A stretch of 64,000 bases of DNA from Mytilus trossulus (taxonomy: Eukaryota): assembly GCF_036588685.1 (NCBI RefSeq), contig NC_086386.1, positions 47,554,001 through 47,618,000 of the forward strand, written 5' to 3'. Both the position numbers and the translations under genes were made by a program. The notes under the pieces were generated by a model that worked only from the letters and a program-made list of their open reading frames with translations, had not been told where the DNA came from and made no database searches. Below, one piece after another: positions 1-64,000 of the stretch (within the stretch, counting starts at the first letter, position 1; every line of letters starts with the position of its first letter).

Positions 1-588
1 ATTGTTCTTTAATAAGCTAAAAAAAACTACTATGAATAATGAAGGTTATGATGGGAAAGTGATTGAAAAGATTTTTCTACTAACATGAGATGCAAAGATA
101 TAAGAAAGCAACTTTGTTTTTAAGGAAATCTAATATATATCTTATAATAAATTTCATAATATATGCTCATAATTCATCTCAAGATCGATTTAATTGTTAA
201 CAATTCAGTCTAATGCATAACTGGTAGTTAAATGCGGAAAAAAAACATAGAAAGGGTATTCCAAAATGTAATTACTAATCTTAATTCTACTCTTTACGGT
301 TTATGCCTCAGACAAAAAACTTGTGAAACCACTGCTGTAAATATCTTAATAAAAATGGTATCGGTTCGTAAGTTAAAAGAGTCTTGCGTGGTTAATATAT
401 AAAAAGATTTATTCATTCACATTTGGTCAGACTGCGCTTGCTTAACTCAACCTGAGATGTTATTCTTCCATATTGTATGAAGTAACATACATATAAACGA
501 CCGTTTCACAAATACGTTCTAACCAATATGGCTATTTAAAACGGCATTATATCCGATTGCTTTGAGTTCGTACGTAAAGGTATCATCT

Positions 589-1104
589 TTGGTTAGCTTA
601 CTTGCTTGCTGAATCATTATTAGGTAAGGTAATTTAAACATATTTATTTATAGCGAATTGGGAAACAAGTTTTGCAACTTATATTAATCCCTTTCCACTT
701 TGCGGGTGCGAATGCTGCCTTGTAGCGTCATTAGCCTACTCTTTACGAAATCTACAAAGGTGTCTTTAACGTGCAAGAGATATGACTGTCTCTCAACACG
801 GGTAAGCCATTTATCTTCCCCTTCCGACGGACTATCATTGTTTCCTTAAGACCATACTCGCAAATGGTGTCAAGGGAGAACCGAAAATTGAGTTCCTGAA
901 ATTTTCATCTCGAACGGGAATCGAACCAGGAACCTTTGTGTTAGTAGTCTGATGCACTAACCACTACACCACGGCTAGGTAAGGTAAACGACCCTAATCC
1001 GACAGTCGTTTTGTCTGTAGGACTAGTCTACTTCAAAACGAGGATAGTTTACCTTATCTCAGCAATAATGACTTCACGGTTCAGCTAGTAAGCAAGCTAA
1101 CCAA
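589..1104. mobile_element. Foldback/MITE interrupted by the SINE
   Basis: ttggttagcttacttgcttgctgaa (589-613) is an imperfect inverted repeat of ttcagctagtaagcaagctaaccaa (1080-1104). The inner taaggtaaac / gtttacctta also pair. Confidence 0.65.
633..975 (-). mobile_element. tRNA-derived SINE with Meta-like and Deu/Nin-like domains (BivaMD-like)
   Basis: Minus strand shows A box TGGTGTAGTGG, B box GGTTCGATTCC, central conserved-domain-like sequence and a LINE-like tail. TSD taggtaaggtaa at 621-632 and 976-987. Confidence 0.88.
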
Positions 1105-2252
1105 CTATTCAACCTTTAAATTAAACATTCAATGGAATATGCTGTAATCGTATAGAGTTGAATGCAATGATTGGACGATCCCAAAATTGATATGCGGCTA
1201 TGATGAAAAGGTAGAGTGCAAACGCAAAATTTGACAGCATAAAGCAAGATTTCATAAGCTAATGATAGGGATATTGTACAAAACACTTACGTTGTCATGC
1301 TCTCCAGACTATTTGACAGACAGAAAATAAATTTATGTGATAATAGTATTGATAGTAAGTATTTTCTCATGTAAAAATCCTGCAGTAGAAATATAGAAAA
1401 TAGGAATCTTTTGTTTGTTATTTGTTATTCTCGTGCGATTTTGTCTGATGCTTGGTCCGTTTCTGTGTGTGTTACATTTTAGTGTTGTGTCTTTGTTCTC
1501 TTATATTTAATGCGTTTCCCTCTGTTTTAATTTGTTACCCCGATTTTGTTTTTTGTTCATGGATTTATGAGTTTTTTAAACATGCAGCGGTATACTACTG
1601 TTGCCTTTATTTATTGCCCATTAATTTTGTCATGATTTCTACTTGATACATGTAGCACCTTTTGGCCTTTTGACATTAAGTGATATTTAAAATTCAGAGT
1701 TCTATTTATGTTTTTGACTCTCTATTCAAACCAGACGAAAAAATAATAATAGTATGTTTCCAAATGTCACGGAATAACCATTTTTGATAGACTTCATTAT
1801 ATTTAGAAATTGTCAATCGTAATCCTGCCTATGTAACATCGAAATCGTAGGAATTATAAGGTTCGTTAATTTCAGTTTATTCTTCAAAATATCTAAATAA
1901 AAAACGTATTATGCCGCGCTAAAATAACCTCAAATGCAGTAAAATGCGTCACGTCTTGATGTTCAATTTGCTTGTAATATAATTGCTTATTTACATGTAC
2001 TCTATGCTCAAAATAACAGATTGCACATATAGTAGAAAACATTTGTTATTAGACGAACATTTAGGGGATGACCATTTGATAAACTAGAGTAGGAAAAGAC
2101 AGCGTCTTATGCAAGATCATTTATTTTTCAGCTCTTCCCAGACTTGGATATTCAATTTCAAAATCCTCCATGTCTCCCAGAATATCAAATGGTAGTCCCC
2201 TGTGAACAACAAAAAAAAAACATGCAACATTTTACGACTCTTTTTCTTCTTA

Positions 2253-2483
<231 letters not shown>

Positions 2484-4640
2484 CTAAAAATTATTTACAG
2501 AACTTTATTGCTAGCTAGAATCGTTACTACATGAACTTTCATGTAATAGGTTATAACCTAATGATATTGATTGTTCATGTAAAAATTCTGAACCGAATAT
2601 GTTTCGTGTTTAGATAATAAAGGAGGCTTTTCTTCTCTCTCGTAGGTTGGCTTCGTTGAAAACTGGGATACTTAATCTTCATCATGGACAATGTAACAGT
2701 ACAGTTTTGTAATAAACAAGTATCTATGTAAAAAACCCTCTTTTACGGTAAATAAAAATATTTTGGTTATTCCTATCGTTTGGATGTTGATTCAAAGATG
2801 TGTATCCAAATCAACCTTTATTATGTACGGCTTCAACTTCAAGTTTATATGTTGTTCAGTTGTAATCTATATGATTTGATTTTTTAACCTAAAAGGACGC
2901 AAAGACTTTTCAATACACTTTAAGGATTTAAAGGTATTGTTTTACCTTATTATGTATGAAATTTCTTTTGTTCACATTATTCAGGAAACAATGAGAATAA
3001 TACACTGATAAGAACTTTAATACCGGGTCGGTAACGAACACCATGTTTTACCTCATAATAGCAATACACAATGAAATAATAATGGTAATTGCTTCCTTAT
3101 ACTTAACAGCAATCCCATTTAGAGTAATACAATGCTTTGCTTTATAAGTTGTATTTTTATTGGTATTAAAGCAATGAGAGTACAAAAACATTTTGTTTAG
3201 TTTATTTAATGCTTCTATACAAGTATAAGTTAATCTGACACTAGAGGTATTTACTAACCAGTCTAAAGGTTTATATAAATCATTAAATATAAATACACTT
3301 CAGCAGTTTATTATCTTTTTAGTGGTTCATAATAGCAATTGCTTTTATTAATTCATTAAATCATAGCCTAATCGATGTTAGAGCTATTTCCCTAAAGAAC
3401 TATAATGTTAATTATGGATTTATTTTTAAATTTTTGCCTCAATTTTAGATAATGCCTAGAATTTGACATAAGCAGTCATCCAAGTATCAGAGTCTATGAC
3501 ACAAAATATCGTTTTAATTTTAAAATTCTACCCCCCCCCCCCCCCCCAATCTTATTAGCAATATACAAACTTCACCTAAATATGGTTTATACATTCCAAA
3601 CTCATTTGGTATTCAAAAGCTTGCAGCTGCTACTCAGTCTTTATAAAAGTTCAAGTGTTTGGGCAGAAAGTTACTTTTTTCTATCAGAAGACCATTTATC
3701 AACATATAGTTGTTCCGCCTAACAGAGTTTCCGATGGACACTTTGTTATAAGCTGACTAAACTATCTGTTCCTTGTGGAAAAAATATTCTATAACCTTTA
3801 TTCCTCAAGGAACGTACACTGTTATATTTTTGTGATTATAATAATATTACATAATGTTGTTTTCTCCACTTGAAACTTATGTTACCAAGGATTTTAATTT
3901 CATGACATTTTATTGTCTTATTTGCATATAAGATATGTGTTCTTTTATTTGTCTTTATATGTCTTTATATATCTTTAACCGTTACTGTTTAGTTCATTGT
4001 TGGGGATATTCCATGGCGTGGCTCGGTATTTATACATTCCGCAATATTGTTAATGTGCTATGATATTTTTTGTAGTCTCGTCTTTCCATTCGTTTGACGT
4101 GTTTGAGCTTATGATTTTGTCATTTGATAAACAACTTTCCGATTTAATTTACTTTGAAATACTGTAGTTTTGCTAGTTAATTTTAGTTTATTATGATAGT
4201 TTATAGAGTGTCTTTATACCGTTTTGGTTTTTTTATGTTGTGTTGACATAGTTGTTTATTTTTATAGTGATTAAGATTATAACACAATGCTGACTGCTGT
4301 GCTCCAATTTTCAACATGTTTGTCTATTATGTCTGTTTGTTTGCTCAGACACTATTGTATGTGGAATATAATTTAATGCGACTGTCATACAAGTGAGAGG
4401 TTTAGCTAGCTATAAAACCAGTTTTAATTCACAACTGAATAGGTTATGCCAGTTGTTTTCTATTCGTTCTTATGTGTTTGAGCCTCTGATTTTACCATTT
4501 GATATTAAATGGATAAAGGACTTGTCTTTTCGATGCATCCTTGGAGTTCATTATTTTGTCATTCTTTTTTAATAATAGTTGTGTTTTAAACAAAAAAAAA
4601 TTATAACAAATTTAAGATTGTGGATAGTTTTCTTTCTTAC

Positions 4641-4836
4641 CTCAATATTCTGATACGAGTTGGACATCATAGCTATAAGCATATTGATTAGCATTATAAT
4701 GGCCATAAAATGGTACGCCATAAATAGTATCATGCCTATCATTGATGTGAAAGACTGTCCATTTGGTATTTTTATATCTTTCAGGGTAACCAGACCAAAC
4801 AGCGACCAATACAATGTTACATAACTTTCTCCTAAC
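4641..4836 (-). CDS. TRPC: TRPC channel coding exon 4 (pore helix, filter, S6)
   Basis: Acceptor ttgtag|; SLGESYVTLYWSLFGLV...LINMLIAMMSNSYQNIE. Donor GAG|GTAAG, phase 0. Confidence 0.95.
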
Positions 4837-5457
4837 CTACAAGGACAAAAAGATAATATACAAAATCAATATAAGTTATTGGATGTCTCTTTGAGTCCAG
4901 TGCAAATAACAAAACATGAACTCATAATAACAAATTTTAAATCAAATGAAATTACAAGTCTTTTTTTCAAGCAAAATGAATTAAAAACTAACACTTCCAT
5001 GTGTAAATCTTTATGGATCAGTAAATCACATATATCTGTTAAACTGAAACTAGCGACGTCGTTTTTAAGTGTTTAAAAGAATATTGCTAAGTTATAATAC
5101 AGCAATATATACATCCTTATGAAAAAGTAAATGAGTTTTTCAACAAAACTATTGAATCACGGAATGAATCGAACAAGCGGCGTAATATACCAAATAGAGC
5201 ATACAAATTTTCTGTTGAAGTCCGTACGATAACCAATAGTTGATAATTTCTTCGTCATTTGGACTCTGGTAGAGAGTTGAATCAGGCATTGGCAATCATA
5301 CAACATCTTTTTTTCATAATGTTAAATTAATACATATCATATTTTCTATGATAAATATTAATGTGTTATTATCACAGAACCAGTGCACCACATGTTGGGA
5401 ATGTGTGTGTTACAACTCTTAAAAGAATTGAACTGCATTGTGTTTCCCTTATATTAT

Positions 5458-5669
5458 TGAGGGAGGGTAGGAGGGTCCTGATCCCGAAATCCCGAGCTTA
5501 ATCCCGAGCTAAAAAACACGAAATCCCGAAATCCCGAGCTTAAAAACACGAAATCCCGAGGTCCCGAAAATCGAAAAAAGAATTCCCGGATCCCGAAAAG
5601 GTCAATCCCGAAATCCCGAGCTTAAAAACACCCCATCTGGAGTCCCGATAAAGGTCCTATCCCCCCTCA
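5458..5669. mobile_element. MITE with internal (atcccg..) tandem repeats
   Basis: tgagggagggtagga ... tcctatcccccctca inverted ends, with multiple aatcccga units inside. Confidence 0.65.
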
Positions 5670-6297
5670 TTTTTGTTGAACCGCTGATGGTGAACTATAT
5701 GTCAAACATGGACCATAAGTCTAGTAACCAGAATTAAGTAACTAGCATGATTTTTGATGAAACATTTTGTAATTTAACTTCAGGTTCATAAAGTATTTAA
5801 TTTATCTTATTTCCATGACTTCCTTCGCATGCTTTTTTGATTAATGGATATATGAAGATATGGTGTGTGTGCCAATGAGACAACTCTCCATCCAAATAAC
5901 AATTTATAAAAGTAAACCATTATAGGTCAATGCACGGCCTTCAACACGGAACCTTGGCTCACACCGACCAACAAGCTATAAAGGGCTCCAAAATTTAAAT
6001 TGGCCGGCTTAGTACAGATTTCTGTTCCATCACAGATCCCTCTGTGTACATGATATCTTTTAAACGATCTAACGCTTATCCATTCTATTTCGTGTATCTG
6101 AAACTAATGTTGCAAAGCTCTAAGGTGAAGTCGATCTTGTTTCTCGCAGTAAATTGTTTACCTCTAATAGAAATAATTACTTTATAAAAGAAGAATGCAA
6201 AACATGTTATGTTTTGTTGACCGGTCTTGTGCCTTCTTAGATGTTCATAAGTTAAATAGTGAATGAGGAGCTTCCTCAATAGCATTGATTCACTTAC

Positions 6298-6745
6298 GAG
6301 TAAAATGAGTCTGCTGTCGTAGGAGTTCTACTTCCGCTGTAGTAGTAATACAGTTGGTTTAAACCACATGCAAAGGATGTTAACACGAGAAAAAATATAA
6401 ACAAAAACTTGACGATGTCAATAAGCATGCATCCTAGAGAGATCTGTAATGGTCCTAAATGTTGATTTGCTTGGAACAAATAGATAATACGAGAAAAACT
6501 GAATGCGTTGGCAATAGCAAATAGTCCTTCAGCGATTAATGTCGGGTCCATTGTCGGCCAATCTTTTCTTGGAATTTGCCTTTGACCGAACTGGCTAGAT
6601 TCTATCTGCATATAAGCAACAAAACGAAGAGAAAATGTTGCTAGGTATAAAGATAACATGATAAAGTCCATCAGATTCCACCATTGTCTTATATAAGCCT
6701 TCAAACCTTCTTCCCATAACTGTTTACACTCCGCCCAAACGAAAC
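6298..6745 (-). CDS. TRPC: TRPC channel coding exon 3 (S2-S5)
   Basis: Acceptor tgcag|; [28 protein letters not shown]...[33 protein letters not shown]. Donor TC|GTAAGT, phase 2. Confidence 0.95.
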
Positions 6746-8333
6746 CTGCAGAACAGAAGTACAGAATCGATTAATAAAATGCCTGGTCCAAGTCAGAGAT
6801 ATGACAGGTGTTTCCCATTAGTTTTATGTGTTTAAGCTTTAGATTTTCCCCATTTGATAAGGGATTTTCTAATTTGAATTTTTCTTGAAGTTCTTTATTT
6901 CTGTTATTTTACTTTTTACATGTCTAGTTGAGGCCATGTTGGTTACCCTAATAGATGTAATTGAAATATATTTGACTCTACTTCTGAGTTGCAAGCAATA
7001 TTTGTGGGGCAAAACTGTTTTATCGCACTAACCAACCAATCCCTAATCCACTTAAACAATTGACAACTATCTTTAGCTTGTTATTTCATTGTTATTTAGA
7101 ATGCAAGACGTGTAAACATAACAATAATGAATATCAAGGCAAGTATAATATTAACAAATCTATATAGCTAAGGAAATGAACTTGTAATATGCTTTTGATT
7201 AACTATTTTGATAACGTTTTTGACGTTTGTGTTTGCAAATTAAAAATCAACCCTGTAACCATTTCTAGCCTTCAACTGTTTGGCATTTCAAAGCTTATTG
7301 ACTAAAGGAAGCAATTTAAAGGATTGAAATAGACTGGAAGAAATGTGAGTTTCAATTGTGTTTAAATCACACAAAACAAACAAATCAAAACGGAACGAAC
7401 CAAACAATTAAAGAGTTATAGAGTACAGACAGCAAACATATGTTCCATAAACAGATTTAAATGTATGACTTGAAGTTGACATTTAAGCTGACGTCATTAC
7501 ATGCATATCGATTTCGTACTTAAATAATTATGCATTTATAGACAAAGACATATTTATACGTTAAACGTGTCAACATAGTGTGCGGCTAACCACGCTCTGT
7601 AATATGATGACCTTGGTGATGAAAAAGTCCTAAACAACAAATTAATGAATTCAGTTATTTTAAAGCTTTTTTATGTACTTCTTAGCTTAGTCGTAATTCA
7701 TCAAAAGCATTCGCAGAAAAAATATAACGATCACGATTTTAATATAAGATCATTCAACTTTCATTTCTAAAAACTTGTTTAGGTCATACACCAAATCAAA
7801 ATTGTCTTTATAATTCAGTATGCATGGTCTTTGAAAAAATCTTTTCTTCTATTTTTAATTTTAATTAAACGATAATTTAAGTTCAAAAGTAGTTCCTGCT
7901 CTCGGCAGATGACCAAAAATATTCTGAATCCAGATTTCCCCATATCTTATAGTGTTAAAAATAAAAAAAAAAAAACACTATTAAAAAAGGAAATCCTAAC
8001 TCAGACAAGAGCGCCATAAACCCCCCTTAGTTGGTTGCTCCCTAGTATGCTTGTTTCTGTGAAAATGTTCCACTGATTAATATTTACTGATTTAATTTGT
8101 ACTAAGGGGATTTAATGCTATGTGGTTTAAGCTTTTGGGATGTTTCCCATTTTACAGATTTTAATTAAAACACAAAAGGACCTTGTGATGATTACTTTCT
8201 ACAGGTTGTGTTGCATTATTATGTGTAAGTAGTAATGTCTAACTTATTATTTGCTTACTGTCATAACCTTGACTTTTATGTATCGGAAGAACTTAAGAAT
8301 TAGTATAGACGAAACTTCCATAAAGTATCTTAC

Positions 8334-8676
8334 CACAAACCCAGAAAATAATCAACCATTCCAACTGTGATGGAGGAGGTCCACGTTGCTGGTCACGAGT
8401 GGGCGTATTACCTATATCGGTAGTCACTAGAACTAGAAGCAAAAGAAACACTACAAACGAGGCACTATGGTAGAGGAATTTCATGAATGGACTACGTAAT
8501 AACTGTCCTATCTTGCTGCGCGGAAAGATTAGGTAATACACGGCTGTAAATGGTACTATCAATATTAAACCAATACACAGTAGAAATTTCGTCGGACCAT
8601 TCCTCTTTCTCCATCCTGGTAAACCTTCATACCATATTGATGTCAAGAGCTGTTGACAGTTTGGATGGGCTACAAA
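8334..8676 (-). CDS. TRPC: TRPC channel coding exon 2 (pre-S1, S1, start of S2)
   Basis: Acceptor ttcag| then FVAHPNCQQLLTSIWYEGLPGWR, the canonical continuation of ..EQKQ. Includes PFMKFLYHSASF. Donor TG|GTAAG, phase 1. Confidence 0.95.
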
Positions 8677-9771
8677 CTGAAATGAATAATATAGAATTTA
8701 AAATGTTTGCTGTATCATGTATAATTTACAATCGGTGATGCAGTAACTATTTATTCTCCCAGAATATTTTTTTGTTTTTTTTTGAAGAGTTGTTTTCCTT
8801 TTATAGTTGATGTGTTTCTATCGGTTTTGGTTTTTGATCTGGATTTGTTTTCGCTAAACAAGGACCACCGGTAGAATTAATGAACAATTTTGGGTAGTTT
8901 CTTAACGTTGAGTTTAAAATTACAAAGAAAAAAAAGTTTTTTTTTCTCTAGTGCCTTGATATGCGCATGTTATGTTTTAATTTGATCATTTTCGTTTGTG
9001 GTTGTTTAGTGTGCTACAGCGCACATGAATTATGTTATAACAGACTGATATAGACAGCTTCCTCCTATAAGATGTAAAAAAGTTTATGTTTAGATTTTAA
9101 CAGCTTTTTTCCATAGTTTTTCCTACATAAGTAAATGCCTGTACCACATCAGGCATATAACAGTTGTTTTTCCATTCGTTTGATGTGTTTTAGCTTTTGA
9201 TTTTAGCTTTGATTACGGACTTTCCGTTTTGAATTGTCCTCGGGATTCGGTATTTTTGTTAAAATATGATTTTGCATATGCGATGTATGACTGTTGAACA
9301 GCGGTATACTACTGCTGTCCTTATAAATGAAAATGCGATAACTGATCATATCAACATATGATACATCCTTTCAACAGTATCAAATTGTCAACTAGTGCTG
9401 TTGAGTATAAACATCTGAGTGAATTAATAGTTTTTTCAAGGAATTCATTAGTTGTGGAGCAAGTACGTAATTGAGTAATATTGTTTAAAAAAAAAATCGA
9501 AAAATTGAACCATTATCAATTTCGAAATGAACATATACATGTGATTATAAAATATTCTAACAACAACAATACATTGAATATCACAATTATAATAAAATTA
9601 TAATCCTGGTATTTTTGATAACTATTTACGATCACTGATATCACGATCAAGTTGATGAGAAAATACATTGAAGTTAAATGTTACAATTCTTAAATGTACA
9701 TGCTATTCTTATATCGCAATAGTTCCCTGTAGTACATTAGATCTACAGTTAATTTTTTTTCATTTTTCTTT

Positions 9772-10100
9772 ACATCACTGGGTAAATACCTCTGCTGGTG
9801 GACTATCAGTCCCCGAGGGTATCATCAGTTCAGTTGTCAGTACTTCGGTACTGACATGATGTAACATACTTTTCTAAAATTGTCCGTTTATAAATTATTA
9901 AGAAACTAAGGTTTCAACTCCCTCAGGCAAAGTTGACTTGAGATGAATTTGGCTATCAAATTCAGATATTTTTGTCATAAAGCTCTTCAACGGTTTCGGT
10001 GGATTTCAAATGTTTGGATTTGAGAATTCCTGATGAAGGTAAATCCAGAAAAGTGCTTCGGAGGCATTGAAATTATAAAACGTGGTGTTTTCAATTTTTT
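9772..10100 (+). ncRNA. Second retrozyme family copy, degenerate hammerhead at 10024-10065
   Basis: CTGATGA aggtaaatcca GAAA agtgct TC^ ggaggc. The body shares ccccgagggtatca and acttcggt blocks with the 355-nt family. Confidence 0.7.
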
Positions 10101-11209
10101 AATGTCATTCGAAATTGATAGAATATTTCTATATGACATAAAGTTCTTCAATTGAATGCTTTTTTTACATTTAATATATTCGGGTTTCAAATGCAAAACA
10201 CTAAAACATTTTACCAGAAATATTAATATTTATAACAAACGTCTAATTTGGAATTCAGACAGAACATTTTTATCGTATCAAATTTTCTATTTCAAATAAT
10301 AGTTTAAAAATGCAGAAGCATAATTTTCCCGTTGACCATTCTTGTAGCTAAATGTTTGTCTCTAAAAAATTGGCACATGCACTTTTTAATTTAATATCTT
10401 TATTTTCATGAAACTTAGCTTTTAAGATGACAATAATAAATATCTTTAAGACCTTGAGGTTTTAGATGATCTATAAAACACAATCTTATGTCGAAGACAA
10501 ACATCTTTTGACTGTAACTTTTTTTTTTATTAAATTACCATCATCAACAAGTAAGAGAAAAACAAAATATTCTTTGAAATTCATTGTATACTCTTATCCT
10601 TAGTTACATCAAGATCAAATATCGAGAATTTCACTGTTGCTAAGTTTTCAATATCAAATCATATTAAAGAAAAGATTGCATTGACAATGGCTCAGAAATA
10701 TTAATCAATTATACTGATGGATCAGTCATTTGGTATTGTCAACATAGTCTAATATCAAACGATAATATAGATACGGATGTAGTTTAGTTTCTTCTTCTAT
10801 CTAATGATTGAATAAATAATCACATGCAACTCGTTCGTTCTCTATACAACAAACGTTAGTAGAAGCATCTTAAAATTAGTTATTAAGATACATTGCTTGT
10901 ATGCTGTCTACCTATAAAACTAAATGAAGAGTAAAATGGAGAATGAAAATGGGCAATGTGTTTAGTTTAAACATATTTTATTTGCTCAAAGCGAAAAAGG
11001 ATCAGACACAAGTAAAACATACTTATAAAGTCTTCTCCACAATACAATATATACAACAATACAAATTGAACATGAGCATGCATCATATAATATAAACAAC
11101 ATACATATTACTTATCTATACTGAAAAAAGTAAAGGGAATGAGAAAAGAACGACAGAGATTAAGTTGATGATGATAATGATGATGATGTGCGTTTTACCT
11201 ATGTTGATA

Positions 11210-14200
11210 CTATACTACGAGGAATCGTTTTGATCTCTTTATAAAATTGAATACTTGTTTAAGAATTTGCACATTTTGATCATAGGAAAGAGTTTCTTTT
11301 CCAAAAACCAGTAGTGTTAAGTCCAAATCGCAGCCTTCGGGAAGCCAGCTGAGACCATTAAACAGAATAGCCCTTTCATTTAAATAGAAAGGACAATCGA
11401 AGAAAAAATGGTGCATGTCCTCAATATCCAAACCACATTTACATGTTGGATCAGATATAATGTTAGCTCTAAACAAGTCACAATTCAAGAACGATGCCGA
11501 ACATCTAAATTGGGTTAATATTATGTTCAATTTTCTTGGACCATATAAATAATGTTTTAAAATAGATTGATTCTCATTTCGAATTTCGTAGTTTTTTAAT
11601 TCTACTTTGAATTTTGATAACGAGTCTACATTTCGAACTGATATGTTCAAATTATTCCAAAGTTTAATTGTTGATGGGATAAAGGATTGGGAAGTCAGTG
11701 TCAGCCTGCAAAATGGTAAAATGATATCTTGTCCATTTCGCAAGGGATATTGTGTTGTACATTGAATTTTAGGGGGCACAAGGTTACATAAATATTCAGG
11801 GGCATTATTATTCTGAATTTTATAAAATAATTGTAGTTTTCTTCTCTTTCTTCGTTCCTCTAAAGTTTCCCAACCAACCTCTTTTAAGACAGTCTCAGAG
11901 TGTGTGTAAACAGGCAAACCTGTTACAATTCGTGCAGCTTCAAGTTGTAGCTGTTCTAATTTAATTGAATAACCTTTTCCGCAATTGTCCCATACTTCAG
12001 TTGCATATTCAAAAATTGGTCTAATAAATACTAGATATAATTTTTCCAAATTTTGTCGGCTAAGTTGATATTTGAGTTTTCGCAATATATTCAGATGTTT
12101 TTTAACACTATTTAATATGTTTTCAACATGGTTGTTCCATTTTGCGTCACTTCTAAATGTAACCCCTAGATGCTTATGAGATCGCACAATTGGTATTTTT
12201 TTGTTGTTCATAGTAAAATTAGGGTTTTTTATCTCATTATTTGAGAACATCATAATTTCTGTTTTTTCAGGATTAAAAGACATAAGCCACTTTCTTGACC
12301 ATTCATCCAGCTGTCTTAGGTCACGACTAACAACTGACTGTATAAGTTCCTCGTCATGACCCGAGTAGCTGAACGAAGTGTCATCTGCAAATAGTCTGCA
12401 TAAAGAAGTTAACTGTTCAGCAATATCGTTAATATATATAATAAACAATAAAGGACCAAGAACGGATCCTTGGGGTACACCAGCTGAAACATTGCAAAAA
12501 GTAGAGGATGATTCATTAATGATAACCTTTTGTTTTCTTTGGTATAGGTAGCTAGTGAACCAATTTAAAAGATTTCCCTCAATGCCATATGCTTTCATTT
12601 TATGTAGTAAGCCAATATGCCAAACTTTGTCAAAAGCCTTTGAAAAATCACAAAAAACAAAACAGCAAATTTCTTTTGTTTCTAGTGCATTTAAGATACA
12701 ATCATAGATTTCTATTAATTGATGCACTGTTGAATGTTTTGGCAAAAAACCTGATTGGTATTCATAAATTAGTTTGTTATTAAATAGATGATTATATACA
12801 TGTTTAAACACAACTCGTTCCATAACTTTCCCCACGCAACTAATTAAAGATATTGGTCTGTAATTAGATGGCAAAGAAGAGTCCCCCTTTTTGAAAATAG
12901 CTATTACATTTGCAATTTTCCAGCTGGTTGGATATATACATTGACTTAGGGACTTGTTGAATATAATTTGAAGAGGTATTGCAACTTTATCTGGACAGAT
13001 CTTGAGCATCCTGTGGCTAATCACATCTGGTCCCGAGGCTTTATTTGGATCAAGAATATTAATCATATCTATAATTTCTTGAATAGTGACATGTATGTCA
13101 CAAATTTTATTGTTAGATTTAGTTTCAAATTGTGGTAAGTTGATATTTTCTTCATTTAATTTGGAGATTAAATTAAAATACTTGTTCAAAAGCTCACATT
13201 TTTCTTCATCTTTATATGCTATTTCGTCTATTTTTTCGGTATTTATAATATTTTGGAGTGGGGGGATGTTATTTGATCCATTGTTAGATTTGATTAACAT
13301 TTTCATAATTTTCCAATAAGTTTTTGTATTCGATACATTATTTAGAATGATGTGGTCTAAATTACTTTCAAATTTTTCTTTAGCAACTTTTTTCATATTA
13401 TTGACCCTATTCCTCTGTCGCTTGTACTTCAAAATATCAGATTGTATTTTAGATTTAAAAGCCTTTTTTCGTAATCGATCTCTAGTGCGTAATTCTCTCC
13501 TAAGCTCACTATTGAACCATGGTTTGTCGTTTTTTCGTATAGTTACTTGTTTAGTAGGTATGCACTCCCTTGCAATGTTCAGAAAAGTTACAGTAAATAT
13601 TTCACATAATTCATTAACATCCTTGTCATCGGGAAGAATGGCATGCCAATCTGTTTCATTCATAATTTTCAAAAATTTATCTTTATCCATCTTATCATAT
13701 ATCCACACTTCTCTTTTGAAAGTACGTGACACTGATGACGGACACTCAAGAAATATTACTGCTGCATTGTGATCACTAATATTTGAGGGAATATCTAAAA
13801 CATCTGATAGATAATATGACATACAGTCACTTATTATAATGGGATCTAAGAGTGTACTACTTTTATCAGTAACTCTTGTTGCTTTATCAATTACATTTCT
13901 TAGATTGAACAAGTCCATAGTGTCAATAAGTTTATTATTATTGACATTAAAGAGATCAGAATTTAGATCACCAGTAATCACTATATTTTCGTTTAATTGA
14001 AAGGCAGTTTCTATTGCATGATTTAATCGTGCCCAGAAGTCAGTGTCCGCATTCGGTGGACGATATGAGTGACAAAGAAGGAAGTTTTGACCTTTGGCTC
14101 GTATTTCAACCCAAAGTGTTTCATCAAATGGATTTTCTAGTTCGCTTTTTCGGACGATACCGATATCATCTTTCACATAAATCATTAATCCACCACCAAA

Positions 14201-14476
14201 GTTGTTTCGATCTTTCCGTATAATGTTATTGAAGGAATCTAGTTTTAATTGATCTTCAGATACACTAGGATCTAAATGTGTTTCTGTTACAGCCAGGACA
14301 TCAAATTCGTCAGTGAAATTATTTAAGAATTCTAATTTGTTTCTAATACTACGGATATTTAGATTACATATTGATATGGATTTATCGATTTCACTAAATC
14401 TGACACTAGAAGGTGTACTCGATATGTTATTTTCACAATAAGAATAAAATGAAGCACAAACAACAGAAAAATAATG
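11210..14476 (-). CDS. LINE ORF2: APE endonuclease, reverse transcriptase and C-terminal Cys/His motif (open frame begins upstream of the annotated Met at 14185)
   Basis: NLNIRSIRNK, LAVTETHL, RKDR..GGG, YRPP, GDLN and SDH (APE). NYRPISL, DFSKAFD, GVPQGSVLGP and FADD (RT). CKC..EDMHHFFFDC at the C-terminus. The frame is open from just after a TGA at 14477-14479. Confidence 0.93.
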   Translation of the reverse strand, partial: HYFSVVCASFYSYCENNISSTPSSVRFSEIDKSISICNLNIRSIRNKLEFLNNFTDEFDVLAVTETHLDPSVSEDQLKLDSFNNIIRKDRNNFGGGLMIYVKDDIGIVRKSELENPFDETLWVEIRAKGQNFLLCHSYRPPNADTDFWARLNHAIETAFQLNENIVITGDLNSDLFNVNNNKLIDTMDLFNLRNVIDKATRVTDKSSTLLDPIIISDCMSYYLSDVLDIPSNISDHNAAVIFLECPSSVSRTFKREVWIYDKMDKDKFLKIMNETDWHAILPDDKDVNELCEIFTVTFLNIARECIPTKQVTIRKNDKPWFNSELRRELRTRDRLRKKAFKSKIQSDILKYKRQRNRVNNMKKVAKEKFESNLDHIILNNVSNTKTYWKIMKMLIKSNNGSNNIPPLQNIINTEKIDEIAYKDEEKCELLNKYFNLISKLNEENINLPQFETKSNNKICDIHVTIQEIIDMINILDPNKASGPDVISHRMLKICPDKVAIPLQIIFNKSLSQCIYPTSWKIANVIAIFKKGDSSLPSNYRPISLISCVGKVMERVVFKHVYNHLFNNKLIYEYQSGFLPKHSTVHQLIEIYDCILNALETKEICCFVFCDFSKAFDKVWHIGLLHKMKAYGIEGNLLNWFTSYLYQRKQKVIINESSSTFCNVSAGVPQGSVLGPLLFIIYINDIAEQLTSLCRLFADDTSFSYSGHDEELIQSVVSRDLRQLDEWSRKWLMSFNPEKTEIMMFSNNEIKNPNFTMNNKKIPIVRSHKHLGVTFRSDAKWNNHVENILNSVKKHLNILRKLKYQLSRQNLEKLYLVFIRPIFEYATEVWDNCGKGYSIKLEQLQLEAARIVTGLPVYTHSETVLKEVGWETLEERRKRRKLQLFYKIQNNNAPEYLCNLVPPKIQCTTQYPLRNGQDIILPFCRLTLTSQSFIPSTIKLWNNLNISVRNVDSLSKFKVELKNYEIRNENQSILKHYLYGPRKLNIILTQFRCSASFLNCDLFRANIISDPTCKCGLDIEDMHHFFFDCPFYLNERAILFNGLSWLPEGCDLDLTLLVFGKETLSYDQNVQILKQVFNFIKRSKRFLVV

Positions 14477-14664
14477 TCAATCTTGGGATTTATAGACTGT
14501 AGACATGCTAGTGAAAGAACATAGACGGAGCAATGTAAGTTGATTTTTAGTATTTCTAAATAAGTATAATAGTTATAATTTATAAAAGTACTACTTTTCC
14601 TCTTGCTACATGTACAATGAAATAAGCCAATGGCTGCCCTGTAATCCTCAATGCTGACTCCCAT
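14359..14664 (-). CDS. Probable true N-terminal leader of LINE ORF2, out of frame with the rest
   Basis: MGVSIEDYRAAIGLF... followed by a hydrophobic run. It overlaps the ORF2 frame over 14359-14476 and is offset by one base. Confidence 0.6.
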   Translation of the reverse strand: MGVSIEDYRAAIGLFHCTCSKRKSSTFINYNYYTYLEILKINLHCSVYVLSLACLQSINPKIDIIFLLFVLHFILIVKITYRVHLLVSDLVKSINPYQYVI

Positions 14665-16086
14665 ATTGCTTAGGGGGTACAGATATTAAGTCTAACGACA
14701 GCCAATGGCATTTTCCGTATGGTAACTTGCACACATCATCATCATCAGAAAAAATAGAGAAAGTAAATATAAAACAAGAAAAATAAAAAGTCATGGTGAT
14801 GGAAAAACAAACGGATTTCAGAAGGATACATGGAGTCATACTGGATGATAAAAATGGGATTTTGCTTAACTTTTACTATTTTTATAAATCAGTGTGAACC
14901 GTGATCTAGCCACTATTTTTAAAAGACAAATTATATGAGCTGAAAAGTCCAAACATACTGTTGGTTTATAAAAGACGAATACCTACCAATATGGTAATAG
15001 TATTAAACACTTTATACTTGCATCTTGAGTATACAGGTTTACATGATATGTATATATATAAATCAAACATATAAATCAAACATAAATAGTATGTACAATT
15101 GTGTGTGCACACAATACTATTTTATAAAGAATTTAATCAGTATCTCCTGGTTTTCCTTTTATAGTGTTAAGTTACAACAATAAGGTTTTTTTTTACAGAC
15201 AAAACTATGTACACGGAGAATATATTTGTACTTTTACATGCATTCGATTATTTCTTACTATCATATTTTGGTTCGTGTTTGGGTTAGGCAAGGGCGGTCT
15301 GTTTGACTTTTATATTTTTGAAAACTTCTTTTGATCAAAATCGACATTTTTCGTTAATAGATTTATTTAATTACAAGCTATAAAAATGTACAATTAAGCT
15401 GATATGATTATAAGCAAAGTTGTCGAGAGAAGAACAGAACATGTGTACGTTCACTATAGAATGTCACATTTACACTGCTTTTTGTTTTTATTTTGAGTGA
15501 TTGAGAAACGGTAATTTTATCAACTGTTGAAAAGATCTTACGATATGTAAGACCATTTTACTACTTAGCCAATTTGGGATGACCGTTTATATAGTTGTCA
15601 TGATGTGGAAACATATTTTTGGGATTTTTTTTATTATTGAATGACAGACTTTGGTTGTATTTTGGCTACCAGAACAACTAGAAGAAAATCAGCTAAACGG
15701 TTATAAAGTGTAACTAATTTAACCGTCATTAGAGCATATATAACAGGGAGGAAAACAGAACAAAACAGAAGAAAATGAACTAAACATGAAAATAATTAAA
15801 TCAAACATAAAAAAAAAATACACACACACACACACAAAAAGCCCACATATAACAAACAAACAATGTCTAGGTTATAAATTATTGGTAAACTTTTTTTTTT
15901 AAACTTTTGTTGATAAGATATCAAATTTTAAATCTGGAATAAATCAGTTTTTATAACTGTCTCTAATCACTCATGATCTTCTGATTGCTGGTTTGCACTG
16001 TCTGGCTGATTGTCAGCATGATTGTCAGGATGATTGCCATAAGCAGCAGGCCTTTTATATGGAGGTCTAAGATCACCAACGTCCTG

Positions 16087-17124
16087 TCAATTCTGTATAA
16101 TCAGCTTTCTGCTGTTTTCGGATTTTTTTGCGAATATTCGACCGTCGGCAGTCCAGTAAGCATTGATTTCATTTTTAGTTTTCATATCGGCCAGGCTTTT
16201 TACTAGTTCTGTTCTATATTGTGATAGGTTTTCAGTTATGAAAATACCATTTGTGTCACCCTTTAGTTCCCTTTTATTGCTGTACACCAAATGTTTCATT
16301 CTATATGATATGAACCTGACTATAACTTGGGACCTGCCTTTTCTTGCCTTGCCTATAACATGAGACCTTCCTATGTCATGCAGGTCTATGTTTATATTTA
16401 GCTTGTTCCTGATTATATCCAATACTATCTCATCTGTATTGACAGGGTGTAAGGTCTTTCCTTGGTTGTCAGTAGGAACTGGAATGTTATGAAAACGAAG
16501 ACTCGTTCTTCTAGAATATTGTTCCTGTGATTCTACTCTAATTTTGAGGTCAGCAATTTCATCACTCAGACAGTCAAGGTCTTTGCCTTGTTCTTTGATT
16601 GTTGTTATATGGTTTGAGGTAGCCTGTTCAAGGTTTGATATTTGTATGAACTGTTTAAGGATGTGTTGCTTGTGAGTTTGTATTACAGTTTCTTGTTCCT
16701 TTATTTGTTTTAGTAGTGGTTGTATCTGTATATCAACGAATCTTTTGGCCTCTTGCTCAATTATTGGTGTAAGGGTATCACTGATCTTTTGTGACAATAA
16801 AGGTATCATAACGTTAAGAACTTCTGGGCTATTAAGAGCATCAAGTACTTTATCGGCAACTGTTTTCCTAAGTGTTGGAGTTTTTCTTTCGCCTACTCCT
16901 CGCAGATCCCCAATTGAGTTACTATGACGTCTGCGGATTTGACGAGTTGACTGTTTTTGTGTGGCTGGTAGGGAGTCTGGGCTATCAGGATTACCACGTT
17001 TATTGCTGCCAGTTATTATGGAAGAGATTGATGGACTTGGCTGTGAGCTAGTCAATATAATGTCGGACTGAGATTGAGACTCAATGTTTACATCAAAGGA
17101 GGCATCCATTTTGTGTTCACTCAT
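16087..17124 (-). CDS. LINE ORF1 (coiled coil plus RRM/CTD-like nucleic-acid chaperone)
   Basis: Heptad-rich segment followed by EQYSRRTSLRFHNIP, IGRSHVIG, VIVRF, IFITENL and WTADGRIFAK motifs typical of L1/L2/CR1-type ORF1. The frame stays open 39 codons past the TGA, to 15967. Confidence 0.88.
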   Translation of the reverse strand: MSEHKMDASFDVNIESQSQSDIILTSSQPSPSISSIITGSNKRGNPDSPDSLPATQKQSTRQIRRRHSNSIGDLRGVGERKTPTLRKTVADKVLDALNSPEVLNVMIPLLSQKISDTLTPIIEQEAKRFVDIQIQPLLKQIKEQETVIQTHKQHILKQFIQISNLEQATSNHITTIKEQGKDLDCLSDEIADLKIRVESQEQYSRRTSLRFHNIPVPTDNQGKTLHPVNTDEIVLDIIRNKLNINIDLHDIGRSHVIGKARKGRSQVIVRFISYRMKHLVYSNKRELKGDTNGIFITENLSQYRTELVKSLADMKTKNEINAYWTADGRIFAKKSENSRKLIIQN

Positions 17125-17847
17125 CTTGACCTATGGCTATTTGAATGTTTTGTCTAATTGTCTAATTAATTGTCAGTTTTATTTAGTTTACGAGGGATCA
17201 ATCACGATTCAATTGTTTAAGTTGACTATTTAACGATGCATGTGTTCATATCATATACGTTATCCATCATAAAAATCCCATTTTGTTGGTCAAATATTTT
17301 ACCCTACCATTCCAGTTAGCGCATGCCCAGGGCAATGTGTTAAAGCGACCACAACCCCACTAAATAGAAGAAAACAGTCTACCGATAGGTCTTCAACAAA
17401 GCGTGAAAATCACGCACCTAGAGGTGGGAGTCAGCTGGACCTTTTCTTCGCACTTTTGCTCATAGTTAAGACCTACTTGTTTTAGTTGTTTCTCCAATAT
17501 CCGGAATAACTTTAAAAGTGTTCTAAGCGAGCATACCAGGTGCAGTGAGATATTATCACCATATTCGATAGGGCTAAATATTTTGCTTATCAGGTCGCGT
17601 TAGACTCATCAGAGAGCAGTTGCTATGGCAGTTGCACGTAAAGAGGGTAAAACATTCAACCTACAAGAAGCCTCGGATTGACATTCTGCACTAGACGCTG
17701 CTGAGTTTTTATACTAAGTTTATTTACGTTATATGTATACAATAGTATTATATAAGGTTTATCATATACTAGATACTGCATTGAATTTCGATTTACTCGA
17801 TTCACTAGATTCCTTATGTTTAAAAGTCGATATGAAATTTTGTCTTT

Positions 17848-18140
17848 TCACCAGACACGTCTTTCGTCTACAAAAGACTCATCAGTGACGCTCAAATAAA
17901 AAAATAAAAAAAAAGCCAAATAAAGTACGAAGTTGAAGAGAATTGAGGACCACAAATTCCTGAACGTTTTGTCAAATACAGCTTAAGAATTATATTCCTG
18001 AGGTAGGAAAGCCGTAAACAGGTAATTTATAATTGAGACCATATCAATGATAATTTATGTCAGCACATACTGGGCTGGTAATACTCTCGGGGGAATAAAA
18101 AATCAACTAGCAGTGGCATCGACGCAGTGGTTTAATATAC
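17848..18140 (-). ncRNA. Degenerate retrozyme with hammerhead (about 17848-17891), sense to the TRPC intron
   Basis: Reverse complement: gcgtca CTGATGA gtcttttgtagac GAAA gacgtg TC tggtg, with helix III disrupted. Confidence 0.75.
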
Positions 18141-19402
18141 TTAGAGTTACACTTTACCGCGGTTTTGTTTTTTAATTTTATCTATTAACATCGTCGTAAG
18201 TGTTTGGTCTCGGGTTGATATTTTCCTGACTGAAATAATACCATGTTTGCTGCATTAATGGATTTGGGGACGTAGATTCATTTCCTAAAAAGGGTAAAAA
18301 AAATCCCACACCCAAGGGTGGGCCTCACCTGTCCCCTAAATGTGTACTATTTCAGTGAAATGAAAAGTTTGGATACTTCTATCAGTGAAACCATGGTTAC
18401 ACAATGGAAACCTCAATAAATTAATTGCATCAAATATCAGAAGATAAAGTTGTTAGAACAAATTACCTTCCTGCAGAAATTTGTATGATATTTGATTTGA
18501 TTCACAACGTAAATCTATGAGGAGTTAAGGGTTATGTTCTCATGACATTGCAAAAAGAAAAAATAACAAAAATATCGAGCTCCGGAAGTCCCTATGCATA
18601 TGGCAAAATCAAAAGCCCAAACACATCAAATGAATTGATAACATCTGCCATATTCCTGACTTGATGCAGGCATTTCCGTATGTAGAAAATGGTGAATTAA
18701 ACATGGTTTATAGCTAGCTAAATCTCTCACTGGTATGGCCCAATTTAAATAAAAGAAATCACCGTAACGTATGCGATCAAAACAAAAATAGGCCGTTTAT
18801 AACGTGGTATGAATATTTGGTCGGTTTTATCTTGCACTGGAAAATGCGGATAAACAAAAGTGCGAAGAAACTCTGAAAGGTTAAATATCTCATATCAAAT
18901 CATTAGCAGAATAAAAGTTATGTTAATCGAAGAATGAAACGCTTGAAGAAAGAATATGTGTTTGCATATACTATGATATATATAATGTAAAATTCTGTGC
19001 AGCAATGTGTTTCATCAAGGAAGTATAATCAACGCTGATCAATAGAGCACTCAATGATTAATAGCCAGATATAATATCGACTCAATGCATTATGATGCTC
19101 GTGATTGATATCTAGTGTTAATTGTGTGGTAATACCAAAGTTCTGTGACAAATGGTTTAATATAAGGATACGAATCCACAATTCTTTTAAATAATATTTA
19201 ATGAGGGCCATGGTTAAATCTCCAATGCATTAACGTTACGCTCTTTAATATTTGGACCGTACTCCCAATATAATACCTATAACACGGTGGGTAAGGTTGT
19301 TCTGCGAGAGAACGTTCTGTGCTGGTGATCCGGTCCTGACGGGTGCTGGTGATCATTGAAAAATGTAAACACAAGTAAATTTGTACTGTAAAGCGTTTTA
19401 AA

Positions 19403-19833
19403 GCGTCACTGATGAGTATTATGTAGACGAAACGCGCGTCTGTCGTACTAAATTATAATCCTGGTACTTTTGATAACTATTTACACCACTAGGTCGATGC
19501 CACTGCTAGTGGACGTTTCGTCCCCGAGGGTATCACCAGCCCACTATTTAGCACTTCGGTGTTGACATGAATAGCAATTATGTGGTAATTTTTATAAATT
19601 AACTGTTTACTTAACTTTGAATTTTTCGAAAAACTAGGGATTTTCTCATCCCAGGAATAGATTACCTTAGCCGTATGTGGCACAACTTTTTGGAATTTTT
19701 GATCCCCAATGCTCTTCAATTTCGTACTTGTTTGGCTTTATAAATATTTTGATATGAGCGTCACTGATGGGTCTTATGTAGACGAAACGCGCGTCTGGCG
19801 TACTAAATTATAATCCTGGTACCTTTGATAACT
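19403..19833 (+). ncRNA. Retrozyme: 355-nt unit flanked by two type I hammerhead ribozyme motifs
   Basis: gcgtca-CTGATGA-gtattatgtagac-GAAA-cgcgcg-TC^tgtcgt (cut after 19440) and gcgtca-CTGATGG-gtcttatgtagac-GAAA-cgcgcg-TC^tggcgt (cut after 19795). About 75-nt terminal direct repeats. Confidence 0.88.
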
Positions 19834-22229
19834 AATTAAAGCACAATTTCATTAAATAAAAAATAAAAGCTTATTATCTAAACGATTATACACATTTAGT
19901 CACGCTGAATGAAACAATTGACACCGGTAAAAAACAAAAATGTGATAATATGTGTCTGAAGAGTATTTTTATTATGACGTTGCTTACATCCTAAACATTT
20001 TTTTTGCAATTGTTCAAAATTCAGCGTGACCAAATGTGTCTGGATCAACCTTTATTGGGAATGATCAAATCAAATATTTGAAAGTCAACGATGTAACAGA
20101 ACCGAAGTATGTAAACAGCATAATGAACAAATGAAATTAAGTATTAAATACTAGTTCTCTTTGTAGAATCATCTAACCATGATTTTTTAAAGTCATTTGA
20201 AACCAGTGAGTGGTTAAAAATAATTTTAATCCAATTCTTGAACTAATGCATGTATATATCATAAACTTAGAACTCTGTTCACGATTTTGTCATTTTTTAC
20301 GCAAATATATCGTATAACCCACATTTTTTTTTCTCTGTCTGTTATGATTTAACAAATATGGCTGCTCATTAAATGCCGTGTTTTAAAGCCGAAGTTTATC
20401 GATTGTCACCTTATAGTAAACACATAACAAAAAGCATGTGTATTGAGCACGTGTTTAACATGTACAATCAGATACGAGTAGGGTTACGCTCAGGTCAGTA
20501 TGCATACGGATACTATGTCGGCGAATTGCTTCCTGGAAGCAAGCAATTAAAAATAAGTAAATATCTTCTAAATGTGCACAAATAAAAGAATTTTCCTCAG
20601 AAAAAAGTTTATGTACATAAGTTGTATAATAAAAACTATCCATTTAGTTATAAAAAACATATGTATGATTTTTTTTTAATTTGAGGTTTCCTACGACTTT
20701 AAAAAAAGTATTAACAAATTCTGACCTTCAAAGTAAATAAAAAAGGGTTGGTCTAAGAAAACTAACAAAATCAAACGTTAGACTTTATCAACCAACGTAA
20801 ACAGTGAAAACAACTGTCATATTCATGACGTGGCGTGTCCCGGAAAATAAAGAATGGTGGTTTAAACTTGGTTTTAATGCTGGCTAAACATTCAACTTGT
20901 ATGATCGTTGTTTAAAGTTTTGTTTTATGTACAAAATTGTATAAGCAACCTAACCAGACAAAATTGTTTATGTAACAAGGGTTGGGATCCTACAGTAAAA
21001 TAAGTAACATACGTCAAAGACATAAAACACAACAACAAAAATTAAACAAATATACAAACAAATCTTACGAAGGCGTATTAAGTAATATTTACATACGTTT
21101 AAAAGATTGGTACAACTATTACGTTATCAAAATTAATTTTTTTTTTTAAATGATTTGATCCATGGCTACACGGAAAACCCAACAGAATGGTATATTAAAA
21201 AGTTTATCTTTACATAAAATCGAGGAAAATAACATGTCGTAATTTAACCCTTTCTGTTGTTAAAAACCACAACTTGTGAAAAAAAAACTAAACAATGCAC
21301 AAGTGAATGATAAACTATCTACCATTTTAGTTATGACATACATGATGTAAAGACCGGAAGGTTACATGGATAATTTTATAATCTTGTTTGCGATGTTGTA
21401 GTTTCTGTTTTCATTTTTCGAAAAATCAGTGAGAATCTCAAACTTATTTCTCTGTCAATCAGAGAACTGAAAAAATCTTCGTCTTAATCTCTGAGAGGAA
21501 TTTTTGGGATGTGGTTTCCATGGGGTAACAAATAAGGAGTAAAGTATATGGATCCTGGAAAAGTTAAAATAAAACATGAACATGAACTCCCCCGTCTCAC
21601 CCCCTCATCCCTAAAGAATCAATCATTATATCGTTTAATGCAACACGTGATCTTATAATTATCATATGTATCATATTATGACAATGATTACATAAAAGAT
21701 CTTTATAAGTATGACAAATTCATATTGGTGTGAGAGAAAAAAACAACATTTTCACAATAAAGCCAGTTTGAACTGTTATAGAATCTTGTAGTTTGTAGGT
21801 TAAATGTGATGTAAACTTTTTGGATGATTTTTGTTTGCATAAAGACTTTCTGTTATAATTAGTAAAATCTTTTTAGTTAAATCTCCACAACAAGACAAGG
21901 GAATCTCTCCTATGCATAATTTGAAACCAGTGCTACCGTACTAGATTTAACAGTGACCCTCTATTCGGTTCAATACAAAATCACAAACCACATAATTGTC
22001 ATAGAAAAAAATGTAATTTGTTTCTTACCTAAATGCACTGAGAAAATTCATTTACGAAATGATATTTATTGACCAGTTATACTGTTATTACACTCCTAAT
22101 AGATCGATCTAAGCAAAGAATTTAAGAAATGTGTGTTATTTTTTATTAATTAGTTCACTGTATCCATATGATCTTGTCAATTTTATTTTTTGTAGGTTAC
22201 ATTTGCAAACGTTAAATGAAATGATACAA

Positions 22230-22454
22230 ATAGTTATCAAAGGTACCAGGATTATAATTTAGTACGCCAGACGCGCGTTTCGACTACATAAGACTCATCA
22301 GTGACGCTCATATCAAATATTTATAAAGCCAAACAAGTACGAATTTGAAGTTAATTGAGGATCCAAAATTCCAAAAAGTTGTGCCAAATACGGCTAAGGT
22401 AATCTATTCCTGGGATAAGAAAATCCTTAGTTTTTCGAAAAATTCAAAGTTTTG
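22230..22454 (-). ncRNA. Truncated retrozyme with hammerhead (about 22264-22307), sense to the TRPC intron
   Basis: Reverse complement: gcgtca CTGATGA gtcttatgtagtc GAAA cgcgcg TC^ tggcgt, with one helix II mismatch. Confidence 0.82.
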
Positions 22455-24211
22455 CTTCGTTCCACTGACGGGCTTTTCTGGATACCTTCATCAATAAGAC
22501 CCAAATTGTTTAAGCCGAGGATGTAAACTTATTAGAGATACCGGGATAAAAATTTGTCACCGTTTCGTCTTTATTATATCCCTCTGTCGTGCTCTAATCA
22601 AACAGTTGCAGACTGCTTTAATAGAATAAGAAGATAAAGTGCATACATATAAAGATTACGACTTGAGCAATATATGCCTGAGTGTAGCAAAACCTTGTAC
22701 TTCAAGAATTTCAACATTTTAAAAACACTAAATGAACATGGGGGAAAAATCGTGTCATTTCAAAAATGTGGTCAACTGGCCTGGTGTCATCCTCGGGGAG
22801 GAAACGTCAGTCAGCAGTGGTACATGTACAAGACCTTTAAACGTGCAGAGCTTTATGAAAATTCATCTAAAGCCATTGAGTTGGTCACATGTGACATAAC
22901 TTCTGGTTAGATAAGTAAAAAGAAACCTCCAAGAAATAGAACTTAAAAGTTATAACATTAAAACATATATAAAGAAAAAGAAAATTTGAAAAGTGATACT
23001 CGTGATGTTTCATTGCTTTTACAATGCTCCGAGCTGCAATTAATGATTTGTGGTTTCCTTTGATATCGTACATGTGGTAAACATTAAAATGCTTCAGAAT
23101 TAAAAAGATATTGCAGAAGATAAAAGGAGTTATGGAAAGCTTAAAATTTCTTTTAAAATAATAAAATAGTTTTAAATCAATACCGTATTCAGTTTTATAA
23201 ATGTTTCGTCAAATTTAATTGTCTTGAGAATTGATTTTCTAAACAATATGTTCGTCCTTAATCGGTGGTTTTCTTAAACGTTGAACTATCTCAAAGAAAA
23301 TACAGCTATCATATGAGTTGTCTCTTGAAAACAACCAACTCTCAAACACAATCGATAACAGATCGCCATGAAGAAATTTACGATGTTACTTAAACATTCA
23401 AAGTAGAAACAACATGTATTTCAACAATTAAATATTTCGGCACACCAAATGGCCTTCACAATTGTCGGTATTTGTAGAGCCGTTTGCGTTTATATTCTTT
23501 ATAGACTAAAAGGCTAAATGGGTTAAATTGTCGCCGTTTTGTCTTTATAAGAACCATATGTGGTGCTATAATCGAACATTTGAAAGCTTTATTCCAATAC
23601 AAAGACGACGAGCATTAAAAAAAAAAAAATCGAAATTGTATGTCAAATAAGGATAAGGCAATCTATGCCTGGGAATAAGAAACCTTTGTATTACCAGTAA
23701 ATCAACATTTTAAAATTAATCGACAGGAAAAACTGGAAATCAATGATATTTCATATCAATCTAAAATGCGACCTACTGGCCTTGTGCCTTTCCCGGGGAA
23801 GATGCGTTCGGCAGTATTAGTACAAGACATTAACAAGTGGGAAAAGTAAAATCACTAAAATACTGAACTCAGAGGAAAATCAAATTGGAAAGTCCATTAT
23901 CACATGGCAAAATCAAATGACAAAACACATAAAAAACGAATGGACAACAACTGTCAGAGAGATTGGAGAGCTACTAGTATATGACAAAAAGGGGCCTAAA
24001 ATTGCAACTTCTGCCAATTAAGTTGATCACCTGTGACACAACTACTAATTAAATTGGTTAAAAGAAACATTTGCCTTATGCCTCTTCTAGAAGAATTTTA
24101 AACGCCCGGTATTGAAATTCAGGAGAAAATGTCACAATTTATTTCGTTTGCTACCAAGTAGTACTAATGGGTGAGTGTTCAGCATTATCTTGATACGTGC
24201 GTTTTTATGAT

Positions 24212-25465
24212 AAACTAGAGGCTCTAAAGAGTCCGTGTCGCTCACCTTGGTCTATGTGAATATTAAAAAAAGAAACAGATGGATTCATGACAAAGTTGTG
24301 TTTTGGTGATGGTGATGTGTTTGTAAATCTTACTTTACTGAACATTCTTGCTGCTTACAATTATCTCTATCTATAATGAACTTGGCCAAGTAATTTCAGT
24401 GGAAAATGTTAATTAAAATTTTCAAATTTTATGAAAATTGTTAAAAATTGACTATAAATGACAATAACTTCTTAGGGGGTCAGTTGACCATTTCGGTCAT
24501 GTTGTCTTATTTGTAAATCTTACTATGCTGAACATTATTGCTGTTTACAGTTCATCTCTATCTATAATAATATTAAAGATAATAACCAAAAACAACAAAA
24601 TTTCCTTAAAATTACCAATTCAGGGGCAGCAACACAACAAAGGGTTGTCCGATTCATCTGAAGATTTCAGGGCAGATAGATCTTCACCTGATAAACAATT
24701 TAACCCCCATGTCAGAATTGCTCTAAATGCTTTCAAATTGGTTTTTGAGTTATAAGCCAAAAACTGCATTTTACCCCTATGTTCTATTTTTAGCCATGGC
24801 GGCCATCTTGGTTGGATGGCCAGGTCATAGGACACATTTTTAAACTAGATACCCCAAAGATTATAGTGGCCAAGTTTGGATTAATTTGGCCCAGTAGTTT
24901 CAGAGGAGATGATTTTTGTCAAAGATTACTAAGATTTACGAAAAATGGTTAAAAATTGACTATAAAGGGCAATAACTCCTAAAGGGGTCAACTGACCATT
25001 TCGGTCATGTTGACTTATTTGTAAATCTTACTTTGCTGAACATTATTGCTTTCTATAGTTTATCTCTATCTATAATAATATTCAAGAAAATAACAAAAAA
25101 CAGTAAAATTTCCTTAAAATTACCAATTCAGGGGCAGCAACTCAACAACAGGTTGTCCGATTCATCTGAAAATTTCAGGGCAGATAGAACTTGACCTGAT
25201 AAACAATTTAACCCCTATGTCAGATTTGCTCTAAATGTTTGGTTTATGAGTTATAAGCCAAAACCTTCAATTTACCCCTATGTTCTATTTTTAGCCATGG
25301 CGGCCATCTTGGTTAGTTGGCCGGGTCACCAGACACATTTTTTAAACTAGATACCCCAATGATGATTGTGGCCAAGTTTAATTTAATGTGGCCTAGTAGT
25401 TTCAGAGGAGAATATTTTTGTAAAAGTTAACGACGACGGACGACGGCCTTCGGGGCAGGTGAGCT
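24212..25465 (+). mobile_element. Non-autonomous Helentron/HINE (DINE-1-like) element with about 500-bp internal tandem units
   Basis: 5' actagaggctctaaagag..gctcacct, 3' (gac)n plus ..aggtgagct. Two internal units start near 24434 and 24942. Confidence 0.75.
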
Positions 25466-26427
25466 GAAAATGATTATATCAATTTCCAACAGTTAAGAGT
25501 ATTCGAGTTTTGTCGGCATATCAAACAAAACAAGTAAAATCTCCTGTAACATGCAACATATGTCAAATGATAGAACTAAAAAAAATGTAGCATTAAAACA
25601 TAGATATATAAAGAAAAACAACATTTGAAAAGTGATACTCGTGAATTTATATTTCTTTTACAATGCTCTAAGCTGCAATCAATGTTCTGTGGTTTCCTTT
25701 GATATCGTTTATGTGGTAAACATTAAAATGCTTCAGAATAAGAAAGATATTGCAGAAGATAAAAGGAATTATGGAAAGCTTAAAATTTCTTTAAAAATAA
25801 TAAAATAGCTTTAAATCAATACCGTATTCAGTTTTATAAATGTTTCGTCAAATTTAATTGTTTTGAAAAATTATTTTCTAACCCATATGTTTGTCCTAAA
25901 TCTGTGTCTACGGTTTTCTTAAACGTTAAACTATCTCAAAGAAAATACAGCTATCATATGAGTTGTCTTACAAAACAACCAACCCTCAAACACTATCTAT
26001 ATCAGATCACCGTGCAAAAATTGGCGATGTTACTCAGACGGACAGTTGTTAATTTCTGTGTCATTTTTGGTCTCTTGTGGAGAGTTGTCTCATTGGCAAT
26101 CATACCACATCTTCTTTTATATATATATAAAGTTGAAACTACACATAAGACAAATATTTCGGCACACTAAATAGCCTTCACAAGTTTTGGTATGTGTCGA
26201 CTATCTTCTTTCGATAATCTTCATAGACCGAAAGGCACATCAGTATTGGTATATGGAGTATGACATAAAATCCGTCCACGTTTACAGAGTTATTTGTCGA
26301 TATGTAAGGGAGACAATCATTTGTGCGTGTTATAAAATGTAAATTACAACGATATTAAGTAAAGGAAAACCTGATTTATGTAATTAAATGATAATACCAA
26401 AATTATTATTTGTATACTGGACAAACA

Positions 26428-26712
26428 GATATAGGAAGATGTGGTATGAGTGCCAATGAGACAACTCTCCATCCAAATAACAATTTATAAAAGTAAACCA
26501 TTATAGATCAAGGTACGGACTTCAACACGGAGCCTTGGCTCACAACGAACAGCAAGCTATAAAGGGCCCAAAAATTAGTAATGTAAAACCATTAAACCGG
26601 GAAAACCAACAGTCTAATCTATATAAAAACGAGAAACATGCCTGAACTACACAAACAAACGACAACTACTGTAAATCAGATTCCTGACTTAAGATAGGTG
26701 CAAACATTTGCA
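26428..26712 (+). repeat. Representative of an abundant dispersed family (gaagatgtggtatga.tgccaatgagacaactctcca)
   Basis: Related copies at about 5845-5995, 35125-35380, 38060-38190 and 38680-38745 (+), and 5225-5310, 26040-26120, 33490-33682, 43378-43510 and 44510-44700 (-). Confidence 0.8.
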
Positions 26713-27852
26713 GGTATGTTTCTCTGCATAGATGACATATTGCAGATCCTTTCACAAAACAAATTGCACGAGGTATTTTGTTAACTTCAAATACTTTACC
26801 AATCATAAACATTAAACCAATAACTGCCCTTTTACAAATAAAACGTAGAAATATAGAGACGAATATAATATGAGGCTGGTATGCCACATGTCACAGTGAT
26901 TGATTGAGCGACAGGCCAACAATCTATACCCGTCAAAAAAAGATAAAAAAATCGTAAAATATAAAGACTAAGAATATTGGAAAAGGAATAAAAAAAATTC
27001 AACCATTAAAATATGCGGTACGACCAGTTTGGCATCAACATAAATAGCTTCTCTGCATATATACAACATACAGCAGATCCGACCATAAGTAGATATGTAT
27101 TGTATGAAATGAAATCACAATATCAATCATTTTCATTAAACCAAAGAGATAGCTCTTTCACAGAACAAAACGTTTAAATAAAGAGACCAATATAATATTT
27201 AGACAGGTGTGTCATTTCGATTTATTGAGACACAGGCCAAAAATATATCCTCGAAAGAACTAAACATAAACGTTCTAGGAATGTGAACTGGAACCGTTCG
27301 CTCCCTATGCGACACACAGCGCTATTGTGAGTTATAAGTTGTTAATATCATATGTGAAAGAGGGCGAAATCTGCACAAGCAGCTTTTGAAATAGCATTAC
27401 TTATTTTTTCTAATGAAATTAATAAAATTACTTTACAGGCTTATGCTTAGGTCATCATTTTTTTTAACATTGTGCAATGATATTACAAAAAACACATTAA
27501 AAAACAGAACTAGTTATACACCAAAGTTATAAGCTTCAGAATCCAAAATACACACATCTCGAAAGACAGAATTATATAGAATTGCAGAAACCAAATTTCT
27601 CTAAAGAAACGGACAAAAGTTGTCTAGGATATGGTACGAATCTGATCCGTATTACCTTTTTGATGTGCTCCCGTTTGGTTTAGACATATAAAATAGAATT
27701 GAGTTGTCTCCCCTAAGCGTACTTTTTAAAAGTGTTGGAGAAATGTATGGTTGTTCAACAATCAACTTGCAATTAAAGCAAAAAAGGCACTGAAAATGTA
27801 TCATGAAAAGGTAGGATGGGTTATTACATATACAAATATTTGTCTATATTAC

Positions 27853-28821
27853 CTGCTTTTGCTCATATTTTAAGGCAAGTTTCAGTCTTGATAAAGTCAG
27901 TTTATCTTCATTTGGATTCCGTTCAAGTGCTGCACCGAAGCCGGAAAAATCCTCATCCGACGGATCACATTCTTTGTTTAAGACAGCTATTACTTCCTCA
28001 CTACTCCGACATTGGTCCAGCAAATCACATGAATATCGTCGACATTGGTCACGGAGTTCCATATAAGTATCCTTGAATTCGTTCTCACGGAGGGCTAGTT
28101 TTTCTAACGTATGTGATAATTTGAATGCGGTCAAAATAGGATCGGCACTCGTCAATGAAATCCAGGCTGGACTCGCCAAGGCTCGGAAAGTGTTAATACG
28201 AAATAAAGAATGACGTAGACTGTCTTTGTGAACCTGTTCTTGACAGGTTTTGCATGAACATGATAACTGATGTGGGGGATTAATATCTGCCCCTCTTAGC
28301 AAAAGTAGCTGTAGAATTTCAAACTGATTACAGTGCGCTGCCAACATTACTGGAGAAATATCAGATGAGTAATCGGAACTCTCTTCACCTTGTCCGTTAT
28401 TTTTCATTTTGGACCACTCGGAACCTAGCATGTTAGATTTGATTGACGGATGGTCAATTAGCATCTCCACAATCTTGTAAACGCCTTCTCTAATGGCGTA
28501 TAACAAGGCATCTCCAATTTCAACCCCATCCTGTTGAAGCAATATTTCTACGATTTCAACATTTTCGTTGTCAACAGCAATTTGAATTGCCGATCTTCCA
28601 AGCATATTTGTACAGTTAACGTTAACGGGATTTGGTTCATGTAAACAACGTACAACAGTGTGTTTATCTCCCCTTTCGACTGCCTCCAGGAAAATTCGTT
28701 CATTTGTATTTGACCTATGGGATACCTTTAAAGGCTCTAGTGGCATTTTGATTGGACGAATACGAAGTGAACGCTGTGAATACTGGGATGACATCCTCTC
28801 TGATATTGTTTTGATGCTCAT
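27853..28821 (-). CDS. TRPC: TRPC-family (TRPC4/5- or TRP-gamma-like) cation channel, coding exon 1: ankyrin repeats and Zn-binding motif
   Basis: ATG at 28821, preceded by acceptor tttttacag| (exon starts 28842). Ankyrin repeats (FLEAVERGD, LGRSAIQIAVDNENVEIVEILL, GDALLYAI, SPVMLAAHCNQFEILQLLL), HxxxCxCxxC motif, ALASPAWISLTSADPILTAF, LSRLKLALKYEQKQ. Donor CAG|GTAAT, phase 0. Confidence 0.95.
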
Positions 28822-29254
28822 TTTGATGATAGCTCAGTCTCACTGTAAAAATAAAAAAAACACATTTTTCTTAAATAAATCCCAGATCAATGTTTCAATG
28901 CGTGGTTATATTCATACAAAACTAAGAAAATAAATAAAAAAATCATTTCAAACGTTGTTACGAACGAAAACTATCAGGTAATCAGTTGTTGCAAACATCT
29001 CTTTTAAATTAAAACGTTTGCAGCAAGTTTCAACGATATCACTTCATCTTTTCATAAACATGGGGGAAAAAGTAAAAAAAGTCTTCAAACCCAGACAGTT
29101 GCAAGCTCGCCTGCATCGACAGGTTACGCGTCTCCATATTACAGGTGCATTAACCGCCTTGCGAATCCCCATTCAGTCAAAATGTCACAATCATTCTAGC
29201 TCAATGCGTTTATATTATTAGGAATTTCATATCTCATTTGTAACTTGTAGACCC

Positions 29255-30709
29255 AAAAAAGATGTAAAAGGTATATTTGAAAGACAGTTATCAGCCTTTT
29301 AAAAACTCTATTCCTTTGCATAGTTGTCTAATAGTGGTAATGCTTTTGAAAATTACATTGTAATATATTATTATGTATGGAAACACGCATGCAAAATCAA
29401 TTTCTAAAAATGATAGTAATAAAAGACTTGTAATATTGTCAATACAAAAATTTCTAATAAAATAAATGTTATGTTTTACAACATTTTTTAACAATAGAAT
29501 AGCAATGAAAATGACCACAGGGCCCTCTAGAAAATAATGAATTATGATCTTTATAGTATCCAGTTCAAACTCAGTTCTTCTTGAGATTATAAAATTGCTC
29601 GAATCAATCAATAAAAAAGGTCAAGTACTATTTCAATTAGGGAGCTACCATTTGATTTTTAGGGGGGGGACTAGGATGAATTTGAAAAAATAGGCAGGAC
29701 AGGAGTTTTGAGTAAAAAAAATGGCAGGATGAGACACTTGCAAAAAAAAAAGTCAGGATGACAATTTATGTAAAAAAAGTCAGGATAAACTAAAAAAAAA
29801 TCCCCCCCCATAAAAATCAAATGGTAGCTCCCTTATATTAATGATTTTTTTTTACCATTTGAAACCCTTAAATGCATTAAAAAACCCTATTTTGTCTAAA
29901 ACATCTTGTGACTGGCCGATGTTTTTTTAGTTTTAAGATAATTTTATGAATATGAAATATGGTTAAGTGCCAAATTAAAGCTCAAAAAAGATGTAAAAGG
30001 TATATTTGAAAGACAGTTATCAGCCTTTTAAAAACTCTATTCCTTTGCATAGTTGTCTAATAGTGGTAATGCTTTTGAAAATTACATTGTAATATATTAT
30101 TATGTATGGAAACACGCATGCAAAATCAATTTCTAAAAATGATAGTAATAAAAGACTTGTAATATTGTCAATACAAAAATTTCTAATAAAATAAATTGTT
30201 ATGTTTTACAACATTTTTTAACAATAGAATAGCAATGAAAATGACCACAGGGCCCTCTAGAAAATAATGAATTATGATCTTTATAGTATCCAGTTCAAAC
30301 TCAGTTCTTCTTGAGATTATAAAATTGCTCGAATCAATCAATAAAAAAGGTCAAGTACTATTTCAATTAGGGAGCTACCATTTGATTTTTAGGGGGGGAC
30401 TAGGATGAATTTGAAAAAAATAGGCAGGACAGGAGTTTTGAGTAAAAAAATGGCAGGATGAGACACTTGCAAAAAAAAAAGTCAGGATGACAATTTATGT
30501 AAAAAAAGTCAGGATAAACTAAAAAAAAATCCCCCCCCCCTAAAAATCAAATGGTAGCTCCCTTATATTAATGATTTTTTTTTACCATTAGAAACCCTTA
30601 AATGCATTAAAAACCCTATTTTGTCTAAAACATCTTGTGACTGGCCGATGTTTTTTTTAGTTTTAAGATAATTTTAAGAATATGAAATATGGTTAAGTGC
30701 CAAATTAAA
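29255..30709 (+). repeat. Near-identical tandem duplication, unit about 729 bp
   Basis: gatgtaaaaggtatatttg at 29261 and 29990; both copies end gtgccaaattaaa. Confidence 0.93.
29640..29833. mobile_element. MITE with AGGGAGCTACCATTTGATTTTTA TIRs (Kolobok-like); second copy at 30369-30563
   Basis: Near-perfect ~30-bp TIRs with TTA(A)-like flanks. A related relic lies at about 2063-2201. Confidence 0.78.
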
Positions 30710-32827
30710 TAAAAAATAAGACATTTTACATATAGGAGTGGTTTCCAATGAGACAACTGTCCACAACTATAACAACTATAACAAAAAGACTACGATGCAA
30801 TGTATCGATCTAACTGTTTCAAAGCAACAATTTATATATAAATCAAGTCTCCTGACTAAACTATCAATCAGTACACGTCCAGTGGATTTTGTGCAAAGAC
30901 GTCATAAGCAGTCTGAGAGAAAAAAAAACACTGACCTTATGCAATGCCAAAGAAAAAAGACTATTCATGTGCATAACTGGGTAGCAATATATACATTTTC
31001 ATGTTTCAGTTCATTAATAATAAAAGTTCCAAATAAAAACAATATTTAACCATTTTGAATTGGACTGTTATTTTTTTTTTAGAATATTTAGTATTCTCTG
31101 AACAGAAATAAAAGTCGAACTTACCGAGCATGTTGCGTCCGTTTTCCAATCATTTTCAAGAGTTTTAAAGTGTAACTATGAAGCGATACATTTATAACTT
31201 TGGTAAATTTCGTTTTGAAAAGTTTCAAAAATCCAACTAAAATAAAAGCTATACTAGTAAATGGAAATATTTTTCTTCATAATATATCTGGAATGTAGAC
31301 TTCGAACCATCGCCTATTCACTCCAAGGTTTCATAGTTAGCTGGAATACAAATGTCAACTAAATCACCTTACATTTCTGTGAAATTCTAATTAAACCTTT
31401 CTCGGATATAATATCTGACATTTGATAGATCACGCACAAATCAATACCACTTAATCACGACTAAAAATCGCCTTTACATAACATTTACATTCCATAAAAA
31501 GGAGGATTAAAAAAAATACACGTTATTTTCGCTTCTTTTTTTAGTTGTTCAAAAGGTACGGCAGAAAAAAGTCTTTTATAAAAAGTGTTTATATTCTATA
31601 AAAAGGAGAAACATAAAGTCTTCATAATAACATTGTACAGAAAATATTGAAAGTGGCCTTTACTACAATGATATTGCATGAAAAAGAAGGATTGGGGGGA
31701 AAAATTATAATTTTCGCTTTTCTTGCTATTCAAACTTGTGTTTACCTAGTAGAATTATATATAAAAAAAAGTTTGTGCACAATGTGACGTTGTTTTTAAA
31801 TATTTGTACAAACAACAAAATTTAAGTTACCTCACAACAGCTTCAGATTTATATACAGCAGAAGACATTAAGGTAGATGAACAACGATTGTTCAATAAAA
31901 AAAGTCGTATTTTGGACCCTTCGGACCTAATTTGAAGACAGGCCTTACAAAAACAATTTCTGTTAAATAAATAACTCTAATTCATAAAATAGCTTCAAAC
32001 CATAAATAAATTCAGGGACCTATATAAAGTGTATTTTCGAATAAATCAAATTGTTTTAATTTAACAACAGATATTAGCAGTTTTATCACAGGAATCGATT
32101 CTTAACTGATATTTCTTTTTTAATGTCAAATGAACCACAATACACAAAATAGTCTCTAGACTTGGACAGTTTAATAGAGAATGACGTTTTTCCATCTGTT
32201 TACTGTAAAAGATCGTATATTAGTCCTCTAATTGTCTTGTACTTTTGTTTCGATGTATTGCCTTTTTATTGGTAAAACCCTCACCTCTTTTTCTTTATGA
32301 AAGTGAAAATCAGAGCATCAAATCTGATAACTTCATTGAGTAAAATCAAAACAGCTAGGTTAATTTGTAAACAATGTATACCCGAGAAGAAAAGCCAAGT
32401 TAATAATCAACGGTTTTAATAGATTTCAAAAATCAATTACAACTTATAATGTTCCTTGTTCTAATCAACTTTCCGAATCATAGCTGTATTTCTTGAAGCA
32501 GCTAACATTTTTCTGAATTTTAGAAATATCGACCATTGACTGAAGATTAAAAAAGAATCAGCTGAGCAAATTAATTGCATCTGGTATACCTGAATACTGA
32601 CATATATTCTTATCAAATAGGATCATACTTTTCTTAAGATAAAAGTCACGACTTCAGTGCGTGGAAGTATGCTTTTAACAACTTTATAATCTTCTAGGAT
32701 GATAACTAGTGAGCACTAGTTCTTGACTCTAAAATGCAAGCCGGGTTGCATCACTGTGTTTAATTTGCTTCCAGCTTTGGGCAGATACATTTGCTTGCTA
32801 GGAAAAGTATAAAACCTCCATAACATT

Positions 32828-32986
32828 TAAGAATTGAATGCTTCTTTTTGTAAATTTATTGGGTGGTAAAAGCGTTGACCGAAGTACATTTTGTATGAAG
32901 CCCGGAAGCGCTTCATTCTAAAAATGTACGCACGGTCAACGCTTTTACAACCCTATAAAGTTTCAAAAAGAAGTATTCAATACTTA
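32828..32986. repeat. Long imperfect palindrome, core of a non-autonomous element
   Basis: taagaattgaatgcttcttttt..gtaaaagcgttgaccg / cggtcaacgcttttac..aaaaagaagtattcaatactta. Confidence 0.85.
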
Positions 32987-35900
32987 TAATTACATTTGTT
33001 TAGCTAAAATCATGAAAACACGATTTTTATCCAGTTTTATTTAATTCACCTGTGCACTTTTTTGTGGGACCTCGTGTCATCATGCATGATAAATGTTATT
33101 GTCTGATGCAATTGTTTACGGAATAACATGTTAGCCAATCAGAATAACGTATTATAATGAAACTTACATCTAATGTAATTATATATATATGTAAATAATC
33201 GTTTCTCCAATTGGGTACAAATTTTAGGCGTGTCAGCGGTTTTTTTTTTTTATCACGTGTTGGTTTCTAATCTAATTTAACAATGATGTCGGCGTAGATA
33301 TGATGATGTTACGGGAAAGTATAACAATCCAACATGTTTAGACGCTGAACGATTGAGAGCTTGGTTGGTACCTGTTTGTTGTTGATATAAAGGCCTCTCT
33401 ATGTCTGTTGATTATTTTTGTATCGTTGGGTTGCTGTCTAGTTGACGCTAACCTCACAATTCATTTTGTTCATGAATTCATTTATGCCAGGAACCTGTTG
33501 TTCAGTGGTTGTCTTTTATTTGTGTGATTCATATAATTATTTCTCGTCTCTCGTTTTTTATATAGACAAGGCTGTTGGTTTTTCTGTTTGAGTGGGTTTA
33601 CACTAGGCTAGTCATTTTTGTGTGCCCTCTTTATCTGACTGTTTGGTGGGAGTCAGGTAAGGCTCCGTGTTGAAGGCCGTAGTTATATGAAAAAAAACAA
33701 TGCCTTTAGAAAGGTGAGAAGAGAAGTACCTGTAAAAAGAAAATCAAACGGAGACAGATAATTAAGGATCATTTACCTTTACTGGATCTATTATTTATAT
33801 TAAATCGGAAAATATACTAGATAGTAGCTGTATATAGTGTTTGAGGTGATAAATAGTGAATAATTATACGTCATTATCCATACTGATCTTTGCAACAGCA
33901 TTGTCCAATATTTAGGCTATAAACCTATGAGGGTGTGCATGGGGGGTTACAGAAAAGAGAACAACGAAGTATAAAGAATGGAGAAAAATTGACCAAATAT
34001 TACAGAATAGAGAATAATAAGGAGCTCAAAGCTAATAGAGAAAAATGGGCTATCACACCACATCTTTCTATATCTAAGCATATAAAGAATACAAAAGAGT
34101 GGGGGAGTCTGAAATATTTAAAGAGATAAAAAAAAAAATGAAGGAACCCTTATCCGGAGCCTCACCTATGCAATTGTCTAAAAAGCTGATGGCGATAATG
34201 ACTATTATGTACTTGTCCAATGGTTGTGCTTTTTTTCATACAACCCTCAGCTGGTAAACACATATACCATTATTTTATCACGAGTAGGTTGAATTGTTAG
34301 CAAATATGTCATCGATTTTCTTTTTGTATTGTTTTATTGGCTTCTTCTATGTATTTTAATATTTTGAATGTATAGAACTACCCGGGCCCGGTCAGAGAGA
34401 ACATACTAGAAAATAAAACATATTTTGAAACAAAATAGTTCCTACGCATGTCAATTTTAATTTTTATTGTCTTCACTGCAAAATTATCAAAAAGGTTTTT
34501 GTTATTGTGTCCTATAATGGTTTGGGCGTGGCAGTTGTGATTGATTTTTAACATTGTGAATATTTTGTTAAATCTGATGTCTGCACCGAGATGTGATGTT
34601 TTCAATTCTGATTTCTAAAAATGTTCATAGACATTTTTCACTTTTTTTTATTTCATCCTTTATTAATTGTTTTCTTTGTTTTCACCCATTAATCTTTATT
34701 CCTTATTGTTAAGGTCGGTCGATTTTCTCGTTTCTTTATTTGTTTATTTACCCGTTTTTTCGTGGTCTTGGTGGTTTCTTTTCTATTCTATGAACCTCAC
34801 GCAGACCCTCACATAACCTCATGCAGACCCTCACATATGCCCATGATTTTGCATTTTTTGAAAACTGCATTTCTTCCCATAACCAAAGTGAGCAATTTTT
34901 TTTTTTATAAAAATCAAAATATAAAAAAAATTATAATTACAAATAGGTTTCACTGGAATGCTCCTCTATTCAAACAAAGATGTTTATACAAAAGTCAATA
35001 ATATGTAATCTCTTCAAAACGAGGTTTATTTGAAAATCATAAGTCTAGTAATTAAATAATCCAGAACGACTCCATAAAGGATTTAGATAAAAACTATGTA
35101 TAAATATACAGACATATAAAAAAAGAAGATGTGGTATGATTGCCAAAGAGACAACTCTCTACAAGAGAAGGACACGGAAATTAACAACTATAGGTCACCG
35201 TACGGTTTCTAACAATTTGCAAAGCCCATACCGCATAGTCAGCTATAGATGGCCCCGAAATGACAATGTAAAGCATTTCAAACTAGAAAACTAACGGCCT
35301 TATTTATGTAAAAAAAGTGAACGGAAAACAAATATGTTAAACATAAACAAACGACAATCACTGAATTAGAGGCTCCTGGTGTCAATAAAGAAAACATAGT
35401 CTAAGCTGTATGTGATTCAAAGATCCTAGTTTTTCATTGCCAAATTATTGATTATAATTATCGCGCATAACATAATGACCCCATTGGAAATAAGGTTTAT
35501 GATTCCATATAGGTCATCTTTGGGTTAAAGCAATAAATTATACCGTAGTTACTCACATCCATTGCTAAATCATGTATATCAAAACGACTTTTTAGTTATG
35601 TTTTACAAATCTAATTCGTATTCGACATAAACTGTTTTGCTAATTGAGCTCTATTTGGTGTAACGTTCGGGCAAATAGCAAGTCAATATTTGGGCTACAT
35701 TATGAAGTCGGCAATTTGGTGAGCTATAGTTGCTGAATTCTACATTGTTTGAACTCCGGTGGAGTTTTCTCATTGGTAATTATATCACATTTCATGTTTT
35801 TATTTGGGACAGTCCTCCAATGTACAGGTAAAATACATGTAAATAATATCTATATTTGTAATCAAATACTGATGAAATTAAGAATGAAAACGGGGAATGT

Positions 35901-37811
35901 GACAAAGAGACAACAACTCGATCACAGAGCAGAAAACAGCAAGGTCAGTATCGAACCATATAACTTAAAATGTGCACTATTTGAGTGAAAATGGACGTCA
36001 TGATAAACCACAAAACATATATAAAAAAAACATTAAATTAAATATCGTACATGAGTGACAAAGGCCTGAGGCTCCGGACAGGCGCAAAAATGCGACGGGA
36101 TTAGACATTTTTGTGAGTTCTCAATCCTCCCCGATTTGTTATTTCAATGACATATCATTATAAAATGTTATTGTTTTATGTATCTCTTACGTCTGCTGCA
36201 AACTCACCATGCGGAAGTGGACGTTTGATTTTGAGCAAGATAAGGTTTGTTACAAGAGTACACTACACATTGGTGAAAACTATGTACAATGTAGAGAATT
36301 TAAACAGCTCAGTTAATATATGAAAAAGTTAATCCAGTGGATTCATTGTTCTCTAAGATTGTTTCTAGTCCGGAATTTAAGGATAACAGCCTCTAACTGA
36401 AACTGTTATATTGCGATACTGCCTGATCCCAACTGTAAATATTGTAAAACTCTATGTTCTTTTCTTTTAAAACCATGCAGTATGGTTTCCCAATTAGGTA
36501 GGTTGTTTTTCTTACACATATTATTATTTTTTTAATAGCTATCTCCAATATTTCATTTCAAATATTGATGTAGATTTGTTTATCAGTTTTTTTTTCAGAT
36601 AAACAAGATAGATAAGCCCTAATGCCAAAAAAAGACTCCAAAAGTTTTCGACAAATTGATACCATGGTCACTCGTATTATCCCATTAGCAATAGGTCTTT
36701 TACTTGAATATATTATTGACATTTTCATTTATATCTTCTTCTTATCATTATCACTATTATTTTCTATTTGTTTAGAATATAAATAAGAAAAAAGTAGAAT
36801 GAAAAAGAAACCAAAATTTCTAAACGGAAAGTTCCTTATAAAATGGCAAAATCAAAAGCTCAAATACATCCAATGACTTGGAAAACAACTGTCATATTTT
36901 TGACTTTGTAAACGCTTCCTTATGTAGAACATGGTGTATTAAACCGGGTTTATAGCTAGTTAAACCTCCTACTTGGTTGAAATACCTTACACGCACACAT
37001 ACACACGCAATATGAGTAAAATGATCCATAATTCAGTGGACACGAAACCTGCTTCTAGAATAACCCTTCTCGGAATGATATGAGTAAAAAGTGAACAAGC
37101 CAAAAATGAATAACAAAAAATGCTTATGAGCATAAAAACTAAAAATACCTTTTATAGAAGACCAAAACCATAAACATATCAACTTAACTGAAGAAATTGC
37201 AACCTTTGTTTTCTAATAAGTTATACCGGTATTATATATATTTATAAAAATATAATTGTAAAGAAAAAAAACTTACTTTTTTTTTATATAGTTATCAGAA
37301 AACTATCAAGTAGAAATTCCATGTAGATCTGTTTTGATAATGTGAACGTAGAAATTCTTTTACTTATAATTTTCATTAAAAGTAAACTTATTAAAAGCAA
37401 TATGATATAAGAATAATGATAGCCTACCTTCATACCTGCCGGGTGTGGTATAACATCTGATATTTTACCTGCCGGGTGTGGTATAACATCTGATATCCTT
37501 ACCTGCTGATCAATATCTGTTGCATTTCAATACATTATGTCTATAACTGTTAGACTTACCTGTGCTTTACGTCAAATAGAATTGTTTAAGAGTTATCACA
37601 GATAAACTAATGTATAGATATATATAATTAATGATATTGCTTTAACCAATACGTGTACAAGTATTTTCATTTGAAGTGTATTATATCTATAAACAATTGG
37701 GAATAGGGAAGTTCTATGTATGGTTGTATCATGTTATTAAAATTTGGTGTTAAAATTAAAGAATGCGTCTCGATTATGCAAAGCTCTGATTTTTAATTGT
37801 TTTGGCCACAA

Positions 37812-37855
37812 GCATCACTGAAGAGACAATGATTGTCGATATGTACATCTGATGC
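37812..37855 (+). ncRNA. Third-family type I hammerhead with perfect helices and a GAAA->GATA core mutation
   Basis: gcatca CTGAAGA gacaa-tga-ttgtc GATA tgtaca TC tgatgc. Confidence 0.75.
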
Positions 37856-38245
37856 CAAAAAAAAATGATACCGTGTATGTCATTGTAAGCTATTTTTTGT
37901 TTACGATTGCTACTCGCCCTCCAAAAGAGTTTCGGTAACAAATGGTGTCAACACTTTGTCCTCCTCTGTGAAGAGTATTTAGCACCAACAGGTGTTTTGT
38001 TATTCTTTAATTTGGTCAATTTAGTTATTCTTTCTTTCTAGTATAGATTATCGTTGAACATTGGAAATGTGATATGATAGCAAATGAGATATCTCTCCAC
38101 AAGACATCTAATCGAAGAAATTAACAACTTTAGGCTACCGTACGGCCTTCAAATATTAGCAAAATCCAATACCGTATAGTCATTTGTAAAAAGTTTTTAA
38201 ATTTTGTAAAAAAATGGATATAATAATAGTCTCTCATTATTCTTT

Positions 38246-38452
38246 ATAGAATGCATGGCGCATGTATATGTATAGAATGCATGGCGCATGTATATGTATA
38301 GAATGCATGGCGCATTTATATGTATAGAATGCATGGCGCATGTATATGTATAAAATGCATGGCGCATGTATATGTATAGAATGCATGGCGCATGTATATG
38401 TATAGAATGCATGGCGCATGTATATGAATAGAATGCATGGCGCATGTATATG
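38246..38452 (+). repeat. 26-bp minisatellite, about 8 copies
   Basis: Unit atagaatgcatggcgcatgtatatgt. Confidence 0.95.
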
Positions 38453-39861
38453 ATTACTTTATTCAAGCTAATGATATGTTACTCCTAGTTTTAATGTAAG
38501 CTTTGTTTTATGTATGTATACGAATGTTTATGTTGTACAGGCGGTAGGTCTAATAAATGATTGAATCTGAATTTGCATCTGCTTCGTCATGTACATATTT
38601 TGCTCTCTCTCTGCACCTAAGTATCTGCAATGATTATGAGAATAAAAATATTGGTGATAAAGATATTGACCATATATAGATATAAGAAGCTATGGTATGA
38701 GTGCCAATTAGACAACTCACCATCCAAGTCACAATTTGTAAAACGTATACTCGTTAAAGGAAATATTCTTGTTTGGAAAACCTACCATAATAAGCAACAC
38801 TTCTAATTACCTATTGTTATAGAAACGCCAATTAAGGATATAGTCTTTTATTGCATACAATACTGATTTGAATTATCACCTGGGAACCATTGTATGTATT
38901 GATATATCTATGTAACACTGATAATTCTATGTATGTAAAGATAACAATGGTTTTACACTTTAAGGTATATTGCACTACATACAAACAATAAAGGTGAATA
39001 ACAAAATGGCTGATAAATATGGAAAAATAAGAAAATTAGTAGCAAAACATGCCTTCTGTTTGTTAAGGTCAAATGTAATTAGGACAACTTTTGATATACA
39101 GTTATGTAATGGATTTTAGCATGATTGTTGAAATCTAATTTTAATGTTTTAATAAAACACAAAAATCATTGACATAAAAACTATAAATTGCGGTGTTTAG
39201 AATATTTCAATTTTATTCTTTCCTAGAACTTCGAATTCTGTGTTTGCATCAGTCATTGCCTGCAAGTAGATAGTCCTGTCCTTTTTAAAGATAATATGTG
39301 GGTGGACATATTACAGGAGACTGAAGGAGAGCATACATTTTTGGATAATTTTTACCCATGATGACTCTTCTCCAGTATCAGTTGTTATTTACATATAAGT
39401 ATAGTTGTTATTATAGCAACTTACGAACGTGCTTTTAGATACAATATATCTAAGAGGTAAGACAAAAATTTCCTAGCTTCAAATTTTATGGACAGGGTAG
39501 TCATTCTATTATCATGGCCTTCGTATACCCCTCAATATCTTTCATTTTTCTGAACAAGCACAGACTATTTAGCAGTGGACTTTAAGCAGACATCAATCAA
39601 TCGATCTTGATATATTTGTTGTCATCTACCACATTTACGATTAAAATTATGTTCGTTTTTTTCATTCAGTGTTTTGCAAAAACAGCTGAAACAGCCACAG
39701 CTTGCATTCTATGAGAACCAACTTTATATTGCTATAGATAGCTCATGTTTCAGATAAATATAAATATCTGTAAAACGAAAAAGCTGATGATGAAATCGAA
39801 GCAAGGAAATCACAATATGCTATGCAAACATCCTACTATAGTGTTATTATATGCAGATGTA

Positions 39862-40080
39862 TGCACATGGAGTATATATCTCACAGTTGATACGATATTT
39901 CAGAGCTTGCATTTCCAATAAAGATTTTCTTGATAGAGATTTGATGCGTACAAGGAAGTTATTGGACGTTCTAAGTGGTGACGTTGAAACTATCACTTCG
40001 GAATAAATTTGTTTGAACACCATGACGAGCTGTTTGACCGTGATGAACATCTGGTACACAGCTGACGACGGATATGTTCA
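39862..40080 (+). pseudogene. Penelope-like retroelement RT C-terminal relic
   Basis: Translates AHGVYISQLIRYFRACISNKDFLDRDLMRTRKLL, then frameshifted L..SLR..HHD-like sequence. (Y)GVYISQLIRY is a characteristic PLE motif (from recall). Confidence 0.72.
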
Positions 40081-40083
40081 AAT

Positions 40084-40474
40084 AGACCACTTTCGAGTTC
40101 ATCTGTCACCGGAAAAAAATCGTCAATTATACGCGCCTTTATCACCGTCATTTGTGCGTTTAGGGGCGTCGTCACGTCCCTTCCAATATTGAGCGAGTGG
40201 TTGGAAAACTATAATTCTATATTGTACCAATTATTCGGCAAATTGAATTCTCAAAATTGACAATCAACACTGCTATCATTAGGGAATTGTCAGTAAGTAC
40301 CTACAGAGCAACCATTATTTCTAGTTTATCCTGAACAAAGACGATCACTAAGACGCTTGATGAACGTAAATAGTGTAGGGATACAGGAGACCCCCTCTAT
40401 CTGGTAAATGACGTCATAAAGGCGTGCATAATTGACGAGTTTTTGCCGGTGACGGATGAACTCGAAAGTGGTCT
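40084..40474. mobile_element. Non-autonomous TIR element (about 70-bp TIRs) abutting the PLE relic
   Basis: agaccactttcgagttcatctgtcaccgg...cgtcaattatacgcgccttt versus aaaggcgtgcataattgacg...ccggtgacggatgaactcgaaagtggtct. Confidence 0.85.
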
Positions 40475-41050
40475 TTTGTCTGTTCCGAGTTTCTTACCAC
40501 CCAGTTTTTGGTAGAGTTCGTTTTGTTAAGTTTTCTATGTTGTGTTTTAAGTATGTTGTTTGTCTAGTTGTCGTTTTTAGTTTTTAGACAGGATGACATT
40601 GTCAGTTTGTTATTGTCGATTTATAAGCTTAAATATCGCTTTGATATATTTCGTCTCTCTCATACATAATAACATTAATTCAATACCTACCAATATACAA
40701 CTAATATTGGATGCAAATTAGTGAATACTGTCCCGAAAAGATTTCAATAATGCCCGAACTTGGGAGAGGACATTGTTTGATCTATGGGGGAATATATCAG
40801 CAGATATTCGTGCAATAACGGTTTTATAGTACAATTTATAGTTTAGCTTGAAGATGTGTTTCAAGCATAAATTTTCTGCTACCGTTTCGAAATATTGAAA
40901 AAATGCACTTCATATGTTAGAGAGTTTCAATTTTGAGTTGGGAAGATCGCAAATAGACACATTCGTTAGCCGTGAAACAATGAATTGGAATGATTTATTA
41001 AACAAAAATAAGTAATGAATATAAAAATTGATATACTGAATGATTGCAAT

Positions 41051-41213
41051 CAGGGGCGGATCCAGCCATTTAAAAAAAGGGGGGGGGGGTTCACAACCCA
41101 GTACAAAGGAGGGGGTCCAACTATATGTCCACATTCAAATGCATTGATCGTCAAAAAAAAAGGGGGGTTACAACCCCCGGAACCCCCCCCCCCCTCCCCT
41201 GGATCCGCCACTG
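41051..41213. mobile_element. hAT-type MITE, 163 bp
   Basis: TIR CAG(G/T)GGCGGATCCAG; perfect 8-bp TSD attgcaat at 41043-41050 and 41214-41221. Confidence 0.88.
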
Positions 41214-41569
41214 ATTGCAATACAATGAGACAACCTTCTAACAGACGACACATGACACATATCTGGTTACACGCCATTATTCCGACAGCCCATTAGTCCG
41301 ACAGCCCATTGCTCCGACAACCCATTAGTCCGACAGCCCATTGCTCCGACAACCCATTAGTCCGACAACCCAATACTCCGACAACCCATAAGTCCGACAC
41401 TTAACAAGTAAAGTATCAGGGAATTAGGGTAAAATAAAATTTGTCTGTCCGTATATATAACATAAGGATAAGGTAGTTCGAATAATTTCTATATACTCAA
41501 TTCGAAATCTGTATATACATATAACAGAAAAGAATATTTCATTTTCCAAATTAAAGGATCTTTAAAGAC

Positions 41570-41963
41570 CATAAAAATCAAGAGCAAACATTGATGGTAC
41601 CCCCATCCAGACATTTAGGTATACAGGAATTTTTGAGTTGCGAATCCGAAAAAAGCATCACACAGTATAACTGAATAATATAAACCTTGAAACCAAATTT
41701 CAGAAATCATTGTATTGTAGTTCCTGAGAAAAATGTGACGAAAATTTTCAACTTGGTTGTCATGTATAAGTATTAATTGAATTTGAAAACGCATCACACG
41801 ACATAGCCAACTTCAATAAACCTTTCAGAAATCCTTGTAATGTATTTCATGAAAAAGATGCAACGAAAATATTTATGGGACGGACGGACGGACGGGTGGA
41901 TGGATGGTTGAACGGACGGACAGACAGAGGTAAAACAGTAAACCCCATCTTTTTCGAAGCGGT
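41570..41963 (+). mobile_element. Short HINE-like element with (ggac)n microsatellite, nested
   Basis: Internal repeated gaaa..ccttg/ttcagaaatc blocks, (ggac)n at 41878-41925. Left boundary approximate. Confidence 0.5.
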
Positions 41964-42174
41964 GGTCTAATGACTTGGTCAACATTATAAGACATTACAA
42001 TACTAATATGATATAATTATCTTTATAGCACTATAAGCCTCAGTCACAATCGGAGCCAAGACAAAATAGAAAAAAACAACTAACACAATGATATCAAAAA
42101 CAGTCAGTATCAACATAACTTTTCAAAGTTCTTAAATGTGCTAGAAATATGGTGAATGAGTTCCTCCCTCTAAA

Positions 42175-42333
42175 ACTTTTAGGAATGTTGGTCCTCAATG
42201 CTCTTCAACTTCGTACTTTATTTGGCCTTTTTAACTTTTTTGGATTCGAGCGTCACTGATGAGTCTTTTGTAGACGAAACACGCGTCTGGCGTATACATA
42301 AAAATCAGTCCTGGTATCTATGATGAGTTTATT
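42175..42333 (+). ncRNA. Truncated retrozyme with core-intact hammerhead (42250-42293)
   Basis: gcgtca CTGATGA gtcttttgtagac GAAA cacgcg TC^ tggcgt; tail gtcctggtatctatgatgagttt. Confidence 0.82.
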
Positions 42334-44254
42334 TAATATTATGAAGTGAGCATTCGGTTAAAAAATGACGCTCATCCTCAATTTTATAAGCTGTACAATT
42401 CGATTTTATGAGTATCTAGCATTTTCAATTTTTAATGTAATGGAAGAGCACCGATTCTGAATTAACATATGAACTACTTTTCTTAAAATAAATGATATCT
42501 AAATATTTTTCTTGAAAATAATCTTTTGAAATGAAAAATAAGTGTCAAGTTTCCAACAAAACACATAATGTACTAAGTTTTTAAAGTTAGACAATTTGAC
42601 GAAGACACAAGCGGGACAAGAATGTCACACATTGTCTTAGATTTTTTACTAGTTTGTTATTGGATTTTATACTGCACTCGGTCTATTTGAGCAGTCAAAA
42701 TGCGTTGACTGTATATTTCTATGACATATACAGTCACTGACCCGATATTACTTTTCCTTATGAATATTTAGATAGAAGTTGCCGAAATATTCTTGTCCGT
42801 CATATTTGTTTTTCGTAACAAGTTTTGTTGTAAATCATCATTTCTGCATCTCCGCCAACCATAATAAAAGAGACATGTTTTTCTAGATTTTAAAATAAGC
42901 TCAGGATATAAAATCGGTATCCCAAAAAATATATCGAGTTTCATCTCTCAGATCGCTATTGGAAGTGCTGTGTACTGTCTCCGTATTTCGTGGAATCACA
43001 TTCCCGAACATATACCGTATTCATAATTAGAATTGCTCATCTTTTCTGAGCACATATTTTGTCCTATTTGTCTTCTTATTGTTTAGGATCTGCATGGGTA
43101 TGTATTTGTCGCTTTGTTTTTGTCATTTTGACTGACGTGACATAAGCCCATTATTTCTGCGACAAAATTAATTTAAATAAAACTCAGACGAGTTATACAA
43201 AGAGAGAAAGTGTTGGTAGAGTTATCCAACTCCGGTATATTTATTTATGTAGTTAATAGTTGGGAAACCTCACTCCCCTGATAAGCGAAAAAGAGGGAAC
43301 CGAAGATCTAGTGAAAAAAGGTAGACCAAGACACACATGCAAAAAATAGCGAACTAAAACAAATTTAAATTTAATTACAGCTGACTATGCGGTATGGGCT
43401 TTGCTCATTGTTGAAGGCCGTACGGTGACATATAGTTGTTAATGTCTGTGTCATTTTGGTCTTTTGTGGATAGTTGTCTCATTGGAAATCATACCATATC
43501 TTCTTTTTTTATAAAACAGCACAGACTGATACACAGCTAAATATAAAGATACGTAAAACGAAAGTGAGACGAGGGTAAGCACTGAGCATGTGTATTAACT
43601 TCAATATACGGAAACAAATTTCCCGCATGGAAAGAATATTTGTAATCAAAACGGACAACCACAAATATCATAGAGAAAGGAGTTGGTCGTTTTAGAGTAA
43701 ATTTACCCATACACATAAGAAAAACGCATTGTCGGAATAATGGGCTGTCGGAGTAATGGGTTGTCGGAATAGTGGGCTGTCGGAGTAATGGGCTGTCGGA
43801 ATAGTGGGCTGTCGGAGTAATGGGCTGTCGGAATAATGGTTGTCGGACTAATGGGATGTTACCTATAATCTTATATAGGTAAATGTTCAAATGACTACTA
43901 CAAAGTTCAAATAGGTCATGCAAGTAAAATCAATCTTGGATTAATGTGGTATAAGTTATAAATTGAATGATTAATTACGTTTCTTAAATGGTATTGAAAT
44001 CAATTGAGAAACAAAGATTACATCAACATTGTTTTTTTTCAAATGCACGCATCATCGCGTCACCGTGGCCAGTATGAATTTACTCTGTATTAAAAAAAAA
44101 CGAATTTCAGTTGGAACTTTACTTGTAAAAGCTTGAATGAGTAGAAATATTGCAAAATGAGAATTTGAAATTACCGATAGAGACAAGAAGATGGTCAGTT
44201 ATTCATTGGAGAAGCAGGATTTCTCAGATCCAGATCATGTAAAGGAGATGAGTG

Positions 44255-44452
44255 CCATTACATTTACTCAATTACTAGTAAACGGGCATAGTCCTCACTA
44301 TTTGAGTAATCTTATTCAACCTTATAGGGGAAATGTTCATACACATAACCTCAGGCTCAACTTATCTATTGACAATTTTGAGATTTTATTTCAGAATAGT
44401 GTCTAATGAAAATAGCATTATACTTAGTAGTCTACGCTTTTGGAATGCCTCA
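44255..44452 (+). pseudogene. Old CR1-group LINE ORF2 C-terminal relic
   Basis: LLVNGHSPHYLSNLIQP..HTHNLR ... SLRFWNA parallels KIQNNNAPEYLCNLVPP..QYPLR ... TIKLWNN of the intact ORF2. Confidence 0.55.
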
Positions 44453-46138
44453 CCCACATCAACAGTTTTTGTTGATTTTTTGGCTCAATATTTGTCAGAT
44501 TCATGCACATAGACTGTTTTTTTTTCCAGTTTAAATGGTTTTATACTAGTATTTGTTTGGCCTTTTAAAGCTTGCTGTTCGGTGTGAACCAAGGCTCCGT
44601 GTTAAAGGCCGTACCTTGAACTATAATTGTTTACTTTTATGAATTGTTACTTGGATGGAGAGTTGTCTCATTGGCACTCATACCACATCTCCCTATATCT
44701 ACATACCTTGCAACTTGTCAGATTTTGCCATAAAACTACATAACCCTGGCGAAATGACACATATGGGAAGAGAACACACGTATCTGGCAAATGATACATA
44801 CAGACAGAAACATAAACACTGAAAGCTTCATCACTTATCTAACAGATCACAACACCCAAACCACAGTGACCTATACGAAGATCCAAGCCATTTCTTTATT
44901 TAATGCCCTGCTTATGATATTCTTAGACTTGAACTTCAGAATATTTTTTAAAATTCATTATGGCAGGGAAGTCGTGTGGTAATTGGACTGTAAAAAGTTA
45001 TCTCAAATGTTCTAATTTGTGAAATTTTGTTTATGGAAATTACAATACAATAATACTTAATTCTCAAATATACCATCATACCTATGATATCATAAGTAAC
45101 ATCCTACAATATAATCAATATTCAGAAACTGTAATACAAGTTAAAATATCATACCTTATTTATAAAAAAAAGAAATAACAAACAAACAAAAATCACTTAA
45201 TGGATTTTGTGAAACCAAAATTCTTTTGAGGGATTATCGTCATCATAAAAATAGCGAAGGTCAGCAATCGAAGAAGTTGATAATATGATTTTATCTTATA
45301 CATTTTAAGGATTCCATTGTTTCGTTATAGAGATGCATTATTTATCCATCATTATCATATCATGACCGTTGTTGAATATCAATTGCATGATATGCTACTT
45401 TCGTTATTTTTTAGAATTTAAATTGTGTTGACACAAATGTAGTATTTGTCTTGTTGCTTTTTACTGTGAAGGATGCATACAGGCTCTAGCTTACAATCCA
45501 AATCCTTTGAGTTATTTTCTAAATAGAATAAATTTGAATAAATGAGTTCAATTATTTGTTCGTTTTTAATTGCTTCCTTGTCAACGATCTTGGATTAGAG
45601 AAAATGATACATATCTCTGTAAAGTACAAACAATTTGATTGGAGATAGGATGAAAGAACAGATATAATTTTGTCACGATCTTATGTTCAGTGTATAAGAA
45701 ATCTCAACCTTCTTAATTCTTTTTATATTTTCAAAAATTGCTTTTGATGAATCTAGACAAAGAAAGATGGGTATCAATTATTGTTATGTGAATGTATGTT
45801 AGTATATGCTGATCTATTTATATAGTACTTAATTCTTTATTCCTGTCAATACTTGAATTCTATGTGGCTTATTAGTAGAATAAAAAGTGTGGGGGTAGTG
45901 GTTAAAGTAGATTAAAGTCAACAAGTTAGCCAGTGTCCTCTTTCAGTTTCATGTTTGTTGTTTCGAATCCTCTTATACATGCTGTGTACAGGTTGATAAA
46001 ACATTATTATTAAAAAAAAACTGAATAGTCAAACGCTTTTATAATGAAAATAATTTTTTGAAAAGCATAAAATCATTTCTATAAGATACGAATAATCAGA
46101 GAAAACAGTGTTCATATTATTCATTAAGATAGGCGGAG

Positions 46139-46281
46139 ATATTATACAAATATAGCCTTTGTATGAGGTCGATACAAGGATATATTGACCTAAAAGAAGT
46201 ATATTGACTGAGGATTCGATATACTTCTTTGGGTCGATATATCCTGTATTGACCTCATACAAAGGCTATATTTGTAATATT
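46139..46281. repeat. Long near-perfect palindrome
   Basis: tacaaatatagcctttgtatgaggtc..aaagaagtatat / atatacttcttt..gacctcatacaaaggctatatttgta. Confidence 0.88.
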
Positions 46282-46870
46282 ATTAATTTCCGACCATATT
46301 TGTATCAAAATCGTCATTTAAGTTTGTTGGAATTTTATTAATATTACATCAATTTGTCTACTTGACAATAACAACATATAAGTTGTTATTTAATTTACTT
46401 TTTTTTGACATCTTATGTATTTGAAGATTTTTTCCGTCAAATTATTGATCACAGATATCATGTGTTTCAAAACGTTAAACAATATCCTGAAATTCATTAC
46501 ATGACGTCACAAAGTATATCGGTTTTTAGATATTCTAAAAATAACCGTGCGATATGCATTTTGCCGGTCAATATGCTTTTTGCTATACGCCGTTTTCTCT
46601 CTACCTTCGGAAATATAGTTTAACATGTGACTATGCATAAACGAATCAAATTTGTTAAATAATACGAATTAATAATGTATATATATATCATTCTATAATC
46701 GTTACTCAATGTTGCGTCATACGACATGGTTTGGTTCCATACGGTATGGGTTGTTTTCATATAGAAATAAAAGATAAAAAAAAATATTATACGCTTAAAA
46801 CATTACTGAGTAGTATTCCAAAATATTTCAAACAAGAAACTCTGACAGGTACGCCGTGAGATAAAAAAAA

Positions 46871-48178
46871 ACTAGAGGCTCTAAAGAGCCTGTGTCGCTC
46901 ACCTTGGTATAGATGTGTATTAAACAAAGGAAGCAGACAGTTCATGACAAAATTGTGTTTAGGTGATTGTGATGTGTTTGTACATCTTACTTTACTGAAA
47001 ATTCTTGCTGCTTACAATTATCTTTATCTATAATGAACTTGTCCGTGTAGTTTCAGTGGAAAATGTTAGTAAAAATTTACAAATTTTATGAAAATTGTTA
47101 AAAATTGATTATAAAGGACAATAACTTCTTACGGGGTCAATTGAACATTTGGTCATTTTGACTTATTTTTGAGTCTTAAATTGCTGTACATTATTGCTGT
47201 TTACAGTTTAACTCTATCTATATTAATATTCAAGATAATAACCCAAAACAGCAAAATTTCCTTAAACTTACCAATTTAGGGGCAGCACTCTAACAACGAG
47301 TTGTCCCATTCATCTTAAAATTTCAGGGCAGATAGATCTTGACCAGATAAACAATTTTACCCCTTGTCAGATTTGCTCTAAATGCTTTGGTTTTTGAGTA
47401 ATAATCAAAAACTGCATTAAACCTCCATGTTCTATTTTTAGCCATGCCGGCCATCTTGGATGGTTGGCCGGGTCAAAAAACACAAACTTTAAACTAGATA
47501 CATTAATGATGATTGTGGTCAAGTTTGGATTAATTTGGCCCGGTAGTTTCAGAGGAGAAGATTTTTGTAAAAGAACATGGATATTTACGAAAAATGGTTA
47601 AAAATTGACTATAAAGGGCAATAACTCCTAAAGGGGTCAACTGACCATTTTGGTCATGTTGACTTATTTGTAAATCTTACTTTGCTGAACATTATTGCAG
47701 TTTACAGTTTATCTACATCTATAACAATATTCAAGATAATAACCAAAAACAGTAAAATTTCCTTAAAATTACCAATTTAGGGGCAGCAACCCAACAATGG
47801 GTTGTCTGATTCATCTGAAAATTTCAGGGCAGATAGATCTTGACCTGATAAACAATTTTCCCCTTTGTCAGATTTGCTATAAATGCTTTGGTTTTTGAGT
47901 TATAAGCCAAAAACTGCATTTTACCCCTATGTTCTATTTTTAGCCATGGCGGCCATCTTGGATAGATGGCCAGGTAAAAAAACACAAACTTTAAACTAGA
48001 TACATCAATGATGATTGTGGCCAAGTTTGGTTAAATTTGGCCCAGTAGTTTCAGAGAAGATTTTTGTAAAAGTTAACGCCGGACGACGACGGACGACGAC
48101 AGACGACGACGGACGACGACGGACGACAGACGCCAAGTGATGAGAAAAGCTCACTTGGCCCTTCGGGCCCGGTGAGCT
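46871..48178 (+). mobile_element. Second copy of the same HINE-like element
   Basis: Same termini, (ggacgacgac)n microsatellite, 3' hairpin gctcacttggcccttcgggcccggtgagc. Internal units start near 47092 and 47592. Confidence 0.78.
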
Positions 48179-48386
48179 TAAAATGAAAATAACATTACTT
48201 CAAAGGATACTTCGTGCAATTATGTAGTCCAAATCATTTGGAATAGCAAATATGAGATCATATAATAATGCACTGAAGAATGCAGATCTATAACTTTGTA
48301 CAGCGGATATTTTAATATTTTAAAGATCAGCTGTTTTGCATGTAAACCTATGGAGCAGTCAATTACAAGACTGCAACCTGCATACA

Positions 48387-48531
48387 TTGACTGAGCGCTT
48401 AACAATTATTCACTGTTTGTCTCCCCTTCCTTTATTTCTACAGTGCAAACTATCGTTGACTGAGCGCTAAACAATTATTCGCTGTTTATCTCCCCTTCCT
48501 TTATTTCTACAGTGCAAACTATCGTTGACTG
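48387..48531 (+). repeat. 69-bp tandem duplication
   Basis: ttgactga at 48387, 48456 and 48525. Confidence 0.9.
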
Positions 48532-51500
48532 ACTAAGCTTAATGATAATTGTCATATTGATACACCTGATAGGGAAAGATAACGCATTGAATTACCACAT
48601 GATAAAAGTAAATAAATAATTTATATTTTTATTTGAGGGAAGTTATGACATCTGTAGATTAAAGGTAGGAATACAGGATAAATGCGAGTTGAATGTTAGG
48701 CCAGTGCTAAATCTATCATTGTATTCATTCCCTTGTCCTGTTCCAATCATTTATTCACCCGTTCACTCATTTGATTCTGATGATAATGAATTAATGTATT
48801 ATATGTGGTTTGTAGTAACAAACAAGACCAATTGGATTATTTTCATAATGTTCTACTATGATTCTTTCCGTTTAGAATACTATTCACTTAAAAAAAAAGT
48901 TTAAAAACTTAAAAAATCATGTTCACATTGATGTTCTTTTTTTTCTTTTTGTCAAGATATTTTTAAATTGTTTCCAAACTTCTTTTTTTAAATAATTTTA
49001 ATTTTAGAAATATATATGATCTTCTGTCGACTGTAAAACTGAACTATATTCCATGTAATGCACTTTTCGTGTAGTTCAGTCCTTTTCAATAGCTGTTAAC
49101 CACACGGGAGCTGTATAATATCTAAATATAGCTTTATCTGAACATAGCTTGAAAACAAATAAACTGAGATAAAGGGTATTCGCTAATTAATGACATCACG
49201 ATCTAAAGTTGCAAGGCAATTTCATTTGAATTAACGAAGAAAAACATTTTTTCTCGACATTTGTATTTGTTTTGAAAATGCATGGTTTATTTACTATTAG
49301 ACTTCAATCAATTAACAAAATTCTACTCGAAGTAATGTAGTAGGTGGTTTTCTATGCTTAGGAATAACACCAATGAGAGCTTAAAGGTTCTGATGATTTA
49401 TTTACCAGTATATAAAACAAGTCACTTGTGGAGTGAGTTGTGCTGATACGGTTAACGGCACATCATATAAACAACAATCATGTGCTCTACATAATTACAT
49501 TACATGGAGTCAGTATTCTATAATAATGTTGTCCAAAATATATAAGGTTTACAGGTAAACTATGTGGTCAAGATAAACAGACATAAATTCAATGGACTGT
49601 CATGGCTATCGTCCGTGGAAATGTACAGGTCCAAAACAAAGGAAATTAAACTTGACCGCGAAATATAAACAGCCAATCAGATACAATGATTTAAGTAAAT
49701 CCCTAATGAATATTCATAAAATAACGTGAATATTACTATACATAAAAATAAGGTTTGCAAGTAATAATTTAAACTGAATATAAAATATTCAAAATATGTA
49801 ATAAAGCTTTTATAATAAATATAGTATTTAAATAGATGATTTTTACAATATATAAAATGATCATAAAAATCACTCTACTACAGTAATACTTTTAAAAGAT
49901 ATCTCAATATGAATATTGATCCGGCACTTAAATGTTAAAACTGTGTAAATCGTAAAGAACAAATACAGTAACCATTTTTAAACATCTATCTTATCAAAAG
50001 ATTCACGTATGTGGAAAACTTCTCGCCGATTCAATTTACTTTTTCTATGGTCTAACAGAATCTACAACCCATTACCACTGTTACGTTTGGTCCTTGGTGC
50101 TGTTCATCTTTGTACTTGTTTTGGCTTTCAAACTTTTGTTTCTGGGCGTCACTAGTAGGTCTTGTGTGGACAAAATGCACTTCTGGCGTATTAAAATTCT
50201 AACTTGTTGCCTTTTGTTGGCTGTTGTTCGTGTGATTCTTTGTCAATTGTGTTCTCCAATTTATTTATATTGTAGTCCTGTGGTGTTGTGTTGTCATATT
50301 GATGTTGTATTTCACATGGCCATAAAAGTGCGAGGTTTGGCATGCCACAAAACAAGGTTCAACCCACCATTTTTTCCTTTAAAAATGACCTGTACCAAGT
50401 CAGGAATATGGCCATTGTTAAATTATAGTTCGTTTCTGTGTGTGTGTTACATTTTAACGTAGCGTCGTTTGTTTTCTCTTATTTTTGAGTGTAAATTCAC
50501 ATTGCGATAAAACGTGTCACGGTACTTGTCTATCCCAAATTCATGTATTTGGTTTTCATGTTATATTTGTTATTCTCGTGGGATTCTGTCTGATGCTCGG
50601 TCCGTTTCTGTGTGTGTTACATTTTAGTGTTATGTCGTTATTCTCCTCTTATATTTAATGCGTTTCCCTCGGTTTTAGTTTGTTACCCCGTTTTTGTTTT
50701 TTGTCCATGGATTTATGAGTTTATGAACAGCGGTATAGTACTGTGGTCTTTATTTACTGCAATGATTATAATTTATTTTAAAATATGGAAATGCTATATT
50801 CCGATAAAAAATCTACTTTCCGAAAATTTCTGTTCTGAGATGAAAACTACATAGATTTTTATTTAAATAGATTTTATTTCAATAGTATGCTAATAAAATT
50901 CAAATGAAATAATTTACGGATTCTGCAATGACTTCCTTCAGCCATATAGTATAAACATTAAGGATGATGTATGCATCTGGCTTTTATTATATATACTGTA
51001 CGAAAGGTTACACAGTGGTAATTCCTTCTCCATACCCGGATCATGATAAGGCTGTTTAGAATTTTAACCGGCTTTTTTTTTTTACACCGATCCAGAACGT
51101 ACATTCACGGTTAATGGAAGTACTTTCATTTTAATATTCAGAAATAAATGAGAAAATATTGAATCAACGATGACCATCTTCTTTTTACTGCTATCTAGTT
51201 AGTAAACGTAAGACCATTCGGGCTTTGTGACCTTTCGTCTTGCAGTGAATCCAAAATGTTTACAAATTAATTTTCACTTTTGTGTAAAGTCATTTAAAAC
51301 ATTTTAAAACACCTGACTTATTTTTTGCTGGAAAAATATGTTCAGTAGATGCTGCATTTGTTTTGTCCAATATTAGTGTTTAGTTATATTGACCTTAGTA
51401 TGGTATACAGAAGAGAAATCTAGTTCTCGAAAGTAAATACGATCGTTACACCTAAATGCGTAATACTTATATAAAACAATATTTATCATATTAACAAGGT

Positions 51501-51787
51501 TAAACAGTAAAGATTTTATCTGTTTATATCGCAAATCAAATTAATATTAGTTGCATATTTTTAAGATATGGGGAAGTTTCACTACACGTTAAGCTTCCTT
51601 GTAAGTGCAAAATAGTTTTTTTATGTGTGTTTTGGAAAAAAGGGGGAGGGGAATTTGTATAGTATATCTATTACATTTTTTTCAATTAACACTTGGAATC
51701 AATGCAGGTATAGTTAAACTCCTTCTAAAATGAAAATTAATTTTTGTCATAGTGTGGTCTCCTTCAATTATAGAGTAGGACATACTG

Positions 51788-52146
51788 TAACTATTTACAC
51801 CACTGGGTCCATGCCACTGATGGTGGCCGTTTCGTCCCCAAAGGTATAACCAGTCCAGTAGTCAACACCGAACGGTGTTCACATGCATATCAATAATGTG
51901 GTCATATTTATTAATTTCTTGTTACAAAAGTTTGAAGTTTTCTAAAAACTAAGGATTCACTTATCCCATGCATAGATTAGCCGTAATTGTCACAACGTTT
52001 TGGAATTTTTGATCATCAATGCTCTTAAACTTTGTACTTGTTTGGCTTTATAAATATTTGGATGTGAGCGTCACTGATGAGTCTTTTGTAGACGAAACGC
52101 GCGTCTGGCGTACTAAATTATAATCCTGGTAACTTTGATAACTATT
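51788..52146 (+). ncRNA. Retrozyme monomer with intact type I hammerhead (52068-52111)
   Basis: gcgtca CTGATGA gtcttttgtagac GAAA cgcgcg TC^ tggcgt. The body is homologous to 19474-19833. Confidence 0.88.
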
Positions 52147-53595
52147 AACTTTTCCATTGCAATTCTTGATATCATACTATTATATTTTACCTTCGCACAA
52201 CCGCTGTTTCATATTTGTATTTAATAATAACTTTGACGGTTTGCTTGAATATGTTATAGGGATGTTGACTTTAGTAAACGTAACCTTGGATTAACATGGT
52301 TAACGCACACCTTTCTCGTAGATAATAACAAATACAACGTACCTTTCAACTTTTCAAAAATATAGTCAGTAACAGCATCCTATCTGTAAACGTAATGTTT
52401 CTTGTAAAGATTAATATAAACGATATTAATCACCATATATTTAATTACAATTGTCTTACATAGAACTAAACCACTAGACATTGATATATTTAAACTTAGG
52501 ATAAATTTTGTATCTTTTAATATCAAAATCAACTAGCATGATAGATTCGCAAAGTCAACAAAACTGTTCTTTCATTCAATGATCTGACGGTTTTAAATAC
52601 GGTAAGATGAAATTTCACGAAACCTGTTATTAGTGTTTGCTTCTGATTTCCCTTCTTTTCGTGGACGGCAGTATCCAACCAGCAACTTAACTATTTTCCT
52701 GCAGTAGTACCACTAAAGTGTTTTTTTTATTACCTCGTTCAAGCTGATAGCCATCTCGTTACTAGCTGCACAGTGCACTGATTGTGTGTTTTAGTTTTAC
52801 GAAATATCATGTATGTATATGGCTTAGATTCACCACAGGTTGTACCTGTACCGAGTCAGATTATCTGGACCAGGTGTTGGTCCTTGTTTTTGTTGTGTTT
52901 GTTTGTCTCATTTGTTCCCGGAGTAGTTGTGTGGTGGTTGTTACTGTAGTGTGTTGTACTATGTGGTACCTATTTGCGATGCATGTGATCCCCTTTTATG
53001 CATTATAAAATATGAAAAAGGACACTTTATAAAACACTACACAATTAGATTGATACTGATCGATACGAACGCCATCATTAACCAGGGATGAACTCGGATG
53101 AACACATTACATAGAAATATATACCAGTGCTTAATTATTTGGTGTTTTGAAATTTGCAAATTTGATATGATTAACAGCCTCCTTAGTACTTTATTATTCC
53201 TTAATTGTCACATCCAATATTAGTGATTTGCGAAATAATACTCTACATAACAATTTATGTGATTATAAAGAAAAAGTTCAGCGACATTTTAAAGACGTCT
53301 TCAATGTCAGCTTGATTAAGATATACGAGTACCCTTGCTTCTTACTTCAAGTTTAATTATTTAGTCATCAAAAGTGTACCTAGGTGGAAAGGTGTTTTTT
53401 TCCTTAGCCTTAACAAATGACATAAAAGATTAAATTATATTATTTTCTTTCTTTGTCTTCGTCAAATGTAAACCCCAGCTTTGGAAAATCTTTAGATACT
53501 GTATTTACTAGTTCAATCACAGTATTCATCTATATTGACAAACGTTAGAGTTCTTAGTTCCTAGGAATGAAATACAACCGTTCCATCTTTTCAAT

Positions 53596-53838
53596 AAAAT
53601 ACATTTTGATATACAAATTCATTTTGATATACAAATTCATTCTGATATACAAATACATTTTGATATACAAATTCATTTTGATATACAAATTCATTCTGAT
53701 ATACAAATTCATTTTGATATACAAATTCATTTTGATATACAAATACATTCTGATATACAAATACATTTTGATATACAAATTCATTTTGATATACAAATTC
53801 ATTTTGATATACAAATAAATTTTGATATACAAATTCAT
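53596..53838 (+). repeat. 18-bp minisatellite, about 13 copies
   Basis: Unit aaattcattttgatatac. Confidence 0.95.
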
Positions 53839-54364
53839 TAATTTTGTCCTGCAATAACATATCAACAAACGTTAGTGATAATAGATGAAACATGTTAACT
53901 GCATGATAATCACAAGAATTAGAAAATGTTCAATGACTGAATTTTTAATTACGTTCGATGTCTTATGAATACATTATCAAATGTTTTAAATATATAATAA
54001 AAAAAAGAAGAAATACTTTATAATCCTTCAAATCGAATGATTCAATCAGCTCCGAAGAAAACATCAAAAGAAGATAGGGCGATTTTCGTTTAGACATTTA
54101 TTCTAAGGTATACAAAGGGACAGAGAAATACTTGATGAATACTTTTTTTAAAGGAGATACAAGGAATATGTATTGGTTATTTAAAAAAAAAATGCCATGA
54201 GTCAGGGGGTCGAACTGGTTTGTTTTCAAGAACCAAATATTAATCATTGTGATCTTTAAAATATTTCACTTAAATAGTGCACTTATAAAAGAGAGAACAA
54301 TTGTATATCATTAACAGTATTCTTAGTCCTTTATTTTCACATCCACACATGTATATTTTACATT

Positions 54365-54610
54365 TGTACCTAGTATGTCTGTTTGTTTTGTTAACGCATC
54401 GTTGTTAATATAACGGAATTTGATGCGACTGTCATACAAGTGAGACCAGGTTTCAATCCACATTTTTTCTACATAAGAAAATGCCTGTACCAAGTCAGGA
54501 ATATGACAGTTGTTATCCATTTGTTTGATGTGTTTTTGTTTGTTTTGCCATTTGCTTGGAGACTTTCCGTTTTGATTTTTTCTCGGCGTTCAGTATTTTT
54601 GTACTTTTCC
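54365..54610 (+). repeat. Representative of an abundant dispersed family (tgtaccaagtcaggaatatgacagttgtt)
   Basis: Related copies at about 4260-4560, 6780-6915, 9135-9260 and 50390 (+), and 18560-18735, 23845-23956 and 36820-36975 (-). Confidence 0.8.
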
Positions 54611-57600
54611 TTTTTTTTTGTAATTTTCGAGATAGTAATACACAATTACTGATTTTTGATGGGGCAAATATGCGGATTTATTGACTTTTGAAAACTTATA
54701 TTTACTGAGCCCAACGGTCGAAGTAAATGTCACATATTTTTTTAAAAGTCAATTACGCCACATATTTACTGATACAAAAGACAGTATTATTTCATGATAC
54801 TAGAGAGAAAAATATGTGTGCAATATCAATTATTTTCCAAAACAAACTGTACGTCAATCATTTTACTATTATCATACAGTACATAAAAGCACGCACATAG
54901 ATAAACCTTTTAAAGTTTTGATATTATTGAATAATATGCACTATGCTTTATGGGATGATATATAAACGGTCAGCGACATTTTCTGTCAAAGAAGTCGTCA
55001 ATGTCAGTTTGTTTGAGATATATGAGTACCCTAGCTATTTTAAAATTCAAGATTAAATGCATGGTCATCAGAAGTGTTGTTGTAATATAAATTTTTAACA
55101 AAACAAAGGTTCATATACACATTCATTTATTTTGTTTGTCATGCAATAACATATCAATTTGTGTATAAACAAACGGTAGTGATAATAGATTATACACGTT
55201 AACTGAATGCTAATCACGAGATTTAGAAAAATGTTCAATATGTGTATTTCCATTACGTTCAATGTAGAATACAAACACATATATTATTAAAAAACAGTAT
55301 CTTTTTCACGTACCAAATATTATTTATTTTGTTCTATGATTACATGATATTTTTTTTATGAAATCAGTTTTTTTCCTTAACTATATTAACTTACTGATAA
55401 TCTCAAATGACGAAACATTTCAATTAAATTGTGCATTTACAGCAAAACACAAAGTGCTAATCATTAAAGTATTCTTAGTCCTTTATTTTCACATTCACAC
55501 TTGTTAATTTTCGAGATTATACTCTACATTTAAATTAGTTAAATGATATGTAAAAAGTTGAACGACATTCTTAGAGAAGTCATCAACCTCAGTTTCAGAC
55601 ATATGAGTACCCTAGCTATTTAATTCCAGCTTAATTGTATAGTCATTCGAAGTGTTGTTGAGAACTATAAATGTTCATATACCCGTTCATTTATATTGTT
55701 TGTCATGCAATAACATAATCAATCTGTGTATAAACAAATGTTAGTGATAATAGATTAAACATATTAACTGCATGATAATCACGAGATTTAGAAAATGTTT
55801 AATATATGTATTTTCCATAACTTTGGATATTTAAAACTTAAGGTAGGACAATACACAATCACCTGTTAATAGATAATTAAAATAAAACGAAAATATAACC
55901 CCAAAAAATAAAATATAAGATTAAAATTATTCAATCTGCTCCTAATGGGACTTTTAATTTATACAAATCTTCATCAACAGTCATACAGACATGATTTATG
56001 ATACGACGTCTGTAACAATGTGTTCAATTGGACAGAAAATAACTTTATAAACCCTTTTTGTAAAGGAGATACAATTAAAGATCGTTGGTTCTTTCAAAAG
56101 GTACCATGAGTCCGGAAGGCAAATGTTTTGGTTTAAGTCAAAAATACCTATCCATTATGTCATTTCTTTAACACCATAGTTGTGACGTCTTTTCATGTTA
56201 ACTTTCCATGTACAAATTAAAAGAGTGGCAAAAGATGCAGAGGGATATTCAAACTCATGTATCGAAGATAAACTAACAACGCCATGGCTGAAAAAGAAAA
56301 AAAAGACAAACAGAAAAAAACAATAGTACACAAAATACAACATAGAAAAGACAAAGGAAAACGAACCCAACAAAAAACCTGGGGGTGATTTCATGTGCTT
56401 CGGAAGGGTACGAAGATCCTGCTCCATACGTTGAACCCGTCTTGTTGCTAGTGTTAGCAAAAACTTTTAATTCATAAACTCAAATGAGCACTTGTTTTTC
56501 TAAACTGACACAATTAGAAAATTATGTAATATCACAAGTATACACGTGATAGATTTAAATCATGAACAAAATATACTTATATGAACTTAAGAATGTATTT
56601 GCAACGATAATGTAGCCTTGCAGTCTTTAATATGATTACTGATCAACTAGATACTTCACTTTTTTTGTATGAAGGATAATAGTGGTTTATATTTCCTGCA
56701 ACGTATGCACTATGCATTATAATTTTCGAGTCAGCCAACAATTTGTAAACAGAAATAATTTTTAAATGATACACAACGGTACAAAATTGTCATATATGAC
56801 TTATGCCTTTATTGATGTGAAAAACACTAAACAAATCATTGTCTCGTAAGGAAAATACTATGAGCCATCCAACTCATGTTTTCATAAAGCGCTTCAATCC
56901 TTATCCATTATTTCTTCTGTATATGATAAAAATTTAAAAAAAAAAGAAGATATTTCAGCAATCATTTAGAAAACGGCTTTCAAATTTTTACTTAGTCATC
57001 ATTTAAGAATATTATTCTGTCGAGACATGCGTTTAAAAATATAAGCACCCCAAAAAGCAAAGTTACCCAAAGACATCTAGAGATCAATAAAGACACTCAA
57101 ACAATGGATTGGCGCGTAAACAATATATTTAGAGTTAAGTTGTACAATAAATAAGGAAATGGATTTAACAGAAACATTCAGAAATTTGGAATTTCAATAC
57201 TATTTTGCACATCGTGTTTCCCTCTCTCTTCAAAATAAGGAAAATATTAACGTTAAGACACAGGACAAGCAATAACAAGGATCTTGCGTAATGAGAGGCA
57301 TTTGAAAATGTGGCTTAGTAAAACCAGTTTTTGAGATTTGAAAAGACTGAGTCATATCAGCACGACGCCTTCTGTAAGTAAGAGAAAAGAAGCTTAGTTA
57401 TATAAATGTTATCAGCATTTTATCTGTGCATATAACGGTAAAAATAGGACGCTTTCTGCCTTTTGAAATAATATCGTTAATTGAACTGAAACTATATCCA
57501 ACCTCGGAATAGTTCATTCATTCATCAACTGTAAGGACCAGATGCATGCAAATTAACTATCCTGTAGATAATTTTAATTAGTCATTGCATAAAGTCATGC

Positions 57601-58598
57601 CTTTTCATACTAGTTATGACATCTTCACACTTAAACCGTTCGATGTGTACTGCTTGACATACCAATCTGGGTATCGTGGTTATATATAAGATTAAAATGG
57701 AATTAGAACTAGAGTACTCATCGAGTGTTATATTGGTAACTCTTTGGATTTTTGTTGTGTGTTTGCTTGCTTAGTACCAATCTGATGAGTAATAAAGGCA
57801 ACAGTAGTATACCGCTGTTCGTCATTCATAAATCGATGGAGTAAAAAACAAATCCGGTTTATTAAACATATGCAATTTTACAGTTTAACCTCATGTTGTG
57901 TTGACAAAAATCTGAATCATGCTGTAATTCTTTGTGTAATTGTTTTTAAGATTTGATAATTTTTCGAATGTTTTTGAAAGCCGATTTAGAAAAATGCTTA
58001 AATAAAGTCTGATAAATCATTCAACGAAGCAATAAAATTCGACAATTTTGATAATTCCGAACTGAAATAAAGACCAATCGTAATCTTTTGATCGTGTAAA
58101 TAAAAATCCATTCTAAAGAATAATTTCTCCCATTTAACCCAACTTGTTGCGACTAAAGAGAAGCATGATCGTCACACAATAAATGAAGGGAAGTTAGAAT
58201 AATTGAACACAATCATGACGTGCTATAGTCATACGGTTTGTGACGTCTTAAACCTTAATTTGTTGAAGTAACATTGATAAACCTTTATTCAATGTCTTGT
58301 AGAGAATATTTATTTATTAGATTGAATTGGCTCAAAAGGTGACGTGTTAATTATCATAAGTTTGATATTAGGTCTTTAATGGCTAGTTGTCTCATTAACA
58401 ATCAACGCTACTTTATTTTTATGCTACATAATTGGGTTAAAAGTTTGGAATATGAAATGAAAGTACACAAAATGTCTTCAATATGTAATCACCAAGTTTG
58501 TTGCTTTTACTTTCTATTAAATTTCATATAAGTGTATATCTTTTTTTTTATAGTTTGAAGAGTTGATGACTTTAGCCTAACCCTGAAAATGTCCTGAC

Positions 58599-58846
58599 AT
58601 GGCTACAACAGTTCAACGGAAGACTAGACAATTATCGTCTAGCGACCTTAGAAATTTGGTACACTACAATTCTGAAAGACCAAAGTCCACGCCTATTGAA
58701 ATAGACAATCAGGATGACGAGTCTACGTTTTCACGGTATGCCAGACCTGCTTCTGTCGTACCACAACTTTCCCATAGTAATGATTTAAAAAATGAAAAAC
58801 CAGCAACCATTGTAGAAACAACACCATTACTCACAGAAAGAAGAGA
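58599..58846 (+). CDS. OCA2: OCA2/P-protein-like transporter, coding exon 1 (cytosolic N-terminus with acidic dileucine motif ETTPLL)
   Basis: Acceptor tttttttatag| at 58553, ATG at 58599, donor GA|GTAAGT (phase 2). ETTPLL fits [DE]xxxL[LI] and resembles ENTPLL of vertebrate OCA2 (from recall). Confidence 0.7.
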
Positions 58847-58904
58847 GTAAGTAGTGGTTTTACAATTGTTTATAATAGATACAAACCAATTTATTCATGT
58901 TATG

Positions 58905-59166
58905 AGAGGTGGCATTGGTGGCCATATGATCTAAGTAGTTGATGAATAAATAAGGGGTAACTACTGTATCCGTATAGCCTACCAACATTAAGATTGTGAG
59001 TTCAAATTCCGCTTACAGCATTTTTGCTAGACTAAAACTGAAATTGCAAAGTAATATTGTTTTCATACCGAACTTGGGTGGTTTCCTTTGAGACTCTGGC
59101 TTCCTCTACCAATAAAAACTTACCACAAGGAAATAGCACAATCACGATGAAAGTGGCGTTCAAAAC
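58905..59166 (+). mobile_element. Degenerate tRNA-derived V-domain-like SINE in an OCA2 intron
   Basis: B-box-like gagttcaaattc, central gggtggtttcctttgagactctggcttcctctacc, tail gaaagtggcgttcaaaac. Confidence 0.6.
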
Positions 59167-59322
59167 AAGAATAGTTCATTATCTTAAAATTGCCGGTTGC
59201 AGTAACACTTCAGATGAGGTTATACAGTCTTGTCATCAAATTCACACATCATATATGTATGGCAGATGGAATCGCTATACTGTCTTGTCTTTCTGATTTA
59301 ATTATTTGTGTTTCTCTTCCAG

Positions 59323-59479
59323 GTCAAACCTCACAAGTTCTGTAGAAAGTATTGATAGTGTTTTTTCATGGACTAATTGTAAAGAAAAAGGCAAAGGATA
59401 TTTTAGTTTTAAAAACAAATTTGAAGTTCTGAACCACCTGAAAATTGTTGTGTTATTAGCTGTTGCAATTGCTTGTTTT
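59323..59479 (+). CDS. OCA2: OCA2/P-protein-like coding exon 2 (start of TM1)
   Basis: Acceptor tctcttccag|, phase-compatible. SNLTSSVES...LNHLKIVVLLAVAIACF. Donor TTT|GTAAGT, phase 0. Confidence 0.72.
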
Positions 59480-61102
59480 GTAAGTATCAACGACCAAACT
59501 GCTTTGTAGAATTAAATGTTGTATATCGAGTGAGAATAAGGTATAAGTTTAATTTGAAATATATGTCCGATTACAGTATTGACAAAATTTTGTCAGGAAC
59601 TTATCCTTCATTTAACATCAGCCCTTGCGGTCATCAAACTTTTGAACACGATTTTTGTACTCAGATTTAAGAATTTATCAATCAAAATGATGGATTTCAT
59701 GTTTCGAGCATGATTTTTGTGCTCCAAGCACTGAGCAAAGTTGTATGACTTCAACCCCAGACGTGTTCAATCTTCAGATTTGCAAAAAAAACTTTTAATG
59801 TGAAATATGGGAGCGTCAATTATATAATTGACAATGCGAAATGTTATCCTTCAGATTCCTGTTTGACCTAAGTTATCGTTAATGAAAATGTCGTAATTTA
59901 TTTTAGTAATATATTTTTAGGTAGAATAACCTTTTTTGAAGAAAATAAAATACTGTACAACTATTTATAAAAGTATGCAACCACCATATACTTACCACTT
60001 TTAAACATGTTAGAACAATGTTTGAATATTATGACTAAAAGGAACAGACTAATTTTTGGGTCAGCAAATTTTAAGTTCATTGTTTTAAACGCTCCGGTAA
60101 GAGAAATAATATCTGAATATCGGTTTGTTGCCAAAGAATTGCAATAACTTTTTTCATAGGCTTATTCTATTACAAGTCAGTTATCAATAAATTATCTTTT
60201 AAGCGGAATTATAAATAACCAACTCGACTCAATATGACTAATATGCTATTCATGTATACGAACTTGTACTGCTATTCATATGCAACCCTAATATGAGGAA
60301 TATGATTTTTTTAATTCACATCAATAATTGATAATTATTACATAAGTCTACGGAGAGGAAAGTTATAGAATAAAAATCGGAAACAGAACACAAAATAAAA
60401 CCGCTTTACATAAAATTTTACACAAGGAAATCCTGTTTTTTATTGAAATTGTAGACAAATAATTCATTGTCATTTTATTGATGATACAGCTTATTTGAAA
60501 TTAAAATTATGTAATAGCAATATGTTCATTGTTAATATGGTTATCGTTTTCACCAGGAATGTCAAATTTGAAATTAACTGTAATTATTTCTGAAATTTAA
60601 TTAGGAAGATAAATTTCCATAATAAATATGAAAGTACTATTGAAAAAAAGAATTGAAGATCTGGAAACAAAGTCTATAAATAATGACTTAAACTTTTGTT
60701 TTACGTTACGTTGTATACAAATTAAACGGAATTACATTAAAACGCATAAATATGAACGATTTTGTTTTTATCTTTGTCAAAATGAATAAAAAAAATACAC
60801 AGTACAAAAAAGGTTAAATAGCATTACAATGACTTTGAATGGTCATTACTTTTACATTATGTTTAGAAGATTGTTGTCTGTAATTCATAATTTATTTGAT
60901 GAGATTCTATTTACCGTATGTAAGTAAGTAAAAAATGAAGGATTTACATAATAAAATTCCTGGTATACATATAACTTAGTTTATTTTATTTTTCTAAAAA
61001 AATAATTGTTTTAAACAATATCCCAATAACAATGAAAACTTTACAAATTCTGAATAATATTCTGTTGTTCTGATTACTGATTAACATTTAAGCTATTTTT
61101 AG

Positions 61103-61175
61103 ATCGGAATTATAATCAAAGATGAGAAAGACGAAGAGTGGCATCTTATATCGGTCGACAATGCACATTTAACTT
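61103..61175 (+). CDS. OCA2: OCA2/P-protein-like coding exon 3 (end of TM1, lumenal start); gene continues
   Basis: Acceptor tatttttag|; IGIIIKDEKDEEWHLISVDNAHLT; donor T|GTAAGT. Spliced LKIVVLLAVAIACFIGIIIKDEKDEEWHLISV resembles the OCA2 TM1 plus W-x-L segment. Confidence 0.68.
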
Positions 61176-61472
61176 GTAAGTATCATTGTTAATGTCACCC
61201 AGCCTGTAAATTAGTCAGAAATTTAAACCTTAAGAGGTTCGACACAACGATAGATGATCAAACAATTCTATTGAGTATTGTAGCTGTGTCAAATATTTGC
61301 GACGTTTCTATCGATTTCTGTCGGCATATTGTACTTTTGTAAATCAATGATTGAGGTAAAAATGTTGATTGGAGCATAGTTGAACAAATTTAACTCAAAG
61401 AAATGTAAATATGCCTGTCTTTAGACAGGTATTTCTTCAATGTTTTATTTTCAGTTATATTTTGTGTCCTTT

Positions 61473-61592
61473 ACGTACTTTATTTGGCCTTTTTAACTTT
61501 TTTGGATTCGAGCGTCACTGATGAGTCTTTTGATGAAACGTGCGTCTGGCGTTTATACTAAATTTAGTCCTGGTATCTATGATGAGTTTATT
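61473..61592 (+). ncRNA. Truncated retrozyme with hammerhead (61512-61552), sense to the OCA2 intron
   Basis: gcgtca CTGATGA gtc-tttt-gat GAAA cgtgcg TC^ tggcgt. Confidence 0.78.
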
Positions 61593-64000
61593 AATAAAAT
61601 ATGGAATATATGGCGGTATTTCTGGTGACCTCTGTTAAATTAACCATGTCATAAATCTTGACATTTAAAAAGTAAATTAACAAAAATAACGAAATTCCAG
61701 AAATTTGTATCGACAAAATATTTTTTGGAAAAGTTCAAACACATAAAAGAGCTTGACATATGTTGTGTTGAGTATTGCCTATATGTAACAAACTCATATG
61801 TGTTTTGTGATTTGTTTTTGTCCTTTTCTTGACTGTAATCATTTTCATACTACTTACTACTACAATACATTTGATCGGTTACGCACGAAACTTATAAACT
61901 ATCATTTTCATTTACTTCATTTAAAGCTTTTAAGTTTTTTGTAATCTTTTGAAGGAAAAACCAAAAAAGAAAAGAATTAAGATTACCCAATATGAGTATA
62001 TATGTATATATCCGTTCATCCTATATTGAGTCTAAAAATGAGGGTACATTTTATATTGCCTTCCAAAGACCGTTTCGATCTCCAACATCACTGTCGAAAT
62101 CCGGATCTGGTGTACTAAAAAGATATTGACACCTTTTGTTTGTGGCATAACATCATGACCACAAGTTAATTGTTTTCTTTTTAATATTAGATTTATATTA
62201 AGATCCATTTTGTTACATCTTGTGATCAATTTTATTTGGCAATCGCCAATGGCAGTAAGCAGTGTTAAAGAACATCAGTTGTTCGACTTGTTAGTCAAAT
62301 GCGTTTTGTTTAAATATACTTTTCACTTTTTTGGTCTTTTGGAAAATGTTGTTTGTGCTGTATTTCGACCCTTGTACAACGAAATTTGTTTTACATGCAC
62401 ACGTATAAAATTGCGTTTTTTATCCAACGCAGTCATAGGTTTGAACGTAGTTTTCAATTTATATATACCTTTAACTGTGTTCATAAGGAATAATCATTTA
62501 CCAGGAAACTACAAAGTATACTGATTATACATCAATCTTTTGTCGATAATTTTTACAAGATAGATATACATAATAAACGTTTTGGTTTATATTCTTTAAC
62601 ATAAAACAAAGGATGTTTTATTTTTTTGAATTTTTCGGGAAATTGAGTTTTAACCCTTCTTGTAATTTATAGCTTTGCAGGTATAAGACTATTACACTTA
62701 TCAATCAAAGTCATTATTGCAACCACATGCATGGCAGATCAATTATGAATCAAAGTGTTCACTCTTGTGTTATAATCAAACGCAAAAACAATTACCAATA
62801 TGTCATTTAAAGAGGAAACAGTTTTCTCACAGTAAATGTATCCAAGAGGCTAAGCAAGTATTTAATTTCAACTTTGCATTGCATCATTTCATGGGATTTT
62901 GTTGTTCTCAATTACCAAATTCGTATCATTTTACATAACATGCAGATAACATGTTATCTCGTGTGAAATAAACCTATTCATAAAATAGATAAATGCATGT
63001 TGTCAGGTCATTAAATATTGCATATTTTGGCGTTAATATTGATTCACTTATAGGGTCTTTGCATCGGAAATAAACACATTTAATCAAAAACCAGTTGTTG
63101 GCATGACACGGGTTATGTTCCTCTGATATATGTTATGATGGTATGATACTAAACCCCTAACGGGAAGGATTGTGCCTGATATTCATATGATGAAATCATA
63201 ATCTTTCAATCAGTTTAATTGAAGTCTGGAGCTGGCATGTCAGTTATTATGTATTATTGTCGTTTTGTTTATTTTCTTTGGTTACATCCTCTGACATCAG
63301 ACTCGGACTTCTCTTGAACTGAATTTTCATGTGCGTATTGCAATGCGTTTACTTTTCTACATTGGGTAGAGGTATAGGGGGAGGGTTGAGATCTCAAAAA
63401 CATGTTTAACCCCGCCGCATTTTTGCGCCTGTTCCAAGTCAGGAGCCTCTGGTCTTTTTTAGTCTTGTATTATTTTAATTTTAGTTTCTTGAGTACAATT
63501 TGGAAATTAGTATGGCGTTCATTATCACAGAACTAGTATATATTTGTTTAGGGGACAGCTGAAGGACGCCTCCGGGTGCGGGAATTTCTCGCTACATTGA
63601 AGATCTGTTGATGACCTTCTGCTGTTTGTTTTTTCTATGGTCGGGTTGTTGTCTTTTTGACACATTCCCCTTTTCTATTCTCAATTTTATGGTTATTGTT
63701 TTGGTGTGAAAATTTTTTCATCTTTGATAAAGACAAAAGTGTTCAATGCATTATATTAATGTATACAAACACTTCTGAAACCCGATCGGTTGTTATTATT
63801 TTGGATAGATGGCCTTCAAAGTTATCTTTGCAAAAGTGAAAAATCCTTAGATAAAGGTCGAGCCAAGGTCATTACAGTATCAATATATCTACGCCTACTG
63901 AAACAACAAAGATCGGGACTGTACCTGTTCTGTGAACTGAAATTGATTTTTCAACCGTTTAATTTCTAAATCTTTTTCCAAGTAAAACGAAATCATTAAA

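Follow-up and report, generated by a model that had tools for sequence, protein, structure and literature searches.

Short palindromic helix III segments are typical of the type I hammerhead ribozymes of metazoans, which occur as many families per genome (PMC4209133; restated in PMC6765202, which cites Lunse 2017). In the minimal hammerheads of Penelope-like elements the palindrome takes in positions 15.2-16.2 and loop 3, as it does in the families described below (PMC4209133), and palindromic stem III/loop III sequences have been tabulated in support of dimers, with two alternative palindromic loops each in S. mansoni and A. aegypti (PMC3088659, Fig. S8). Both the dimer reading and alternative palindromes within one species are already in print (2011, 2014). 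Double hammerheads, represented by the newt/ASBVd model and by axolotl HHR_Amex1/2, combine a short helix III and a palindromic loop with tandem transcripts (PMC3088659, PMC7229834), and in an axolotl family whose helix consists of 2 bp and a tetraloop the dimer cleaved much better (PMC7229834). Efficient monomer cleavage is reported for most invertebrate type I hammerheads (PMC7761336), and a cloned mussel genomic repeat, as a single unit, cleaved at ~0.1/min, slower than the 0.8/min of a coral (PMC7229834). Retrozymes have been tied to Penelope terminal repeats (10.64898/2026.07.22.740005), and Penelope-like elements bear 30-40-bp tails and have (TA)n targets (PMC8557442).

The window analysed here, a 64-kb stretch of the Mytilus trossulus genome, has a GC content of 27-38% in 2-kb bins within a surrounding genome of 1.3 Gb; exons of a TRP-channel gene (minus strand) and one LINE also lie within it. 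Its hammerhead sites belong to at least five related families of tandem-repeat retrozymes, A to E, and most of the copies are decayed. Like the non-LTR retrozymes of Mytilus galloprovincialis, which are transcribed (PMC7229834), families A, B and C are tandem repeats (350-355 bp) with many copies, of low GC in A and B and with transcripts seen for A. By its description, that species has two families, with units of 350-390 bp and about 5000 copies (PMC7229834), whereas genome-wide exact patterns find here 20108 matches for A, 1014 for B and 7082 for a core common to C, D and E (control patterns, 0 each), along with D/E units of 550-580 bp and a further family, H, of 441 bp. The D/E units exceed the 170-400 nt of PMC7229834 and fall within the 51-972 bp of 10.64898/2026.07.22.740005. 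The D/E end, at unit position 377, has a (TA)n target. Fixed 3' tails (30-45 nt) and (TA)n targets are features that recall the description of Penelope-like elements (PMC8557442); unlike the Penelope-like hammerheads at the ends of reverse transcriptase genes, families A to E sit in short non-coding tandem units. The locus presents a genuine feature, ordinary for its known class, and the families outnumber the two in print. What it holds beyond the newt/ASBVd-type systems is a series of five families differing by one pair, with a dead-lineage control, within one genome, the dimer dependence here being predicted. Our literature search found neither 550-580-nt (TA)n-targeting families such as D and E, though the supplement of PMC7229834 may list more mussel families, nor a dead-family control, nor a paper on heterodimer discrimination or a code between families, most subscription papers lying outside its range.

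Hammerheads in the window

All eight octamers located by the initial annotation are present at their positions, where the retrozymes, which are tandem repeats, have their type I hammerheads (Table 1). Each sits between GAA (GAT at 37841) and C, in sequence derived from a type I hammerhead. The observation holds in part, three non-palindromic window copies having been left out (42279, 17848-17891 minus, 50175). It had further named four octamers as family palindromes; ACGCGCGT and ATCCGGAT keep that status, and AAGTGCTT and ATGTACAT prove to be decayed copies of AAGCGCTT and ATGCGCAT.

Table 1. Hammerhead-bearing copies in the window and the octamers they carry
Feature	Position	Strand	Details
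Family B type I hammerhead, decayed	10024..10066	+	Helix I of 3 bp; element ~9753-10101; AAGTGCTT at 10051, a CpG-decay variant of family B's AAGCGCTT
Family A divergent-subfamily hammerhead	17848..17891	-	Non-palindromic AGACGTGT; element ~17850-18143
Family A tandem	19402..19844	+	Two hammerheads (19403-19446, 19758-19801) around one 355-bp unit; ACGCGCGT in both (19432, 19787); stops ~43 nt beyond second cleavage site; helix I/II mismatches in hammerhead 19403, A9>G in hammerhead 19758
Family A copy, 5'-truncated	22228..22454	-	Hammerhead 22264-22307; ACGCGCGT at 22271; one helix II mismatch
Family C hammerhead	37812..37855	+	Core broken, GAAA>GATA; ATGTACAT at 37841, a private double change of family C's ATGCGCAT
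Family A hammerhead	42250..42293	+	ACACGCGT at 42279 breaks symmetry
Core-dead A-derived hammerhead	50146..50189	+	Non-palindromic ATGCACTT at 50175; inside element of ~830 bp
Family A copy	51788..52149	+	Hammerhead 52068-52111, core and helices intact; ACGCGCGT at 52097
Family A hammerhead	61512..61552	+	Helix II short by 3 nt; ACGTGCGT at 61538, CpG decay
Family D copy (550-580-bp unit type)	62005..62461	+	TATATA stretch at the end; remnant 62085-62113 without core and helix II, ATCCGGAT at 62099

The hammerhead at 52068-52111 is the sole fully intact one among the cited window sites. The CUGANGA / GAAA / UH core with helices I-III and an open helix I is present in intact copies of families A-E. 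Scanned over the window copies, the Rfam model Hammerhead_1 (RF00163) matched five of them at 25-33 bits (best 32.5 bits, E=3.4e-4), all below its gathering score of 34 bits; the consensus of the model itself carries ACGCGCGU. Scanned with a strict descriptor, the window together with 400 kb of neighbouring sequence (464 kb in all) returned family A only (16 matches), and families B-E were found by pattern. No reading frame of at least 150 aa covers any A, B or C copy in the window, and frames of that length over the D copy require TGA read-through. A 168-aa stop-to-stop frame crosses the core-dead copy on the opposite strand. A SECIS candidate at 63127-63189 was discarded: the match is weak (E=0.24), and no adjacent frame in the window is recognisable as that of a selenoprotein.

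Family octamers across the genome

Families were defined by the genome-wide exact patterns, and octamers were tallied by hand among the 100 matches listed for each search. Tabulated by family in this manner, as the initial annotation had proposed, the majority octamers of families A-E are palindromes, and its statement that each family has a palindrome of its own extends genome-wide to five related families, well above chance given the absence of matches to control patterns. In family A, where copies were anchored independently of the octamer, ACGCGCGT is the majority form, with 12 of the 24 copies in the 464 kb. The majority octamer of family B is AAGCGCTT, with 73 of the 100 matches listed out of 1014; AAGTGCTT, with 6 of the same 100, was rejected as a family palindrome. 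So was ATGTACAT for family C, in which ATGCGCAT accounts for 96 of the 100 matches listed out of 5341, the outer letters being fixed by the pattern. The D/E search, with a pattern that fixed the outer ATC/GAT, gave the centre CCGG in 53, CTAG in 40 and others in 7 of the 100 matches listed out of 1494, which defines D by ATCCGGAT and E by ATCTAGAT. Each of the five family octamers lies one symmetric pair from that of its nearest neighbour family.

These families have the hallmarks of retrozymes, namely short tandem repeats, one type I hammerhead per unit and a GC content below 50% (33-38% in the units measured, those of A, B, D and E, and 36-38% in A and B). Units of A, B and C measure 350-355 bp and are 66-71% alike; the D unit measures 560-578 bp and the E unit ~550 bp, the two being 85% alike and having only the hammerhead region in common with C. 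Helix I is of 6 bp, helix II of 4 bp (2 bp in B) and the helix III segment of 8 nt. In a sequence tree of 59 D/E bodies, from which the hammerhead was removed, CTAG needs 4 changes, 1 of them forced by starred branches, which is compatible with a single origin as well as with several, and CTAG and CCGG copies are not cleanly separated. Apparent B/A chimeras at helix III were rejected, the 8 loci inspected proving to be point changes and duplicated loci, with no family switch past the cleavage site among the family B matches.

Palindromes are not confined to these five. When helix II types other than these were searched for, 1245 matches were obtained, against 88 for a control pattern, and among the 100 matches listed 50 belong to family H, which forms 441-bp arrays and carries AGCT in 47 of 50. 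Family G accounts for 16 of the matches listed, with ACCGGT in 11 of them, and ATAT is common to three Penelope-type families (13, 3 and 2 of the matches listed) whose helix I strands differ. One of the ATAT families, F, belongs to a Penelope-like element, since its hammerhead sits behind an RVT_1 and GIY-YIG reading frame. A weak candidate family with the non-palindromic ACAT is represented by 2 of the matches listed, in which helix I is not visible. Palindromes of 4, 6 or 8 nt occur across about ten families.

Covariation, decay and loss of symmetry

The contention that symmetry is kept while the sequence changes is confirmed at the level of families, as the majority octamers covary at all three variable pairs, each of which changes on both sides. 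Families A, B and C differ at stem pair 15.2-16.2 alone (C-G, A-U and U-A, respectively) and have GCGC in common, a change that would covary in a monomer too. C differs from D at loop pair 3/6, and D from E at the central pair 4/5. These loop-pair events speak for pairing between copies, because neither pair closes the normal hairpin. The loop covariation amounts to two family-level events, with a chance of about 0.01 by rough estimate; the structure was picked from these same sequences, and the controls therefore lean its way.

A control is provided by the dead family, an A-derived hammerhead with four core substitutions that was captured by an element of ~830 bp and has 102 pattern matches. 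Its octamer is ATGCACTT in 64 of the 100 copies listed, and self-complementary in none of the 100. A second pattern match within 1.5 kb was sought at 25 of its loci and found at 0/25. This control consists of one lineage. The family palindromes and the loss of symmetry in the dead lineage support selection for double-hammerhead pairing.

Individual copies tell a different story from family consensuses, and two lines of evidence in the initial annotation do not withstand the tallies. One was that G-U-compatible variants represent kept symmetry. The 24 family A copies of the 464 kb hold 6 C>T changes (G-U compatible), 6 G>A changes (incompatible) and 9 others; C>T being as frequent as G>A, the G-U-compatible variants of this family are one half of ordinary CpG decay. 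Among the 100 family B matches listed, the G-U-compatible variant occurs in 6 and G>A at the partner position in 3, an excess of C>T that leans slightly towards the original interpretation. The other was the use of single decayed copies as evidence of covariation. ATGTACAT appears in 0 of the 100 copies listed among 193 family C variants and in 0/12 of all double changes, and only 3 of the 12 non-consensus family A copies are still self-complementary.

Another double change recurs. The CG>AT variant ATGATCAT has 7 occurrences at 6 loci that do not form a single clade; it was rejected as a sixth subfamily, as its 6 listed copies need 5 changes on the tree and 141 of 500 shuffles are equally low. 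Of the 11 doublet events at the centre of the family C octamer, 6 are CG>AT, versus 1 of 15 at a control CpG situated 9 nt from that centre (Fisher p=0.02); for all symmetric doublets the proportions are 6/11 and 4/15 (p=0.23). CG>AT doublets might arise when slippage copies the neighbouring ATC. Family C holds 12 doublets versus ~190 copies changed at position 4. Symmetric doublets in single genomic copies are a caution against the covariation reading.

Predicted pairing and transcripts

Calculated with a folding model that omits tertiary contacts and co-transcriptional order, the 2-bp hairpin of helix III is predicted at +2.4 to +4.8 kcal/mol and the strand-swapped homodimers at -10.6 to -16.5 kcal/mol, so that in families A-E, as had been proposed, helix III would be too short to fold alone while being self-complementary. 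The cis double fold is predicted to lie 15.1-18.2 kcal/mol below two single folds in 6/6 natural two-copy transcripts and, for the five intact natural dimers, within 1.8-4.1 kcal/mol of the free minimum. Relative to the homodimer mean, heterodimers are predicted to be less stable by between 6.3 kcal/mol (D/E) and 33.8 kcal/mol.

Partners for such folds are at hand in the genome. Same-strand neighbours no more than 700 nt apart belong to one family in 82 of 91 pairs, although pairs within arrays are not independent; of the 9 mixed-family pairs, 6 trace to a single nested insertion that was duplicated, and the crude rule separating C from D misassigned at least 2. Reads from four RNA runs were placed at 85% likeness on one locus that holds copies of A, D and E. 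Assuming an antisense first mate, which is usual for stranded libraries, three of the runs show an excess on the strand that carries the hammerheads, strong for A and E and weak for D; strand bias is absent from the fourth. Some reads run across the cleavage site, as circles and tandem transcripts would alike give. In one of the four runs 123 molecule ends (depth 614) lie 2 nt from an A cleavage site, where an adjoining mismatch would clip two letters. These ends fit cleavage in vivo and are uninformative on monomer versus dimer.

Discussion

What could keep a segment symmetric while its letters change? We consider it likely that these are retrozyme families with family-specific palindromes, in which neighbouring copies within one tandem transcript swap strands and form a double hammerhead, with faster cleavage to be expected than from one copy alone. 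With an identical neighbour as the pairing partner, the segment would have to be self-complementary, which is a sufficient explanation for the symmetry of helix III. Families would drift apart through rare symmetric double changes, and multimers would be cut efficiently, while the weakness of the lone hammerhead would help the monomer circle to persist. Dimerisation would on this account assist cleavage without being obligate, and poor cross-pairing between families would arise as a by-product rather than as a selected code. The gain in cleavage from pairing may be modest, given the ~0.1/min reached by a mussel construct of one unit (PMC7229834). The obligate dimeric catalysis proposed in the initial annotation conflicts with the published cleavage of single mussel units (PMC7229834, PMC7761336); dimer-assisted cleavage fits best.

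The main challenge to pairing between copies is that the ribozymes might act as monomers with a 2-bp helix III, their symmetry a legacy of a dimeric ancestor that symmetric mutation and few founders have preserved. Cleavage by monomers has been published (PMC7229834), the one stem pair that separates A, B and C covaries in a monomer too, and symmetric mutation could take the form of doublets at the central CpG or of template slippage, with CG>AT recurring at the centre of family C (p=0.02). We nevertheless regard this as unlikely: symmetry-breaking single changes are far commoner than doublets, yet are fixed in no intact retrozyme family seen; symmetry was lost in the dead lineage; and palindromes are found in about ten families here and in other phyla (PMC3088659, Fig. 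S8). Covariation, for its part, reveals pairing and not purpose, and the palindrome might have been selected for RNA-RNA pairing in a step other than cleavage, be it the pairing of circles in reverse transcription or the keeping of the circle in an inactive dimer. That monomers cleave, and that PMC7229834 leaves open what blocks cleavage in circles, gives this notion some room; it is very unlikely all the same, since the swapped duplex restores exactly the A15.1-U16.1 helix needed for catalysis, and dimer-enhanced cleavage has been shown for the axolotl family with a 2-bp plus tetraloop helix (PMC7229834).

The remaining accounts give the differences between families a role of their own. The least probable in our estimation is the one closest to the initial annotation, in which only dimers would cleave and the palindromes would have been selected as an address code that guards co-expressed families against cross-cleavage or poisoning in trans. 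Its attraction is that the octamer differs in all five families, that A, D and E reads occur in the same RNA runs and that predicted heterodimers are 6.3-33.8 kcal/mol worse than the homodimer mean; apart from the monomer cleavage published for mussel and other invertebrate units (PMC7229834, PMC7761336), the octamers themselves speak against it. Selection for a code predicts dissimilar octamers, and the observed likeness is what stepwise descent predicts: out of 3 variable pairs, the five have 1.3 in common versus 0.71 for random distinct palindromes, and only 1.6% of random draws are as alike. The nearest families stand at the minimum distance of one pair, GCGC is common to A, B and C, helix I is common to D and E, which also keep 3 bp adjoining each core, and ATAT serves three Penelope-type families. 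Arrays are mostly of a single family, and such tandems make a code acting in trans unnecessary. Going by the predicted heterodimers, some insulation between families may exist even so, but any symmetric change gives two mismatches in a hybrid, and the predicted penalties would follow from any such change. A variant in which helix III and helix I together act as a filter between self and non-self, with dimers forming in trans, cross-family dimers counterselected and one symmetric doublet (CCGG to CUAG, as between D and E) sufficient to found an insulated lineage, is decidedly unlikely in its turn; were it true, the 'monomer' activity published for invertebrate retrozymes would largely be dimer activity.

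Double hammerheads formed by neighbouring copies remain, therefore, our preferred account, and they bring out a tension in the field: monomer cleavage is reported as good, yet the symmetry of the loop is explained only by pairing of two copies. The remaining use of these families is as a natural test set for monomer versus dimer cleavage in invertebrate retrozymes. Within the catalytic fold, D and E differ solely at the central pair of the loop; the five sister families with their dead lineage make cross-talk assayable. If insulation between families does turn out to be selected, it would amount to RNA-only self-recognition among genomic parasites, and the mussel retrozymes would be a source of orthogonal dimer-gated ribozymes.

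Insertion ends and their surroundings

Across the loci sampled through the genome (L002-L192) and the copies in the window, the insertion end of a retrozyme is a fixed point of the unit, distinct from the cleavage site. It lies 40-46 nt beyond that site in 36 of 44 cases for family A, 32-41 nt beyond it in 13 of 13 for family B and 33-36 nt beyond it in 14 of 17 for family C; for D and E, the families with longer units, it falls at about unit position 374-379 (19 of 36). Nearly all of these D and E ends are adjoined by (TA)n. A fixed end set apart from the cleavage site is consistent with target-primed reverse transcription in which a circle or a multimer served as template; in D and E, the ends would also fit a partner that targets (TA)n.

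D and E copies on opposite strands frequently stand tail to tail about a single (TA)n tract (L114, L147, L156, L157). A non-hammerhead stretch of one of these loci (L156:5303-5576) has stranded RNA read cover as heavy as that of family A.

Features of the window and family H arrays
Feature	Position	Strand	Details
Retrozyme insertion ends	19844, 22228, 52149, 10101, 62461		
TRP-type cation channel exons	4569-6770, 27844-28905	minus	ankyrin, TRP_2, Ion_trans domains
LINE	11210-17130	minus	endonuclease + RT frame; ORF1-like frame upstream
SECIS_1, weak match	63127-63189		28 bits, below cut-off of 35
Family H tandem units	L120-L124; G000:C1:83696584-83704121 (another contig)		441-457 bp

The plus strand, opposite to the channel gene, carries 9 of the 11 hammerheads that are listed for the window. 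The endonuclease and RT frame of the LINE is stop-free over ~1090 aa, and no recognisable selenoprotein frame stands beside the SECIS_1 match.

Variation among hammerheads

In the hammerhead of the separate family H, helix II is bulged, helix I consists of A and U only, and helix III has AGCT; at L148, arrays of this family adjoin E. Independent copies of family C (L186-L192) show a recurrent CG>AT doublet in the middle of their helix III octamer. About 250 bp of family A retrozyme, including a hammerhead with a broken core, are contained in an element of ~830 bp (window 50086-50214; L161-L185). Among the matches listed, the variants ACGCACGT, ACGCACTT and ATGCACTT suggest that this captured hammerhead decayed in steps.

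What the first reader, a model, noticed from the sequence alone, without database searches (positions are those of the whole stretch)
19403..19833. Retrozyme unit bracketed by two hammerhead ribozymes: predicted 355-nt self-processing (circular) RNA
Seen: two type I hammerhead motifs (helix I gcgtca/tg(g/t)cgt, CUGAUGA, helix II, GAAA, GUC cleavage triplet) with predicted cut sites exactly 355 nt apart (after 19440 and 19795) and no ORF of recognisable function between them. Known: tandem type I hammerheads define metazoan non-LTR retrozymes, whose transcripts self-cleave to monomers that circularise; units of roughly this size have been reported in Mytilus. Inference: this is a monomer-plus-overlap insertion, as expected from reverse transcription around a circular template. 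This copy is damaged: the first ribozyme has helix I and II mismatches and the second has A9->G.
Basis: partly seen in the sequence, partly recalled or inferred. Interest (0 to 1): 0.85.

Follow-up and report, generated by a model that had tools for sequence, protein, structure and literature searches.

The report
Decayed copy of known mussel retrozyme
This is one worn-out genomic copy of the hammerhead-ribozyme "retrozyme" repeat already described in Mytilus mussels. The family is abundant and strongly transcribed, but both ribozymes of this copy are mutated and almost no RNA comes from it, so the finding is real but ordinary.

Summary
Two type I hammerhead motifs lie on the + strand at 19403-19446 and 19758-19801, with GUC cut sites after 19440 and 19795, exactly 355 nt apart. 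They sit inside an 88-nt direct repeat.

The element is a member of the published Mytilus non-LTR retrozyme family (Cervera & de la Peña 2020, PMC7229834). It has the same ribozyme sequence as their cloned Mg353 repeat and matches their primer.

- **Family size:** this 1.3-Gb genome holds 15,149 exact copies of the intact 32-nt ribozyme core.
- **Insertion shape:** across 45 insertions the 3' end is fixed about 40-45 nt past the cut site, while the 5' end varies. That is a 5'-truncation footprint of reverse transcription across an intact cleavage junction.
- **Expression:** RNA-seq reads cover exactly the element (up to about 1,600x) and nothing beside it, mostly in ribozyme sense.
- **This copy:** the reads carry the canonical bases at this copy's three damaging mutations, and about 0.6-4% of reads match its private variants. 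The locus is essentially a dead copy.
- **Structure and coding:** no ORF, and no unusual fold stability.
- **Rejected lead:** a 29-nt match in a Naiad-type Penelope-like element proved to be a nested retrozyme fragment, not a shared terminus.

This scan has already found the same kind many times elsewhere in this genome. Novelty: already known.

The parts
19402..19440 (+). 5' partial unit (family positions about 317-355), which is the 5' and core part of ribozyme 1. The insertion's 5' truncation point is at 19402-19405.
   Evidence: blastn of the unit against the window: 317-355 maps to 19402-19440 at 94.9%; direct repeat D1.
19403..19446 (+). Hammerhead ribozyme 1 (type I). The core CUGAUGA is intact. 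Helix II has an A.G mismatch (19418) and helix I a U.U mismatch (19443). GUC cut site after 19440.
   Evidence: RF00163, 27.1 bits, E 1.9e-4, two non-canonical pairs flagged. The family and the RNA reads carry C at 19418 and G at 19443.
19441..19795 (+). One complete 355-nt retrozyme unit, from cut site to cut site. It is non-coding, 38% GC, and carries 18 private substitutions relative to the family majority.
   Evidence: 91.5% identical to 29 independent copies, which are 94% identical to each other.
19524..19552 (+). Conserved internal block that matches the reverse complement of the published primer 110R_Mytil_Rtz.
   Evidence: 3 mismatches, 0 matches expected by chance; primer taken from Supplementary Table 1 of PMC7229834.
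19758..19801 (+). Hammerhead ribozyme 2 (type I). The helices are canonical, but the core has A9 to G (19770, CUGAUGG). GUC cut site after 19795.
   Evidence: RF00163, 27.5 bits, E 1.5e-4. 2,240 of 2,296 RNA reads have A at 19770.
19796..19838 (+). 3' overlap (family positions 1-43), ending at the family's fixed 3' terminus ...TTTGATAACTA(A/T)TTA.
   Evidence: 30 of 45 insertions end at positions 40-45.
19398..19404 (.). Possible target-site duplication, upstream copy (TTAAAGC, of which AAGC is the minimal version). Its partner is at 19836-19842. This is weak evidence.
   Evidence: Read from the sequence. The anchored duplication test across 37 insertions is only marginal: 3.84 against 3.55 +/- 0.15, p about 0.03.
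19836..19842 (.). Possible target-site duplication, downstream copy (TTAAAGC). Its first three bases overlap the element's 3' end.

Best explanation
The stretch 19402-19838 is one old, mutated insertion of the Mytilus non-LTR retrozyme. This is a non-coding, non-autonomous retroelement with a unit of about 355 nt that carries one type I hammerhead ribozyme. The insertion is 1.23 units long: 39 nt, one full unit, then 43 nt.

How the family works:
- Genomic copies, especially arrays, are transcribed in ribozyme sense. Shown here for the family.
- The hammerheads cut multimeric transcripts after GUC to give unit-length RNAs, which a host tRNA ligase closes into circles. Published for a near-identical ribozyme and family; not testable here.
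- A retrotransposon reverse transcriptase, most likely from a Penelope-like element, starts cDNA synthesis at a fixed internal site about 40-45 nt 3' of the cut site. It runs back across the intact junction for a variable distance, giving 5'-truncated insertions of 0.1 to several units. The footprint is shown here; the enzyme and the circularity of the template are inferred.

This particular copy has lost function. Ribozyme 1 has two helix mismatches, ribozyme 2 has A9 to G in the catalytic core, and the locus contributes almost none of the family's RNA.
For: Motifs and spacing.

Family identity: the published clone Mg353 reads GAGCGTCACTGATGAGTCTTTTGTAGACGAAACGCGCGTC|TGGCGTA. This string occurs exactly at window 52066-52112 and with 1-3 changes at the two motifs here. 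Published primer 110R matches 19524-19552. PMC7229834 reports about 5,000 type I hammerheads in 350-390 bp repeats, self-cleavage in vitro, circular RNA on northern blots and RtcB circularisation.

Abundance: 15,149 exact matches to the intact 32-nt core against 0 for the reversed control. The unit search gave 5,523 first-look candidates, with arrays of up to about 61 units.

Insertion footprint: 3' ends fall at unit positions 40-45 in 30 of 45 insertions. 5' ends are scattered from 10 to 318, with a further cluster 5-18 nt upstream of the cut site.

Expression: in raw RNA-seq run X24, depth is 67-1,640x within 19390-19839 and 0 in the flanks. First mates lie about 5:1 on the - strand, which means + sense RNA in the usual stranded library. 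There is no pile-up of read ends at the cut sites.

Decay of this copy: 18 private substitutions. The reads carry the canonical base at 19418 (318 of 347), 19443 (514 of 545) and 19770 (2,240 of 2,296). Only 133 of 5,420 reads are at least 99% alike.
Against: - Both Rfam scores are below the curated gathering threshold (27 against 34 bits).
- The family is too young for covariation: variation in 61 distinct ribozyme sequences is nearly all singletons.
- Thermodynamic folding does not recover the three-way junction as the minimum-energy fold of the isolated motifs.
- The circular unit is no more stable than shuffled sequence: z = -0.1 for this copy and -1.2 to +0.4 for four others.
- Target-site duplications are weak and irregular.
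- Circularity, self-cleavage and the identity of the reverse transcriptase were not tested here.
- Very long arrays may have grown by unequal crossing-over rather than by reverse transcription.
Confidence: 0.9

Rival explanations
1. It is plain satellite DNA. The 355-bp repeat spreads and breaks only at the DNA level, by unequal crossing-over, replication slippage or segmental duplication. The hammerhead would be a passenger, and dispersed copies would be array fragments.
For: There are large head-to-tail arrays of up to about 61 units. Higher-order duplicated blocks exist: L019/L020, and the 1,056-bp repeat in L047. Target-site duplications are weak.
Against: Random breakage of arrays would give both ends at random unit positions. 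Instead, 30 of 45 independent insertions on many chromosomes end within a 6-nt window (positions 40-45), while the 5' ends vary. A second subfamily ends at the equivalent point. Very short 3'-terminal fragments of 29-50 nt are dispersed, one of them nested in a Naiad element.
Confidence: 0.05
2. The template for insertion is an uncleaved linear multimeric transcript, not a circular RNA. The monomer-plus-overlap shape would then reflect reverse transcription of read-through array RNA.
For: The footprint only requires an intact 355|1 junction, which an uncleaved multimer also has. The published mussel ribozyme is slow, with kobs about 0.1 per minute. Some RNA reads run on into heterogeneous flanks: the loose ends at 19834 and 19838 agree only 0.42.
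Against: Published northern blots show that most of the family's RNA in mussel tissue is circular, with linear forms below 5-25%. No multimer-specific evidence was found here. A linear transcript would be expected to have its own defined 3' end, for example a poly(A) tail, and none is seen at the insertion 3' ends.
Confidence: 0.25
3. The element is a fragment (pseudo-LTR) of an autonomous Penelope-like element rather than an independent non-autonomous family.
For: Penelope-like elements carry type I hammerheads in their pseudo-LTRs and form partial tandems (PMC8557442). In Xenopus, retrozymes group with pseudo-LTRs (bioRxiv 10.64898/2026.07.22.740005).
Against: No reverse transcriptase or GIY-YIG ORF adjoins this copy or the 45 sampled insertions. 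The nearest ORF in the window is an unrelated LINE at 11210-14185. Among 30 GIY-YIG loci, only nested or neighbouring retrozyme pieces were found. The one shared 29-nt block is an insertion into the Naiad 3' UTR.
Confidence: 0.03

Closest known systems
Mytilus galloprovincialis non-LTR retrozyme (clone Mg353; circRNA clones MN642551-MN642576; Cervera & de la Peña, NAR 2020, PMC7229834)
   Same: Same type I hammerhead sequence, the same unit size class (350-390 bp), low GC, tandem or dimeric arrangement, a shared internal block (primer 110R site), and abundant sense RNA.
   Different: The window unit belongs to the subfamily whose post-cleavage sequence is TGGCGTACTAAATTATAATCC, with loop 2 UUAUGU. 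The cloned Mg353 is of the sister subfamily (TGGCGTATTTACTAAATTTGGTCC, loop 2 UUUUGU). Units of that sister type in this genome (L039) match the window unit at only about 77-79%. This copy also carries inactivating mutations.
Amphibian satellite 2 / axolotl retrozymes (type I hammerhead repeats of 330-350 bp)
   Same: [quoted passage not shown]
   Different: No sequence homology outside the ribozyme core. The amphibian ribozymes need dimeric action for efficient cleavage, whereas the mussel one cleaves, slowly, as a single motif.
Penelope-like elements (including Naiad) and their pseudo-LTRs
   Same: Partial head-to-tail tandems, variable 5' truncation, a fixed 3' end, and irregular target duplications. 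They co-occur with retrozymes in one genome and are the proposed mobilisers.
   Different: The retrozyme has no ORF. The abundant young Naiad family sampled here has no canonical hammerhead. Its only strong match to the retrozyme is a nested 29-nt fragment.
Plant LTR retrozymes and hammerhead viroids (Avsunviroidae)
   Same: Hammerhead-processed, ligase-closed small circular RNAs.
   Different: The plant elements have type III hammerheads, LTRs, PBS and PPT, high GC and 4-bp duplications. Viroids are infectious, replicate RNA to RNA, carry ribozymes in both polarities and fold into very stable rods or branches. Here there is one polarity only and no excess fold stability.

Membership tests
Hammerhead ribozyme, type I (Rfam RF00163) | Conserved core CUGANGA ... 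GAAA ... cleavage triplet NUH, with three helices and helix I open-ended | tested here: met
   The full-length model (1-45) aligns to both motifs. The core is intact in motif 1 and has A9 to G in motif 2.
Hammerhead ribozyme, type I (Rfam RF00163) | Score at or above Rfam's gathering threshold (34 bits) | tested here: not met
   27.1 and 27.5 bits. The shortfall reflects the 2-bp helix III, the loop lengths and this copy's mutations. It lowers the formal Rfam call but not the family identity, which rests on identity to an experimentally cleaving ribozyme.
Hammerhead ribozyme, type I (Rfam RF00163) | Self-cleavage after the H of NUH | not testable with these tools
   Published for clone Mg353, whose ribozyme is identical to the family's canonical form. 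The two mutated motifs here have not been tested.
Metazoan non-LTR retrozyme (Mytilus family) | Type I hammerheads in head-to-tail repeats of about 350-390 bp, from dimers to large multimers | tested here: met
   Spacing is 355 nt here. Arrays of 1 to about 61 units occur genome-wide.
Metazoan non-LTR retrozyme (Mytilus family) | Sequence homology to the published mussel retrozyme | tested here: met
   The ribozyme string is identical or nearly identical to Mg353. The primer 110R site is at 19524-19552. A full pairwise alignment to the clone was not run, because the clone exists only as typed text.
Metazoan non-LTR retrozyme (Mytilus family) | Low GC (under 45-50%), no LTR/PBS/PPT, and no coding capacity | tested here: met
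   GC is 38%. The longest stop-free run is 40 aa on + and 82 aa on -. The only direct repeat is the unit overlap.
Metazoan non-LTR retrozyme (Mytilus family) | Abundant transcription of the repeat | tested here: met
   Met for the family: 5,420 reads from about 6% of RNA run X24, confined to the element. Not met for this locus: about 0.6-4% of reads carry its private letters.
Metazoan non-LTR retrozyme (Mytilus family) | Unit-length circular RNA | not testable with these tools
   Short reads mapped on a monomer-plus-overlap reference cannot separate circles from multimers. The absence of read-end pile-ups at the cut sites is compatible with circles. Circles are published for the family.
Metazoan non-LTR retrozyme (Mytilus family) | Dispersal by retrotransposition (insertion footprint) | tested here: met
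   Fixed 3' end at positions 40-45, variable 5' truncation, and dispersed copies on many chromosomes. Target duplications are only marginal.

The most novel reading that the evidence does not exclude
The family-wide footprint may record how a retrotransposon enzyme primes on a small RNA circle. The footprint has three parts: cDNA synthesis always starts 40-45 nt downstream of the ribozyme cut site; every insertion longer than that crosses an intact junction; and 5' ends cluster inside the GC-rich helix III. Together these would indicate site-specific internal initiation of reverse transcription on the ligated circle, by a Penelope-like (possibly Naiad) enzyme that was active at the same time. 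The retrozyme fragment fossilised in the Naiad 3' UTR supports the overlap in time. I did not find this described for the mussel family in the two papers read.
Probability: 0.3. Interest if true: 0.45.

Novelty: already known. Interest (0 to 1): 0.15.

Why it matters
It matters little as a discovery. The family, its ribozyme, its circular RNA and its likely link to Penelope-like elements are published, and this locus is an inactive copy.

Its use is for annotation. These elements are not picked up at Rfam's gathering threshold, so about 15,000 ribozyme motifs in this genome would go unlabelled by a standard scan.

The fixed 3' end with variable 5' end gives a concrete footprint. Anyone studying how reverse transcriptases copy small circular RNAs could use it to design a retrotransposition assay.

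Tried and rejected
1. **Shared 3' terminus with an autonomous element.** I searched 30 GIY-YIG loci of the genome for retrozyme similarity. A young Naiad-type family carries a 29-nt block equal to retrozyme positions 13-41, at blastn E values of about 2e-7 to 3e-6 for the 28/29 and 27/29 versions. Its GIY-YIG domain is N-terminal, at aa 179-271 of a 965-aa ORF. The block does not mark a shared terminus:
   - It lies 415 nt upstream of the Naiad 3' end, as defined by the L080 3' junction and the L054 5' junction.
   - It is present only in the third of three 3' UTR repeats of about 270 nt, as an insertion relative to the other two.
   - It is therefore a nested, severely 5'-truncated retrozyme fragment.
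   - Similarity of the Naiad repeat to the retrozyme outside the block is not significant (p about 0.08).
2. **Covariation support for the ribozyme helices.** The family is too young; changes are almost all singletons.
3. **Viroid-like hyperstable fold.** Rejected: z-scores are -1.2 to +0.4.
4. **Regular target-site duplications.** Only marginal enrichment, and an unanchored test was null.
5. **Mapping the Naiad 3' end genome-wide.** The search returned only full-span hits and was uninformative.
6. **Reverse transcriptase evidence for the Naiad ORF.** The solved-structure search failed on a frame error and was not repeated. Pfam finds only GIY-YIG in that ORF, so 'Naiad-type' rests on domain order and size alone.
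7. One script call returned no answer and was rerun in reduced form.

Full report
**What is there.** On the + strand, 19403-19446 and 19758-19801 each read GCGUCA / CUGAUG(A/G) / helix II hairpin / GAAA / CGCGCG / UC / UG(U/G)CGU. Rfam's type I hammerhead model (RF00163) aligns end to end to both, at 27.1 and 27.5 bits (E about 2e-4 in a 601-nt search). Both scores are below the curated 34-bit gathering score, which is why a whole-window gathering scan returned nothing. The two motifs lie in a direct repeat, 19402-19489 / 19757-19844, 92% identical, spaced 355 nt. The GUC cut sites are after 19440 and 19795. A 32-nt pattern of the ribozyme finds six sites in the window against none in 100 shuffles.

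- Ribozyme 1 has a C-to-A change in helix II (19418) and a G-to-U change in helix I (19443).
- Ribozyme 2 has A9 to G (19770).
- Helix III is only two base pairs, capped by the palindromic tetraloop GCGC, as the source paper describes for invertebrate retrozyme hammerheads.

**What it is.** Cervera & de la Peña (NAR 2020, PMC7229834) reported about 5,000 type I hammerheads in 350-390-bp repeats of Mytilus galloprovincialis. They showed self-cleavage of a cloned repeat (kobs about 0.1 per minute). They also showed abundant circular RNAs in gonad, mantle and other tissues, and circularisation by RtcB. Three lines tie the window element to that family:
- Their clone Mg353 (Supplementary Table 2) carries the ribozyme string GAGCGTCACTGATGAGTCTTTTGTAGACGAAACGCGCGTC|TGGCGTA. 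That string occurs exactly at window 52066-52112, and with one to three changes at the two motifs studied here.
- Their primer 110R matches 19524-19552.
- The genome is 1.30 Gb with 32% GC and chromosome-sized contigs numbered up to at least C15, which fits a mussel assembly. The species is not given to me.

The window unit belongs to the subfamily with loop 2 UUAUGU and post-cleavage sequence TGGCGTACTAAATTATAATCC. The published clone belongs to a sister subfamily, which is also present and expressed here (and the loose ends at 19756 and 19802).

**Family size and shape.**
- The intact 32-nt core occurs 15,149 times in the genome, against 0 for the reversed control.
- The 355-nt unit gives 5,523 first-look candidates. 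They range from fragments to arrays of about 61 units, such as C1:269295-290909.
- I sampled 48 loci containing 45 separable insertions, including the other family fragments in the window. The 3' end falls at unit positions 40-45 in 30 of the 45, at ...TTTGATAACTA(T/A)TT(AC).
- The 5' end is anywhere from position 10 to 318, with an extra cluster 5-18 nt upstream of the cut site, inside helix III. The sister subfamily ends at the equivalent place.

This is the footprint of reverse transcription from a fixed start with variable 5' truncation. Every insertion longer than about 43 nt crosses the 355|1 junction, so the template had that junction intact. It was either a ligated circle or an uncleaved multimer. 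The published predominance of circles makes the circle more likely, but that step is inferred.

Target-site duplications are at best short and irregular. An anchored test gave 3.84 against 3.55 +/- 0.15 nt, p about 0.03, with two clear 8-nt cases. For this copy a 4-7-nt candidate exists: TTAAAGC at 19398-19404 and 19836-19842.

**This copy.** It is 39 nt, plus 355 nt, plus about 43 nt (19402-19838), or 1.23 units. It differs from 29 independent copies by 8.5%, while they differ from each other by 6%. It carries 18 private substitutions at sites where the family majority is at least 80%. Three of these are the ribozyme mutations.

**RNA.** In raw RNA-seq run X24, about 6% of the run was read at 88% or more likeness.
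- 5,420 reads map, with depth of 67-1,640x strictly between 19390 and 19839 and zero in both flanks.
- First mates lie about 5:1 on the - strand, which in the usual stranded library means RNA of ribozyme (+) sense.
- No pile-up of read ends was reported at the cut sites.
- Only 133 reads are at least 99% alike.
- At the three damaging sites the reads carry the canonical base: 318 of 347 at 19418, 514 of 545 at 19443 and 2,240 of 2,296 at 19770.
- At other private sites 0.6-4% of reads carry the window's letter.

The family is therefore strongly expressed from other, intact copies, and this locus contributes next to nothing. Short reads on this reference cannot prove circularity.

**Structure and coding.** No frame is open over repeated laps; the longest runs are 40 aa on + and 82 aa on -. 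The circular minimum free energy of this unit is -69.9 kcal/mol, with z = -0.1 against dinucleotide shuffles. Four other units give z from -1.2 to +0.4. There is no viroid-like excess stability. The isolated 48-nt motifs do not fold into the three-way junction as their minimum-energy structure, as expected for a 2-bp helix III. The 61 distinct ribozyme variants sampled show only singleton changes, so covariation is uninformative.

**Who copies it.** The literature proposes Penelope-like elements (PMC7229834 discussion; PMC8557442). A 2026 preprint shows homology between retrozymes and pseudo-LTRs in Xenopus (10.64898/2026.07.22.740005). I tested this for the present family.
- Among 30 GIY-YIG loci, a young and abundant family carries a 29-nt block matching retrozyme positions 13-41. 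The match ends exactly at the retrozyme's 3' terminus. Copies of this family are 98-99% identical, and its GIY-YIG domain is N-terminal in a 965-aa ORF, that is Naiad-like.
- The block lies 415 nt upstream of the Naiad's own 3' end.
- It is an insertion present only in the third of three 3' UTR repeats.
- It is therefore a nested, 5'-truncated retrozyme fragment that the Naiad family later carried along.

This shows that the two were active in overlapping periods. It does not identify the mobiliser, which remains inferred.

**Rivals.** Pure satellite dynamics cannot explain a 3' end fixed within 6 nt across chromosomes. They may, however, account for the growth of long arrays. An uncleaved multimeric template cannot be excluded. 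A Penelope-like pseudo-LTR fragment is unlikely, since no ORF adjoins any sampled copy.

**Verdict.** The element is a decayed member of a published family, and notes from this scan show the same kind reported many times in this genome. Interest is low. The only modestly useful addition is the explicit insertion footprint for this mussel subfamily.

Noticed in passing
window 51788-52149 (+): Another copy of the same family. It starts at unit position 34 and ends at the canonical 3' terminus (position 44). It carries a fully canonical hammerhead (52074-52105) identical to the published Mg353 ribozyme. Already noted by the scan as s1-827584.
   Followed up: partly
window 22228-22453 (-), 42174-42287 (+), 9595-9637 (+), 9769-9859 (+), 50098-50178, 61471-61546: Further 5'-truncated or fragmentary retrozyme insertions. 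22228-22453 starts at position 171 and has a helix II change (GUAGUC). 42174-42287 is of the sister subfamily. 9595-9637 is only the 3'-terminal 35-43 nt. About eight family fragments lie in the 64 kb.
   Followed up: partly
window 17854-18143 (-): A divergent relative, 69% identical to the unit over positions 34-355. Its hammerhead-like motif has a disrupted helix III (GAAAGACGUGUC). It is probably an older or different retrozyme lineage.
   Followed up: no
window 11210-14185 (-) and 16087-17124 (-): A 991-aa ORF with a reverse transcriptase domain (RVT_1, E 2e-38) and a weak endonuclease/exonuclease/phosphatase match, that is a LINE. A 345-aa ORF without a clear family lies upstream on the same strand.
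   Followed up: partly
window 27844-28821 (-): An open frame with ankyrin repeats and a TRP_2 domain (E 2.5e-26), which is an exon of a TRP-type cation channel gene. The retrozyme may lie in or beside this gene.
   Followed up: no
window 19270-19360: The stretch just upstream of the retrozyme belongs to another high-copy repeat. It has very high summed contig depth in the DNA-like run X16 and low RNA depth (3-13x), with consistent variants at 19294, 19301, 19330 and 19356.
   Followed up: no
L047 (G000:C1:160327-164268): Near a contig end, three retrozyme copies each start directly after TTAGGG-like telomeric repeats. They are repeated with a period of about 1,056 bp, as a higher-order unit of telomere-like repeats plus retrozyme.
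   Followed up: no
L079:5471-8365 with 3' UTR 8990-9800 (G000:C9:8149000-8158999): A young, abundant Naiad-type Penelope-like element with a period of about 4.6 kb. Its 965-aa ORF has an N-terminal GIY-YIG domain, copies are 98-99% identical, and there were 3,000 first-look candidates. Its 3' UTR holds three tandem repeats of about 270 nt, and a retrozyme 3' fragment is nested in the third. An inverted retrozyme copy lies about 470 nt upstream of the element (L079:4035-4495).
   Followed up: partly
family-wide: The 5' ends of insertions are not uniform. There are clusters 5-18 nt upstream of the cut site (inside the GC-rich helix III), and around unit positions 73-80, 243-261 and 287-303. These are possibly pause sites of the reverse transcriptase on structured RNA.
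   Followed up: no
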